From contig NW_026781986.1 of the NCBI RefSeq assembly GCF_031769215.1, positions 310,001 through 374,000 of the forward strand: 64,000 bases of DNA, given 5' to 3'. The notes beneath the pieces were generated by a model. The model saw only the letters and a program-made list of their open reading frames with translations. It ran no database searches and was not told where the DNA came from. Shown here piece by piece: positions 1 to 64,000 of the stretch. Within the stretch, counting starts at the first letter, position 1. Each line of letters begins with the position of its first letter. A program made the translations under genes and the position numbers. This DNA is from Ylistrum balloti. Taxonomy: Eukaryota.

Positions 1-403
1 AAGTATGACCGAAAGGTTGAAGTAAAGTTGAAGTGAGGTAAATTTAAGTTATGAATAAGGCAAAGCTTGTCTTCGTCAATGATACCTTCAATATATCTAT
101 TTTCTGGATGTTTTCCATTGACAAAAATCGATTCTCTAAGATCACATATTTTTATGTGGCTCAATGTTCGTGATTTTGTGTTTAAATGCTAGTTTGTGGA
201 CTATTTGTTTCGTGGATAATATAGCTCAATATATTTACCTACACTTATTTAACAATTCGTGGGCAAATGTATTCATGGATCAAGAGTACATACCTCATTA
301 ATGAAAATTTATCTTCCACCAAAATGAATGATTTTACGGTAAATAAACACCTTCTCGATCATAATACATTTTAGTACAGTAACTGTAGTTTATCTCATTT
401 CAG

Positions 404-533
404 GAGCCACAGATTTCGTGGGTTTGAACTTTTACACGTCTAATCTGGCAGAATATTACCTGGACGAGACATATGCACGTGATTATTATTCTGATATGGA
501 TGTCCACTTGTCGAAAGATCCTTCCTGGCTTGG
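404..533 (+). CDS. GH1 domain A exon ([12 protein letters not shown]...DPSWLG)
   Basis: CAG acceptor at 401-403, GT donor at 534; 130 nt, same size and phase as 9405-9534 and 16413-16542. Confidence 0.93.
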
Positions 534-3500
534 GTAATTATATCTAAACCACTCTATGGATGTCCACTTGTCGAAAGATCCTTCCTGGCTTGGGTAATTA
601 TATCTAAACCACTCTATGGATGTCCACTTGTTGAAAGATCCTTCCTGGCTTGGGTAATTATATCTAAACCACTCTATGGATGTCTACTTGTTGAAAGATC
701 CTTCCTGGCTTGGGTTATTATATCTAAACCACTCTATGGATGTCCACTTGTTGAAAGATCATTCCTGACTTATATAAATATACGTATATATTTACACGCT
801 TTTATCTAACACAGAACTAATCGTTTGTGATTATGCGGGTTTGGTATGGTAAACAAGACTATCCGCGATTGTAAACATCGAGATTCGAATACTAGAATTA
901 TGTTTGATTTGTTCATGCTGTTGTAGATCAGACTTGAATATACGGGCATAACCTATTTAGTGTTTTTGTGGTAGTACTACATTCACTTTTTATTTTTTTT
1001 TTAAAATCAGATCCGGATCATCCTGGCTCACGGTCACTCCGTTTGGAATACGTCGCATGCTGAACTGGATCAAGAACCACTATGGTGACGTACCGGTTTA
1101 TGTAACGGAGAATGGAGTCTCCGACAGAAACGGCTCCTTGACTGATGATCATAGAATATTCTACTACAAACACTACATCAATGAAGTCCTGAAAGGTTCG
1201 TATATTTTATCGATTTTGGAATCGTTGAATTTTGAATTTAATTAAATAATGTTATTGAACCTTGAACATTGCTTTTTACTGGGTGGAGGCTGCTTGTTGC
1301 TTTAATATTTGCTTTTAACTATTTGTTTGTGCTTTTCTTTCATAAAGATAAGACAAGTTTGCTTTATAACCACACTTTGCTTTCCATGACTTTGTTTCAA
1401 GGCCAGCTAGAAACACTGGGTGCCAACATTTTAGAAACTAAGAGTTCAAGTGAAATGCATGTAAACACTAAAATGCTCTTTTCTAATTATGAAATCGGTT
1501 CCCTTCAGCCATTCACATAGACAATGTTGACGTGCGCGGTTACACTGCCTGGTCGTTGATGGATAACTTTGAGTGGTCGCGAGGATATGCCGAAAGATTT
1601 GGTCTCCACTACGTCGACTTCACTGACCCGAAACGACCCCGTACGCCTAAAGCTTCAGTCCAGTATTACCGACAGCTCATCCAGGATAACGGATTTTACC
1701 GACTGTTGCCGACTGCTCAAATAGCACCAACCACGCCGAAAAGTATATCAGGGTCAAGATCTTTACATCAAATACCATTACTTATGGTAACTGGACTCTT
1801 CCTAGGACTTAGATTTCTTACGAACACTGTGACAAAACGTGTTAATTATCTATGTATATGATATTTTTTTCACTTGTATGTAATAAAAAGTTTACAATTT
1901 GAAGAGTTTTAGGGAGACAAGCAGGAAAAAAGAAGCAATGCGTCATGTACATTAAGGAAGGCAAGGGGGATATTCTTCTTGAAAGAATAAGAGTTTTATC
2001 CATGTATCTAGTTTTCCTCACGAATGAAGAAAAATAGGAAACGTAAAATTGCAAAGATATACCGGAAGATGAAAACTTTGCTTTTAATAGCATTACTCTA
2101 TTGCATACGTCTCTGATGTATTAAACCAAAATCACGGTATGACCATTTTGCTATGCAAGTCACAAAGTGACAATTTTTTTATCTACCATCAAACCATACA
2201 CCCAATTCAACAATTCTTAAAATACATTTATTAAGATGTTCTTCATGTCTAAATATACAAAAAGTTGTTAGTAGGCATTTTTTTCTTTTTTCTATTATAA
2301 CATGTCTTGATATTATATGCCATTCATCGCTCCGGGTGCAAATAGCTGAATATGGTAAACCTGTATCTTCTGTATTTATCGAGACTGTGTGAATAGTTGA
2401 TATAAATTAGTACAATGTAAATATGTTTTGCGGCTTTATTAAGTAAATATTACAGCAGTATATCAGCATAATATAAACTGTGTTTTAACACTGTCTCCTG
2501 TATGATTTGTTTGTCATGCTTTTGGTGCTCATACCAAAATTATATTCATACCAGAACTTCTTAAGCAATCAGCAGTTTGTTTCTGAGACAGAGATAACTC
2601 CAGAAGTATTATGATTGGTATCATAATAACGTGTAAAGACCATGGCTAACTGAATTATTTAATTCTGAAAACCGTTTCATATATCTTCATTTAAAATGTA
2701 CTTAACCTACAAGTAAATGATAATATCTACCATGTCTGTTTATAGAGAAGCAATCAAGAGAGTGTTGTATTGAAAATTCATGTCAGATCATGATAAATAA
2801 AGAATTGATTGAAACTGGAAACAATTCAACAATTGGTATTTGTAATTTGCATATACTTCCTTATATATCGTTGTGTTTACTTACAGAATATAACTTGGAT
2901 ATGTTTTGATTAATGGAATTAATGGGAAATGGCTGAGCTAAGTCATCTCACACCTGATAGCGCTATTGTATCAAAGAAGAAAAAAGTATAAAAAGCTTGT
3001 GGTAAACCTGCCTGTTTCTTTGTTGCTTATTCCCAGAAATCGCTTTTGATCCTACTGCTGACGTCGTTGCTTAACCTTGCAAGCTTCTAACCTTCTTCAC
3101 AGAAAAGCAGATTTCGCTAACTTGATTTACGCTTCAAAGACACCATATATGTACATACCTTTATTTCAATACTTCACTTGACATCCATAAACCAGATCAA
3201 ATAAACGCAAATCTAGACAGTGACATACTAATTAAAATAATAATCTTAATACCATTCCAAATTTTATCAAAAAACTATATTTAACAAAAAATCCAATTAA
3301 TCACAGATTTCATCTCTGAACTCTTATCTTATTCCTCTGCATTTTGAATCGTTTTAAAACTTGTTAAACTTCGAAACACAAGTCACTCAGTCGTCACAAA
3401 CGCATTATTCTACTCTTGTAACTTTATTGTGATTTGAATTGTCGTACATAAATATACTTGAGAGAATGACTTCCTAATCATATAACTTGAAATGGACTTT

Positions 3501-6500
3501 GATCGTATCTGAAGTAAAATGTATATGACGCGTTACCAAATCTCTCTAATGCAGACGTCCATGTCTTAAACTAAAAATTCGAAACAAGTTCATTTCAAAT
3601 GCAGTAGCTTACTGAAATGTTCCTGTATAAATCTGCTTTTAAAGTTATTCAAGTTTGGAACATTTGTTTGTGGAATATTTGCGTCTATTCAAGCAAAACT
3701 AAGACATACTAAGGTTTTCGGTTTATTATACGACAATTTGTCGTTTAGGGCAAATCAGCACAACAAGATACAAGGAAAAAGAAGCCATCAAAACTTAAAC
3801 TAAACCCTTAAAATTATGTAAACTACACAGCAAATGAACCAGTACGCAGGTAAATAAACAAATATGGGCTATGCAAAGGTTCAAGATAAGTTTTCACTAT
3901 GATTTACAATTTTTCAAATTTTCAATATGATTGAAACTAGCTTAATAAATACATGTAAATTTATGACCTTATATAGAAAAATTCTAATCACGATTTCTGA
4001 ATTTTGATGTAAGAAGCCTTTCATGAATCACTGATTTTTTAACCCTTTAACTAGCTTAGTATATAAAGGTAAACTTATGACCTTAGATTGTTTTTTCCTA
4101 TTCACAATTTCTGAATATTTCGTGTAAGAAGACTTCCATGAATAACCGATTCTTTAACATTTTAATGCTAGTGGTACATTAATTTTACGTCAGAGTGCAG
4201 GAATTTAAATGAAATTTTATAAAATTATAATACTAATATTGCAGCAAAATTGTAGTGAAAGTCATTTTGAACTGAAGTGCAAAAATACAATTTCTTAAAG
4301 AGGAAAAGGTCTCAGTGTAACACACTGATTTCTTTTGACGACCTTTACATGTTATAAACAAGCAGTGAAGCTTTCTTTCTTGAAATGCATTTTTGGATTA
4401 GCCAATGCTTGAGCTCATACACGGCGTGACTTCTCTGTCTACAAACTTTGCTGATTGATCATTTTCAGTTGAAATGACTTGTCATCAGTCGTTTTTTTTC
4501 ACTTTGAAAAAAAAACTGCAGTACAATATATGTTATTCATTCGTTAAATGCTACATCTTCTTGATTAATGACTTTAATGTGCTGTTGTTATATCCTATTT
4601 AGCTGATTACATAGGTTACCAAGTTCAAAGGAATAATTTCATCTTGCTGTTTAGCAAATCCAAGAATGCAAGTTTAAGTCTAGCAAGTTTTCATCAGTAA
4701 GATCATATCAACGAACATCGTTTCTAAAACAGAAACGTAGAGTAGGCTTCTGGTGACTTCATCACATATCTTTTATAAAGATCATAGTGATGTCATTCTT
4801 TCTATACCGGTTTCCTGCAGCCATTAACTTAGACAATATCGATGTACGTGGGTATACTGCCTGGTCTCTGATGGATAACTTTGAGTGGTCGAGAGGATAC
4901 TCGGAGAGATTCGGTCTCCACTACGTCAACTTTACAGACCCAGCGCGAACAAGGACGCCCAAGGCCTCGGTAAGGTTTTACCAAAAATTGATTCAGAACA
5001 ACAGATTCTTCAAAACCACGCCCTCTAAAACTCCTTTGCTGTCAGGCCGTGGTCCCCTCATACAGGAAAATGATTTCATGTACGGAACCTTTCCAAAAGG
5101 ATTTGCATGGAGTGCAGCAACTGCGTCCTACCAGGTCGAAGGCGGCTGGCAGGCAGATGGTAATTTGTGTTCATTTATTTTCACGCTTAATAATAATCAA
5201 ATTCAATTTAACTTTTGAAGATTTATGTAATGTAAATTAACCCAGTCCTAAAATCAGTCATTAATGTCACACATAATTTACATACATACAATCCTAGATC
5301 AGACTTCGTAATAATATTGAAATAATTGCCAACACAGAGAACCTGTAAATATATTACGACATTATGTTTTATTTCAGTATTGTTCTTTTCTATTGGCCCA
5401 ACTTTGACCTTGCATTATAATATACGAGTTTTCAAAAATACACACATCTGTAACGCTATGCGAAATTGATTTGTTTGGTGATAAGGTATCAGACACAATG
5501 CTATACCCTATCGTCGTCAAGAAAGAAATAATATTCATGACATTTGTGATTTAGTTTTGAGATCAATATCTTTTTTATTATCTTGTTGCTTTAAACGTTT
5601 TAATGATACTGAAGGAAATAGTATATTTCATACAAATTTAGAATAAGATACAGCAAAAATAAACAATAAATAAACCTGCAACACACAGCTCTTATGTTTC
5701 GCCCTTCTTGAATTAGTCGGTAATGTTAAGTGTCTAAATCTTAAAACCAGCTAGTAGGCGACTGAAGAAAACCCAAAGTGAACAAACGAAATGTCAAAGT
5801 CTAGATAGGGAAGTGCGCTGGCCCCATCATTGAATTAATTTTGTTCTTTTTACATATTTGATATTAAAAAAAACAAAGTGCGTTCATGTTTAATAAATTA
5901 TCATATTTGAGTATCTGTAATTTGTCAAAATTGACATTTGTTACCTGATCAAATCAAGGATTAAATGTTTAAATCTTGAAAAATCATTATGACAAAAACA
6001 TTTTCCAAGAGCTATTTTTGTTTACATCCAAATGATACAATGCCGATTTATTGGTAAAATCACGATTAAAAAGACCTCTTTAAAGAACTTCTTGCGTTGA
6101 GTTAATGTGCTTTGTATTGGATAAACCAGTGATAACAATTTATCACAATTTCTCTAGGTAAAGGTCCTAGTATCTGGGATACGTTCTCTCACCAAGGTCA
6201 CGTGGACAATAATGACACGGGTGACGTAGCCTGTGACAGTTACCATAAATACTTGGATGATGTTCAGCTTCTCAAGAACATGAAGGTATATTTTTCTATA
6301 TTTTATCATTTTTTGTAATTACAATCAGGAGTATCCCGTAATACATAACCTCCCTGAAGGACAATTTAGCTTATACCATGTTATTAAGTTTTCCTTTCAA
6401 CGACTCCTTTCTCAATGAAGGCACTAGAAACTGATATTGGGATCTTTAACATGCTTAGATAAAGGATTGCCAAGTTTTTAAATATGAGTGACCGTTACCT

Positions 6501-9500
6501 ATTCTCAAGATCACGTGGGTCAAATGCGTTTAAATTTTCAAACGACTTTTCAATAAACAAACGTTTCAGGGTACCGATATTGTGCTTGTAGAATGCGGTG
6601 GTGAAGGCTTGTCAAGTTAGTGTAAATAAATAACCTTGACATTTTTTAACAAGCGATACAAAAAAATATCAAACAAAAAAAATATTTCTCAATAACCAAA
6701 AGGTTTAGGGTACTGCTGTTGGGTATGTTAAATGCTGGAATGAAGTAGATCAGTCATTCTTTTAAATAACCAATAAGCCCTGGTTATGCGTAAAAAGCAT
6801 GCTGTGAATATATTTATCAAGTTTGCAATAAATTGACTTTACAAACTATTTTTTTTCTAAGCTTCAGATCATGTGAGCGATTCAGGCTTATTGCTAGTCT
6901 ACTTTGGCGATAACCGTTTATTATCGAAGAGAGCAAATTAATGTAGTTATAGTGCGCAATAAGTGTCTGGTTGCTCTTGCGTGACCAAAAGAAATCACTC
7001 GTGTTAAAAACAATGAAATAGCCCTACTTTGACGCTAAAAATCAATTATATTTCATGTGTTTTAAATACCAATAACTGAAAACATCAATGCTTAATTATT
7101 GATTTCACGATCAATTGACAATTAACAATTTACTCGTCTCTGATATCCTACTTTACTACTTCCTTTTAGCGTTTAAAAAATGCAGTATCCAATGAACATC
7201 ACATTTACACGTATCCATATCTTATTAATAACTACATGAATTTAATATTTTTAAAATCTTAATTTATGACAAAAATGGTGAGTCAATATGATTTAAACAA
7301 ATATTTACATTTTAAAATTTTAATATATGGAACGGATACTTCCCTGTTCCTGTCTAGTCCCGCTAATACCAAATCACCTGGATTGTTTACAATATTTTAG
7401 GTATTTCATATATTTTTAAGTTGATGACAAAGATATGATTTTTGTTAAATACAGGTGACACATTATCGTTTCTCCCTGTCATGGCCCCGAATATTACCTG
7501 ACGGAACAACAAATATTATAAACCAAGCGGGGCTGGATTACTATGACAAGCTTATTAACGCCCTAGTAGAAGCTGGAATAACACCGATGGTAACACTCTA
7601 CCACTGGGACCTGCCCCAGGCTCTACAGAACAGAGGTGGAGGCTGGTTAAATGCCTCCATAGCTGACGTTTTTGCCGACTACGCCAAATTTGTTTTCGAG
7701 AAGTTTGGAAACAGAGTAATTACAAAATAAATTACAACTTTGTATAAATTTTTTGAAAGAAAGAGATTTATATATTTATATATATAGAATTTGTTTGTCT
7801 GTTTTCAATAACCCTTAGACCCTTAGTATAATTGAAGAGTTATAGGACAAATCAGCGCTATGATGCAGTTTAATTTAATAGTTTGGCTCTTTTGTATCTT
7901 GAAATGTGATATTCACTTGAGAGTCTTGTGTACTATTTTCTTACGATCCCAGAACTAAAACAGGTTCCTTACTTCAAAATAATACTAAATTTTGTTAAGG
8001 ATGACATTTGTTGAGGCCATATTTTGTACGAACTAAAAAAATCTAAATGAAAGTAAACGTCCATACTTGTATTTCATACCTGAGAAAAACAACAATAAAT
8101 ATTGACATATAATGTTTATTTCTATTCGCATAACAATTAGGTGAAAACATGGATCACACTTAATGAGCCATGGGTGGTGGCTATGAAGGGATATGGGGAC
8201 GGAAGCATGGCACCTGGGATTGCAAGCCCCGGGAACAGCGTTTACATAGCTGCCCATAACCTCATTCGGGCTCATGGAAAGGCATATCGTGTCTATCAAA
8301 AGGAGTTCAGCCAAGTTCAAAATGGTACAGAAATGAAAACTTTTCTTAAATTGTGATTTTCGATTTTAAAATTTTGAAATGTCAAACTTTTCCTATGCGA
8401 CTGTTTTCTGATAAATTACAGGTTGACAAGGCTACTGCTTCGTAAATTTAATAATATGTCACATATTTCATATTTCTTATTTTTAAGGAAGCGTGGGTAT
8501 TACATGTAACTGTCACTGGACTGTCCCCAAGTCGGAGGGTAGTCGTTTGGACAAAGCGGCCGCCGAGCGCGCGCTCCAATTCCAACTAGGCTGGTTCGGG
8601 CATCCTATTCTCGTCAATGGCGATTACCCGGATGTCATGAAAAGGCAGATTGCTAACAAAAGTGAAGCACAGAATCTTCCAAATAGCAGACTCCCACAAT
8701 TTACATCAGAAGAGAAGCAATATTTAAACGGTAGGAAACGTCAAAAAATCATCAAAAAAAATAATAATAATTGTCGCGTGAATTTAACACATAGTCCTTG
8801 TGAACTTAATTTGATAAATCATGAAACAATTTCGTTATTCAAATTCAATGTTCTGCAGTGTCTGAAGTGTAGCATCACATATAATACAGGATTGAAACTA
8901 TAAAAAAATTAAAAATCTACAAACGCTTTCTGTCACTCGGAACATGTCAGCTGCTAAAAAAGTTTATATTTTATCCCGCTGGTAAATTGGTCGTATTAAA
9001 ACTGGTTTTATAATGGCAAATATAACATTTTAAACGAAAAATTGAAAAGATTTAGCATTAGATATGAAATACGCTGTTCAAGTTTGCTATATTTGTGACT
9101 GAGTGGAAAGACGCAGTCATGAATCCAATTTAAATCACTATTGAATGTGTTATGCCATATCATTGTTCTTTGAAGACGTAATGACACAATTATACAGATA
9201 TTGTTTGTATGTTGTGACATAATCAGATAGATGAAAAGGAAATTCAGAATAAGATATAATTTGTTTTACCCCACTGAACCAGTAATTAAACTTTCTGTTC
9301 GTTCTTGGGGACAAAGAATGAATATTGTTAATATGGCTGTTTACAATATTCACAACACATTTTATGAAAGATAAATTATTCACGTGTTGTTGATCAACTT
9401 TCAGGCTCTGCTGATTTCATTGGACTTAATTTCTACACTTCTGACGTCATACAGCATTATGAAGACCCAGACTTACCATTGGATTATTACTCAGACATAG

Positions 9501-12500
9501 ATGTCAAAATCTCCAAAGACCCTTCTTGGCTCGGGTATCGTTTTTACTTATGTTTTATAGTCATAATATCAATAAGGTTGTTGAAATTTCGCATTCGTCA
9601 TAATTAAACACAACGGCATAAACGAAAGGAAGCATTGATAAAGCGAAAGGGTTCGATTGGAAAGCCAGCAATAACATTTTAACAAAATGAAAACAATCTG
9701 AGCAGCCTAGTGTATCAGTGACTCAATATATAATTTTGTCTCACCTTTGAATGAAGGAAGAAAGACATATTGGTTTAGTAATGTCTTTTTTCTTTGGCTT
9801 ATTCTTCTTCTTCTAGTACTTTTTTGTCAGGTAATAATTTTAAACCGTAAAAGATATCGTAATAGAAGTTCTTTACTTCTATTACCGAAAACCTGATGTG
9901 CAGTGCATTGCCGTTAGGTTACTATGACCTTGATCTCAATGTCAGATACTAGATAATTTATTCTAGTCATGTCCTAACAATGAACCCTGTCGAACTCCAG
10001 CAGAAGTGTTATTGTCTTTTCTTACAGTACTTAACAGTACAAGAAACATTTATTAGTTGCGATCTTTCAAAATATACATTTGTATTGTTTCACATTAGCC
10101 AATACTCTCTTAATTTGAAAATAAAATACATGAATATTCATTAAGACAGGCTAAATTAACACACTCGATAATATGTGAATGGGATATACATTTGATATTT
10201 TGATATTATCAGCCAGTTCTGATAATGAATCGTATTGTAATTATGTGTGAAATAATTGCTGTATCTAGTAGGTTTACTTGTTTTAGCTACCAACACTTAC
10301 CAATATTTTCAACAATAAGATAATGTCGAAAAAAAATGATTGAGAACAGTTTTTTTCTAGCAAACACATTATACTACAAAACAGCAAATATATTCGCTAC
10401 AAAGGAGATATCTATGTTCGAGACGTTTCATCAATACAGGCCTTAAGTTTCCATGGTGTAAAACACGGCAGTAGACGTGGAGTAGGAGACGCTTACAGTT
10501 CTGGAACATCTGGTCATGTACTGTTTACTTTGTAATAATTTTGTTTTCGCCATATCCTAGTTTTATTCTTAATAACGTTTTACACGTGGCAAACAGGAAA
10601 CGGTTGGTCTAAGTGTTTAGAAATCCGTCAGTGAAGTGTACCATCACACTAACTTTATCATTTTGTTTCGCGAAGACAAGCTGTTGTTAAAATCGATCAG
10701 TTTTTATGAACAGGATTAAAGGGCCTGAGGGTCTAACTATGGGGGAAAACTAGGGCACATGTGAAAAACCCACGTGCTCGGACGTACAGCCCGATTGAAG
10801 TTTTTTTTCTTTTCACGGCCGATTAGCGAATCAAACTTTAGTTACCGAAGTGAACGAGTGCGTTACCCTGGCGACCATTCGACAACCTGAACAAGATTGT
10901 GTCCGGAATGCATGGCTTTAATGTTTTTCTTTCTTTTCAGATCTGGATCTGATTGGTTGAAAGTGACCCCTACTGGGATACGCCGTATGCTGACATGGAT
11001 GAAGGACCATTATAAGGATGCCCCTATCTACATTACAGAAAACGGGGTGTCCGACAGGAATGGCTCGCTGCTAGACGAACATAGAATAAACTATTACAAA
11101 CATTACATCAACGAAGTCCTAAAAGGTAGCAATTCATCTTTGTAAATAGTCGTTTTATACCGAGTCAAAGTATATTTTTTTTCATATCGGGTTTCTCAAA
11201 GAGGTCACGTACTGGTGATAAGAACCGAATTTAATATAATACATTTATGCCGTTTTGAATAAAATATTTTATCGTTGTTTCCATTGCACAGCAAGAACCA
11301 GCAACAGCAAAATGAATATCGAAAAAGAAAAATGCCGTAAGATCAAATTGACTTATATTTTTACCATAGATGTGTACATCTTAAAGTATTAAAAACATTG
11401 AGATTCCAATGTTTGCACCGCTAGGAGGTACTCCTGTTGATATATGCTATTTCGTTCTTTCATATTGTCCCGAAATAAATGATATTTCAGCAATTCACCT
11501 GGATAACGTGAATGTACTAGGCTACACTGCCTGGTCGTTGATGGATAATTTTGAATGGTCGCGAGGATACGCGGAGAGATTTGGTCTCCATTACGTGGAC
11601 TTTTCCGACCCAAAACGACCTAGGACACCTAAAGCCTCGGCCCAGTACTATCGGCAGCTCATTGAAAACAATGGATTCCAGGAGCTTCAATCGAAACCTG
11701 CACCTCAGACAGAAGGAAGTGAATTCTTCTATGGAACTTTCCCGGAAAATTTTGCATGGAGTGCTGCGACTGCAGCGTACCAGGTAGAAGGTGGCTGGAA
11801 GGAAGACGGTACGTATCAGTATTGTCAACATCTGAATAGCCCATCAACACAGAAAGTGTTAAAAGGACCAATACAAGATACCATGTTGAAAAGGAAACAG
11901 CAAGAAACAAATTGTGATGTAAAAAATGATCTCTAAACATCAACTGAAAACTAACGTTAAAAAATATAATCACACACATAATTAAAACGAAAAGTTTCTG
12001 CACCTTTTCCTGTCGTATGGAAAATGGCTAACTGCTCTCGTATATTTAGAATCATGTGTACATCAACGTTTTCAAATAGAGGGTTTATATTTGTAGTGCA
12101 TTACCAAAATACCAAGCGCATACATACATTCTAATAGAACAAGGTTTTAAAATAAACTGCAGATGGTATGTTATGTTCCAAGGCCGGGTCATCGTGCTTT
12201 GATATAAAGGAATATACAATGTATGTATTTATTTGCACCTTTATGACATTGAAACCACTGGCAGACTTTTGGTATTAGAGAATGTATTCTTTGTTAACAT
12301 AGTTGTTGGACTCGATCCTATATATGTAGTCTGTCTAAAATCATTGATTACAAGCCGATTTAATGACTCAAGCTGTTTGGTTATGTGATGATTTGGTCAT
12401 CGGAGATGTTCTGTGGTAGAACAAATATGGAATCGGAGCTTAAATACATACATTACATCTATCGATGTGTTCGAGCGTAATCACGAGGTCCCCCTTACGA

Positions 12501-15500
12501 GAATTTACGTGTCTTACGACAGATGGTATCAAATAGCTGCATTTTAACAATCATAGCTGAGGCTACCATGCGACCATATTTATAACTTCTGTATAGAATG
12601 ACTTAAAGTCATTATATTTAAAGTGCAGCTTCGTAAAGGAAGAAGTAAAACATGGATAATCAGTGATATAATTACTGGGTTTATGAACGGTATTGATTTG
12701 ATCGTATATTTATATTAGTTTGCCTGTTGAATCCGTATTGCAGACATTATTCTCATTTAAGAAAGTGACATTACCTAGTTGAATTTGCCAAGATTCTACA
12801 TGGCGGGTGTCGTCCATAAAGGAGATACCGCTTACTCTTCTAGAACACCTGGTCTTATTCTCCTTGATTTATTTATCAGATTTTTTTTTCGTTCATATTT
12901 TCCCTTACTTTTTATTGAATTTTATTTTGGCTTATGAATATATTAACATGTTGTTATTTTCTTGTCTTTTTTGTTACATTTTTGTTTTGTTTTTTTTTTA
13001 ATAAAGACAAATGTTGTTTTATTGTCACATTGTATTAAAGTGCATAAACTAGGAAATAATTCTTAATGATCAATCTTAAATCGATTTATTCCCCTTCGAT
13101 TTTTGTTAAAAATTTGGACAAGATTTGAAAACAATCATTATTTGTATGGAATCAAATAGAAATCGTCGTGTTAGTATATCTGTATTAACATTATTTAAGT
13201 TTCCTTCTACGGACCCCACTATGAATTACCTACAATTTGAAGGTTTAAAGCGTTATGACGAAAGACAAGTAACGAATATCGAAATACTGGATTATCCGAT
13301 GGTTTGACCGATCGTTGCATCCTTACTCCAACGACTTACTAAATTCTTAAATTGTATCTTAACCTACCACAGGAAAAGGGCCGAGCATTTGGGACACGTT
13401 CTCTCATCATGATCACGTGGACAATAATGATACTGGCGATGTTGCTTGTGACAGCTACCATAAATACCTTGAAGATGTCCAGCTTCTCAAAGATATGAAA
13501 GTAAAGTCTCGGACTAATATCGAGTTTTTGTTAATGTTGCAAATTTGTTTTCCATGCAAATTTTTCTTCTCAATACTGGTATTTCCTATTGAATACAAAT
13601 TGTTAGATACATTGAAACGAAGCGCTCCCGCTTTTTGTTGTCATTTCAACATTTGCCATTGAATAACATCTTAAAATCATTCAATTAAGACTATTCCACA
13701 CAGTTTCATACACTTTTTAATGAACAAAAAAATATCAGCATACTTCACGGTTTTTAATTAAAAGTCTCAGAGGATCATTTCAATAAATAGTGAACTTATG
13801 GGTAGTGTTCGAATTATTATTAAAATAAATCCTACAGGTAACACACTATCGCTTCTCCCTGTCATGGCCCCGGATATTGCCAGATGGCACTACTCGTCAC
13901 GTGAACCAAGCAGGTATAAATTACTATGACCAGCTGATTGACGCCTTAATTGACGCTGGAATCACACCAATGGTCACGCTCTACCACTGGGACCTACCTC
14001 AGGCTCTACAGAACCAAGGTGGAGGCTGGCTGAACGCTTCAATAGCCGATGTTTTCGCCGATTACGCCAGACTAGCTTTCCAGAAGTTTGGAGACAGGGT
14101 AAATTCTCAGATAATCAAAAGTTCTTTTTATGGCCCAATATGGCGGTCGAGGCATATATTGTTATCAATGTCAATCATTTGTCATGATTTCAATTTCGTT
14201 TCCGGTAATTGAATTATTAATTGTTTTATTTACGTTTAACGATGATAGATTTAAGAACGTTGATTTCTATGCTACATAAATGACCAATATTGTGGAGCCT
14301 TGCCTAACTCCCGTTGAATGTAAAAAATAAGACAAAAATCTGTAGACGGAACTTCAATTGCATTTTGAAAAACCATGATGACACAAATAACACATACAAC
14401 ATCTCCCTGATTGTTGTCGGAGGCATTCGTGTCGGACACCTCTAGTCTTTTCATAGCATTGAAGAAAACAGAAATGAGAAATATGATAAAATACTAAAAT
14501 GGCAAATGTTTTATTGTAGAATTGTAGGGTGATAATCTTTTTGCAAAAATGCTTTGATATTGGTTGGGAAGATGGAGCGATATATTTACTATTAATCACT
14601 ACGGCGCTTGGATTCAATTACCGTTGATCCCTGTACTTCGATGCACAGTCAAGTCATTTATAAAGTTGTTCGTAGAACGGCGGAAATAAAACAGAACTAG
14701 ATTGTTTATCAAGGAACTGTTTACTATAAATATATGTAAATGGTAAAAGAAGCTACAATGAGCTTTAGATGCACTATTTTCATATTCTGACAGCTTCCAA
14801 TTATTATGAAACTAAAACATTAAAATAGTTTTTCACTTCCTGGTCCTTGCTTCATTAAAAAAAAACTTTACAAGCCAGTTATCGGAGATGAAGCGGAAGA
14901 CGCTCAAACGTCCTGAAGATCTGGCCTTATTATTATTACTATGGATGTTTTGTAAGTTATTGAGACGTCCGGTAAATATATTGTTGGTCTTGGAAAAAAT
15001 TATTTTTTTTTACATTGTGATGGAAAAACCAAGTAAACATGCACGAAATTTATACTCGTGAACATGCCCAACCCAGTACAACTGCGAAATGTTAGCCCCG
15101 CGAAATGTTTGCCCCGCGAAATTTGACAACTTATATAAAGTCTGATGTTTATTCACAAGTTGTAATGATCTCTATATTGTCAATGAACTTGAAAATGAGT
15201 CTCATTCGCCGCACCAATATAGAACAGATCTCTTCAGCTAAAGCAATAATTGAAAGAGAGCTTTGGAATATTTTAGGTAAAGACGTGGATCACCCTAAAC
15301 GAGCCATGGGTGGTTTCTGTCCAAGGGTATGGACAGGGTATCAAAGCCCCGGGACTTGTCAGCCCCGGAGACGGGGTATACGTCGCCGCTCACAATCTCA
15401 TTAGGGCCCATGGGAAAGCCTACAGGGTGTATGAAAAAGAGTTTAAGCAGATCCAGCATGGTAAGCAATCCAATTTCTTATAAACATTCCTGAAAATACC

Positions 15501-16162
15501 GACTAACTGTTATTATAAAAATGGCAAGTTAGATTAAATGATAAAATGCCTTATACAAAATTCATATCAAGCAGTAAATGGAAAGCAATCCGGTTTCTTA
15601 TAAACATACCTATTTTCTGAAAATACCGACTGACTGTTAATATAAAAAAAACGGCAAGTTGGATTAAATAGAAAAATGTCTTATTTATGCAAAATTCATA
15701 CCAGGTATCAACACTTCTGTTTTAAAAGAAATTAGAATTAACATCTTCTTGTCTGTGTTGAAATCAATCGAACCGTTTTCATATTTTTCTTCTTCAGCGG
15801 TTCAGGGTCATATCAATATTAGTTTCGGTGCAGCACAAAACATACTACATGTATTGCCTATCTGTTTTCAGGGAAGGTCGGTATCACATGTAACTGTGAC
15901 TGGGAAGTACCGAAAAGTGAGAATGTTCCCTCCGACCGAGAAGCAGCCGAACGCGCCCTCCAGTTCCATTTCGGTTGGTTCATTAATCCAGTTTTGAACA
16001 ATGGTGATTATCCAGACGTCATGAAATGGCAGATCTTAAAGAAGAGCATCACCTTGCAGAAGTTAAAGCAAAGCAGACTGCCAGAATTTACCAACGAGGA
16101 AAAAGAATATTTGAAAGGTACAAACTCAGTATCTATAACTCAAAGGTACTGTACGATATATC

Positions 16163-16193
<31 letters not shown>

Positions 16194-19100
16194 CTTAATC
16201 ATGAAGAGATCCCATTACTGGCTACCTTTCCAGAACACCCGGTCGTTCTCTTTGTTCTATTATCAATGGATCAGGAGATTGCAATAAATATTGTTCTATT
16301 AACAATATCTATTATGTTTAGAGACATAATAGAATATTGCATTGGTTGATAAATAATTAATTTCATGAATAGATGATAACAATTTCACTAAATTCATTTT
16401 CTCTGAAATTAGGTGCCACCGATTTTCTCGGTTTGAATTTCTACACCTCAAACCTAGCAGAAAATTATATCGACCCATCCACTCAGGCCGATTATTACGG
16501 CGACATGGATGTCAAGCTTTCTAAAGACCCGTCGTGGCTTAGGTGAGTTTAGTTTGGTCGCCTTCAAATACCAGTGTCACCCAGTGGTCTTGACAACCTG
16601 TAAAGGAGATATCTATTTTGCTCGCAATGTGTGTGTGTATTAGCTCGCAGCTTGTTCATTTATATGTTGTTATGATTATTTGTGGGGTACAAGCGCACGT
16701 TGTATATTACTCTAAATCAGTTATCATAAGCAGTCTAAAAATCTTTCGATTTTTCAAAAAGGTTGTTTTCTTCGCTTATAATATAATATCACGGATCACT
16801 TTTGCTAACACTAAAATTCACAATTAATATTGGACACTAAAATTATCAATCAATGTCCGTTAATACTATAAACGTATATAATTACACGTTATGTTCATAC
16901 TTAAATCAGAGTGATTTAAATATCAATATTTAACAATTCTTAGTATAAGCAAAGTCTTAGAACTGAATCGGGGTCAGAGTACAATATTTATTATCATCAT
17001 TATATAAAAAGCAAATAAAAGTTATTTTTCATTTAACCAAAGATACATTGATAAAATTTGTATCCCTATTTGCAACTACCGTTTACTTTACTTGTTAGGT
17101 CCGGATCATCCTGGCTCACGGTTACTCCGTTCGGAATACGACGCATGCTGAACTGGATCAAAGATCACTATGGTGACGTACCAGTATATGTAACGGAGAA
17201 TGGAGTCTCCGACAGAAACGGCTTTTTGACTGATGATAATAGAATATTCTACTACAAACACTACATCAATGAAGTCCTGAAAGGTAAGTAAATTACAATG
17301 GGATGCGAGGATAACATATAGCGGCTGATTTTTGCAAATAGTTAGCGACAATTTTCGAGAAAAGGCATGGGCAAAACACAAACAGTTAAAACTTATATAC
17401 TTCATCCAGGATGTAGGATGTAGAGATTGTATAAAAATAAAACATCACAAGTTTGTGGCAGGGCTTCCCTTTTGTCACACTAATTAATATAAATTAAGAT
17501 ATTTTGTTTAAATAACAAAGTAAAAGGAACAGAGAGTATGGTATGGCGTCAGTTGTGTTACTCCGATCATTTTGCTTTCAACATCAAATTCATTTGTCTT
17601 ATTTCAGCCATTCACCTAGACAATATCGATGTACGTGGGTATACTGCCTGGTCTCTGATGGATAACTTTGAGTGGTCCCGAGGATACTCGGAGAGATTCG
17701 GTCTCCACTACGTCAACTTTACCGACCCGGCGCGGCCTAGGACGCCAAAGGCCTCTGCCAAGTATTACCGGAACATCATCCAGGACAACGGCTTCATCCC
17801 TGGTACAGAGACTGCGCCTACAAGTTCATCCCCATCGCCAATGATACAAAAGAGAACCTTGGAAAAAGAGAATGTCTTTGTGTATGGTCTATTCCCACAA
17901 GAGTTTGCATGGGGTGTGACAACATCCGCCTATCAAACAGAGGGAGCATGGCATGAGGACGGTAAATCATTTTCATAAAAAATGCTGGTCTGCGAGACGC
18001 TGTTTTTCTTCCTTTTAATTACCTCTCTGTCATATCCTCTTCCGTTTTTCAAAGTTTAACGTTGAATGAATTTTGGAAAAATGCTTTGCTGTCGTTGAAC
18101 GATCTTATAAATGCACTGCTTGCGTGCAGATGCGGAAAAGTATATCGATGAGGTAATGGCTATTTCAAGTTAATCTGAGTCACACAAGGCATATATCTTC
18201 CCTATCGATTTATCAATCCTAAAATATCAGGAATTAACTGATACAAAAATACAACATGTTGTACAACCCCTATAACCCTCTATAAACTTCCATAGGCCAT
18301 GTTATATGGGCCTTAATCGTTTGTATCTATCAACATAATAAAGTCTTTCAACGTACAGAGACCTTTTATATCGGTTAATGTATTAACGATGCTTAAGGTA
18401 ATATCAATACATTAAGCATTGCAACTGCTACGCTTAATTCAATAAAACATCAAATTTATCGTATCAGTTGCAACGTTTAATGTAATTATAAAAATATAGA
18501 GCGAAGCAATCGCAACGTTTATTGCAATAAATGTTATATCAAGCATTTAAGAGTTACAACAAAGAACTAAATCAAAAGTCACTGAACCATGGAACAATTG
18601 AATGTGAAGCATTGTTTTGTTTAACCGATTTGTTGCTGTAACGTGTACTTATACAGTTCGATTGTAAATATAACCAAAGTCCAATACAAAACATATCCAT
18701 TGACATGATTTTCATTATATACCCGGGAAAGTCTTGGCAAATAAAACAAAAACATTAAAGTACTCACCTGCTTCACATGGATGTGAGTCGAAGTTGTGCC
18801 GAAATGCAGTGAAACTGCTAATGAATTTTTTACCGCTTGAAAAACGATTGTGGGTACATAACGAAGAAAATTTCGATATTTTGAGATTTATATATCATAA
18901 ACGCTCTACACTATTTCTTAGATAGACTATATATAACCCTATAACCCTAATTATATGTTATCAAAAAGAACAATATAATTTATTGGTTGGGGATATAAAA
19001 TTTAATGCTTAATTTCATATCTGTTCGCATGGTTATAAAAGTTGTTATTATAATATGTTATTTGTCCACATATTGAACAATTTAATAGTTATGTAATTAA

Positions 19101-22100
19101 CACGAATGTAAATTGATTGTTTTATTCTACAGTTTGGATATAATTTTCCAATTTAGCCTGCCGGTACTCAAGATCGTCAGTAACATATATATATACAGTT
19201 CTTATTTACTCGAATGTAGATATTTCCATTTTCACAGAGAAGACTGGTAAAGAAACCAACGAAAAGCACATTTAAATACAAATGTAGACTTAGACACAGT
19301 GAGCCAAACAATAAATCGAAATCCTTCATCTGTTCCATTCTTATTCAAGAAGTCGTTAATGATGCTAACACCTAAAATGTTGAAACCACAGAGGCGACTT
19401 TAGATCATCCAATTTGTGCGAAAAAGAAATTTCAGAAATTAAATTCAAAATTCAATTAATTTCATAGAACACAAAGTACATATGTTTATTTTGAGCTGTG
19501 CCACTATTTGACTGGATAGAAATGCAGCACGCTGCGACAGTACACCTGGGGGCTGGAAGTCTGCCAGCAGTGTCTTCCACCCGCACACACAAGTGAATAA
19601 CATTTTTAATACAAATTTAAAACCAGATACAAAAGAGCCAAACAATGAATTAAAAACTGTACAAAAGACACACAAATAGAGAGCATCTTTTGTTACAAAT
19701 TTGATTTAAACTGCGTTATACAACAGTTTCGTCCTTTTTGGGGCTCGTCAGTGATTTAAACAAAGGGCAAATCACAAGTAAACTGAAAGCAGTATTTATC
19801 AATAAGGAAGAATGTTAGTGAAAGGAATACCAATAAATGTATCTCCCTCGGCCTGTTGTCATTTCAGGTAAGGGCGCAAGTATATGGGATGTTTTCACAC
19901 ATAACCGTAAATCTCCTAATTATGACACTGGAGATGTCTCTTGTGACAGCTACCATTACTGGCGGGATGACATTACTATACTGAAGAAACTCAAGGTAAA
20001 ATCAAAAATACACGTAACAATTGAATGAACTGTATAATGTATAAGTGACTTAAATCAAACATCATTCTTTTTAACACATTTTCACCATCGAGATATTTCC
20101 AATTCAAAATGAAGTGAATACTTGTTACTTTTGAAGTAAAATGCAGAAAATAACAACTTGTTTCCTGAATAACTTATTGCAGGTATCAAGTTATCGGTTT
20201 TCTATCTCCTGGTCTCGAGTTTTACCTACTGGATCAGCCAACAACGTTAGTAAAGCTGGTATGGAGTATTACGACCAGTTGATCGACGCCCTGGTGGAGG
20301 CTGGGATCGCTCCCGTAGTAACACTTTATCACTGGGATCTACCACAGTTCCTGAATCAAACTGGAGGATGGCTTAATGACGATATCATCACACTGTTTAC
20401 TCACTTCGCTGACCTTTGTTTCTCACGGTTTGGTAATCGAGTAAGTATCATTCATAACCCGTTTCGAATCAGATTTAAAAAATGTGTAACACAAATAAAA
20501 TGAAAACAATTACTGTAATAGTTATTGCGTTATTCAGGATTGTGCTTATTTTCGGTTTCATTCATCATTATTTACTCATTTTTCATACCTTTTAATTTGA
20601 CATCTTTGTCTATGAACATTTCTTTATTCTCATCTCTGGATTTCAGACAACTTTTTATTCTTATTTCACATTAACATAGAAAATATTTGCTATTTGACTC
20701 TATTTGATTTCTATTTCTGACATTTGATCCTCATAGGTAAAGACTTGGATTACAATATCAGACCCCTATTCCATAGCTGTAAAAGGATATGGACAAGGAA
20801 CCTTGGCCCCTGGAGAGATGAATCAGGACGTGTACAAAGTTGGGTACAACCTCCTACTAGCTCACGCTGCAGTTTACCATTTGTACAGCCAGAAATACCT
20901 ACCTTATCACAAAGGTGTGTAGGTCAACTGATTATAAAAGCAGAGCAACATGGCGTATCATTCTCAGAGCGATGTCACTCTAAGTTGGGAAAACTGTAAA
21001 AATGTCATCTTGAAAATGTTTTGCGGTTGTGAACTTAAACAGCAAGGTATTTCATCTGTTTACAGGTAAAGTGGGGATAGCACTCACTGCACCATGGGCT
21101 GAACCATTGAACAAATCACACGAAGAAGATGTGCTGGCATCAGAACGCGCGCTTCAATTCATGCTCGGATGGTTTGCCAACCCAATATTCAAGGACGGAG
21201 ATTACCCCGATGTGATGCGAGCATCCGTACTTAAGAATAGTTTGATGGAAAATAACCTCGACAGTAGATTAATTAAATTTACGGCACAGGATAAAATAAT
21301 GTTACAAGGTAAGGTTTAATCTATTTATAATCTATACCCACAGTTCTTTTCCTTTGTATGTGTCATCAAACAACTCCTCTCTCTTACTTCACCACCAAAC
21401 TATACATTGGTGGGAAAGAATGTGGTTGCTGTATGTTAGAGAATTCGGGGACTATTAAGTGGACATCGGGGGGGGGGGGGGGGGGGGAATAAATAGATAT
21501 GCTACCGTCTTTGAAACTAAATTCTTACCATTTCTTTCTTTTCTGTCCACTCAACATTTTCCAAGGCAGGTTTGACATTCATTCTATCACGCAACTGATG
21601 AGAACGTTGAATCCCATGAAACTTTACTACCATCATGTTACCTTATCAGACGACGTTTCTGGTGCAAGATAGGAGCAACAACGTGTCAAAAATATAAAAT
21701 CCGTAGATGGATTTAATCTTAACATAACCATATAACAAACTCTAAAATTTTAGTTCTCAAATTCGGATTTTTGTAATACGCCATCTGCTGTTCATAACTA
21801 ATTATTATCTTGTCCACAATAAAGTCAATATGAACAGTTTTGCAAAAAATTGTGTGACGACTTAATTTTCCAAATGTGATTTACCATTTTTGGATACAAC
21901 ATTCCTGCGTCCCAAACATTACATATCGCAGATGATTCTAGGACCTGTTTCAAATATCACAAATTTCGCGCAAGAAATTGACAACTTACAGAATTTGTTG
22001 AGAAGTATTCTATTTCTGTGTGCGATAGTATGGTGCATGTTAAGACAAGTTGATGTTTTGATAAATCAAATATCTTGACCTGAACTTGGTGACTCACAAG

Positions 22101-25038
22101 GATTGTTCGTCCAAAAAATTGTTTGTTCGTTTCGTTTAAATATTGGGTTTAATTTGCAGGTTCTGCTGACTTCTTAGGACTCAACTACTACAACTCCATA
22201 GCGGTCAAACGAAGTCCACAATCACAGACTCTGACTTATTTCTCGGATATGAATGTTGATATCAGTGCTTCCATCCCATGGCAAACGTGAGCATTGTGTA
22301 TCTGTCAAGCATGTTTATGTCCCACCAAATCTGTAGCAGAAATGGGGGACATATACCTTTACCCAAGACCGCCCGTACATTCCCGTCTCCTCACGTACGG
22401 TATAAATTATATATCTTTAAATCCTCTCTACAGATTTGTATCCTGTCTTACCTATAGCATCATAACAACAAGATAAACATTTGTTATATTAAAGTTGTCA
22501 TCGGTCAGTGTTATAGGTCAAAGATCACATTTGACATTTAATGCAATTCCATCAAACATTGATATATATATAACACATCTATATCCTATATACAGGAGTT
22601 ATTTTAATATTTTATTTTCACACTGATGACTCATCATCTGATAAAAATAGTTTTGTCTTTCACGAATTTTCCATGACACCAAGCTGCAGTTGGCTGTCTA
22701 AACGGACTTTTACAGCTCTGGTGGCAAAACCAGGAAGTGGAAAACAACCATTTAAATGTCATTAATCAGTAGCCATTCTATTAGAGGTCATAAATCATTC
22801 TTAGTTTAATGGCATATTTTCACTGGAAATATGATCAATGATATTAAACAATAAGACATCAATTACAACTTGTTTATTCTGTGATAAAATTACCATTGAT
22901 TTAAAAACATATATAGGTAGATAAAGTTATAAGGTTTAAAGATGAAACGTATTTCCTTTTCGGAAACATTTCATTTGTTTTAAGAACACGATTTTTGAAA
23001 TTTTGGAATTGTGTCCGTGTCAACTTACCCGATAAAGAACAAATTCCATCGTTTATTTATATACATGAAGAAAAATGACGCTTAAAGGAAACGACAAAAA
23101 ATGTGTCGCACAGACTGTAAAGAACAGTTGAGTCAGAATAGCCTACAACAGAGATACATAATGTACCTTCACACTATATTGTGTTTTGTATCTGTGTTTC
23201 TAAGCTGAAGAATGTTATCTTGCCTATTTTGACTTTTTTTTTACATTAGCACTGGCCATATGACGAAACCCCCAGAGGGACTACGACGGATTCTTAACTG
23301 GATCCACCAATCATATTCCTCGGTGCCGATTTACGTCACAGAAAACGGGATGTATGACACGACTGGTACAATGGAGGATACAGATCGGGAGGAGTATATA
23401 AGACAGCACACCAATCAACTGGTTAAAGGTAAAAAATCATCATTTTAACATGTATTGGCTTTGTAGAGTTACAAGGTGTTACACTCTGATCCTCGCCAAA
23501 ATCCTACTTATACATATCACAGGAAGAAATGACTGTAAAATGCTTCACCTTTTCTTTTGATCACTTTGGATTTCCCTTAGTCGCCTCCTAGGCTTCAAAA
23601 TGTAGGACCATACCCTCACTGACGAGTCCTAGAAGGACGAAACAGATGTATTTTGCAGTTTAATTCATTGTTTGGCTCTATGTATCTCACTCTAAATTAT
23701 GAAAAGGTGTTATTCACTTGTGTGTCATTTGTTCAATCTTCTTGACGAAAACCAAAGATTCAAATATCCACGAGCGAAATTTCTTCAAGTTCAAGATGTC
23801 GTATAAATCTCCCATTATCAACTTGTCAGTACAACTATAGATAACAAAATATATAAAAAGACAGAAATCTAAGATATCTTGTTGAAATTCGTTTTATATT
23901 GAATCATATCTTACGTCTTACATCAGAGGAGTACAACCGTAAAACAAGCAAAAAATCTTTAAAACTTCGGTGGTAAAATTTGAAGGCAGTTGTGTACCTG
24001 TTGATTTCTGAATTTTACATTATAAATATAAACTTTATTTATTTTACAACAATTGCGAAACAAGTTATGTCAACTTATACTAATCACTCTTGTTGGCCCG
24101 GATGTAAGCGCGCTAGGGGTCTTATTGTGGGAGGAAACCGGAGTACCCGGGGAAAACCCACGTGGTTGGGCAGGTGACCCCTTACCTTTTACATTACGTA
24201 CAATTAGAATGCCCCACCAACACAGATAAGGTACTTTGAGTCCGATGTTTAGTGAAATGATAAGTCTTCACTGAATTAGATAAAGTTATTTAACACATGG
24301 TTAACTATACCTTTTACCTTTATAAAACCGTTCTGAAAATTTCCCATCTTAATTTATTGATTATGAGTACCGGAATTTCTGCAATGTTGTAATCTTAGAT
24401 AGAAACACTCACTGTGAGTGTAGTCTGTATAACATGGGTATATATTTAAATATTTATACGTCTCCATTACAGGTAAGAGCAACAAATTAAGTTTTATAAC
24501 TGAATTTCTGAATTTCACGAATTACGAATGTATACCACAACTGTGGAACACGAGAAATCCCTTCAGTCAAAATTTCACTTTTATAAAGTGAAAATTAATT
24601 CACTTTGTTTTAACCCATTCGGCTGCTGAGAATCATGAAACATCCTAATTTTATGGCATAAACACTTATTTACGTCTTTTTTAAAATTTTATAGCTATAA
24701 ATCTGGACAGAGTCAATGTCCAAGGATATTTCGTCTGGTCATTGATGGACAATTTTGACTGGGAACATGGATATACACGGAAATACGGACTTTACCACGT
24801 GGACTTTGAGAAGACAAAAAAGACGCGCACAGCTAAAAGGTCTGCAAACTTTTATAGACAGCTTATAGCCGATAATGGTTTCCATGACAACAATACAATG
24901 ACGTCAAAAGCACCTCTCGCTGTGGTCACAACAACTCCTAAACAAAACCACGGAATATCCGGGACATTCTCCCTTCACCAAACACCATTACTACTGATCA
25001 CTCTTCTCACAGGATGGACTCTTGTATCTTCTCATTAG
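404..25038 (+). CDS. LCT-like: Multi-domain GH1 beta-glycosidase (lactase-phlorizin hydrolase-like), 5'-partial; long isoform of 24 exons in window, at least 4 GH1 domains (A partial, B, C, D) plus C-terminal GPI-like signal
   Basis: Exons traced by hand with GT-AG boundaries: 404-533, 1011-1195, 4821-5159, 6158-6285, 7455-7715, 8141-8324, 8488-8730, 9405-9534, 10941-11125, 11491-11808, 13373-13500, 13838-14098, 15277-15460, 15872-16117, 16413-16542, 17099-17283, 17608-17961, 19868-19995, 20183-20440, 20737-20914, 21066-21308, 22160-22286, 23250-23428, 24695-25038. They total 5048 nt; with 1 nt from the upstream exon this is 1683 codons including the stop, with no internal stop. GH1 motifs recur in each domain ([49 protein letters not shown]). 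The start of the gene lies upstream of the window. Confidence 0.95.
495..771 (+). repeat. 60-bp tandem repeat (about 4.6 copies) made of the last 39 nt of an exon plus the first 21 nt of the intron
   Basis: Near-identical consecutive 60-nt lines; each unit contains ...TGGCTTGG|GTAATT. Confidence 0.97.
1011..1195 (+). CDS. GH1 domain A exon carrying the nucleophile motif VTENG
   Basis: Poly-T tract then AG; 185 nt; phase-1 donor G|GTTCG. Confidence 0.95.
1509..1861 (+). CDS. Alternative terminal exon: end of GH1 domain (WSLMDNFEW), Thr/Pro linker, hydrophobic anchor-like tail, stop
   Basis: cccttcag acceptor in phase 1, in frame with 1011-1195; TGA at 1859-1861; AATAAA at 1882-1887; tail homologous to that of 24695-25038. 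Confidence 0.85.
1882..1887 (+). terminator. Candidate polyadenylation signal of the short isoform
   Basis: AATAAA about 20 nt after the TGA at 1861; the hexamer is common in AT-rich DNA, so support is positional only. Confidence 0.5.
3935..4165. repeat. Degenerate 114-bp tandem duplication (2 copies)
   Basis: aactagctta...ttatgacctta recurs at 3935 and 4049. Confidence 0.8.
4821..5159 (+). CDS. Junction exon: end of domain A, linker, start of domain B
   Basis: tttcctgcag acceptor; [23 protein letters not shown]...[23 protein letters not shown]; 339 nt, phase 1-1. Confidence 0.95.
6158..6285 (+). CDS. GH1 domain B exon (GKGPSIWD...[10 protein letters not shown])
   Basis: 128 nt, AG/GT boundaries; too short for the ORF track. 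Confidence 0.93.
6390..6900. mobile_element. Degenerate non-autonomous element with ~140-bp internal repeats (Helentron-associated/HINE-like)
   Basis: Motif (cagggtac)tgatattg..c.tgtag.atgc recurs at ~6430, ~6575 and ~6713; ends with gtgagcgattcaggc, resembling bivalve HINE-type ends as I recall them. Confidence 0.45.
7455..7715 (+). CDS. GH1 domain B exon ([10 protein letters not shown]...YHWDLPQ)
   Basis: 261 nt, phase 0-0. Confidence 0.95.
8141..8324 (+). CDS. GH1 domain B exon with acid/base motif TLNEP
   Basis: 184 nt, AG/GT boundaries. Confidence 0.95.
8488..8730 (+). CDS. GH1 domain B exon (GITCNCHW...GDYP...LPQFT)
   Basis: 243 nt, phase 1-1. Confidence 0.93.
9405..9534 (+). CDS. 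GH1 domain B exon ([12 protein letters not shown]...DPSWLG)
   Basis: 130 nt, AG/GT boundaries. Confidence 0.93.
10455..10560 (+). mobile_element. Dispersed repeat family X, degenerate copy
   Basis: ggagacgcttacagttctggaacatctggtc matches the core at 12800, 51700 and 60690. Confidence 0.55.
10700..10885 (-). mobile_element. Degenerate tRNA-derived V-domain SINE
   Basis: Reverse complement aligns with the 46463 copy (aacgcactcg..ttcact...gtgaaaag...cacgtgggttttt). Confidence 0.6.
10941..11125 (+). CDS. GH1 domain B exon with nucleophile ITENG
   Basis: 185 nt, strong pyrimidine tract. Confidence 0.95.
11491..11808 (+). CDS. Junction exon between domains B and C
   Basis: 318 nt, phase 1-1; WSLMDNFEW then [18 protein letters not shown]. 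Confidence 0.95.
12795..13000 (+). mobile_element. Dispersed repeat family X copy
   Basis: acatggcgggtgtcg...gcttactcttctagaacacctggtcttattctcc...ttcgttcatattttc shared with the 51565-51852 copy. Confidence 0.7.
13373..13500 (+). CDS. GH1 domain C exon (GKGPSIWD...DSYHKY)
   Basis: 128 nt; 39 of 43 aa identical to 6158-6285. Confidence 0.94.
13838..14098 (+). CDS. GH1 domain C exon ([10 protein letters not shown]...YHWDLPQ)
   Basis: 261 nt, phase 0-0. Confidence 0.95.
15277..15460 (+). CDS. GH1 domain C exon with TLNEP
   Basis: 184 nt; [19 protein letters not shown]; donor G|GTAAG. Confidence 0.94.
15463..15705. repeat. ~120-bp intronic tandem duplication starting at the donor site
   Basis: gcaatcc..tttcttataaacat..ct...aaataccgact.actgtta occurs twice; the second copy lacks GTAAG. 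Confidence 0.85.
15872..16117 (+). CDS. GH1 domain C exon (GITCNCDW...GDYP...LPEFT)
   Basis: 246 nt, phase 1-1. Confidence 0.93.
16413..16542 (+). CDS. GH1 domain C exon ([12 protein letters not shown])
   Basis: 130 nt; donor AG|GTGAG. Confidence 0.93.
17099..17283 (+). CDS. GH1 domain C exon with VTENG
   Basis: 185 nt; 173 of 185 nt identical to 1011-1195. Confidence 0.95.
17608..17961 (+). CDS. Junction exon between domains C and D
   Basis: 354 nt, phase 1-1; includes an S/T/P-rich linker ([12 protein letters not shown]). Confidence 0.95.
19560..19770 (-). mobile_element. Short element with a hammerhead-ribozyme-like core (antisense to the host gene)
   Basis: Minus strand reads CTGACGA-GCCC-CAAAAA-GGAC-GAAA-C-TGTT-GTA; downstream flank (tttaattcattgtttggctct...tgttattcacttgtgtgt) is homologous to the 23617 copy. 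Confidence 0.6.
19868..19995 (+). CDS. GH1 domain D exon (GKGASIWD...DSYH)
   Basis: 128 nt, AG/GT boundaries. Confidence 0.93.
20183..20440 (+). CDS. GH1 domain D exon ([10 protein letters not shown]...YHWDLPQ)
   Basis: 258 nt; donor GTAAGT. Confidence 0.94.
20737..20914 (+). CDS. GH1 domain D exon with degenerate acid/base motif (WITISDPY)
   Basis: 178 nt; translated by hand as [26 protein letters not shown]...AHAAVYHLY. Confidence 0.92.
21066..21308 (+). CDS. GH1 domain D exon ([11 protein letters not shown]...GDYP)
   Basis: 243 nt; donor G|GTAAG. Confidence 0.93.
21468..21487 (+). repeat. G20 homopolymer in intron
   Basis: 20 consecutive G. Confidence 0.95.
22160..22286 (+). CDS. GH1 domain D exon ([11 protein letters not shown])
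   Basis: 127 nt; donor AC|GTGAG, phase 2. Confidence 0.9.
23250..23428 (+). CDS. GH1 domain D exon with VTENG
   Basis: 179 nt, in frame with the previous exon. Confidence 0.92.
23617..23725 (+). mobile_element. Short element with a hammerhead-ribozyme-like core (sense to the host gene)
   Basis: CTGACGA (23619-25)-GTCC-TAGAA-GGAC-GAAA-C-AGAT-GTA; perfect 4-bp stem II. Confidence 0.65.
24081..24195 (-). mobile_element. V-domain SINE fragment
   Basis: Reverse complement contains gtgggttttccccgggtactccggtttcctcccaca, identical to the 46463 copy and matching the V-SINE central domain. Confidence 0.8.
24695..25038 (+). CDS. Terminal exon of the long isoform: end of domain D, Thr-rich stalk, GPI-signal-like hydrophobic end
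   Basis: WSLMDNFDW; ...[36 protein letters not shown]; TAG at 25036-25038. Confidence 0.93.
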
Positions 25039-25451
25039 ATTAAATATATGTCTACATCATTGTAAATGTATAATACAATATACATATCGGATACTTATCG
25101 CTACAGATTTCTTCAGTGTGTTTAATTAGTATCGAGAATGTGATGAGTTTGGGACTGTTTATAGACATATGGAAATGTATGACAAATATGTTACTACAGT
25201 AAATGAGAGAACGTTATGACTACTTGTCAAACACAATCAGAGGAGATAAAATGCATTTTTATAATCAATTAATTATTTTTTGGCAAATTTCAAGGTTGGA
25301 ATGAATTTACCTAGTTTATCGAAATATTCGGATATTCATTATTAATTTAATTTTCTCCCCGAAAGGGTTTACTTCACAAATTCAAATACTAATGGACAGT
25401 CCGATGAACGTAATCAGAAAAATAATTCACGAGATTAAAAAGATAAATAAA
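25039..25451 (+). terminator. Candidate polyadenylation signals of the long isoform
   Basis: ATTAAA at 25039-25044 and AATAAA at 25446-25451 downstream of the stop; which one is used is unknown. Confidence 0.35.
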
Positions 25452-28400
25452 TTATAAACATTTATCTTTTACAGAACAAGCTTTGAACTTAGTTTAGATG
25501 TTAAACCCTAGGAAGCCTCCTTTGAGAGACCACAATATAAAACAGTGATCATACTGTCAGATCGTCATCATACATGTTCAACAACATAGATGTACAACAA
25601 CTGTTTGTTAAAATCTAATAATTTCGTGTGTGAATGTTTTGTTTTCTTCCTGTAACGTCATAAGTCCATCTGATTCAGATATGTTTATCTTATTGTTGGT
25701 TAATATCGTGTACTAAGGCCAGTTTCTTTGATCGTTAATCTTTGTGACGAACAATCGTTAATGCATATATACCGCAAGAATTTTATACACAAATATTCAG
25801 ATTTTAGACGAAATACGCAATGTTCAAGTTTTTATGATATCGGAGCTTTGTGCCAACACGAATGTTCATTAACAAACAGCTTTATATCATAAAAGCGTTT
25901 TAGTTCTTGTGAGTTCATTTTATTGAGGATTTTGAAACAGCCGAAAGGAAGTTTCATGTCATGATATGGGAATGTTACTGGCTAAAGTGTTGGAAACGGA
26001 TCCAGACACTGAGAAGTATTTTGATAAATCGTAATATTATTGTAAACGAGCCAGTTCTGAAACAAGGATGATAATCTCGCGTGACTTTCGAAACATTTCA
26101 CAATACATTCAACTCTCTGTTACGGTCTGGAATTCGTCAACAAACTCTACCTTTAAGAAAGTGGTTGAATTGAGGAGGTTCCGTTACTTATAATGTAACA
26201 TTTAATTTGAATGTTATTCTAAGAATATTAGCATTGTCACGTGTTGCAGGAGATGTTTATTAATTAAAGAATACAAATCCAACTACATTTTTTATTATTT
26301 ATTCATTCTGATGACAAACTTTAAATAGTTATGGCAATCCTTACTTATCAACGTCTCCATGGTAACTTAGTCGACAGGGTAAAAAATGAATCATTAGAAA
26401 GAAGCCCATCTCTTCTCGAGCTGATAGTGATATCAAGGTCGCAATGGAAGGGACACAACTCTTGCAGACCTGATTTTCCAAAGAACTGCGAGATCCTGTT
26501 CACAGGAACATGTAACACACAAAACGAAATCTAACATTACATTATCCATTAGAATGAACGTGAGCGCGATGATTCCCCCAACGGAAATTTCACTCTGAAT
26601 TTTATTATCATTATTTCTTCATCAGGTTTCCGACACTTTTCTCTAAAATCATAAATTGGACATTCACTTTGAGAAATTAATACTGATGGCCTCTAGAAGA
26701 ACTACTTCCTTTTTTCTGATTTACAAGGCTGGCCGCCGTTTGTGCCCCTGACTGACTAATACAAGGTTCACTCGAGGTCACTGGAGTTCTGATTGTCTAC
26801 CTTTGAGACAAACAATATGTCCGAACAAGATGTCCACTCCATTATTTCTTTACTGTATCTGTATGATTCCACATTGTCATATAGTTTTATGAGGAAAGGT
26901 GTCCTCCTTTAGATATAGTCAATATATATATATTATCTTGTATGGCGGATTAAGTCTTCAGTCATGTCTACAAAACTAATAGTGCGACCATTCATCAATA
27001 TGTCCGAGAACGAACCTGTTGTAAGAAAAACATTTTTTATCTCCACCATTAAAATGACCCCTGACCTCAATCCTCACTCCGTCATAAATCGGTATCCGCT
27101 CTTTTAGTCTGTAGTGTATTAAGATTTTGAATCGATGTAGTTGTTTTGGTAAATACTGCGGTTTAAGTTTGGCTTAAAACTGGTCAACTTATTTTTTTCA
27201 TTTCTTCCAGAGTTATCTTTCTTTAACTTACGATTCTACCAATTTTCTCAGTGTTGAATCTGTATATCGAACGGTTGATTGACGTTTATTACAAGAAGAG
27301 ACAAATCAAGTTAATACTGGGACATTAGCATATGTGTTTGCATTGGTGCATCACAAATTCATACCACCAATAATTCAAGTACATGAAGCATACCTGTTGA
27401 AGCTAGCTCTATGCTATGAATGAATACGTAATATGTCTTATAGAGGAATTCTGAGTATTTCATCGCCCTAGTATTATAATTAAGTCAGTTGAAATGTCAT
27501 TTCAGGCCAAAAACTCGAGAGTTGGTTTGTTTAGAAGCATTACACAATTGTACCTCAGTATAACACAAACAAGATGCACTCATGAATATTGGAAGATATT
27601 GTTATTCTCGGAAGTGCGAAGATGATATCCATCTTTTGTTGATTTTCATTCTTAATGACAGCCTTTGAATAACGAATTAATTATACATACTTTGACATAC
27701 ACATTGATTCGGAGATCAAAAAGGGATATAAAACTCCACTTCATGCCTTTTTAGTTTAATTTGCTTAAAACTATCCTTTTGTATTGATATTGTAAGACTG
27801 AAATAGTTTGCCATTTATCCATGTCTTAGTTATATGTACCAACTACATCGTTACAATGTTAATAAAAATAGAAACACATTGAGTTTATACCTTGCCGAAC
27901 CATTTTAACATATTTCGATCTAGAACCGTCTGATGATATTCATCGTTGTCCTCGCCTTTGTCGACATCTTCTTGTCCCCCAAATTCATGCCTTGTTGTCG
28001 ATGATGAAACAAACGAAACATAGATGAGAGGAACCGGAAATGGGACAGTATGGTGCATGCTGGGTACTTACTTAAGCGGGAAAAAAACTACGAAACATTA
28101 ATCCTTCCACTCGGCAACGTGGACGACCCTCCGCGGCTTGATTTAAAAAAAAAAAAAAGCAAAAGCAAGCCAACACAAATTTATACACATATTTTGATTT
28201 AAAATAGTTTTAGGTATAATTACACTTGATTGGAAATGATTTATTTTTCGTTCAAATGGAAAGTCCGCGACTCGATTGTAAGATTTTACTACCAAGTTCA
28301 ATACTTACCTCGCGACATTCTTCTCTTTTTGTCTTTGTGTGAAATCCGTTTTATTTAAAGATAGAAGAAAGGCGAGAAATGGACAGACAACAATAACGCC

Positions 28401-29546
28401 ATATGTACATTTCTCTCATGAATTGCAAGTTTAATAGTGTTTTACAAAGAAATGTATATTTAGTGATAACCCACCAGTAAAAACGAATGTGGAAGCGGAA
28501 TAGGAGCAAAACTCCTGCAGATTTCCATAAACAAAACCATGAAAAGTCAAATTTTCTTTTCACTTCTTGAAAAACTATACCAGAAATGCAATTACATGCC
28601 ATAAACAAATAAAAAGAAATAACATGCTTACTTACTTCGACTGGGTTTGTTTGTTTGTTTTATTTTTTGTTTTGTTTTTTTTTTTTTGTTTTTTTTTTTG
28701 TTTACTCTTGACAGACATTCTTCACTATTTCAAAGTCAACGATTTGGTCTTCCGTTTTGTACAAGACACAACAGTTACAGTGAAACCAACACTGTTAAAA
28801 TATTGGTAGGAAAACATGCTGTAGATTGTAATCGATTGGATAAATACTATATCAATATATCGACCTGCTATAACTGTGTCTATTGAAAGGTAAACACAAG
28901 ACTTTAATCACTAGTATTCGTCAAGGCTGCAATCTAAGACCTTTCTTTTGTACAATATAATTTATAAACAACATTGTGTCGTGTATTTAGCGATAATTCA
29001 TTAAATTTGTTGTTGTAGTTGTTGTTTTGATTTTGAGGGCGTTACAGACCAGAAGAGGGCCAATGTTACAAAAACAGTAATATGTCTCTTGTTCCTCTAG
29101 ATGAACGTGCAGGAAAAACAAGATATTATCAACGTGTCTAAACAAACCTTAATGCAAACGATGTGCAGAAGTCATATATAATATAGTCAGAAAATTAACT
29201 TCGAGTAAATTTGAAATTCAAATCGATGTTTATCTAGTTTTTCTTTTTAGGGAGGGGGTGTTATTTATTTTTTTTATTTTTCTTAACAACTCTTTTTTTA
29301 ATTAATTAGATCAATAAACATGTAAACATTTTGATATTTTTGTGTTTAGTTTCTGAAAACAAAATGAATATTTCCCATGGTGCATCAGCGTCATATAACA
29401 TTATTGTGCACCAGGAAAAGTAAGCTTGGGTGTACAGTTTAGATAAAGGCTGTCCCACTCAATCGTGTTGTAGGTGTATATAATTCATAGAATTTATCTA
29501 CATTGTTAAGTCTTTCAAATTGTGTGTAGAATAATTATTAATGAAG

Positions 29547-29960
29547 TAAGAGGCCAAGCGGCGTTAACGGTCTCTTATGGTAACGTGTATCCAACCTGAC
29601 AATTGAAACTGACTCCAGTTTGACCTATCGAGAAAATGTACCCCCTTCCTAGAGGGAACGCTAGACTCAGGGGGTCATAAAATTAATTTACAATTTACAA
29701 TTCTGGTAAAGCACATTTAGACCCATCCCACCATTTATTTTATTTATCATATTTTGGAGTTGAGAAGATGTAAAAATATTTTTTTCTGTATAAACTTAAG
29801 TAAAGTTTGCACCCTCCCCAGGGAAAATGTGAGACCCTGGGGTCATGAAATTTACACTTTTGGAAAAGCACTATAGTACTACTGCATTAAGAAAATTCTT
29901 CCAGCATACATATGAAACAGTAAACCCGGCCCAGTATGGGTTACCTCCCTTCAATCACTA
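29547..29960. mobile_element. Degenerate HINE/satellite-like element with ~168-bp internal repeat
   Basis: ggggtcat(a/g)aaatt recurs at 29671 and 29839; begins aagaggccaag..ttaacggtc, like bivalve HINE ends as I recall them. Confidence 0.45.
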
Positions 29961-30286
29961 GTGACTGCATTGAGAAAGCCTTCTTCGTAAACCCGTCCTT
30001 TGATATCACCTACCAACACCATTTTAGACATATCAAATGACCTATTCGGAATATACATATGTATTTTAAGTTCGTGTAAATAAATAAAGATAGATAAAAA
30101 TAACGAAATCTTATGAGTTATTGTATTTGTGTGTCTCCGTATGTCAATTTTGAGATTCCTCTCGATCTTTCTGGATTTTTCCAAAGTCGCCTTTTACACT
30201 TCAAAATTTAAGTCATTGGCTCATATTTTTAATGCTTTTAAGATTTAATGGACCTAACAAATTATATTTTGGCAGTAAATTAGGGA

Positions 30287-30890
30287 TTCTTATAACACAA
30301 CCAGTAGAAGATTAGAGTGTGACATATCGATGACTACTCAGTCACCTTCATCATATAACACAACCGGTAGAAGATTAGAGTGTGACATTTCGATGACTAC
30401 TCAGTCACCTTCATCATATAACACAACCGGTAGAAGATTAGAGTGTGACATTTCGATGACTACTCAGTCACCTTCATCATATAACACAACCAGTAGAAGA
30501 TTAGAGTGTGACATTTCGATGACTACTCAGTCACCTTCATCTTATAACACAACCAGTAGAAGATTAGAGTGTAACATTTCGATGATTACTCAGTCACCTT
30601 CATCATATAACACAACCAGTAGAAGAGTGTGACAGAGTGTGACATTAACACAACCAGTAGAAGATTAGAGTGTACATTTCGATGACTACTCAGTCACCTT
30701 CATCATATAACACAACCAGTAGAAGATTAGAGTGTGACATTTCGATGACTACTCAGTCACCTTCATCTTATAACACAACCAGTAGAAGTTTAGAGTGTGA
30801 CATTTCGATGACTACTCAGTCACCTTCATCTTATAACACAACCAGTAGAAGATTAGAGTGTGACATTTCGATGACTACTCAGTCACCTTC
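30287..30890 (-). repeat. 63-bp tandem array (about 9.5 units); left arm of a foldback; each unit is a degenerate hammerhead motif on the minus strand
   Basis: Unit ATGACTACTCAGTCACCTTCATCATATAACACAACCAGTAGAAGATTAGAGTGTGACATTTCG; its reverse complement contains TGATGA-A-GGTGAC-TGAGTA-GTCATC-GAAA-TGTC-ACAC. Confidence 0.93.
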
Positions 30891-30907
30891 GACAGACAAA
30901 TCATGCA

Positions 30908-31400
30908 TTACATTTGTCTGATGAAGGTGACCATGTAGTATTACATTTGTCTGATGAAGGTGACCGTGTAGTATTACATTTGTCTGATGAAGGTGACCAT
31001 GTAGTATTACATTTGTCTGATGAAGGTGACTATGTAGTATTACATTTGTCTGATGAAGGTGACCGTGTAGTATTACATTTGTCTGATGAAGGTGACTATG
31101 TAGTATTACATTTGCCTGATGAAGGTGACCCTGTAGTATTACATTTGCCTGATGAAGGTGACTATGTAGTATTACATTTGCCTGATGAAGGTGACCATGT
31201 AGTATTACATTTGTCTGATGAAGGTGACTATGTAGTATTACATTTGCCTGATGAAGGTGACCGTGTAGTATTACATTTGCCTGATGAAGGTGACCCTGTA
31301 GTATTACATTGGCCTGATGAAGTTGACTATGTAGTATTACATTTGCCTGATGAAGGTGACCGTGTAGTATTACATTGGCCTGATGAAGGTGACCATGTAG
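30908..31400 (+). repeat. 33-bp tandem array (about 15 units); right arm of the foldback
   Basis: Unit attacatttg(t/c)ctgatgaaggtgac(ca/ta/cg)tgtagt. Confidence 0.95.
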
Positions 31401-31417
31401 TCATCGAAACGTCACAC
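31377..31417 (+). ncRNA. Minimal (Penelope-type) hammerhead ribozyme motif
   Basis: CTGATGA (31380-86)-A-GGTGAC-CATGTA-GTCATC-GAAA-CGT-C-ACAC: 6-bp stem II, palindromic ACGT in place of stem III, GUC cleavage triplet; stem I is imperfect in this copy. Confidence 0.65.
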
Positions 31418-34400
31418 TCTTCTACTGGTTGTGTTATAAGAACATCTTTTATTCTATTGGCATTACAACCTGAAGAAAATATTCAGAAATATGTTGTTGA
31501 TAGCTCATGTTCTATACCCTTACCTACTCGAAAATGGACAACTTAGGTTTTCCCATCGACATGGGGAAATTATTCACCAAATATAATATAACTATGTTTA
31601 TACTGTAACTAGAAACGGTTTGTGTCCTTAATGTACCTACATATATAACTGAAAGTTCGACTTTCTCCGAATTGAGATATAGGAGAATTATATCTGTTAG
31701 GAGGATTTATAGACATGTATAAAGTAGTGATGTACGACATAAACCGAATGGATTTTCACTGAAGTCAATAATAAAATTTTGTAGAGGGCTGCATTCATTT
31801 CTAACTGTCGTGTGTAAACTTTAGTCAATTCCCTATAGGATCAAATTGTGGAACAGCAACAATGTTATATTTTAAGCAGATTCTAAAAGCAACAACATGA
31901 TAAGTCGACTTTATAGTGGAGATGGGGAATTTTAATACAGGTGGCGTTGAACAAATGACAACGTAACGAAACGTAAACAAAATATCATGTATGTTGTATT
32001 CTGCGTTTTTGAAAAGTTTTGGGAAGTTATTCACTGGAAATAAAAAAAAATAATAAAACAAAAACAAACAAAATACAAAACCATATATAAGACACAAAAA
32101 ACCCACGCAAACACGTAATTTCATGTCATAATTACATTATGATTTCTTTATTTCATTAGATAAGTTCATTTTTCATGATCTATAAGTCTGATTCGCTTCG
32201 TCAATTTTATGAAAAATAATGCCCTGCATGTTAAATTCTACAGACGTCTGTGAGATGATGATATTGTAGGCCAAATTCTTTTTTAATTCTATGGCGACTG
32301 CTGTCCTATTGCAACATTGTCGCTCTTACATTTTCCTCTATCATCCCTTGTTTTGTCTGTTGGTGTTTCTCTAGACACACTTTCTCATTGGACATTTTCA
32401 AAGACGTAAAACCCTTAACAGATCATGAAAGAATTATGTCAAGTATGTCAAAAACCTATTAGTCAGACTTCCAACTGAACCGAACGAATCGTGGTGTCCC
32501 TTACCCAACCAAAACCTAGGCACATATAGATGAGAATCACAGTCAAAAATAATGTGTGTGTATTTCGCAATGTTTAGATTTTTTGTAATACTTCCGGTGT
32601 GGTTGTTGACGTATGCTCTGATGTCCATTCAAACTGATTCTACCTGTCAAATCACTGCACATAGAAGACGATATGAAAACATGTCTTGTTGAGTGTCGCA
32701 AACTAACACAAGATTCTTATCAGTGTCTGAATTTGTGCATGGGACTGCCTAATCAAGTTATTCTGCAAGAATAGAAATCATTTGACAATGATGTATGGGT
32801 GACTTAAAATAACCTACTGGAATGATATGTCCAATTCATTAAATGATGACAGGTTGTCCAAAAAAGAAACAGTACAGATGGACTTTTTAAGGATACAATA
32901 CATCCTGATGACACAGCCAGGGTTTGGCGCTTTGTTTTACTTTTACAAGAAGATCCTGAAGACTGTTCAGTTTTAAAAATATTCTGACGTATCGCCCCAG
33001 GCAGTGTCATCATGGTCGATTATATTTGCCAAGAGAAGACAGGATAGAAAGAACATTATAAAAATCTCAAATGTTATAACGGAGGCGGCATTTGAACATT
33101 GAAATCTCATTATCCCTTTAGGCAATTAAGATCCCCTCCCCTCCAAACAGACACCGTCTCTATATCTCTTAGACATACATACATCCCACACCCCTGATTA
33201 TACCGGTGTCTTCACTGAGGAATAACAGCAAACACTACCTTGTAATAGGGAAGTATGAGACACTAAATGTGCACCTGAGCGGATATCCTCCACAAGATCG
33301 GATAGTAATTGTCTTTCTGCTTTCTTCTTGTGCAAAAAAATCACCACGTGACTTATATGATATGCGGGAATCTCCTCCAAGGGTTTGAGATTGTTGTGCT
33401 CTAGCCTCCAGTAGGGGATGGTCCTTTTTCTACCCCTTATCACCATTAAACGTTAAATAGATTATCGAGAAAAATATATCCTGACAAATTTAGAAAAAAA
33501 TCAGTTAAATAACGACTTTTATTTTAACCGATTTATAATCTACATTATATACTGCACAAAGATAATCGTAATGATAAATCCTTGTCATAGTGCAATAAAA
33601 CTTGATTTGTATAAACAAAAATGATCAGATACTGTCTTATAATAACATCAAACATCTTAAACTGTCGACATCTATTAGTCAATTCTCTCACGTCTCAAAT
33701 TAACAACTTCCGGTTTAGCACGTGTTTGTGATCACGGCGTGTAGACTGTCTTACCCTAGCAAGACAGGGATATATTACCCTCGCGGGAAGTGTGGATGTT
33801 TCTGTCCGATGGGGTAGAAAAATAACCCCGTGCTCTTTTGAGGTACGTTTCTGACTCGTGTAAAGTAGCTCCTTTGCTCCTACAATAGACAATCGCCTAC
33901 CCTGAAATTTTTTTGCCCAATTAGATCTTCGTCTCCCAGGTTTCAGTATGGAATTTCGAGGAAGAAAATGCTGCTGTAGCTAAAATAGCTGTAAATCTCC
34001 ATAAAAGATTTTGGGTTAGGAACATTGTTCAGAATGTTGTTCACTGTGGTATTTCGCTGTTAAATTTCATGGATTGGGCAAAAGCATAGAACACCTCTAG
34101 TTTCTGGCCAAACGGGAAAAGGGTTAAACTGGAAAGAAATGTACAACAATTTCTGCATTTTTATACGCGTTAGATTCATTACTAGATATAGCTGACCCAT
34201 TCTGGCTAATCCAGTTTGTGAAAGGTTTTAAAATCCCTTCGCCTGACAGGAAATATGGCGTCACACAGTTCACAATACATATCACTACAACCAATATCAA
34301 TCCCCTAAATCCACAGGAATCCAATGTTCGTTGTTAATCCTGACACGTCTGGCCAAGCTCCGATGAATATCGATGTTTTAACCTTGTTTCACTGATCGCC

Positions 34401-36074
34401 AAGGAATCTCTTATCAGCCTAACAAATACTGAGACTGTTAACTGTATAGCACATGACTATTAAAACTAACGGTCATTCCATGTCCAGATTCAAGGCGAGT
34501 ATTTCAAATCCTCCCGAGTACTTTATGTGAGCAGTTTTATATCAGTCATCTTGAACGACTAATCACGTGATTGTCTTAATTAGCAAATTTTCAAGAAATC
34601 TCGTAAAAAGGTTTTAGGAAGGAATTACAAAATATATTTTACTACATTGCCAAGGAATGTCTGGTTCATGTAGTGTTGTCCTTGACCGTCCTTTCACTTC
34701 CGGTCATTTACAGTGTACTGTGGCACGTAACAAAAGATATGGTTCTTGGGAAATTTCAATATACTCTCAGTTTATTGTCATTCTCAGATACTTATTAAGG
34801 TCAACCATTATTAGACAGGGTCTAAGAAGCTATGGGTACACCTATAAAAAAGTCATTAACACCTAAAAGCTCTAAACGTGTGCGGGACTTATATTAGTGG
34901 TAGGTGGGAGGGGGTTGCTGGTTGGAGTTGGGGTTGCTGATAAAAGTCGCTCATAATAGACTTAGCATTATGCAATTTTTTTAGATGTGCTAGCAGTACA
35001 GGACCGGAATCAAGTAGCTAGAAACAAAATTGTAGCCAACAGTCAACTCCCAAACACTTCTACTGGTTCCGGACTACACCGACTATCACACCTTTGCGAC
35101 TTTTATACCCCTTGACCCCAAGGAACCTAACCGGATTGAAACCGAAGGTAGCTATAAGACTCAGCGACTGGCTCCACCGTTGAAGCTTCTATCAAATCAC
35201 AGCGCGTAATACAATTACCCATGGCCCATCTCACAAGATGGCCGAATAACAACCCGACACTTGTCATATCAGACACGACGTCCTTCTGTAAACCATAGGA
35301 TGAACCGCCATAGAACTACTGTAATTGCGACTAAGGGTATGTATGCCTTATAAGAGCCAAAACCACTACAGTTTCACTTATCACCAAACACTAACATTTA
35401 TTGCCAAGTCGCAGACGACAGAAATTCCGTTTATATCACACATCATAATATTTCTTTCATTCACTTCATATTTTATCTAGGTTTGGCGGACTGTCTGAAA
35501 AAATGGTCCAATATCTTTATACTTAAAGACATGTAAATATATTGCACGTGTGTGTCTGAATTTATTTAAGTCCCAGTAGTATTTCCACTATCACAACCTT
35601 TCAGCAGACTGAGAATCGATTGGTTGCTCCTTAACGTACGTAGCTAAGCGAGCTTAGGTCTTGGTTAAATAACATACTTATTTCAATTAAACCAATAAAC
35701 TGTAACGAGCCCATCACTCACTAAACCTCAAGAACAGATAACTCTTGTAACATCATCAAATTAAAGGGAGGTAACTTTTACTAGATGTTTCCGTTCCACC
35801 AACTTTTGGTGGATCTTACGGGAAAGATTCCATAAATTTGATACCAAATTGAATTTCCTTACTAATACCGAATGAAAAATTGGACAGACACATATTTGCG
35901 GAGTAGCTAAGACCATTAATATGGGTCAGACACAGCACAAACGTATAACGAAACCCATTCTCCAGGTAATATTTCTTTGGCAATCATCAGACATGCTATT
36001 ACATCGCTTAGCTTTTTCGCTTTTGATTTTTTAAAGCTGTCTTATAGACGTTCAGTAATTAACTACCACCTCTA

Positions 36075-37140
36075 AATCATGACCACCTCACTGTTAAGAC
36101 AACTTAACGATTAAGACCATCTCACTATTATGACCACCTCCCTAGTAAGACCATTTCACTATTATGACAACCTCTCTAGTAGGACCATCTCACTATTATT
36201 ACCACCTCTCTAGTAAGACCATCTCACTATTATTACCACCTCTCTAGTAAGACCATCTCACTATTATGACCACCTCTCTAGTAAGACCATCTCACTTTTA
36301 TTACCACCTCTCTAGTAAGACCATCTCACTATTATGACCACCTCTCTTGTAAGACCATCTCACTATTATTACTACCTCTCTAGTAAGACCATTTCACTAT
36401 TATGACCACCTCTCTAGTAAGACCATTTCACTATTATGACCATCTCTCTAGTAAGACCATCTCACTATTATTACCACCTCTCTAGTAAGACCATCTCACT
36501 ATTATGACCACCTCTCTAGTAAGACCATCTCACTATTATTACCACCTCTCTAGTAAGACCATCTCACTATTATGACCACCTCTCTTGTAAGACCATCTCA
36601 CTATTATTACCACCTCTATAGTAAGACCATCTCACTATTATTACCACCTCTCTAGTAAGACCATCTCACTATTATGACCACCTCTCTAGTAAGACCATCT
36701 CACTATTATTACCACCTCTCTAGTAAGACCATCTCACTATTATTACCACCTCTCTTGTAAGACCATCTCACTATTATTACCACCTCTATAGTAAGACCAT
36801 CTCACTATTATTACCACCTCTCTAGTAAGACCATCTCACTATTATTACCACCTCTCTAGTAAGACCATCTCACTATTATGACCACCTCTCTAGTAAGACC
36901 ATCTCACTATTAAGATCACCTCTCTAGTAAGACCATCTCACTATTAAGATTACCTCACTAATAAGACCATATCACTATTAAGATCACCTTATTAATAAGA
37001 CCATCTAACTAGTAAGTTAATCTCACTACTATGACCACCTTTCTAGTAAGACCATCTCACTGTTAAGATAATCTCACTAGTGAGGCACCACACTATTGAG
37101 ACCACCTCACTATTTAGACCTCAATATTAAGACCGCCTCA
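36075..37140. repeat. 34-bp minisatellite built from two 17-bp subunits
   Basis: taagaccatctcactat + tat(g/t)accacctctctag; 34-nt period checked at 36184 and 36218; degenerate 17-mers at both ends. Confidence 0.95.
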
Positions 37141-38335
37141 ACATTAGTAATTCAAAACAGTTTTAAAGTCACAAAGTTACTCAGGTATATTCTACCGTGT
37201 ACAAGGTCTCAGACATATAGGACAAACTGACCACTCAGATGTAACAACCGTGTGATCAATGTTATAAATCTCACGCACTATCTCCATGACCATGAACAAA
37301 TTGACTAAAAGTTAAGTCTATAGACTTTAATCTTTACTCAGACCACTCCACTATGAAGACTATTTATGTCCAGTTCTCAAAGTGGTCTGGACATTTTGGT
37401 TACTTTATTTTTTCGTCTTGAATATTCCTTTTGGTGAAATATTGCTATTAGATATAATCGATATTAATTTCTCAAAATAATTATTTAACTCCAAGAGGGA
37501 TAGTGTGAAAATCATTAGTGTCATATCTGAGTGGAAATTTACAAAATGAGATCTATCCATTTTCATGTCAGTTATTTTTGGTAAATAACAGATATTATTA
37601 AACTGTCGGCATTGCCAAAGAAATATATGTCCATGTTCGGACCGGGCACGTGACATTGATTCCCCACTGCGCGTTGCTGTCAATTTCCGTTATCAAGAGA
37701 AAACATGGGCAGCCTATGTATCGACCACCTGTCACAACCGCCTTTATCTGAAATAGGATTTTTCAAAACGATCGGTAAAATCTGGTCGGCGAAAAATCCA
37801 AAGTAGAAAAGCGGTTAGTAAAATATAACTTTGATAACAGGCTATTGCCTAATGCGTGTTTGTTATTTTTGATAAACCCTGTCATGAATCAGTATGATAT
37901 AACGATCGTGTCGGCACGACAGAAAGCGGCTTTTGGAAACCGATAAGAAATATGCCTTTACCAATTAACTGTAATTATTACGTCGGTGTATGTCATTTTG
38001 AAATGGGTTTTTTTTTATGAGATCTGACTCTGAATAGTATAAATATTCCTCTAGTAGTTTTACAAGGATAAAATATTTATAGCAAAACGCAAAGTAGATT
38101 TTTACTCTAAATTTTGTGATTTTTAAGTAATAAAGTTGACGAGCTTCTATGATTTTAATGTCTTACCGTCACTGTAAATAGATAATAGGGATACAATACA
38201 TAAATACAATGTGGGGTGAACCATCGGAAAGAGCAACAAACAACTCTTTAAAGAGATACGTGTCTTTTGTGTTATTACGGTAGCAGATCAGTATTGTCCA
38301 AGAGAATCACACAGAGAAGAACCCCTGCCAATTTC

Positions 38336-38523
38336 TTACAACAACCCAATTTGTTACAATTATTTTTGCAACCAAGTTTCACGTATTTGACGGTATATTG
38401 CATGTCAATTTCTTGCAGACATTTATAACAAATTGGGTTCTTGTAACCAATTGGCACGCTGTTTTCTGTCACATACGTTCCAGTTTCTTACGAATGTTAT
38501 TGTAACAAATTGGGTTGTTGTAA
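38336..38523. mobile_element. Small MITE-like element with a perfect 25-bp inverted repeat
   Basis: ttacaacaacccaatttgttacaat (38336-60) and attgtaacaaattgggttgttgtaa (38499-523). Confidence 0.6.
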
Positions 38524-38619
38524 CAAATTGTCACGCTACAACCCCTCCTGATCCTGAAGCAACATGTGTGGTACCTTAAGGCCCTGTATGTAGGTCACTT
38601 ACAGCTTCATCAATCGGTC

Positions 38620-38845
38620 AAGGACACTTTCCAAAAGTCATGACAGACATGACAAAGTCATCAAAATGGTACCTCGTGCTCACGTGGAATGGCTAGTTCG
38701 ATGTCGATATAATGTGAGCAGGTAGGATATGATACTGATGAATCCAGCTAATGATGTTTCAGTGTGATGGCACTATAAAGACATACGTTAGTGTCTCCGA
38801 CATCAATAGACACCATCTGCACATGACCTTGACTGTTGCGAGGAA
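38620..38845 (+). mobile_element. Degenerate SINE body (Deu/Nin-like core and tail)
   Basis: aaaatggtacc...tataatgtga...ttcagtg...gcactataaa...gacacc...atgacc..actgttg resembles mollusc SINE bodies from memory; not verified. Confidence 0.35.
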
Positions 38846-39989
38846 GTTCAACTTCTATCAGATAAATAAATAAAGGTCCTCTCAACAGCCAGGATGAGAT
38901 TGCACAACTGGGAAATCAAATCCTTTGCCAGTGAAATGGACTGATCCATTTCCGCTATATAACATATGCTCAGTTTGTGACTTTTGATGTAATTGGACCA
39001 CAGGGATACCACGCTCTTGTTCTCCCCTGCCAGAGAAATGGACTGCTCCATTCCCGCGCAGTTTGAAACCTTTTATTGTATTGGTTTCTTCCTAAACTCC
39101 CGTTTTGATATGGCCCTGTCTGTGACGAGACCGTTAAGCCCTAACCAATTAACTTGAATGCTTATTCTTCTTGTTTTCAGCTCTTTGATTGCAATTTTTC
39201 ACTCATCTAGAGCGAGTGACCAGGAAGGTTCCTATTACACCCTACTCCACAGTTTCACGTGTGAGGAAACCAAATGTATTCTGAATCTCATTAACGGTGT
39301 AATGATAGGAACCAATCTCATTAATTATATCATAAATCTCTGTGTTGAAGATAAAGATCTCCAAAAAATCTGATCGACTTTGGTGTAGGCCTGTAGTCAT
39401 GAGTCTATCATGATAAAATACATTGGATGACCCCGTAATAAGGCTTCAGTTTGTCTTTGCTGAAAATAATGATTTTGTTTATACGTCAAAATTATCTTGT
39501 CAATATATTTCGGAATACGCAGTTCTCCGGATTGTGAGAAAGTTTCATAACATAGGTTAGCTATACCCAATCTGAATTGAAATTTCGGATTATCCAAGTT
39601 TATTTTACACTGAAATATTCCATTGTATCATGATCCGGCTTTCAATCTTTGGTGAATTTCACTGGCACAACATTTTGAAAAAAAAAATCAATGTTTTTTG
39701 CAAGCGTGAATGTTGATCACTTTCAATGTTGCTTCCATTAGGGATAAAGCCTTATTAACATGCGAGATCTATTTTGACATTCTGCGGCCGCAACCGATCT
39801 ATCTTCTGCTGTCAACACACCAATTATATCCCATTTCTCTAGCAACGGCAACGTTTAAATTCGAGGCAATCGAATTTATCAAAACATATTTTAGCAGGTA
39901 CAGCATCAAATTCATGTTAACTAATTGGCTGACAAATGGATTTGCTTGTGGCGAGGCGGAAAAAAACATAAGTGTATTTGGATTCCAAT

Positions 39990-40275
39990 TTACAAATTTG
40001 GAATGCATAAAGCACACGGCAGCAAACACTTAGGCGACCATGACTTGTTGACACTATCCCGGAGACGCTTAAGTATGGATTCTCGCGCGCGATCCCGGTA
40101 GTCGTATTGGGAGCAGTTGTTATCAAAAGTCATGTCATTTCTAACTTTGGTAATTTGGATTTCGGAATGCATACGTTCATTGGCACAGCAACAAACACTT
40201 ACGTGGAAGTGACTTGTTGACACAATCCAGAAGACGCTTAAGTACAGATCTCCGCGCGCGATCCTTGGCGGTAAT
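39990..40275. repeat. 169-bp degenerate tandem duplication
   Basis: gacttgttgacac..tcc.ga.gacgcttaagta...cgcgcgcgatcc at 40042 and 40211. Confidence 0.85.
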
Positions 40276-40829
40276 TCGGCTTGTTCCCATGGGAACGGAT
40301 TTTATCAAATGGCTTGTCATTCTTGCTTTTAACTTATCTCTTCCAATAGTCCCACAGATATTAGTCATTATTGGCTGTTCTTGAAAACTCGATCCCGTAG
40401 GAGTAATTGTATTGGAATTCCAATAATAGAAATTTGGTAAAATTGTGTGGTAGTTCAAGATTATATACACTTCCCTTCATCGCCCGTACATTGGAATTCA
40501 GGACCTGTCAATCAGTCTCGATTGTTTATAGGAACACGTGATGCTCCAAATAAAACATGTTTGCATACATGTAAATGTCAAATGTAAGGTCCGTTAGGGA
40601 TGGCACGGGACACTGCCTGAATTTCTGTGTAGTGAGGAAAATTTGAGTCGAGTTGTGTTTTTGTGAACCTGGTAGCATAGTGTGACGTAAAAATCGATAT
40701 AGTGCCAGAAATTTGAAGTGAGGTCTCGGCAAATAAAGAATGCTATACTGTAAAAATCTGATACAATGTCTCTCGCAATGATTAATTCACAAATAAATGT
40801 ATAATGTTACTCATTTGTCTGTGTAGTTT

Positions 40830-41670
40830 AAACTCGATACACGTCACTAATCTGTGTCTATACACTAAAACTCGATACAACGTCACTCATCTGTCTCTGT
40901 ACACTAAAACTCGATACAATGTTACTCGTCTGTCTCTAAACACTAAAAATCGATACAACGTCACTCATCTGTCTATATACACTAAAACTCGATACAACGT
41001 CACTCATCTGTCTCTATACACTAAAACTCAATACAATGTCACTCATCTGTCTCTATACACTAAAACTCGATACAACGTCACTCATCTGTCTCTATACACT
41101 ACAACTCGATGCAATGTCACTCATCTGTCTCTATACACTTAAACTCGATACAACGTCACTCGTCTGTCTCTAAACACTAAAAATCGATACAACGTCACTC
41201 ATCTGTCTCTATACACTTAAACTCGATACAACGTCACTCATCTGTCACTGTACACTAAAACTCGATACAATGTTACTCGTCTGTCTCTAAACACTAAAAA
41301 TCGATACAACGTCACTCATCTGTCTATATAGACTAAAACTCGATACAACGTCACTAATCTGTGTCTATACACTAAAACTCGATACAATGTCACTCATCTG
41401 TCTCTAGACACTTAAAATCGATATAACGTCACTCATCTGTCTATATACACTAATACTCGATACAACGTCACTCGTCTGTCTCTAAACACTAAAAATCGAT
41501 ACAACGTCACTCATCTGTCTATATACACTAAAACTCGATACAATGTCACTCATCTGTCTCTAGACACTTAAAATCGATACAACGTCACTCATCTGTCTCT
41601 ATACACTAAACTTGATATAATGTCACTCATCTGTCTTGTTATACTAGAATTCATATAACGTCACTCGTCT
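40830..41670. repeat. 39-bp minisatellite (about 21 copies)
   Basis: Unit aaactcgatacaacgtcactcatctgtctctatacacta; the 13-aa periodic ORF is a by-product. Confidence 0.97.
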
Positions 41671-43076
41671 TTATACACTACAACCAGTTTTATTATCCCT
41701 CGTCTGTAGGAGTGCTGAAGCAGACTCGGCATTTGAGGTTGGATATTCGAATAACGATTCCACAGTCTGCAACGAAATGACATTCATGATTTTTATTTCC
41801 TTTTTTTCTGAAAAGTTTGCTCCAAATACAAAAATAGTGGTCATTTCATAAATACAATTAATACAATCAATCGTTAGGAGTCGAATAATGAATGCACAGT
41901 TGATGGTAGGTTCGTCATTCGAATCTCCAGTAACGAATCCGCTGTGGTTACGTAACAATATGTCAAGAGTTAGATGGTGACATTAATGGATGACATGAAC
42001 GCCATTCGAATATGACAGTTGCATATTTATTTATTGATTGATTTAGCTAATGAGTTTCTTTACATCAAAGCCGTAACATGGTCGATACCGCTCGGAGATG
42101 AATTCTTACTTATGTAAAATATCTCTAAAAGATCGGAGACGAAAACGCGTAAAGCTATATCGAGCAATTCCTTTTATGGAAATCAGTGTTACTAGATCGT
42201 CTTCATTGAAAGTACATTTGCGTGCAAATTGGTTTGAATTTGTTAAAAACAACTACCTGTTTTCCTTTTATTTAGATGAGAAACAAATCGGATGTTTGTC
42301 TTGCTCGGAAACGCTTCATCACTTAAAGTGTTCGTTTCGGCTATATCCCTTCAATATACATACGTTCGCTCACGTCGACAGGAAAACATGATAGTTTTAA
42401 AGACATATTGTTATCGATAGATTTTCCTTGTATAAAAAGCCTCGCTGAAAGCTAAGCCCGTCTGTAAGCAAGTTACACGGTAATGTGTTGCGTGTACACG
42501 ATATTAACGTGTCCGTCATCAAAGATTTTAGTTCCGCTGTCCGCATACATCCGCATTTAGTAACGTCATATATAAGACGACCAACGAGTATTACTCGGGC
42601 ACTTCCGGAAACCAATGAAAAGTTTCCGAGATCAATACATTTTATCTGGCACAGATCTGTCACCAAATATCGAGATATTTGAGTTGATTATACAGGATAA
42701 ATATTCGACAGGAAATGATGGTCCTTGTATCGCCAGATAAGTTGACAGTGAGAAAATCTTAATTACTTTTAATTCCTATTTATTTGTAAAGATCCGTTTG
42801 GAAGTCATCTGACTCCATCTCTATTACTAATAGAAGTTCCATGGATTCATGCTTTTGCCAAGAGATTATTTCTAGCATTGGAAATGATAGTAGTGGCACA
42901 GTGATATGTTTTAACGACATCGTGTTTAAAAATTATTTCATTCGCTTGACTTGATTATGTCGCGTGACGTGGACAAAAACGTAATTCCACAAAATGGAAA
43001 AATGGTGGTTAATATAGCTCTCGCTGTAGAAAGAACGATTTTCTTATTTTTGTTTTACACCTGTAAATTGAAACTT

Positions 43077-44219
43077 TACGGTGGCTGATTTGTGCCGTGT
43101 CGTTATTTAGTATTTTCGCCGCGAAAAGACGACAAATAACAAACCCTCTCAAAGACGAATAGTCGACAAATCACAAGGGAAAGGATGAGATAAATGCAGG
43201 CTAACTAGTGAAACTGGTTTAGATACGCTTTCGAATCGTTGTAAAGGAAGAAAATGAATAACAAACTCCAGATTATTTAAACGATCTCTTGCCACCTATT
43301 GTTGCAGATAATAACCGATACAATCTTAGAAATAACAATGATTGTAGAGTTCCTCTATTTGGGCTTTCTCTTACAAACCTCTCTTTTATACCTTCTGCGC
43401 TTCGTAGCTGGAACTTGTTAGATTTCTCTGTACGGTCACTGCCTTCCATAAATTTGTTTAAAACCTCATTTACTTTAAATTCACAACAATCCCCACCTAT
43501 CTATTTTAGTTATGGTGAACGGAAGTTAAACGTAATAAACACTAAACTTAGACACAGTTGTAGTTCCTTAAATATCGAGTAAATCTTATCGAAAATCCAG
43601 TTTGCTCCTGTGGACATCCTTGTGAGAATGCCTTTCACTTCTTCTTTGAGTGTCAAACTTTCAGAAATGAAAGACGCACTTTGTTTCATAATCTGGCTGA
43701 ATTAGACGTAGATTTGAATTTAGAGCTTCTTTTGTTTGGTAGTATTGATCTTTCTGAGGACCTAAACTATTTTGTCTTTAGACATGTGCAAAATTTCATT
43801 AAATCCAGCAAAAGATTTTAAAAGATTCTTATACATGTATGTGTCTGCGTGTGAATGCTTAATATGTATAATTTATGTTTAAGCCTATAATTTTATAAGC
43901 ATGTATTTGAAAATGTATGATGTAGCTCTAATAAGTTGTAATAACTTGTGCCCAATTCCCTTGTTCAAATTAATTTTGGCAATAAAATATGTTTAAACTA
44001 ACTAAACTATCTAGTGACCTTATTTTACGTATTTTCGGTTATTAAAATCTCGTCTTTCCGTCTTTTCATGTTTTCTTCCCGAAAAGACGAGAATTAACAA
44101 ACCTTAAATATTGTCTTTTCAGGGCCAAAAACGATTATAACGTGAATTAAGGTTAGTTGATTATCATCTTTTCGCGGCAAAAAGACGAAATAACGAAATG
44201 GCACATATCAGCCACCGCA
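43077..44219. mobile_element. MITE (probably TA-flanked, Tc1/mariner-type) with ~60-bp imperfect TIRs, interrupted by a LINE fragment
   Basis: Left tacggtggctgatttgtgccgtgtcgttattt..; right ..aaataacgaaatggcacatatcagccaccgca; internal cgaaaagacga repeats. Confidence 0.8.
43205..44017 (+). mobile_element. 5'-truncated CR1-clade LINE (end of ORF2, 3' UTR and tail)
   Basis: Translates across one frameshift as PDYLNDLLPP..RYNLRN..SFIPS.LR.WN.L..TKLRHSCSSLN..CSCG..ENAFHFFFEC..RF*; then aataaa and an (aaact)n tail; 7-bp direct repeat ctagtga at 43205-11 and 44011-17. Confidence 0.85.
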
Positions 44220-45519
44220 AAAACTATGTACCTTGCAATACTTGTTATACTTGGCGACAGTATTTTCTATATATATCTTGTGTTCAGCTTCCGAATGTAA
44301 CTCTGGTATTTGCCTGATCAGCAAGATTTAACCGTTTTTTCTTTATTGAACAGTTTAACCGACGTCGCGCTCTCAAGATTTATTCAAGTTTTATTCATTT
44401 TGTCTAATTGAACATTTTTGCCGGTGTAGATCTCTCCAGGAAAAAAATACGTCTGTTATGAATTTAGCCTTTTAAAACATTAGTCCGATACATGTTAGAT
44501 TCACTATCTCAGTATAAGCGTAGCTATGGAAAATCGGTCGGTTGATAAAACGTGCCCAGACGCCATCTACTGACAAAACATCCGGTTCGGGAAGCCCGTT
44601 CCTGTTTCATTGCCCATGGATGGCTTCCGAATTTCACCGGGAGTTGTGTATCGGAAATTAAATTGTCAAGTTTGACCTTAGTGAAAGCAATGTTGAGACT
44701 TAGTTTACTGGCTGAGAGCTACGCGTGATTGATTAAAGAGTCTACAGCCCTCCGGACCTTAATTCGTGTTTGTCTCCGACAGATGGCGCTCGTGACGGAC
44801 CATCCTCGATCACTGATGTTCTGGGCTGTCGACCTCATGGTAACGAGGTTGACATTAATTCGGGTGCTATCTTTCGGCACGAATCATGGGTATTATTCAT
44901 TGTCAATTGTTCGGAGTTACCAGGGACCTCTGTAAACTTTTGTAGACATTGCTTTGAACAAACAGTCTGGATTTCGATAGCCTCTGCTCTAAAACACGTC
45001 GTCTCGGAAGGAAATTACTTTTCCAGAAGTTCGGTCAATATTGTGATCTGATTGTGTATATCAAATAGTGCACAGTGAATAAATGGCTGGATGAAATGAG
45101 AAGGGGTTTTCGGCACTAATTCCGGTCGATATAAACTAATGACCTTTATTTACATGCTCCCAACAGACTGTCTCGCTCGTTATCATATTGTCAAATTACA
45201 TTTTGTCTGCCTGTCCTTACAAGCATTAAATTAGTTCCCATATCAGATTCGGGGAGAGCTGATTTGACTATCAAGTGAAAAGTGCGAGTCTACACAGTCA
45301 AATCCGCGTGTAACAAAAATTACAATTAATGACACCAACTCAATGGACACAGAACTGTTCAAGTATATATCACAGTTATATCCATCAATGGGCGGAACAA
45401 GACGAAAACGTACAGAATTGAATGAAAGAGGAGAGAAGTGCGCCACATTTTACGTTGGAGTCTCCGAATAGCAAAGTCTGTGTTCTCCGTCCGGTTAAGT
45501 AGCATTTCATATCATACTC

Positions 45520-46455
45520 TTTAACTATTCACTCCTATACCTATATCTAGTACTCAACCTACAAGCCTATATCTAGTCTTCAGCCTACAAGCCTATATCT
45601 AGTCCTCAACCTACAAGCCTATATCTAGTCCTCAATCTACAAGTGTATATCAAGTTCTCAACCTACACGCCTATTTGTAGTCCATGAACTACATTCCTAC
45701 ATCCGTTCCTAAACCTACGTCACTTTATCCAGTAATCTACCTAAACGCCTAAATCTAGCCCCTAATCTTCTCGCCTATATCTAGTTCTCAATCTTCACTC
45801 CTGTTTATAGTCCATGAACTTCAATCCTATATTAATTTTCCTAACCTAAATCCCTGTAAGTAGTTCTCAACCTTCACAACTACATCTTGTTGTCAACCTA
45901 CACGTCTATATCTAGTCCTCAAAATACACTCCTCTATCTTTCTTAACGCGCATACCTTTATGTAGTCTTCAACCTATATCCCTTTACCTTGTCCTCAATC
46001 TACATTCCTATATCTAACCATCAACGTACATGAACATCCTTGTATATAGTCATTTGATATCTCTCACTTAATTCCTACTTTCTATGCCTGTATATCTCCA
46101 TTAATCTAAATACTTATATCTAATCCTTAGACAACATTCCTACAGTATCTAGTCCACAGCGTACAATCCTACGTCCTGTCCTCAACTCACATCCCTATAT
46201 CTAGCCCTCAGTTTACACGCATATATCTAGTCCGTAATCTGAACTGTTTTACAGTCCTCAACCAACATTCCTACATCAAGTCATCAATTTACTCCTATAT
46301 CTAATCCTCAAGTTGCACGCCTATTTATACTTTTCAGCCTACACGCCTATAGATAGTCATTTACCTAAGCTCCTATTTCTAATCCTTAGCCAATATTCCT
46401 TTCTCTAATTTTAACTTACTCTCCATATCTTTGCTCTCAGCCGACCTGCCTATAT
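45520..46455. repeat. Degenerate 26-bp minisatellite
   Basis: ctatatctagtcctcaacctacaagc with 26-nt period at 45541 and 45567, decaying rightward. Confidence 0.88.
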
Positions 46456-46462
46456 CGTGATT

Positions 46463-46612
46463 GGTGGTTGTGTGGTGCAGTTTCAACACACTCGCCTTTC
46501 ACTTAGACATCCGGCGTTCGATTTCCGGCGCGGACGTGAAAAGGTATGTTGTTACCTGTCTGACTACGTGGGTTTTCCCCGGGTACTCCGGTTTCCTCCC
46601 ACATTAAGACAC
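46463..46612 (+). mobile_element. tRNA-derived V-domain SINE (head plus V core)
   Basis: Box-A-like tggttgtgtggt, box-B-like gttcgatttcc, then gtgggttttccccgggtactccggtttcctcccaca. Confidence 0.8.
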
Positions 46613-47685
46613 GTCAAATATTGTGCAATAAATAAATTTCTTTTGTTTATATTTCGTTTCCATCATACGACCTATAATTTCCCTTTTACCAATCACTTTC
46701 CTATTATCTAGTATTGACACCTAACCTTCTCCTATATCTTGTTCGCAATCATCATTTTCTTTCATTTATGTCACATTTCAAACTACTTCCACACCTAATA
46801 GAAAGTTTCACGCGATTCAACCCAACTTGTTGATCGGTTTTTATGTTTATTCTACAAAACTGCAGTCTGATATTTATGAGTCGAACAAAGAGAGATAAAT
46901 ATCTATCGATTTTTCAGTATAAAGTGTGTGAAGCTCGGCTTAACGTAAAGATTTGGCATAATACAAGCATAGGCACCAATAACGATAATTAGATAGATAG
47001 CACGTGCTTAGCACGCGCTCCGCTTGTAAGTATCAGGTAGCCAATGGCTTTCAAAATTTAACTAACACAAGTATTCTTTTATGATGTGGGGTCTATTATC
47101 TCACCACTGTAATAGTGGCGTCGCGTCTCATGTTTTCTAACTAATGGTGGTTTTAAAAGATAGTTTTGACAATCAATAAACTTTTTTACCTTTCGGTGCA
47201 GAAGAGTGCTGAGTATTTTAGGCGCGTTTGAAGCCCGATTGTATTTATTGCTTTTCTCGAGTCGTCGTTTGCTGTTGATAAAATTGTGGTGTTTATTCTG
47301 TGATTTTATTGTTTTCTTGTGCAACGTGATAGGAATATTGACAAACTGTCAGAAATACAGCACATTGATTTACATGGTGAATATTTCAGACTTTCTATCA
47401 GTGGAGAAACATTGTGAATGTACATGGGACGAAGAAAATAGATATTTATGAGCTCGTTAAGTTCTCGTGTTTTCTTATTTGACGAGAGTTTGCCTATGAC
47501 CTCTCACGCCATGTGATCAGTGTGATTTATGATGTCTGTGACATTCATACGCTTTGGAATGTTTTTTAATTGACATAATTCAGAGGAATCTGTTTTGCAG
47601 TACTCCGATTCCATATTTGTTTGAAATAAACCACGGCTTCGTACAAGAAATGCAGTTCACGGCAGTTAACGTTTAGAAGGACACG

Positions 47686-47756
47686 CCGGAACCGGAAATA
47701 AATAGCCTAAAATTGGAAATTCTAAGGCCACCAAAGGGACCATCATTAAGGTAAGA
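47686..47756 (+). promoter_or_regulatory. Tandem ETS-like sites followed by a strong 5' splice site (possible non-coding first exon)
   Basis: CCGGAACCGGAAAT at 47686-99; AAG|GTAAGA at 47751. Confidence 0.3.
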
Positions 47757-50700
47757 TAGTCAATTTGAAAATTAAGCAGAACTTATGTTTCCATTACTGA
47801 GATGTGGTATTGGGATAGTTGATCCACTAGATAAATAAATAAATAATATTGGTTACTTTTGATACTGAAATACAGTAAGATTTATTCAGAAGGTACACCT
47901 ATCAAAGTAATATTGAAGTAACGTATTTTTGCGGGGAAAGAGTCAACACAAAACTAGCAACGATTTTCACGACACAGACAGTACCGTGTCTCTAAAAAAA
48001 CTCTGAATGATTGAAGATTCGACCCAAGAAATTTCTTTCTCGAACTGAGACTGTAACACAAGATTGGTCTATCAAAAAGGACCAATGTATTTTTTTTTCA
48101 ATTCTCGTCAAATATTGAAGTAATAATTTCTTATGACGTAGTCCTCATATTTTGTCCAAAACCGGTGACGTAGTATAAATATGCTGACTATTTATTAACT
48201 ACATATAAAATATGCTGAAAATTTGTTTTATGTAAATATCCACAAATCGACACGTTGCACACTAAACAATAAATAAGAAGGTTTCATTAACAAGACAATT
48301 CAATTATTGTACATTCAATCCATTGACAAACGTAGTCGGCATTTTCCCAACACCTCGTGGAGAGTCAGAAGACTTTATTTTGTGAAAGCTTCACATCAAG
48401 AGCAGAGTTTCAAGCATCTATGTGACTATAAATCAAGTTTAGACTGATGCTTGGGACGTTTCTTTACAAATGTGCGTCTTCCAAACATTCTGGTACATTA
48501 AGTTTGTAGTGTTCTTTACAACGCTTTGATGTATACACATTTGGGGAATGACTGTAGCGTTCAAGCTCCCTCCAAGCTGGCGTTTAGGATTGACACTTAT
48601 TTAGACAGATCTCTGATAAGAGAAAACACAAATAGAAGCGACTACAGCATCTGAAAACTGATGAAAGATTTTTTTTGAAAGAAATGTGCTGACATATCCT
48701 TTTAAAGATAAACTACATCACAGCCCTGTCCACTGTCGGGTCTACAGGGTATGAAGCGCTTTTGAACTCTAGTTATCAGTTTCGATTTATTTCGGCGTCT
48801 GGGGATTTTTTGTTTTTGTTTCATAAGCTTTTGAAGTAATAGTTGAGTTGTCATTTATTACGAGGCAACCTTTGGTGAAAATAAATCTTCTTTGGTCACG
48901 AATTTAGTACTACACGAAATTATGTGCAATAAACAAAAAAAGAAGAAAGGAGATGGAGAGATACCATATTATATTCAATCGCGTTTTTTAAAATAACGAT
49001 GTGAAAATATCCCCATTAGTTTTAACATGATCATTTGACAAAGTAGCTTTCATACCCAGGAAGTAATTGAATTTTGGTTGTGCAAGCATGATTTTTTTCC
49101 CATAATTTCAATAAATCAGTCTTTCCTTTCAAATGAAATCTTCTGATAAGTGAGTTTATTAAGGCTATATACTACGTTCCACATCAAACACCAAAAGTAT
49201 GTTAGAATTACCTCCCTTCCCATTTTATGGAGTTATTTCCCTTCGGATTTACATGTTTAATAACTTTTTAGTTTTCCTTTCAATAGATATTTTATTGGAG
49301 CGATAGCCAGAAAGAAATTTTCCCATCGATTTGTAGTTTCTCTTAAGGCTATATACGTCTTTCATACTTTAACTATATCTGGTTTGTCGGGGTTGTATTC
49401 CTTTAAACTATTAAGCGAGATATGTTTTGTTTCTCTATGAAGTTTATTATCATTCTAGCTAATTTGTCATATTAAGTTATACTGAACTACTAGAATCAGA
49501 GAAACAATGAAAAAAAATGACGAAGAGACTTTCATTGTAACTGCCAAGTCGGCTTAAGCAGATGTTTTGTGCGAGATGACTTTCACCAAGCACTCAACTG
49601 TAGATATTTTGTCTCCGTATTAACTTTGTGGAACTCTTTTTTGGGAAAACTACATTTCACAAAAGGCAAAATACACCCTTAACTTTGTCAGATTTAAAAA
49701 AAATGTTGAGGGACTAGTAATTCAACAAGGAGCACAACAACAAAATGTGTTGAAGATGCCATGTAGAATTGTTAAGTCAGCATCGTAAAAAATAAGTGAA
49801 GGGAAGAGATTGCGTGCTACAACCCCGGACTGCATGTATATTTCTCAGGAGGTAGATTTACTCTGTAACACCAATACATTTCGAGGTTGTGAAGTGACAG
49901 GGTTATTAGCTGTTACAGAATAGACGTTATTCGTTTTCCAGACATACGTCGGTGTGAACTGAAGACAGTCATTATTACCGAACGTGGCGAACAGCGCGTG
50001 TCCTTGGATTCACATGAGTCGAAAATGTCTTGTATATAAGGCATCAGTCACGTGCAAATCTAGGATTTAGTACATTTCATCAGAAACCGTGTATCATAAT
50101 TCGAAATTTGTAGGATATTTTGAAGAATTATTTGAAACAGTTTTAGACATAATGTAGATATTTCAGATGGCGATGCCTCTTTCCAACGAAGGAAAGTTCA
50201 CGTATCTGTTTTTTCTTCTATAAGCATAAATTGACAAAATGCAAGGTACAACTAGGAACCCTTTGATTTAACAGTAGACTTGTCTATAACTATCAAAATC
50301 CCATATAAATACTTTGTTATAAGTTTCACGTCCATTACATAAATTACGCTGAGAACAGGTGTGATAACACCTAGCGGAGATGCGATTGGCTGTAGGTTCG
50401 CATAGTTTTAACCGTGACTTGATCAGTATATTATAGATATGCCTATCGGTTGGCCAACGTGGAAGTTAAAGTCATTCAATTATCTGATAAGCACAATAAT
50501 ACATTCACTTCAAATTCCAAACGAAATACACAAAACTCGGTACATATTTTTAAATTTTACAATGGAGACATACAAAAATGATAAAGAAAATAGAATTTAC
50601 TCACAAATACAGATTGAAAAAGAAATTGTGTTACCTTTTCTTTATCTGTTCTAAAACATTATACAAAATCTAAGTATAACTCTGACGACCAGAATAGTGT

Positions 50701-51564
50701 AATTATTTAAAGATATCTATCTCAAACGGGATGAATAAATACTTCCACGTGACATTCTTATATAAAACCACAAATGATATTTTGTTTATTATAAACTAAT
50801 AAATTAATTATTAAGCCCATTTTCTCCTTTTTATAATGGTCATAAAATTATGATAAAGTAATGATGATGATAATAATGTTGCTGTTATAAGCTTTAACAA
50901 TTTATGTGTTCAACAAGCTCCGAAACGGCGGCTACCAGAATTTCTCATCCGCGTTTCGATTCCCAACTATCGGTGTCAATTTCAATTACTATTCCATCTT
51001 GATTCAGTGGAATTTCCGAAATGTCCTTTTCATTTATACATAAGGTTGACCAGATCAACGCCGCGCGTGCATAGGAGCTTGTGTCCAATCATTTCAGACA
51101 GTTTTCCCAAGAAATTAGTCCATGTAATAAGAAGTTCGCAGTTCATTAAATACTTCAATTCATCACTTTGAAATAAAGGAAATACGAGTCTTAGACCATT
51201 AAATCCAATTTCTCATTTTAATGAGTGTTAAATATCTTCTGTCTTAACAATTTGTTTCAATCCCTGTTAAGATCCGAGAACATGTGGCATTCTATAACCG
51301 AAAGTTGGTCATTTGGCTTAGATTATCGCCTGTGAAAAAAACAAACATTTAAAGACGGGGTTTCTTTGTTTTAAGTATGAAACAGGTGGTGGCTACATGA
51401 TTGAAATTCTTGCGGGAGGTCCGTCGAATGTTATATAGAGAAATTGAAGAAATATGCCTTGCCAATGAGCACTTCCGCAACAATGCAAAATGGTCCGTAA
51501 TTTTAGGATGCAACTTCGTGAGACATATTGATTAAGAAATACTCATTGGAAATATCGCAATATT

Positions 51565-51852
51565 CAAACAATTAGAAAGTACCAACACGTGAACATAGTC
51601 ATAATTTCTTGTAAACTCGTATTCAATAAAGCTATGTGAAAATATGAACGAAAACAACATTCACATTGTGACCCCTGAAAAAGCAAAAGGAGAATAAAAT
51701 CAAGTGTTCTGGGAGAGTAAGCGTCTTCTGCTTCATCAACGACGCCTGCCATGTAACTCTTGGTCAATCCAAGTGATATCACTATCTCAGATGAGAACAA
51801 GGTATACAACAATCGAATCAGCAGGCAAACTGACGAGCATCAAACACGCCCA
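51565..51852 (-). mobile_element. Dispersed repeat family X copy
   Basis: Reverse complement ttgatgctcgtcagt...catggcaggcgtcgttgatgaagcagaagacgcttactc matches 60586-60740. Confidence 0.75.
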
Positions 51853-54800
51853 GTCATATCGCACAAACAAATGAAACATTAGCTGTGAGATCACTATGAC
51901 GACCGTAAAACTTCACAATAAACTTCGTCAATCCTCATCTTTTGAAATCCTGTGTGATGAGTTTGTCAGTAGGATTTTAAAGGTACTATTAAAACGATGG
52001 GTTGATATTTTCCGTATTCCGCAGTGGCTACGGTACATATATGATAAGTTAACCAAGACGAATCATATATATATATTTCGTAAAATGTGTGGGTGAAGAT
52101 TTCGCATATATTTTGAACACCATTCCTTTAAAAGTTGGAATTCAGTAAATGATTTCGGATGCAAACATGTAAAACTGATATCAATTTGAGTGCAACTTTG
52201 ATACATTTTTATACTTCTATACGGCTGTTTAAGTGTGTAGATTTTAAAATCAATTTATCACAAGGCACCAGTGAAGGCGGTACTGTTTCAGATTGAGCCG
52301 TACACGGCGGAACATCCTTATTCGAACGGCGTTGGTGTTGTAAAAATAAGGATTTCAAAGATTAAAAATACGGAACGATTGGATGATCGCCAATTCGCCT
52401 TTATGAGCTACGCAAAATTTTACTGTAGCGACATCGATTGGTTTTTTTTTTCGAATATCTCCAAGTCAGACTAGTCTACACAATAAACGAGAACATCAAA
52501 CTCGTTTTAGATACGAAATGTATATTCCAGTTTAATCTTCAAAAGGGGATATTTAATTTACAATTGTAACTCTGGGCCAATCAAACAAAAGGTATCTATG
52601 TTATGGCCATACGAAATGTCATTCCGTCTTGCGTACGCATTAATATTCCGTAATAACACTCTGGGGATATACCAAAGCGGAGACGTCTCTCTGAATTCCG
52701 CGTATCAGTTTGATTACTGGTTAAATGTGTGCATGGTTACGCCTGCTTATATTGCAGATGCAACTTTAACAAAAAAAACGAAATCAATAAAGAGACCAGA
52801 AAGAAACCATATCGACAGTGCCTTATCTTAACGACTTCGAGACTGCCCCCATCATCTCGCCAAATTTCCGATAGCGTCCGTAATTGTGAGTGTATCCGCA
52901 ACCTAATGTCCGTCGAAAAGGGTTTATATAACCACGATTTATCATTTCCGAATCTCATTCACTTAAATGTTTGCCTTTTATGGGAACGTCGTGCTTTTAT
53001 GGACGAACCAATAATGGTCTCGCACCAAATGCATCCATGACAACCGAAAACATTTCATCAAGATCGCTAGCTGTTAGAATAAAGAACATTGATTATTTAG
53101 GAAAAAAACATATATCTAATTATTCATATTCGGATTTTATTGATGTCTAATCAATTTGTCACGTCTTGGTGGGTGTATATTGCAAGGAAGGAAGGAATTT
53201 ATACAGACACGGATAGACCACGTTTGCACGTACAATGGGGCGCTATAATGAAAACGCTTTTCGACATGGATATCAATCAAATTGAATTTTTATTTCTAAG
53301 AGATTCACAAATAGTTGTTGTGGAAATTCTACAATAATGTGTCAAATCTACAATATGAACATATTTGATAAACAAAATGTTTCAAAACTTTGAGTGAAAA
53401 AATCCCGGGCATTTTGGCTACTGCTGATACCGATTGCAAAACATCAATGTATATTTATCTAAATCTCTTATGTTCTCAAAACAACTAACATAATTTAGAT
53501 TAAAAAAAACAAGCGCAGAAAGAGAGACAGACGGACGGACAGACAGAACGAGATGTGATTTTTTTACTAATCAATCAGGGAAATACAATTGTATAAGAGG
53601 AGCAATTATCTTTTAAAAAACGCGTTTAAAGTGAGAGTGACAAAAATGTTAATTGAAAACATATTAAAAATTTACTTCGATATGTCTTACTGCAAGCCAG
53701 GAGAGCTGAGATATTATAGCTGAATTTATACCACGCCTCTTTCTTGTGTGCAGTTACGGTGACAAGGTCGTGAAGGCAAGGGTCATCGGTCATATACTAT
53801 CTAACGGACGCTGAGGTCGCCGTCTTCATTAAAAACAAGTGATAAATAACTCTGATTGATGAAATTACCCTAGCCTAAGTAGACACTATCAAAACGCCTC
53901 GGCAACACAGACGGGAACAATTCCAAGCTCCTCTTTAATGAAGTTATCACATGTCTGCTTAGATCAACACAACGCTTGATTTGCATGATTGTTTCGCCTC
54001 TGTGGAAACGTCGCTGAAGTGGATGTATAAACAGAGAAGAGCCACGAAACACCTCGTGAACCGTGTTACCATGGTAAACAACAACTTTATCATGACAACA
54101 ATAATCCCAGGTTTTATTTAGTATCTGATTGGTACATGTAATTTAATCTATAGGCATATTTCTTGATTAGAACTCGTTTTATTTTTAGCTAGTACAATAC
54201 GTCATCAATGCTCAGATACAAAGGAAAATGTGTTGCACATATATTGGTATTTGATTACAAAAATTAGAACTGATAGACAGGGAAAGACGATCAATGTTTT
54301 ATATGGAGAACCAGTTATATAAACCTCGAACCTGATAGTGATAATAGCAATAAAGATTGATGAAAGTACCCAATAAATCACGTGTTCTCATATGCCGAGA
54401 CATTTGCATGTTAATAGGGAGAATTGCGTCGGTTCATACAACGAACGAACAAGAGCGAAAACACTGCCAAGAGGTCCCCTATGACAAGAGGAAGATATGA
54501 CGAACGTATTTGCCTACCGAGAGAAGCCCTCTTAACAGTAGATACTTCATTTAACATATGGGGCAATTGTCAGAATCGTGAAGTTCCAGTGACAGATAGA
54601 GGATCTGCCAAACTTTTCCTCTCGAAACATCCCCATGTAAACAGTAAGTGATCGAACCCATTGGATACTCCACACAAAGTATATGGACAGGAGTGATTGC
54701 GAGCGACAGGGAAAAGACCGCGTGGTTATAGATAGGAAACATTCGGAAATCCTCAAATGTGTTTTACCTGAAGTTTTCCGAATAAACAGCAGGATCTTTT

Positions 54801-56725
54801 AACTAATGTTTACCGGAACGAGAAATACAACGTCATCAGACAAATATTATTGTAGATATTCGAATGTTTACGAACAACCGTCAGAAGCATTTTCTGCAAA
54901 GATATCCCTTATAGATAGGAGTATTCACCAGACGTATTAACTGCCGAAACATTACCCAATAAAAAGAGGTATAGCGATTAGACCTATTTGACTGCCGAGA
55001 CATCCCTTGTAATAACGATTTACTTTCGAGATATCCATTTTGATTGAAGAAGGAGATTGTCAGCGGAGAAAATCGTCCAATACTACGATTTGTTGTTTTC
55101 GTATTTTCTGTCTGTATTTCTTCAACTAATACCAGGTCTCTTAACATCGTAGATGTTTATGTCAGACGCAAAGTTTTGCTCAAACATCCATTTGTTGAAA
55201 AAAGAACACATCATTTGTAAGTTTTAGTACCCAAACACTCCCTTATGTACAGGAAAAAACACAGTCTGTCTGTTTAATGTTTATGCGTGTATGTGCTTAC
55301 TGTGTACAAGAACGAGTCCGTTAGACATTCTCATTGCAGAGTATTTCTATGAAAATAGTTATTCATATAGATTGAAAGGCATTTTTCTTCATAATGATAT
55401 CATTCAAAATTACTTATGAATCTAAAAGGATATTATAGCTACCGAGACTTTCCCTAAGAGATTAATTCAGATATATGTTCTTATAAAACATTTGCCTGAA
55501 AACACAAGATAAACTGATGGTGACACTCTTTTTTTTAACATAAATTAGATTACCGAGATGCCCCCTGATTGAACAGGAAGTTGTTATCGTTACTCCCGCT
55601 AAGTACAACAGGAAGTAGCTTGCCTGCTTTAATAAAAAGTCAATATATAGCGACTCTCCTGTAGAAACCGGACAATAACGTCCTCATTTTAAAAACATGA
55701 ACTTCTCTTCTCCTTTCAAAATACACCGCATGTGCAAAATGTGACAACTTGAATTTCTTTAACCGGATGCAATCTAGCCAACATGGAACAGAGTTACGAC
55801 ATACACCGGATATAATTTTATTTTCGATTTTTTTCTCTCGATTACTACCGATATGTCTCTGCAGAATTACAAGCATATTTTGTGTTGACATTCCGTCATG
55901 CATATTTAAGCTGTTAGCATTTGCCCTTTGGTATTTGCTGAAAAGCCAAACCCATCAGACAATTTCCCTCATCCATAAGATAGATACACTATATGGAGTT
56001 AAATATTCACCACAGCGGAAATCATACCCGTTTTGAAAATCGTTTGCCACCATGTTCAAATATCACAATAGGCCTAAAAGCCTTAACAGTCACCTGAATT
56101 ACAACGATGTTGTCACAGAGATTATCTTGTTAAAAAGCATGATAACTTGAACTTCATTATATAAAAATGGAAATGTCAAGTTTGTCCCTATTGCAAAGGA
56201 TTCAAACCAGAGAGAGGGGGGAGAGGGGAAGTGGTGGGGGAGAGACAGACCGACAGACAGACAGAGGATGAACGCGGTTCGCGCTGATATGGTTGTAAAA
56301 TCTTGCATTATTCAAATGGACTTGGCATGATTCTCAAACCCGACTATTTGTATCCATAACATAAGTAGAGGGAGATGATATGGATCTTTGCCAAATCCCT
56401 GAGGTATCATTGTAACAAAATTTCATCAATGACAATATAGCGTGACTCAAAAGAATCGAGGTCGTTTACACTACTGTACTTATCTAAAGGTAACGCAAGT
56501 GCAATGTACAAGTAACTTGACAGGTGTCATCCAACCCTGGCTGTCACGCGAAGTCCGCTCTCTTGAAATTGTCCGAACTACAAATTTAATTGTTTCATTT
56601 AACACCAAATGAAAAAGTAAAGAAGTTAATTGTCATGCTGTATTTCCACACCGGAACCACGAATTTGTGCTCCAGTGTCGTTTTTTTATTCCGAGCGGAG
56701 GGTTTCGATTCTGCTATGGTCGTTC

Positions 56726-56798
56726 ATGTCACGTGACATATATGCCATTGTGGCCACGCCCGTCTGGCTCTGATGAAATGTTCGCTACGTCACTTCCG
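56726..56798. promoter_or_regulatory. Promoter-like motif cluster
   Basis: 14-bp palindrome ATGTCACGTGACAT (E-box/CLEAR type), GGCCACGCCC (KLF/SP type) and ACGTCACTTCCG (CRE half-site plus ETS) within 73 bp. Confidence 0.4.
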
Positions 56799-57879
56799 AG
56801 CTTTCCCGAACCTTTCTTGAATCGAATTTGAACGATTTTCAATCAACTGAAAGATATAAACCAGAAATGTGGGTTGTTTTGGCCGAACAAAGAATAACAA
56901 CAAACAACAGAATAAGATATGCTAAATATTAAGACCAACTTTCAATGAGTTCGAGATACACGGAGAAGTATTCCATGAAGAAGCATTCCAGTAATCCGAA
57001 CAAAGAATACGATTTGAAAAAAGACACGGTTCGAAATATGAGAAGTGTTCGAATAAAACGAGTTCTGGGATATGATGTCCCACTGCAATAAGCTGCCTAG
57101 TCTACTGCCTTACATAGGATCGATCCTTCATTATACCAGAAAGCCGATGTTGAGAGACAGAAAACAAGACATTCCCAGACGATCGAGGAAGCTAAATTGG
57201 ATGGATTTCATCAAGTCATGTTAAATTTCCATCGGGATCTTCCAGGACTTGAAATGATTTCCGATTATGCAATGCCCCTTCACTACAACAATCGAATTAT
57301 GTGTCCTTCTCTCGAAACGATCGTCAGAAACTAAATAGACCCCCTGTGGATCCTCACAAGATCCAGAAAAATCCCCGGCCGTGGGAAAAATCACAAATTT
57401 CAAAACTTAAAATACATGGATATGTTTATATGTGTTTTTGAGAATGAAAATTAAAATGACATCAAAACAATTATTTATATTTAAAACTTTAAAACAAAAA
57501 GAAGTAAAAGTGGAAAGAAAATTAATTCAAATGTGTTTCAAAAAGTTGTGTATCGCTATCGAACCTGTCTGTTTTCCGGGTTATCGAAATTAAAGTTTTG
57601 AATGTCACTACATATTCAATATATCTTATTTTATCCTTTTTTCGAAATGATCTTTTTCTCAGTTTAAATACATTTGAATATATTTCAAAAACATCGCAGT
57701 TCACGCTATATAATACAGAAGATCAATTATCTGCCGTCCCCCAAACACGAACTATAATTCCTCATTCCGAATATATATCATGTCATATAAAAACTTATTC
57801 TCAAGTCCATCTTCCCCAGATGACAAGAGGTAGACACAAAAAATTTCCCATTCTCATCACTCCCTCTATCCACCTGTCC

Positions 57880-59330
57880 TCCTAAACAACTCTTTCCTCC
57901 ATACTCCCTCTTTCTGTCCTTCTCGGTCAACTCCTCCCAAGACCCCTTCTCTCTGTCCACATCAGTCAATCCCTCCCAGGACCCCCTCTCTCTGTCTTTC
58001 TCAGTCAACTCCTCCCATGACCCCCTCTCTCTGTCCTTCTCAGTCAACCTCTCGCAGGACCCCCTCTTTCTGTCCTCCTCCGTCAACCCCTCCCAGGACC
58101 CCTCTCTCTGTCCTTCTCAGTCAACCCCTCCCAGGACCCCCTCTCTCTGTCCTCATCAGTCAACCCCTCCCAGGACTCCCTCTCTCTGTCCTCATCAGTC
58201 AACCCCTCCCAGGACCCCTCTCTCTGTCCTTCTCAGTCAACCCCTCCCAGGACCACCTCTTTCTGTCCACGTCAGTCAACCTCTCCCAGGACCCATCTTT
58301 CTATCCTTCTTAATCAACCCCTCCCACGACCCCCTCTCTCTGTCCTTCTTAGTCAACCCCTCCCACGACCCCCTCTCTCTGTCCTTCTCAGTCCACCCCT
58401 CCCAGGACCCCCTATGTCTGTCCTTCTCAGTCAACCCCTCCCACGACCCCCTCTCTCTGTACTTCTCAGTCCACCCCTCCCAGGACCCCCTCTTTCTGTC
58501 CTCATCAGTCAACCCCTCGCAGGACCCCCTCTCTCTGTCTTTCTCAGTCAACTCCTCCCGGGACCCCCTCTCTCTGTCCTTCTCAGTCAACTCCTCCCAA
58601 GACCCCCTCTCTCTGTCCTTCTCTATCAACCCCTCCCAGGACCCCCTCTCTCTGTCCTCATCAGTCAAATCCTCGCAGGACCCCCTCTCTCTGTCTTTCT
58701 CAGTCAACTCCTCCCAGGACCCCCTCTCTCTGTCCTCATCAGTCAAATCCTCGCAGGACCCCCTCTCTCTGTCTTTCTCAGTCAACTCCTCCCAGGACCC
58801 TCTCTCTGTCCTTCTTAGTCAACCCCTCCCACGACCCCCTCTCTCTGTCCTGCTCAGTCCACCCCTCCCAGGACCCCCTACTTCTGTCCTTCTCAGTCAA
58901 CCCCTCCCACGATCCCCTTCTCTCTGTCCTTCTCAGTTAACCCCTCGCAGGACTCCCTATTTCTGTCCTCATCAGTCAACCCCTCGCAGGACCCCCTCTC
59001 TCTGTCCTTCTCAGTCAACTCCTCCCAGGACCCTCTCTCTGTCCTTCTCAGTCAACTCCTCCCAGGACCCTCTCTCTGTCCTTCTCAGTCAACCCCTCCC
59101 AGGACCCCTCGCTCTGTCCTCATCAGTCAACCCCTCCCAGGACCCCCTCTCTCTGTCCTTCTCAGTCAAACCCTCCCAGGACCCCCTCTCTCTGTCCTCA
59201 TCAGTCAACCCCTCCCAGGACCCCCTCTCTCTGTCCTTCTCAGTCAAACCCTCCCAGGACCCCCTCTCTCTGTCCTCATCAGTCAACCCCTCCCATGACC
59301 CCCTCTCCCTGCCCTCTCCAATCTCCCCCC
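57880..59330. repeat. 39-bp C/T-rich minisatellite (about 37 copies)
   Basis: Unit cagtcaacccctcccaggaccccctctctctgtccttct; strongly strand-asymmetric. Confidence 0.97.
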
Positions 59331-60574
59331 CCTCTCTCTCTCTCTCTGTCCCCCTCTATCCCCACTCCTCATTCTAACCTCCTTTCCGATATCCCTGCTC
59401 TCTCTTCTCTTTCAACAGACTGACCTCATATTTGCTATAAATTCCCAACCCCACCCCTCCTCCCCTCTCTCTCCCTCTATCCTCGTAAATGTTGCACGGT
59501 CATTAAGCCTTTGTCAATCAATAACTTCTCCCTGTTTATTAGCGTGTAATGGACATGCAAACAGTATAATTTTATATCCCTAATAGACGAATTATATCAT
59601 GAATTAATATGGCCACGTGTGTTTCCCTAGATGGTCGATTGCGTGACACAGAGGATTATAGTTACCAGGACCGCCATTGTACAGTCCTGGCCCAGAATCG
59701 CCAACCATGGACGCCTCATAACAACACCACATAAAGATGAACGTTATCGTGAACAACTGTGTAACCATCCGAAAACATTTATCAATTACATGCAATATTA
59801 GCGCTGTTGTATTACTAACAGTGCTAAAAATATAATTATGTTTCAAAGTAAATATCATATATGCGATGTCGTCAGGTTACCAAAAACCTTTCGAGTAATT
59901 CAGTCGAGAACGTCTTATTGAAACATAACACAAGCAGCTATTGTTTACAATACAATAATTTTCGATTATATTTAAATTTATTATTCGTGTATAAACGTTA
60001 CTGAAGAGTTAATCAACCTTGCACACCTTATCGAAGCACTTTACAGTTGACAGTCGTCTAATGCTGGTATCATGTTCAACGACATAGTCGTCGCTTTTAT
60101 CCGATCAAGTACACCTTTCGTCCATACAACGGATCCTGTGCAGGGTCTGGTGGGAATCGGACATGTCGGTTTGTCTGTGGAGGGATAGTTTGTCTGAATC
60201 AAACGCATGGACAATTATAATGAAACTTTAACGCTATTCAAACATCAATGCACAATTAAAGAGAGTTATGGCCCTTGGTTAACATTACCCCATACAAAAC
60301 GTATCCTTAAAGCATTAAATAGACTGCAACCTTTTTAAAATATCTTACACTTTGTTCAAAAATTCGATATTTGTGATCTAACGTCAACGGCGTATTTAAT
60401 TTATTAAAAATGTATCTCCTTTGATTTGACACTCCTGCAAATAAACGAGATTCACAAGTTGCATAAATTCCCGATACATACACCCATAATACGGCATTTA
60501 ACAAAACCTCAAGACCATATATATTAAAAAAAATTGACGATTCCATATATGACACATATTAATGGTGTTCTGAA

Positions 60575-60860
60575 GTCGGACATGCTTGATGCTCGTCAGT
60601 ATGTCTGATGTTGCCATTGCTGTTTAGATTGCTCTCGTTTAAGAACTTGACTTTGTATACCTGAATAAGATTTGCATGACGGGAGTCGTCGATGAAGCAG
60701 AAGACGTTTACTATTCCGGAACACCTGGTCTTATTTTACTTGAATTTGTTTTCAATAGTCTCCGTGTAAATCTTTCTTTTGTTAATATTTTGTCCTGGTT
60801 TCATCGAATTTGTTTTCGAATGCAGATTCTGGTGACATGTTGCTATTTGCTTTGTTGTTG
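60575..60860 (+). mobile_element. Dispersed repeat family X copy
   Basis: gcatgacgggagtcgtcgatgaagcagaagacgtttactattccggaacacctggtcttatt. Confidence 0.75.
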
Positions 60861-62479
60861 TTGATAATTAAACCAGTGGAATTCATCTTTACGACTCCGA
60901 TGAATGACAACACAAGTAAAACAATTCTGACGTCAATATCACTTCCATTTTCATTATTGGTCCAGAAAGATACAGTATGGTTTTTAGATGTTTTGTGTAA
61001 CAAATAACCTTTCTGTATTTCAGCACTCTCTGGTCTACAACTAGCTAAAAGACAATCAAAGTGTCTGACTAAGACATTAGGTTGTAATAGTTAGTTGTGT
61101 AAGGTTTCGTCAAATTTCTTTAACTGAGTGAAGTTACCTAGAAGCCGTTAAAAGTTTTTATAGACGTTTGGTCTCATGATAAATGCCTTTTGGTTCTATA
61201 AAACCAAAAACAGACTCTGTGCAATGATTCACGTTTTGGTATTGTTCTGCTAAATGTTACATATTATTTGATGCTTGCCTGTACTTTATGTTTTTATCAT
61301 AGAGGATTATTGCTATAGACGTAATATGATGTAGCCCCGACTTCCTGGAAATTACGTGGTTGTTTGTTTGTTTGTTTGTACGTTTGATTTTTTTTCTCTT
61401 GGAACAGAAGTAAGCCTGTGGTTTGGATAGAATATCTATCATAAATTGTATCTTATTTGGAAATGCCTTGAAGAATTTTGCATACTTTCATATCTATCCG
61501 TTTTCAAATCCTTTTTATCGACTTGTTTGATTGTTTAATTATCAATTTTTTTATTTGTTGGGTTTTACTGGCAGAGTTTGTATATCGGAAACAATAACTA
61601 AACCATGGAGATCTGTTGGTCCTGAATTTAGCAGACCTTTACAGAAATAAGCAAGCTGCTTATCAAAGAGCCACTGGAGCACACAGGTGCAACAATCGAT
61701 TCGATCATCCCCACTAGTAGTGAACTAATTACACATTATTTACAGTAAGCCAGACCAATGTCTGGGTTCTTGTTTAAAGTTTTATCTTGGTTTGGTTCTA
61801 ACACCTGTGCCCGAGTGGAGGAAGGTAACTTCCTGACAACACATTGTATATTTTAGTTTTTTAAAAAAAACAGCCAAAACGATACATCTAAATGAAAAAT
61901 TAATCTTCATATATTAATTTTGTTTCTTTTCTCCATTTTCGTAGCGTTTTTTTTAACTAGTTATGTTTTACGTGCGACCGTGCCCACATTGACACAACGT
62001 AAAGCTTCTAAGACTTTATCTCTCATATGACCGTGGTTGTTGCATGGACGCGAAAACAATCCGTTCAAGCCAAGGTTAAGGTTTTGATCAGCACTGTATT
62101 ATTTTCAACATGGTCTCCTTCCTGCTCCACACGCATGTTCTATATAGTTTAAAAGTTAGTGATACCCGATCGGTAGATCGTGGGATTAGATCGAGGGGAG
62201 GGGGTTGATTTTCTGATATCCCCTCGAAGCTCATGTTCCGTACGACTGAATCTAAAGTCAGAATAAAATTTGAAAACCAAGTACCACGATGACATATGTT
62301 AATTTAATACATGCTCGAAATCTCATTGCAAGCATGCATGCACAGAAAAATGACCATCGCCAAAACTCGTTCAAATTAATTGTTGACGTAAGTAAATTTT
62401 ACGTTGTCAATTTTATCGTAAACTCAAAAAATTCCTTTATCTTCGTAACATGTACGGTGATTTGACATCAATGTCCACG

Positions 62480-62960
62480 GATGATGGCGCCACTTACGGT
62501 CGCTTTTACAGCGTTATCACACTGAAATGTCTCTACCTGGACACTGTAGCACAACATGCCACCCTATCACATAATACTGACTACATGGACACATCTGAAG
62601 TGCAAGGCAACGCCCTCCAACTCTGTAGTGACTACAGGGACACTTTTATAGCTTCAGTCTACTGAAATGTCATCACCTAGACATTGTAGCACAACACCAT
62701 GCAATACTACAGTGACTACAAGGACATTTTTATAGTGTCATCCCTCTGAAATGTCAAAACATGGATACTGTCACACATCACAACACCCCGCAACACCAAA
62801 GTCACTTCAGGGACACTTTTATATAGCCAACACACTAAAATGTTAGAATCTTGATACTGTTCTACAACATCCCACTTTGTCACATTGTACTGACTACATG
62901 GAAACATCTTTAGTGTTGTCACACTGAAATGCCATAACCTAGACACGATCTTACCAGTGT
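62480..62960. repeat. Degenerate ~85-bp tandem repeat
   Basis: ct(g/a)aaatg(t/c) anchors at about 62522, 62663, 62746, 62835 and 62924, with shared gacactgt/gactaca motifs. Confidence 0.7.
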
Positions 62961-64000
62961 TTACTGTTATCGACATTGTCAGTCAGCCTGAAGTTTAATC
63001 GAGAACTTTCAGTCTCCTTCGCTTGAGCAGACATTTAACACTACAGATAAAAGTGAGGTACTGTTATTTGAAGGATTAGGACAATAAAAGATAAAAAGCA
63101 GATATGATCTGAAATTCAGTTACAAATCAATGTGATTATGATAAATATTAGTATATAATATACAAGGGTTATGGGCTATGACGTCATTACGCAACTTCAC
63201 ACTGCAGGAGTCAACTTTCCGATATTTAACGACTGTCAGGCACTATAAATCTCAAAGCCAACTATGCCTGTTAAGTCACACTTAATCAAAATGGTCGAAT
63301 AAAATACGTATTATTCCTTATTAAAGACATGTAAAACTTTTGTGTCCGGACATCGGACCGTACAACTCACGGATCAGAAACTTGAATCTTGGTCGGATGT
63401 TGACCGCGCGCCAATTATCGCTGACTGGTTCCTGTTGGACGAGAGAGATCCTGTGTTATTTGCCCTGGATCAATACCCTCTATAACAAGGCGGTAGACAT
63501 GCTTTGCCGCTAAACTACTTGTTGGCGCTACGTATGGGCTTCCCCAGCGCGCGGCTCTCTGGAATGGTACCGATCATTTTTGTATGGGCAAACTTTTACA
63601 AAACTTGGTAGAGATGTCCGCATGATAAAAGTCGACATTTTACACAGTGTCTATTCGTTTTAAAAACTGTCTAACTCTATGTAACTGAGTGGTGAATAAC
63701 GATTTTCCCGTGACGTGTTTCTAACAGGATAAGTAAATATTTTTGGTGCCAGATTTGAAATAAATTAAGACAAACGTATTCTAAAGTGCTGTCAGAAAAA
63801 CGTTAAAAGAATCGTTGTTTGGAAACAATCAGTTTATGTCTATCGAGAATTTTGATTAATTGCCTATGTAATCAATAGTACCTGTTTACCTGAACAGGTG
63901 AGAAAGTGGTTTAATAAAAATTGTATTGATCACAAGAGATCTACATGGACGTATATTGTTGTTGTAACATTCAGAAATGTGTGCTTTATATACCAAATGT

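Follow-up and report, generated by a model that had tools for sequence, protein, structure and literature searches.

A probable alternative last exon in a scallop gene for tandem GH1 enzymes, with predicted five- and eight-domain anchored products

The 64,000-nucleotide stretch of Ylistrum balloti DNA analysed here (the window, numbered from its first letter) holds the 3′ 60% of LOC132544951, a gene that encodes a signal peptide followed by eight GH1 domains. The corresponding RefSeq protein, P0360, has 3839 residues with a signal-peptide-like hydrophobic leader and eight GH1 units, and the exons of the window match it with 100% identity. Eight GH1 units are likewise found in the exon maps of Pecten and Argopecten. 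When the donor at 1195 is joined to the acceptor at 4821, GT–AG exons can be followed to 25038 in a single open reading frame of 24 exons and 1681 residues, whose sole stop is the terminal TAG (25036–25038); the true C-terminus carries a hydrophobic run within about 24985–25026. The features are collected in Table 1. The acid/base motif NEP and the nucleophile motif ENG are both present in domains 2, 3, 5, 6 and 7 of P0360, domain 8 has SDP in place of NEP and keeps TENG, and no copy of either was detected in domains 1 and 4. The best named relative in the databases is the vertebrate lactase-phlorizin hydrolase (LCT/LPH), with about 40–50% identity.

Table 1. Features of the 3′ part of LOC132544951 in the window
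Feature	Position	Strand	Evidence and remarks
Exon 6, GH1 domain 5 (domain A of the sequence-only reading)	404–533	+	GT–AG model; 100% identity to P0360 from residue 2148
Exon 7, domain 5	1011–1195	+	Pfam GH1 330–391; TENG nucleophile motif; phase-1 shared donor AAAG/GTTCGT at its end
Alternative terminal-type exon (1509 exon)	1509–1861	+	Orthologues in the same intron of three other scallops; dN/dS
1509 exon, barrel end	to ~1699	+	
1509 exon, stalk	1700–1771	+	Ser/Thr/Pro
1509 exon, S-G-S small residues	1748–1756	+	
1509 exon, hydrophobic run I88–L100	1772–1810	+	13 residues, then a 16-residue extension
1509 exon, TGA stop	1859–1861	+	
Internal donor ATG/GTAACT of P0360 (exon end 1786)	1787–1792	+	RefSeq model
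Interval between the 1509 and 4821 exons	1862–4820	+	Predicted 3′ UTR and downstream sequence (short form) or intron (long form)
Candidate proximal poly(A) signal AATAAA	1882–1887	+	Weak; position not conserved in other scallops
Domain 5/6 junction exon (4821 exon)	4821–5159	+	Second barrel-end copy 4821–5011, linker, domain 6 start
Domain 6 (B)	6158–11808	+	GT–AG model; identical to P0360; NEP and TENG present
Domain 6 exons	6158–6285, 7455–7715, 8141–8324, 8488–8730, 9405–9534, 10941–11125, 11491–11808	+	
Domain 7 (C)	13373–17961	+	GT–AG model; identical to P0360
Domain 7 exons	13373–13500, 13838–14098, 15277–15460, 15872–16117, 16413–16542, 17099–17283, 17608–17961	+	
Domain 8 (D), including the true terminal exon 24695–25038	19868–25038	+	GT–AG model; P0360; SDP replaces NEP

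The exon layout is not an assembly artefact, since Logan contigs (from one DNA-like run) cover 300–5300 with 95–100% identity. An apparent contig joint between 1197 and 4818 was rejected as splice evidence. It corresponds to a contig of the paralogous domain 7/8 region placed on the 5/6 region, where 1168–1197 and 17256–17285 are identical at 30 of 30 positions and 4818–4935 and 17605–17722 at 114 of 118, and the joint retains GT and CAG.

As the sequence-only reading had proposed, the phase-1 donor at 1195 has two in-frame acceptors, at 1509 (ttcccttcag/CC) and at 4821 (tttcctgcag/CC). The 1509, 4821 and 24695 exons each encode approximately positions 395–453 of the Pfam GH1 profile, that is, the end of a barrel. 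The composition claimed for the 1509 exon is borne out: its 116 full codons contain the barrel end (positions 395–453 of 453), a tail and a TGA stop, with an AATAAA hexamer beyond. Together with domain 5 (P0360:1830–2345), it matches profile PF00232 over positions 3–453 of 453 with 565 bits, above the curated cut-off. The 4821 exon is also in frame, as stated; it covers profile positions 396–452 and then the beginning of the next domain, and its reading frame runs on to 25038. The likeness of the 1195/4821 pair to the 17283/17608 pair could be reproduced as well and is limited to the exons, with nucleotide identities of 92% (1011–1195 against 17097–17294) and 87%. The alignment of the 1509 and 4821 exons also takes in the 13 intron bases that directly precede each of them.

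An exon of the same type was then found in the same intron of Mizuhopecten (L006), Pecten maximus (L008) and Argopecten irradians (L009), which answers positively the earlier suggestion to inspect orthologous loci. In all three it is flanked by exon 7 of domain 5 on one side and the 5/6 junction exon on the other, with a canonical acceptor, an open frame of 111–116 codons, a hydrophobic run of 13–16 residues and a stop 5–16 codons further on. Nucleotide similarity between scallops is limited to exons and includes 1746–1823, the anchor part, most of which lies past the internal donor used by RefSeq. One similar stretch just upstream of the acceptor of this exon in Mizuhopecten is an exception to the non-conservation of the introns. 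The corresponding search in the clam Mercenaria (L010) and the oyster Saccostrea (L011) yielded no internal terminal-type exon. With the 1509 exon alone as query, against proteins of 64–203 residues, only terminal-exon fragments of other invertebrates were retrieved (53–66% identity), on contigs that end too soon to reveal downstream sequence; it took longer queries to reach the scallop proteins. Searching cluster representatives returned no close relative, as the clusters are represented at 50% identity.

Between species, at a dS of about 1.0–2, the dN/dS of the 1509-type exon is 0.03–0.07 in the barrel part, a low value of which conversion from working paralogues could explain part, and 0.30–0.43 in the tail, which is exempt from this caveat. 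The barrel end of the 4821 exon is as constrained (0.03–0.11). The two barrel ends and the tail are under purifying selection. Both barrel ends being constrained, both copies therefore code, and each would be meaningful only with domain 5 upstream. Within Ylistrum, comparison of the 1509 exon with every paralogous exon gives a pS of 0.67–0.79, near saturation, and a pN of 0.09–0.15. In a tree of the 63-codon barrel ends some sequences group by species, and only the Pecten–Argopecten pair of 1509-type exons is well supported; the Mizuhopecten 1509-type exon is nearly identical to a junction exon of a second copy. The barrel-end exons thus show gene conversion, and the blurring by concerted evolution led us to abandon the tree as a means of dating the duplication. 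These comparisons bear directly on the idea that the 1509 exon is a dead duplicate, never spliced in. No annotated isoform terminates in it, as this idea would have it, but it is intact in four species at a dS of 1–2 with a dN/dS of 0.03–0.43, its 47 tail codons would stay open by chance in about 3% of cases per species (own calculation, this composition), and three annotations splice into it. A dead exon is hardly credible under these circumstances, and is the least probable of the readings considered here.

Both splices occur in evidence-based annotations: exon 7 is joined to the 1509-type exon in Ylistrum P0360, Mizuhopecten P0242 and Pecten P0359, and to the junction exon in Argopecten P0361 and the second Mizuhopecten copy, P0265. 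In P0360, whose RefSeq name carries no isoform label, the path runs from 1195 to 1509, leaves at the internal donor (exon end 1786) and re-enters at an internal acceptor, 5066, and so bypasses both the hydrophobic tail with its stop and the 4821 copy of the barrel end. This puts a third splice path, 1786 to 5066, on the table. Taken at face value, the 1509 exon would be an internal cassette only, in after 1195 and out after 1786 into 5066; the protein would always have eight domains, the tail and stop would never be translated, and the sole variation would be a mutually exclusive choice between two barrel ends. P0360 has exactly such a structure with no low-quality flag, and both internal sites are GT/AG and in frame. 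However, among the four scallops the donor GT at 1787 exists only in Ylistrum (ATC ACT or TTG TCT stands there in Mizuhopecten, Pecten and Argopecten), whereas the hydrophobic run and nearby stop are kept in all four, and nucleotide conservation reaches about 1823, past the donor. Moreover, the three annotations that include the exon leave it in three different ways: by the internal donor, by a donor that splits the stop codon and leads into about 220 non-GH1 residues, and by a low-quality read-through. Such divergent exits are expected if a predictor is forced to continue beyond a genuine terminal exon. The RefSeq models hence appear to be wrong here in three scallops, with an internal donor, a bridge of about 220 non-GH1 residues and a tandem double barrel end, respectively, and an exclusive cassette looks unlikely. 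No short isoform was found in the databases among proteins of 1474–4690 residues, a search that returned one protein per scallop.

Another way to account for the stop and the AATAAA after the 1509 exon is to assume two tandem genes, one of five domains ending at 1861 and one of three domains with its own promoter and first exon in 1862–4820. The sequence-only reading had found no start exon between 1861 and 4821, which is nearly right: there is one ATG exon, 2069–2108, which is signal-peptide-like and matches the phase of the acceptor at 4821, but its donor, GTCTCT, is very poor. It was rejected as an independent start because of this donor and its lack of conservation, as was the in-frame ATG at 4790, just 5′ of the acceptor at 4821 and not conserved either. 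No GH1 exon was detected in 1862–4820, and no internal open reading frame of at least 50 amino acids, except for a minus-strand one overlapping the 3′ end of the 1509 exon. No nucleotide similarity between scallops was seen in 1862–4800, and the interval between the two exons varies from about 3 kb to about 19 kb across species, which speaks against this assumption. The first 63 residues encoded by the 4821 exon are the end of a GH1 barrel and are strongly constrained by purifying selection in the four species; they would have no barrel to complete unless spliced to domain 5, as is done in the two annotations that join exon 7 straight to the junction exon. Two separate genes are thus very improbable.

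The AATAAA itself, at +21 of the stop in Ylistrum, has counterparts (AATAAA or ATTAAA) at about +190 in Pecten and Mizuhopecten, and neither hexamer occurs within 400 nt of the stop in Argopecten. At this base composition (35% G+C), chance alone would place about 0.5 such hexamers in every 400 nt (own calculation). Being expected at random in A+T-rich DNA and not conserved in position, the hexamers say little, and the AATAAA counts as weak evidence.

The 1509 exon could also act in a purely regulatory way, as a poison or decoy terminal exon whose inclusion reduces the amount of long mRNA and gives a functionless protein. Its stop codon does lie well ahead of the end of the long reading frame, and in four of five loci the exon 7 donor departs from the consensus at +3, as would fit a regulated choice. 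A stop alone would suffice for that purpose, however, whereas conservation at the protein level, with a dN/dS far below 1, extends to the GH1 residues, the motif in the stalk, the hydrophobic run and the stop position. A purely regulatory role is therefore improbable, only slightly less so than two tandem genes.

The conserved tail deserves a closer look. Its proposed homology to the true C-terminus withstands a shuffling control, the local alignment score being 69 as compared with 23 ± 4.6 for shuffled sequences, with none of 2000 shuffles reaching 69. Tails of the 1509 type score 81–111 against one another and mostly 40–87, with a single value of 102, against the true C-terminal tails; because of these higher scores among themselves they look like an old separate lineage and not like recent copies. 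The hydrophobic runs are 13–16 residues long, with 3 further residues after them in the true C-termini and 5–16 in the 1509-type tails, lengths that do not fit a type I transmembrane helix with a cytoplasmic tail. A GPI signal was taken to consist of small residues at omega to omega+2, a polar spacer of 5–10 residues and a hydrophobic run at the C-terminus that is not followed by a true cytoplasmic tail. Inspected by eye, the seven tails display G-(V/I/A)-S-G-(S/T) or a similar motif, about 5–8 polar residues and 13–16 hydrophobic residues; the Ylistrum tail at 1509 is atypical in its 16-residue extension, which contains K and R. The tails may plausibly serve as signals for GPI attachment and not as transmembrane helices.

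Taken together, one donor serves two in-frame acceptors, the proximal exon contains a stop, and both exons are maintained as coding, which is the arrangement of an alternative last exon. We consider this the best reading of LOC132544951, with a probability of roughly 0.7: the gene would produce both five- and eight-domain anchored enzymes. Splicing of 1195 to 1509 would complete the barrel of domain 5 and add the Ser/Thr/Pro stalk, the short hydrophobic C-terminal signal and the stop at 1861, after which the transcript would presumably be cleaved and polyadenylated nearby, giving a five-domain enzyme with its own membrane anchor. When the 1509 exon is skipped, splicing of 1195 to 4821 would complete the same barrel and continue through domains 6–8 to the homologous anchor tail at 25038. 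Splicing to the proximal terminal exon would compete with its skipping, in the manner of calcitonin/CGRP or NCAM-120. That both junctions are used in vivo, and the proximal exon as a terminal one, is inferred from the comparative evidence.

The central idea of the sequence-only reading, that domain number may be set by alternative splicing, is thereby the best supported by the comparison of species, with its account of the products to be corrected. The short form had been described as a single-domain enzyme, whereas its domain A is the fifth of eight, so that the predicted short product would comprise five GH1 domains and about 2,370 residues. It would also omit domains 6, 7 and 8, and not just the degenerate domain D. 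A broader version can be advanced only tentatively. The scallop family as a whole would share an ancient RNA switch between five and eight GPI-tethered GH1 modules, each form with its own copy of the anchor signal, and in Ylistrum the lineage-specific internal donor would in addition have made a cassette of the terminal exon. Three products would then be made: one of five domains, and two of eight domains with the first or the second barrel end.

Calcitonin/CGRP, NCAM-120 versus NCAM-140/180 and acetylcholinesterase H versus T are classical alternative last exons, in which a single donor is spliced either to a proximal terminal exon, which supplies a stop and a poly(A) site, or, past it, to distal exons. 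For NCAM and acetylcholinesterase, the proximal exon encodes a GPI signal. The scallop gene would be a new instance of a known mechanism. It departs from the classical cases in that its alternative exon duplicates a portion of a catalytic fold and its two predicted products are set apart by three whole enzyme domains.

Among tandem GH1 proteins, LPH resembles the scallop protein in being a secreted membrane-bound polypeptide with some catalytically dead and some active domains. In contrast, LPH comprises four domains and ends in a true type I transmembrane helix with a cytoplasmic tail, where the scallop protein has eight domains and 13–16 hydrophobic residues with 3–16 after them. The domain number of LPH is reduced post-translationally by proteolysis, according to the LPH literature as cited in PMC5840672, while in the scallop it is apparently set at the RNA level. 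For alpha-Klotho, which has tandem domains of the GH1 family, one alternative transcript is predicted to truncate the protein behind an upstream domain (PMC5991181, PMC8255843); this KL1-only form lacks the membrane anchor and has been predicted to be a secreted protein, and whether such a protein exists is disputed (PMC8255843). The predicted scallop short form differs in carrying a duplicated anchor tail, and its ending exon re-encodes the barrel end too.

Also comparable are the LPH-like digestive enzymes of molluscs, which share the multiplicity of GH1 domains: the shipworm LpMDGH1, with six GH1 domains of which four are predicted to be active, and the 210-kDa beta-glucosidase of the sea hare, for which kinetics reveal two active sites (PMC5840672, PMC3675134). 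The database matches included the shipworm protein (P0381). It is soluble and devoid of a C-terminal hydrophobic segment, an absence described as typical of invertebrate multi-domain GH1s, and its six domains were considered unique (PMC5840672). The scallop gene differs by its eight domains and two anchor-type tails, and that paper describes no isoform switch.

In molluscs, multi-domain GH1 enzymes rank among the major digestive glycosidases (PMC5840672, PMC3675134). If the proposed reading is true, current annotations miss a conserved switch between five- and eight-domain anchored forms, which would constitute an anchored counterpart to the disputed KL1-only Klotho isoform. Domain number would be changed without proteolysis, unlike in vertebrate lactase, and the switch would offer a natural experiment on the role of the extra domains.

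The forward strand carries GH1 exons from 1 to 25038, all with strict GT-AG borders, and the phase of the donor at 1195 is fitted by two downstream acceptors, 1509 and 4821. The exon opened by the first one, called ALT here, encodes in its residues 1-62 the end of the Pfam GH1 profile (positions 395-453 of 453), followed by a Pro/Thr/Ser stalk, a hydrophobic run of 13 residues, 16 further residues and the TGA. The path from 4821 runs through three more GH1 domains and, together with exons 404-533 and 1011-1195, gives a single ORF of 1681 residues across 24 exons, whose sole stop lies at the end. The ALT tail and the true C-terminal tail are homologous, with a local score of 69 against 23 +/- 4.6 for shuffled sequences, none of which reached 69 (0/2000). 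The sequence-only reading had described two in-frame partners of donor 1195, both completing the same barrel, one ending in an anchor-type tail related to the C-terminus and followed by AATAAA, the other leading to three more domains; this observation is correct in every detail checked.

Features of the two paths from the donor at 1195 (window coordinates)
Feature	Position	Strand	Description
Exon 7 of domain 5	1011-1195	+	nucleophile region (...VTENG...); phase 1 end at AAAG/GTTCGT
ALT	1509-1861	+	116 full codons, TGA 1859-1861
AATAAA hexamer	1882-1887	+	downstream of the ALT stop
Junction exon	acceptor 4821	+	same barrel end as ALT, then linker, then start of the next domain
Terminal exon	24695-25038	+	end of the path through 4821

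Several repeats were met in the window. A 60-nt tandem repeat (495-771, 4.6 copies, 97% matches) begins in the final 39 nt of exon 404-533; its unit consists of this exon end, its GT donor and 21 intron nt, and the copies thus provide a series of decoy donors. The reading frame closes just past the first donor, so later copies are not readable in frame. All-against-all ORF comparison also singled out repetitive ORF-like stretches (30279-31482, 40786-41655, 45525-46405 and 57781-59420) that are satellite or minisatellite arrays, the last one lying within a 52% G+C island with a strong C over G skew.

The exon layout itself is real, since contigs assembled from one sequencing run span 300-5300 at 95-100% identity. 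This run contains 80% of the sampled window words, introns among them, and is thus DNA; the search for runs matching the window gave this one alone and none of RNA. A contig joint linking 1197 to 4818 was considered as the long-form splice and rejected, GT and CAG being still present at the joint. The preceding 30 bases are identical to 17256-17285 and the following 118 bases 97% identical to 17605-17722, so the joint comes from a contig of the paralogous domain 7/8 junction, with a 324-nt intron of its own, aligned to the 5/6 region.

A profile search combining the window exons with a long molluscan relative, followed by a search with the Mizuhopecten protein, led to the Ylistrum RefSeq protein P0360 ('uncharacterized protein LOC132544951 [Ylistrum balloti]', 3839 residues). 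Identity with the window exons is 100% over 404-533 plus 1011-1195, over ALT up to ...PLLM, and from ENDFMYG to the end (1495 residues). P0360 begins with a signal-peptide-like stretch and comprises eight GH1 units, domains A, B, C and D of the sequence-only reading being its domains 5, 6, 7 and 8. Only five of the eight domains look catalytically complete: NEP and ENG are both found in domains 2, 3, 5, 6 and 7, neither motif was found in domains 1 and 4, and domain 8 (20737-20914) has SDP at the acid/base position where NEP is expected, with TENG kept. Since domain A is the fifth of eight, a product ending in ALT would have five domains and ~2,370 residues, three domains being apparently active. 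The short form is thus not the small single-domain enzyme first envisaged.

The orthologous loci of Mizuhopecten yessoensis (L006), Pecten maximus (L008) and Argopecten irradians (L009) were then compared, and ALT is in the same place in each. All three share the order domain 5 exon 7, 1509-type exon, 3-19 kb of unalignable sequence and 5/6 junction exon. The 1509-type exons all show a pyrimidine-rich CAG acceptor, 111-116 open codons, the stalk motif PK(R)(E/H)DRG(V/A)S... and a hydrophobic run based on (I/L)(T/S)GL(L/I/F)(I/L)G(L/I), with a stop 5-16 codons on. Between species, ALT shows a near-saturated dS of ~1.0-2 and a dN/dS of 0.03-0.07 in its barrel part, to be read with caution because of concerted evolution, and of 0.30-0.43 in its tail, to which this caveat does not apply. 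Such an intact exon with low dN/dS in both parts excludes that ALT is a dead exon. Within Ylistrum, ALT is saturated against every paralogous exon (pS 0.67-0.79), and its pN of 0.09-0.15 is no faster than the divergence among undoubted coding exons.

Nucleotide similarity between scallops is limited to exons, save for one intron stretch by the ALT acceptor. A conserved block (1746-1823) corresponds to the small-residue motif and hydrophobic run of ALT; similarity ends there, with no alignment between scallops over 1862-4800. The intron stretch (1372-1508, ~137 nt) aligns with L006 44963-45100, inside a single 70%-identity match, and may be a splicing control region; in Pecten and Argopecten, similarity to Ylistrum begins just ~22 nt upstream of the acceptor. 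The post-ALT interval of Mizuhopecten (L006 45454-64620) is ~19 kb long, versus ~3 kb in the other scallops.

The distal barrel end (4821-5011) is as constrained between species as the barrel part of ALT (dN/dS 0.03-0.11). The interval 1862-4820 holds no GH1 exon, internal ORF or conserved block, so domain 5 is the sole upstream barrel body. A barrel end being useless without the rest of the barrel, this speaks against a pair of separate genes, the second with its own start feeding the 4821 exon. The interval had been thought free of such starts; it does contain a signal-peptide-like ATG exon (2069-2108) fitting the phase of acceptor 4821, and an in-frame ATG at 4790, 31 nt upstream of this acceptor, reads straight through it. 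However, neither is conserved in the other scallops, and the former has a GTCTCT donor. The shared constraint and the single upstream barrel body imply, on comparative grounds, that both barrel ends must join donor 1195, in different transcripts.

ALT is terminal in none of the four RefSeq or GenBank models, and the models are mutually inconsistent. P0360 goes in at 1509, out at an internal donor (ATG/GTAACT, exon end 1786) and back in at 5066, so that it includes neither the hydrophobic tail of ALT nor the distal barrel end. The Mizuhopecten model P0242 reads ALT to its last codon, with a donor splitting the stop codon, then has ~220 residues of non-GH1 sequence (residues 1668-1890), which may be a transposon-derived ORF, before the junction exon. 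The Pecten model P0359, flagged LOW QUALITY, holds both barrel ends in tandem, and the Argopecten model P0361 joins exon 7 to the junction exon, skipping ALT. The internal donor GT is absent in Mizuhopecten, Pecten and Argopecten, and this pattern is read as predictors being forced to extend the ORF beyond a real terminal exon; the 1786-5066 splice could also be a real lineage-specific third path. A second Mizuhopecten copy of the domain 5-8 region (L007 10773-11451, scaffold NEDP02002703.1) has exons 85-95% identical to the first, unalignable introns and assembly gaps directly upstream of its known part. Its model, P0265, joins exon 7 to the junction exon over an intron of just 160 nt, ALT being absent.

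ALT and the junction exon are local duplicates, since their alignment reaches 13 bases back into the introns preceding 1509 and 4821. By its homology, the ALT tail is of the same stock as the true C-terminal one. ALT tails score 81-111 against one another and 40-87 (one value 102) against true C-terminal tails, which makes them an old separate lineage. The tree indicates concerted evolution among the barrel ends of domains 5-7 and ALT, and is thus of limited use. The likeness of the 1195/4821 pair to 17283/17608 holds in the flanking exons: 1009-1206 and 17097-17294 are 92% identical, 4818-5011 and 17605-17798 87%, with unalignable introns. This pattern and the species-wise pairing in the tree suggest that the barrel-end exons have undergone gene conversion. 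No ALT-like internal exon was found in an eight-domain clam gene (Mercenaria) or a six-domain oyster gene (Saccostrea), so ALT may be specific to scallops.

An alternative last exon is the best reading of these comparisons, at a probability of about 0.7. Donor 1195 would pair either with the proximal acceptor 1509, the transcript then ending, or skip ALT for the distal acceptor 4821; the exon 7 donor is non-consensus at +3 in four of five loci, 1195 among them. The predicted products are five-domain and eight-domain enzymes, each carrying a stalk and, at the C-terminus, a hydrophobic signal. The hydrophobic stretch of the tails is 13-16 residues long, with next to nothing beyond it in true C-termini, and a conserved small-residue run G-x-S-G-S/T lies ~6-8 residues upstream; such a layout would suit GPI attachment better than a transmembrane helix. 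In the Ylistrum ALT tail, the hydrophobic run is followed by 16 further residues, an atypical extension. The proposal of two anchored isoforms is therefore partly supported: conservation of both paths (dN/dS) speaks strongly for it, and the size given to the short form does not stand.

Alternative splicing of alpha-Klotho gives a KL1-only form without an anchor, the existence of which at the protein level is disputed (PMC5991181, PMC8255843), whereas the predicted scallop short form has an anchor-type tail. The six-domain shipworm GH1 is soluble, and its authors regarded multi-domain GH1s of invertebrates as typically lacking an anchor (PMC5840672), in contrast to the two anchor-type tails of the eight-domain scallop gene. 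Vertebrate lactase-phlorizin hydrolase differs from this gene in having four domains, a true transmembrane anchor and trimming by proteolysis. NCAM and acetylcholinesterase have classical alternative last exons supplying a GPI signal. The scallop gene would be a new instance, in a new family, of this known mechanism, unusual in that the alternative exon re-encodes the end of the catalytic barrel as well.

What the first reader, a model, noticed from the sequence alone, without database searches (positions are those of the whole stretch)
30287..31442. Foldback built from a Penelope-type hammerhead ribozyme, with each arm expanded into a different satellite
Seen: the block is one large inverted repeat. 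The ends are exact complements (ttcttataacacaaccagtagaag at 30287; cttctactggttgtgttataagaa ending at 31442) and the centre is a hairpin (cagacaaat 30893-901, 10-nt loop, atttgtctg 30912-920). The ancestral arm reads tttgt-CTGATGA-A-GGTGAC-loop-GTCATC-GAAA-CGTC-ACA: hammerhead core, 6-bp stem II, 3-bp stem I (TGT/ACA), palindromic ACGT for stem III and a GUC site. The left arm amplified a 63-bp unit holding nearly the whole motif on the minus strand (C3->A, ACGT->ATGT). The right arm amplified a 33-bp unit holding only the CUGAUGA half and ends in one intact core at 31380-31413. Knowledge: minimal dimer-acting hammerheads occur in Penelope-like element pseudo-LTRs, which often insert as inverted pairs; hammerhead satellites are known in newts, schistosomes and cave crickets. 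Inference: a snapshot of a ribozyme-derived satellite being born from an inverted retroelement end; a transcript could form long dsRNA, self-cleave or circularise.
Basis: partly seen in the sequence, partly recalled or inferred. Interest (0 to 1): 0.8.

Follow-up and report, generated by a model that had tools for sequence, protein, structure and literature searches.

The report
Inverted Penelope retroelement tails turned satellites
The block is a head-to-head pair of severely truncated 3' ends of a Penelope-like retrotransposon, each end carrying that family's minimal hammerhead motif and each since expanded into short tandem repeats; this is a tidy but ordinary fossil of a known kind of element, and its ribozyme copies are almost all broken.

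Summary
Window 30287-31442 is a foldback with an exact 25-nt terminal inverted repeat and a 9-bp/10-nt central hairpin. The left arm holds a 63-bp array on the minus strand. The right arm holds a 33-bp array and ends in one full hammerhead core at 31380-31413.

The Penelope reading also holds.
- In longer copies it lies 135-215 nt downstream of an RT + GIY-YIG reading frame.
- It shows the published hallmarks of Penelope "min-HHRs": a bulged base after A9, a G10.1-C11.1 pair, a 6-bp helix II and a palindromic ACGU with no loop 3.
The left arm shows no clear one.

Corrections:
- The 63-bp repeat was not born here. Its junction occurs about 3,350 times genome-wide. Only the 33-bp repeat is private to this locus.
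- No Rfam hammerhead model detects the motif.
- Every left-arm unit has a mutated core, the right-arm units are half motifs, and the one full core has lost helix I. Self-cleavage here is unlikely and untested.

Verdict: a new member of a known kind, of modest interest.

The parts
30287..30895 (-). Left arm: the 3'-terminal segment of a Penelope-like element in minus orientation, as 9 tandem units (eight of 63 bp and one irregular 100-bp unit at 30607-30706). All units have a damaged hammerhead core. The outer end at 30287 has no clear tail.
   Evidence: The unit junction (..GTTATAWGA|TGAAGG..) is the genome-wide type. The exact variant with loop UGAGUA plus AUGU occurs only in this locus.
30607..30643 (-). 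Partial unit inside the left arm, with a 10-bp duplication and a 4-nt (AATC) deletion. The right arm's terminal unit has the same deletion.
   Evidence: period 10, 30624-30644, I9 (31 nt, 97% complementary to 31411-31441); the deletion variant occurs only 3 times in the genome, 2 of them here.
30893..30920 (.). Centre of the foldback: 9-bp arms and a 10-nt loop, where the two 5'-truncated copies meet just upstream of the hammerhead motif.
   Evidence: An independent 87-nt contig spans it exactly (table 8, X2 record 15).
30911..31372 (+). Right-arm array: 14 units of 33 bp. Each holds helix I 5' strand, CUGAUGA, the bulged A, the helix II 5' strand and the loop, but no helix II 3' strand, GAAA or cleavage site.
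   Evidence: The junction is private to this locus (14 of 14 genome matches). Word depth in bins with private variants is about 2-5 times that of the unique flanks (table 2).
31373..31442 (+). Right-arm terminal unit with the only full min-HHR core (31380-31413). The predicted cleavage site lies after C 31413. Helix I is lost (GGC in place of UGU).
31443..31486 (+). Penelope 'tail' extension, clearly present only on this side of the insertion.
   Evidence: Alignment to family copies L086, L061 and L071 and to the younger family L073 and L060. Loose-end consensus of other copies (table 7). The tail is defined in PMC8557442 and PMC11167929.

Best explanation
The block is a head-to-head inverted pair of extremely 5'-truncated copies of a Penelope-like retrotransposon (PLE). 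Each arm keeps only about the last 75 nt of the element, with its 3' end pointing outwards.

That terminal segment contains the family's minimal type-I hammerhead motif (min-HHR). The motif has no loop 3 and a palindromic ACGU, so it is expected to act only as a dimer and probably with protein help.

The pair was most likely made at insertion. The PLE enzyme is reported to cut and extend both target strands and to start reverse transcription at two internal sites, which would explain why only one side has a clear tail.

The left arm came in carrying the family's common 63-bp terminal repeat and was then homogenised in place. The right arm later amplified a private 33-bp piece of the motif, by slippage or unequal exchange.

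Shown: the anatomy, the family link to an RT + GIY-YIG frame, the motif hallmarks and the copy numbers.

Inferred: the insertion mechanism, how the arrays grew, and that the locus is now ribozyme-dead.
For: 1. Family. The terminal 93 nt hit at least 588 candidate places in the genome.

2. Intact motif. UGU-CUGAUGA-A-GG..-CGAAACGUC-ACA occurs 114 times exactly, against 0 for the reversed control.

3. PLE link.
- In L021 a decayed GIY-YIG coding remnant ends about 215 nt upstream of the motif.
- In the younger sister family, L044 has a 587-aa open frame with RVT_1 (1.8e-07) and GIY-YIG (0.0023, below Pfam's cut-off). The motif follows about 135 nt after the stop.
- Atlas neighbours of that frame carry HTH_animal, RVT_1, GIY-YIG and DUF8422.
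- Of 9 young-family loci fetched through the protein alone, 8 carry the motif. In 6 of them it starts within a few bases of the same offset.

4. Motif conservation. Between the two families the core and the 6-bp helix II are kept. Loop II changes from 6 nt to a 17-18-nt extension and G.U becomes G-C. Within the young family the variable core position is N7, the one free position of hammerheads.

5. Published hallmarks met: a base between 9 and 10.1, G10.1-C11.1, palindromic 15.2-16.2, a long helix II and a short helix I (PMC4209133).

6. PLE-type insertion anatomy.
- Inverted 5'-truncated copies and a 30-40-bp tail at one end are described in PMC8557442.
- Cleavage and extension of both strands, and two internal RT start sites that define the tail, are described in PMC11167929.
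- Here the tail is clear on the right only.
- The young-family pair at C85 has the same minus-then-plus order, with the tail on one side.
- Of 27 old-family copies, 9 have an inverted partner end within 1.4 kb, and the inner junctions differ among the five compared.

7. Arrays. The 63-bp junction occurs 3,353 times genome-wide. The 33-bp junction occurs only here. The left-arm variant is private. The arms share a rare deletion.
Against: - No Rfam hammerhead model reports the window copy or intact family copies, even at E<=10 on about 100 nt.
- Thermodynamic folding predicts helix II, but z-scores are unremarkable (+0.43 to -1.32) and the MFE pairs part of the core instead.
- Helix I of the family is only 3 bp, against the 4-5 bp given for most min-HHRs.
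- No target-site duplication could be read.
- The two arms are truncated at nearly the same point. Two independent truncations would not predict this; a snap-back copy or a later palindromic rearrangement would.
- No RNA data exist for this organism in the runs offered, so neither transcription nor cleavage is shown.
Confidence: 0.8

Rival explanations
1. It is a Foldback-type or MITE-type DNA transposon whose terminal inverted repeats are built of tandem repeats (like Drosophila FB or Tetris), and the hammerhead likeness is incidental.
For: It has an exact 25-nt terminal inverted repeat, arms made of tandem repeats and a short centre. Several family copies are short foldbacks of 275-295 nt between inverted ends. 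The two arms are cut at nearly the same inner position.
Against: The arm sequence is the 3' non-coding end that follows an RT + GIY-YIG frame in longer copies. Inner junctions of the foldbacks differ from copy to copy. The ends are asymmetric, with a clear tail on one side only. Most copies are single ends with 5' truncation, not paired ends: 18 of 27 have no inverted partner end within 1.4 kb. No target-site duplication was seen.
Confidence: 0.06
2. The element is a Penelope tail, but the 'hammerhead' is not a ribozyme. The conserved block would be kept as a protein-binding or reverse-transcription start signal, and it matches the hammerhead boxes without catalysing cleavage.
For: Rfam models do not detect it and folding statistics are weak. 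Helix I is 3 bp. Published min-HHRs cleave poorly in vitro (PMC4209133). In the anole PLE, ribozyme mutants did not affect insertion, and no RNA ends mapped to the cleavage site (PMC11167929). The 63-bp units multiplied to thousands of copies with a dead core.
Against: All four hallmarks that were not part of the published search descriptor are present. The only variable core position in the young family is N7. Helix II is kept across families despite a replaced loop. The anole PLE motif does cleave when the protein is added, and C3/G8 compensatory mutants behave as expected for a hammerhead.
Confidence: 0.15
3. The arrays are a working retrozyme-like satellite: tandem units are transcribed, cut by their hammerheads into monomers and circularised, and the circles are copied back into DNA.
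For: The tandem units derive from a PLE terminal region, as proposed for animal non-LTR retrozymes (PMC7229834; bioRxiv 10.64898/2026.07.22.740005). Arrays of this unit sit at roughly 900 loci, extrapolated from 27 loci in the first 100 of 3,353 matches.
Against: The units read AAGAUGA or AUGAUGA instead of CUGAUGA, so C3, which pairs with G8, is lost in every array unit, here and genome-wide. The unit is 63 nt, against 150-450 nt for known retrozymes. The new junction lies inside the CUGAUGA box, not at the GUC site. The 33-bp units lack half of the motif. No RNA run holds the locus.
Confidence: 0.04

Closest known systems
Minimal hammerhead ribozymes (min-HHRs) of Penelope-like elements (Cervera & De la Pena 2014, PMC4209133)
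   Same: CUGAUGA and GAAA boxes and a GUC site; an unpaired base between A9 and G10.1; a G10.1-C11.1 pair; a 6-bp helix II; a short open helix I; no loop 3, with a palindromic ACGU that implies dimeric action; a position in the terminal non-coding region next to an RT + GIY-YIG frame; occurrence as single motifs and as close pairs on opposite strands.
   Different: Helix I of the family is 3 bp, against the 4-5 bp usual in the paper (2 bp in D. virilis). In the window itself no copy is intact. Activity is untested.
Canonical PLE insertion structure: pseudo-LTRs, an inverted 5'-truncated partner and a one-sided 30-40-bp tail (PMC8557442; PMC11167929)
   Same: 3' ends point outwards, 5' truncation is extreme, and a ~44-nt tail is clear on one side only. 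A sister family in the same genome shows the same minus-then-plus pairs.
   Different: Both arms are truncated at almost the same base, so the whole insertion is non-coding. Both arms have since become tandem arrays.
Animal non-LTR retrozymes, i.e. hammerhead satellites (newt satellite 2, Schistosoma Sm-alpha, mussel and coral retrozymes; PMC7229834; bioRxiv 10.64898/2026.07.22.740005)
   Same: Tandem repeats that descend from the hammerhead-bearing terminal region of PLEs.
   Different: Units are 63 bp and 33 bp rather than 150-450 bp. They derive from a min-HHR rather than a canonical type-I motif. The core is mutated or halved in every repeated unit. No circular RNA evidence exists.
Foldback transposons that seed satellites (Drosophila FB; Tetris, PMC4079207)
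   Same: Inverted arms are built of tandem repeats, and a dispersed element supplies the units of a satellite.
   Different: Those are DNA transposons with repeat-built terminal inverted repeats. Here the arms are retroelement 3' ends and the inverted order stems from PLE integration.

Membership tests
PLE min-HHR (PMC4209133) | Catalytic boxes CUGANGA ... GAAA ... UH | tested here: met
   Window 31380-31413. There are 114 exact family copies. The boxes are absent from all 9 left-arm units and incomplete in the 14 right-arm units.
PLE min-HHR (PMC4209133) | [quoted passage not shown] | tested here: met
   A at 31387; G 31388 pairs with C 31405. The same holds in both families.
PLE min-HHR (PMC4209133) | Palindromic 15.2-16.2 with no or a palindromic loop 3 (dimeric helix III) | tested here: met
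   ACGU at 31409-31412 and in family copies. Eight of the nine left-arm units have AUGU, self-complementary only through G.U; the outermost unit reads GAUAUGU.
PLE min-HHR (PMC4209133) | Long helix II (6-8 bp) and short helix I (4-5 bp; 2 bp in D. virilis) | tested here: inconclusive
   Helix II is 6 bp with one G.U, which is G-C in the sister family. Helix I is 3 bp (UGU/ACA) in the family and 0 bp in the window's only full copy.
PLE min-HHR (PMC4209133) | Lies in the terminal repeat or non-coding end of an element encoding RT + GIY-YIG | tested here: met
   L044 has a 587-aa frame with RVT_1 and GIY-YIG, and the motif about 135 nt after the stop. L021 has a GIY-YIG remnant upstream. 8 of 9 loci fetched by the protein carry the motif.
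PLE min-HHR (PMC4209133) | Self-cleavage after H17 | not testable with these tools
   This needs in vitro transcription. No RNA runs were offered.
Rfam Hammerhead_1 (RF00163) and other Rfam hammerhead models | Covariance-model score at or above the gathering score (34 bits for RF00163) | tested here: not met
   No hammerhead hit was reported even at E<=10 on the window copy or on intact family copies. The same RF00163 model finds at least 27 other sites in this genome above its cut-off.
Penelope-like element insertion | 5' truncation, an inverted 5'-truncated partner, and a 30-40-bp tail at one end only | tested here: met
   The arms keep about 75 nt of the 3' end. They are in minus-then-plus order. 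The tail 31443-31486 is clear on the right only; the left flank matches it at 12 of the first 20 positions by my own hand count on the alignment, which I leave open.
Penelope-like element insertion | Own RT + GIY-YIG reading frame | tested here: not met
   There is no such frame in 26000-36000. The only ORFs there are read-throughs of the repeats. The locus is a non-coding remnant.
Animal non-LTR retrozyme | Tandem units of 150-450 bp, each with a cleavage-competent type-I hammerhead, expressed as circular RNA | tested here: not met
   Units are 63 and 33 bp. C3 (and in some units U4) is mutated, or half the motif is missing. RNA could not be tested.
Foldback / MITE DNA transposon | Paired termini with a target-site duplication and a constant internal structure among copies | tested here: not met
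   No target-site duplication is readable. Inner junctions differ among the foldback copies compared. 18 of 27 sampled copies have no inverted partner end within 1.4 kb.

The most novel reading that the evidence does not exclude
The 63-bp unit may be defined by the Penelope enzyme itself rather than being an arbitrary slippage product.

Its 3' edge (..GUUAUAAGA) falls within a base of where tail-less copies end, which would be the inner reverse-transcription start site. Its 5' edge lies inside the CUGAUGA box.

A second junction type (66 bp..AAGAACU|AUAAGG..) has edges at nearly the same two points.

Arrays always sit between the intact motif and the tail.

If each unit carries a start site, array-bearing RNAs would re-initiate or switch template at every unit. 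The element would then generate and spread its own satellite by retrotransposition, to about 900 loci, extrapolated. The hammerhead core would not be needed for this.
Probability: 0.3. Interest if true: 0.55.

Novelty: new member of a known kind. Interest (0 to 1): 0.3.

Why it matters
The locus shows, base by base, how the hammerhead-bearing tail of a Penelope-like element can turn into tandem repeats.

- One repeat (63 bp) is already dispersed in thousands of units.
- The other (33 bp) is confined to a single locus.
- This bears on the current proposal that animal hammerhead satellites (non-LTR retrozymes) descend from PLE terminal regions.
- Here the repeat spread even though its ribozyme core is dead. 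That argues that multiplication of this repeat did not depend on self-cleavage.

For annotation, the case is a reminder that such foldbacks are retroelement remnants, not MITEs, and that Rfam models miss min-HHRs.

Tried and rejected
- Rfam scans. I scanned the block, the single full core and two intact family copies. No hammerhead family was reported at E<=10. The weak MIR2617 and snoRNA rows are repeat artefacts far below their cut-offs.
- Folding. Single-sequence and dimer folding predict helix II but give no significant z-score, and the MFE dimer is not the double hammerhead. This does not decide the question.
- My first reading. I first took the block for a MITE with terminal inverted repeats of about 130 bp. 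I dropped this once longer copies showed a GIY-YIG remnant and a sister family showed an RT + GIY-YIG frame upstream, and once the foldback centres proved variable.
- Read laying. Only contigs of DNA runs were offered. Repeats from other loci dominate the joints, so no empty-site allele or target-site duplication could be read, and array length cannot be judged. No RNA run holds the locus, so expression, cleavage ends and circular RNAs are untested.
- Covariation statistics. I did not attempt them across decayed copies. Copies decay neutrally after insertion, and most loci were fetched through the motif itself, so the test would be biased.
- Further loci.
- Earlier notes.
Full report
**What is there**

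- The outer 25 nt are exact complements (I16).
- The centre is a 9-bp hairpin with a 10-nt loop at 30893-30920.
- TRF finds a 63-bp period on the left, at 30291-30626 and 30646-30890 with 97% matches, and a 33-bp period x15 on the right, at 30907-31401 with 93% matches.

I split the arms into units.
- The left arm, read on the minus strand, has 9 units.
  - The innermost starts UUUGU-CUGUCGA.
  - Four start AUGAUGA and three start AAGAUGA. One more AUGAUGA unit (30607-30706) is irregular and 100 bp long.
  - Eight read GAAAUGUC and the outermost reads GAUAUGUC, in place of GAAACGUC.
- The right arm has 14 units. Each holds only the 5' half: helix I strand, CUGAUGA, the bulged A, GGUGAC and the loop.
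- The right arm ends in one full unit, 31373-31442.
  - Its core is complete at 31380-31413.
  - It is preceded by GGC, so helix I cannot form.

**It is a dispersed family, and the composite is real**

The window is part of a 648-Mb, 1,372-contig animal genome.
- The terminal 93 nt find at least 588 candidate places.
- The exact pattern UGU-CUGAUGA-A-GG...CGAAACGUC-ACA occurs 114 times, against 0 for the reversed control.
- Most copies have a 6-nt loop II, commonly CGUGUA, UGUGUA or CAUGUA.
- A second, more uniform family has a 17-18-nt extension of helix II in its place, and reads GUCACC instead of GUCAUC, turning a G.U pair into G-C.

**The family is a Penelope-like element**

- In L021 the motif is preceded by a decayed GIY-YIG coding remnant (YI..TGRKFG..R..EH ... 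KEAIWIRR). That upstream region has more than 1,300 candidate relatives.
- A protein search with one such remnant found better-kept copies.
- L044 has a 587-aa open frame with RVT_1 (1.8e-07) and GIY-YIG (0.0023, below Pfam's cut-off). The motif starts about 135 nt after its stop.
- Atlas neighbours of that frame are RT/GIY-YIG/HTH_animal proteins of invertebrates.
- Of 9 young-family loci fetched through the protein alone, 8 carry the motif. In 6 of them it starts within a few bases of the same offset. Their only variable core position is N7 (U, G or A), the one unconstrained position of hammerheads.

**The motif matches the published class**

Cervera and De la Pena (PMC4209133) defined min-HHRs of PLEs. 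They listed features that emerged beyond their search descriptor:
- a nucleotide between 9 and 10.1;
- a conserved G10.1-C11.1 pair;
- palindromic 15.2-16.2;
- a long helix II and a short helix I;
- occurrence as single motifs or as pairs 100-700 bp apart on opposite strands.

All of these are met here, except that helix I is 3 bp.

A descriptor of my own found the window's core and gave no hit in 300 simulated windows.

There is evidence on the other side.
- No Rfam hammerhead model reports the motif, even at E<=10 on about 100 nt. The same RF00163 model finds other, canonical hammerheads in this genome.
- Single-sequence folding is unremarkable.
- The class is known to cleave poorly in vitro. 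In the one PLE studied biochemically it needs the protein and is dispensable for insertion (PMC11167929).

**The foldback is a PLE-type insertion**

PLE copies are typically 5'-truncated. They often have an inverted 5'-truncated partner and a 30-40-bp tail at one end only (PMC8557442).

The anole enzyme cuts and extends both target strands. It starts reverse transcription at two internal sites, and the tail is the stretch between them.

This locus fits that picture.
- The right arm runs on for about 44 nt (31443-31486), which aligns with the tail of other copies and of the sister family.
- The left flank diverges at once. It matches the tail at 12 of the first 20 positions by my own hand count on the alignment, which I leave open.
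- Loose ends of other copies laid on the locus confirm that the family normally continues into this tail (table 7).
- The young family shows the same minus-then-plus pairs, at C85 and C201, with the tail on one side.
- Of 27 old-family copies taken in contig order:
  - 19 keep upstream 3'-UTR homology;
  - 10 keep a tail;
  - 10 carry extra repeat units;
  - 9 have an inverted partner end within 1.4 kb.
- The inner junctions of five such foldbacks differ. This argues against a MITE amplified as a unit.

**The two satellites have different histories**

- The 63-bp junction (..GGUUGUGUUAUAWGA|UGAAGGUGAC..) occurs 3,353 times within one mismatch.
  - I extrapolate roughly 900 loci from the first 100 matches.
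  - Some of these loci are foldbacks with arrays in both arms, at C23 and C47.
  - So this repeat was not born here.
- The exact left-arm variant (loop UGAGUA plus AUGU) occurs only in this locus. The left array was therefore homogenised or expanded in place.
- The 33-bp junction occurs 14 times, all here.
  - Its private-variant bins have only about 2-5 times the word depth of the unique flanks in four DNA runs.
  - This repeat is locus-private and present in all four runs laid, including the one labelled as a second organism.
- The arms share a 4-nt deletion found only 3 times in the genome. They are sister copies or have exchanged sequence.

**What remains open**

- The near-symmetric truncation of the two arms is not predicted by two independent truncations. 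A snap-back copy or a later rearrangement would predict it.
- No target-site duplication could be read.
- Transcription and cleavage are untested, because no RNA run was offered.
- The 3' edge of the 63-bp unit coincides with the end of tail-less copies, and a second junction type (66 bp) has similar edges. This suggests that the enzyme itself shapes the arrays, which is inference only.

**Verdict**

The thing is a known kind: PLE min-HHR tails in inverted order, decayed and turned into short tandem repeats. The locus is most likely ribozyme-dead.

Noticed in passing
G000 C874:485752-486065, C348:515462-516041, C36:1273684-1274456; locus L054 1420-1780: Rfam Hammerhead_1 finds at least 27 sites above its gathering score in this genome, many in head-to-tail arrays with 45-bp spacing. 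Each 45-bp unit is a complete canonical type-I hammerhead and nothing else: CUGACGA, GUCC/GGAC helix II, GAAAC, a palindromic AGCU loop 3, and helix I closed by a 3-nt loop. A satellite whose unit is only the ribozyme seems unusually small beside known retrozymes of 150-450 nt.
   Followed up: partly
window 19720-19757 (-): A solitary, weak copy of that canonical hammerhead (CUGACGAGCCCCAAAAAGGACGAAAC...). It scores 24.1 bits with RF00163, below the 34-bit cut-off, with E 0.49 for the whole genome.
   Followed up: partly
L009 and L011 (G000 C390:2336923-2337284, C335:223096-223259); L065: Other junction types of the same terminal repeat exist. One is a 66-bp unit joined ..GUUAUAAGAACU|AUAAGGUGAC.., and another is joined ..GUUAUUAGUAAAGGUGAC... 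Their edges fall at nearly the same two points as in the 63-bp unit.
   Followed up: partly
L021 6781-7592 and 3019-3528; L026 and L027: Unrelated minisatellites that read as long repetitive ORFs on both strands lie next to some PLE remnants. They are probably repeat-rich neighbourhoods and were not examined.
   Followed up: no
window 29774-29947: A second high-copy repeat lies about 350 bp left of the foldback. Its contig word depth is 400-14,700, against 11-28 for the neighbouring unique sequence (table 2). Its family was not identified.
   Followed up: no
window 29948-30208: In the run labelled as a second organism (X5), the left unique flank has almost no contig depth, while the right flank and the 33-bp array are covered. 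This could be divergence, a deletion or a different left junction in that sample.
   Followed up: no
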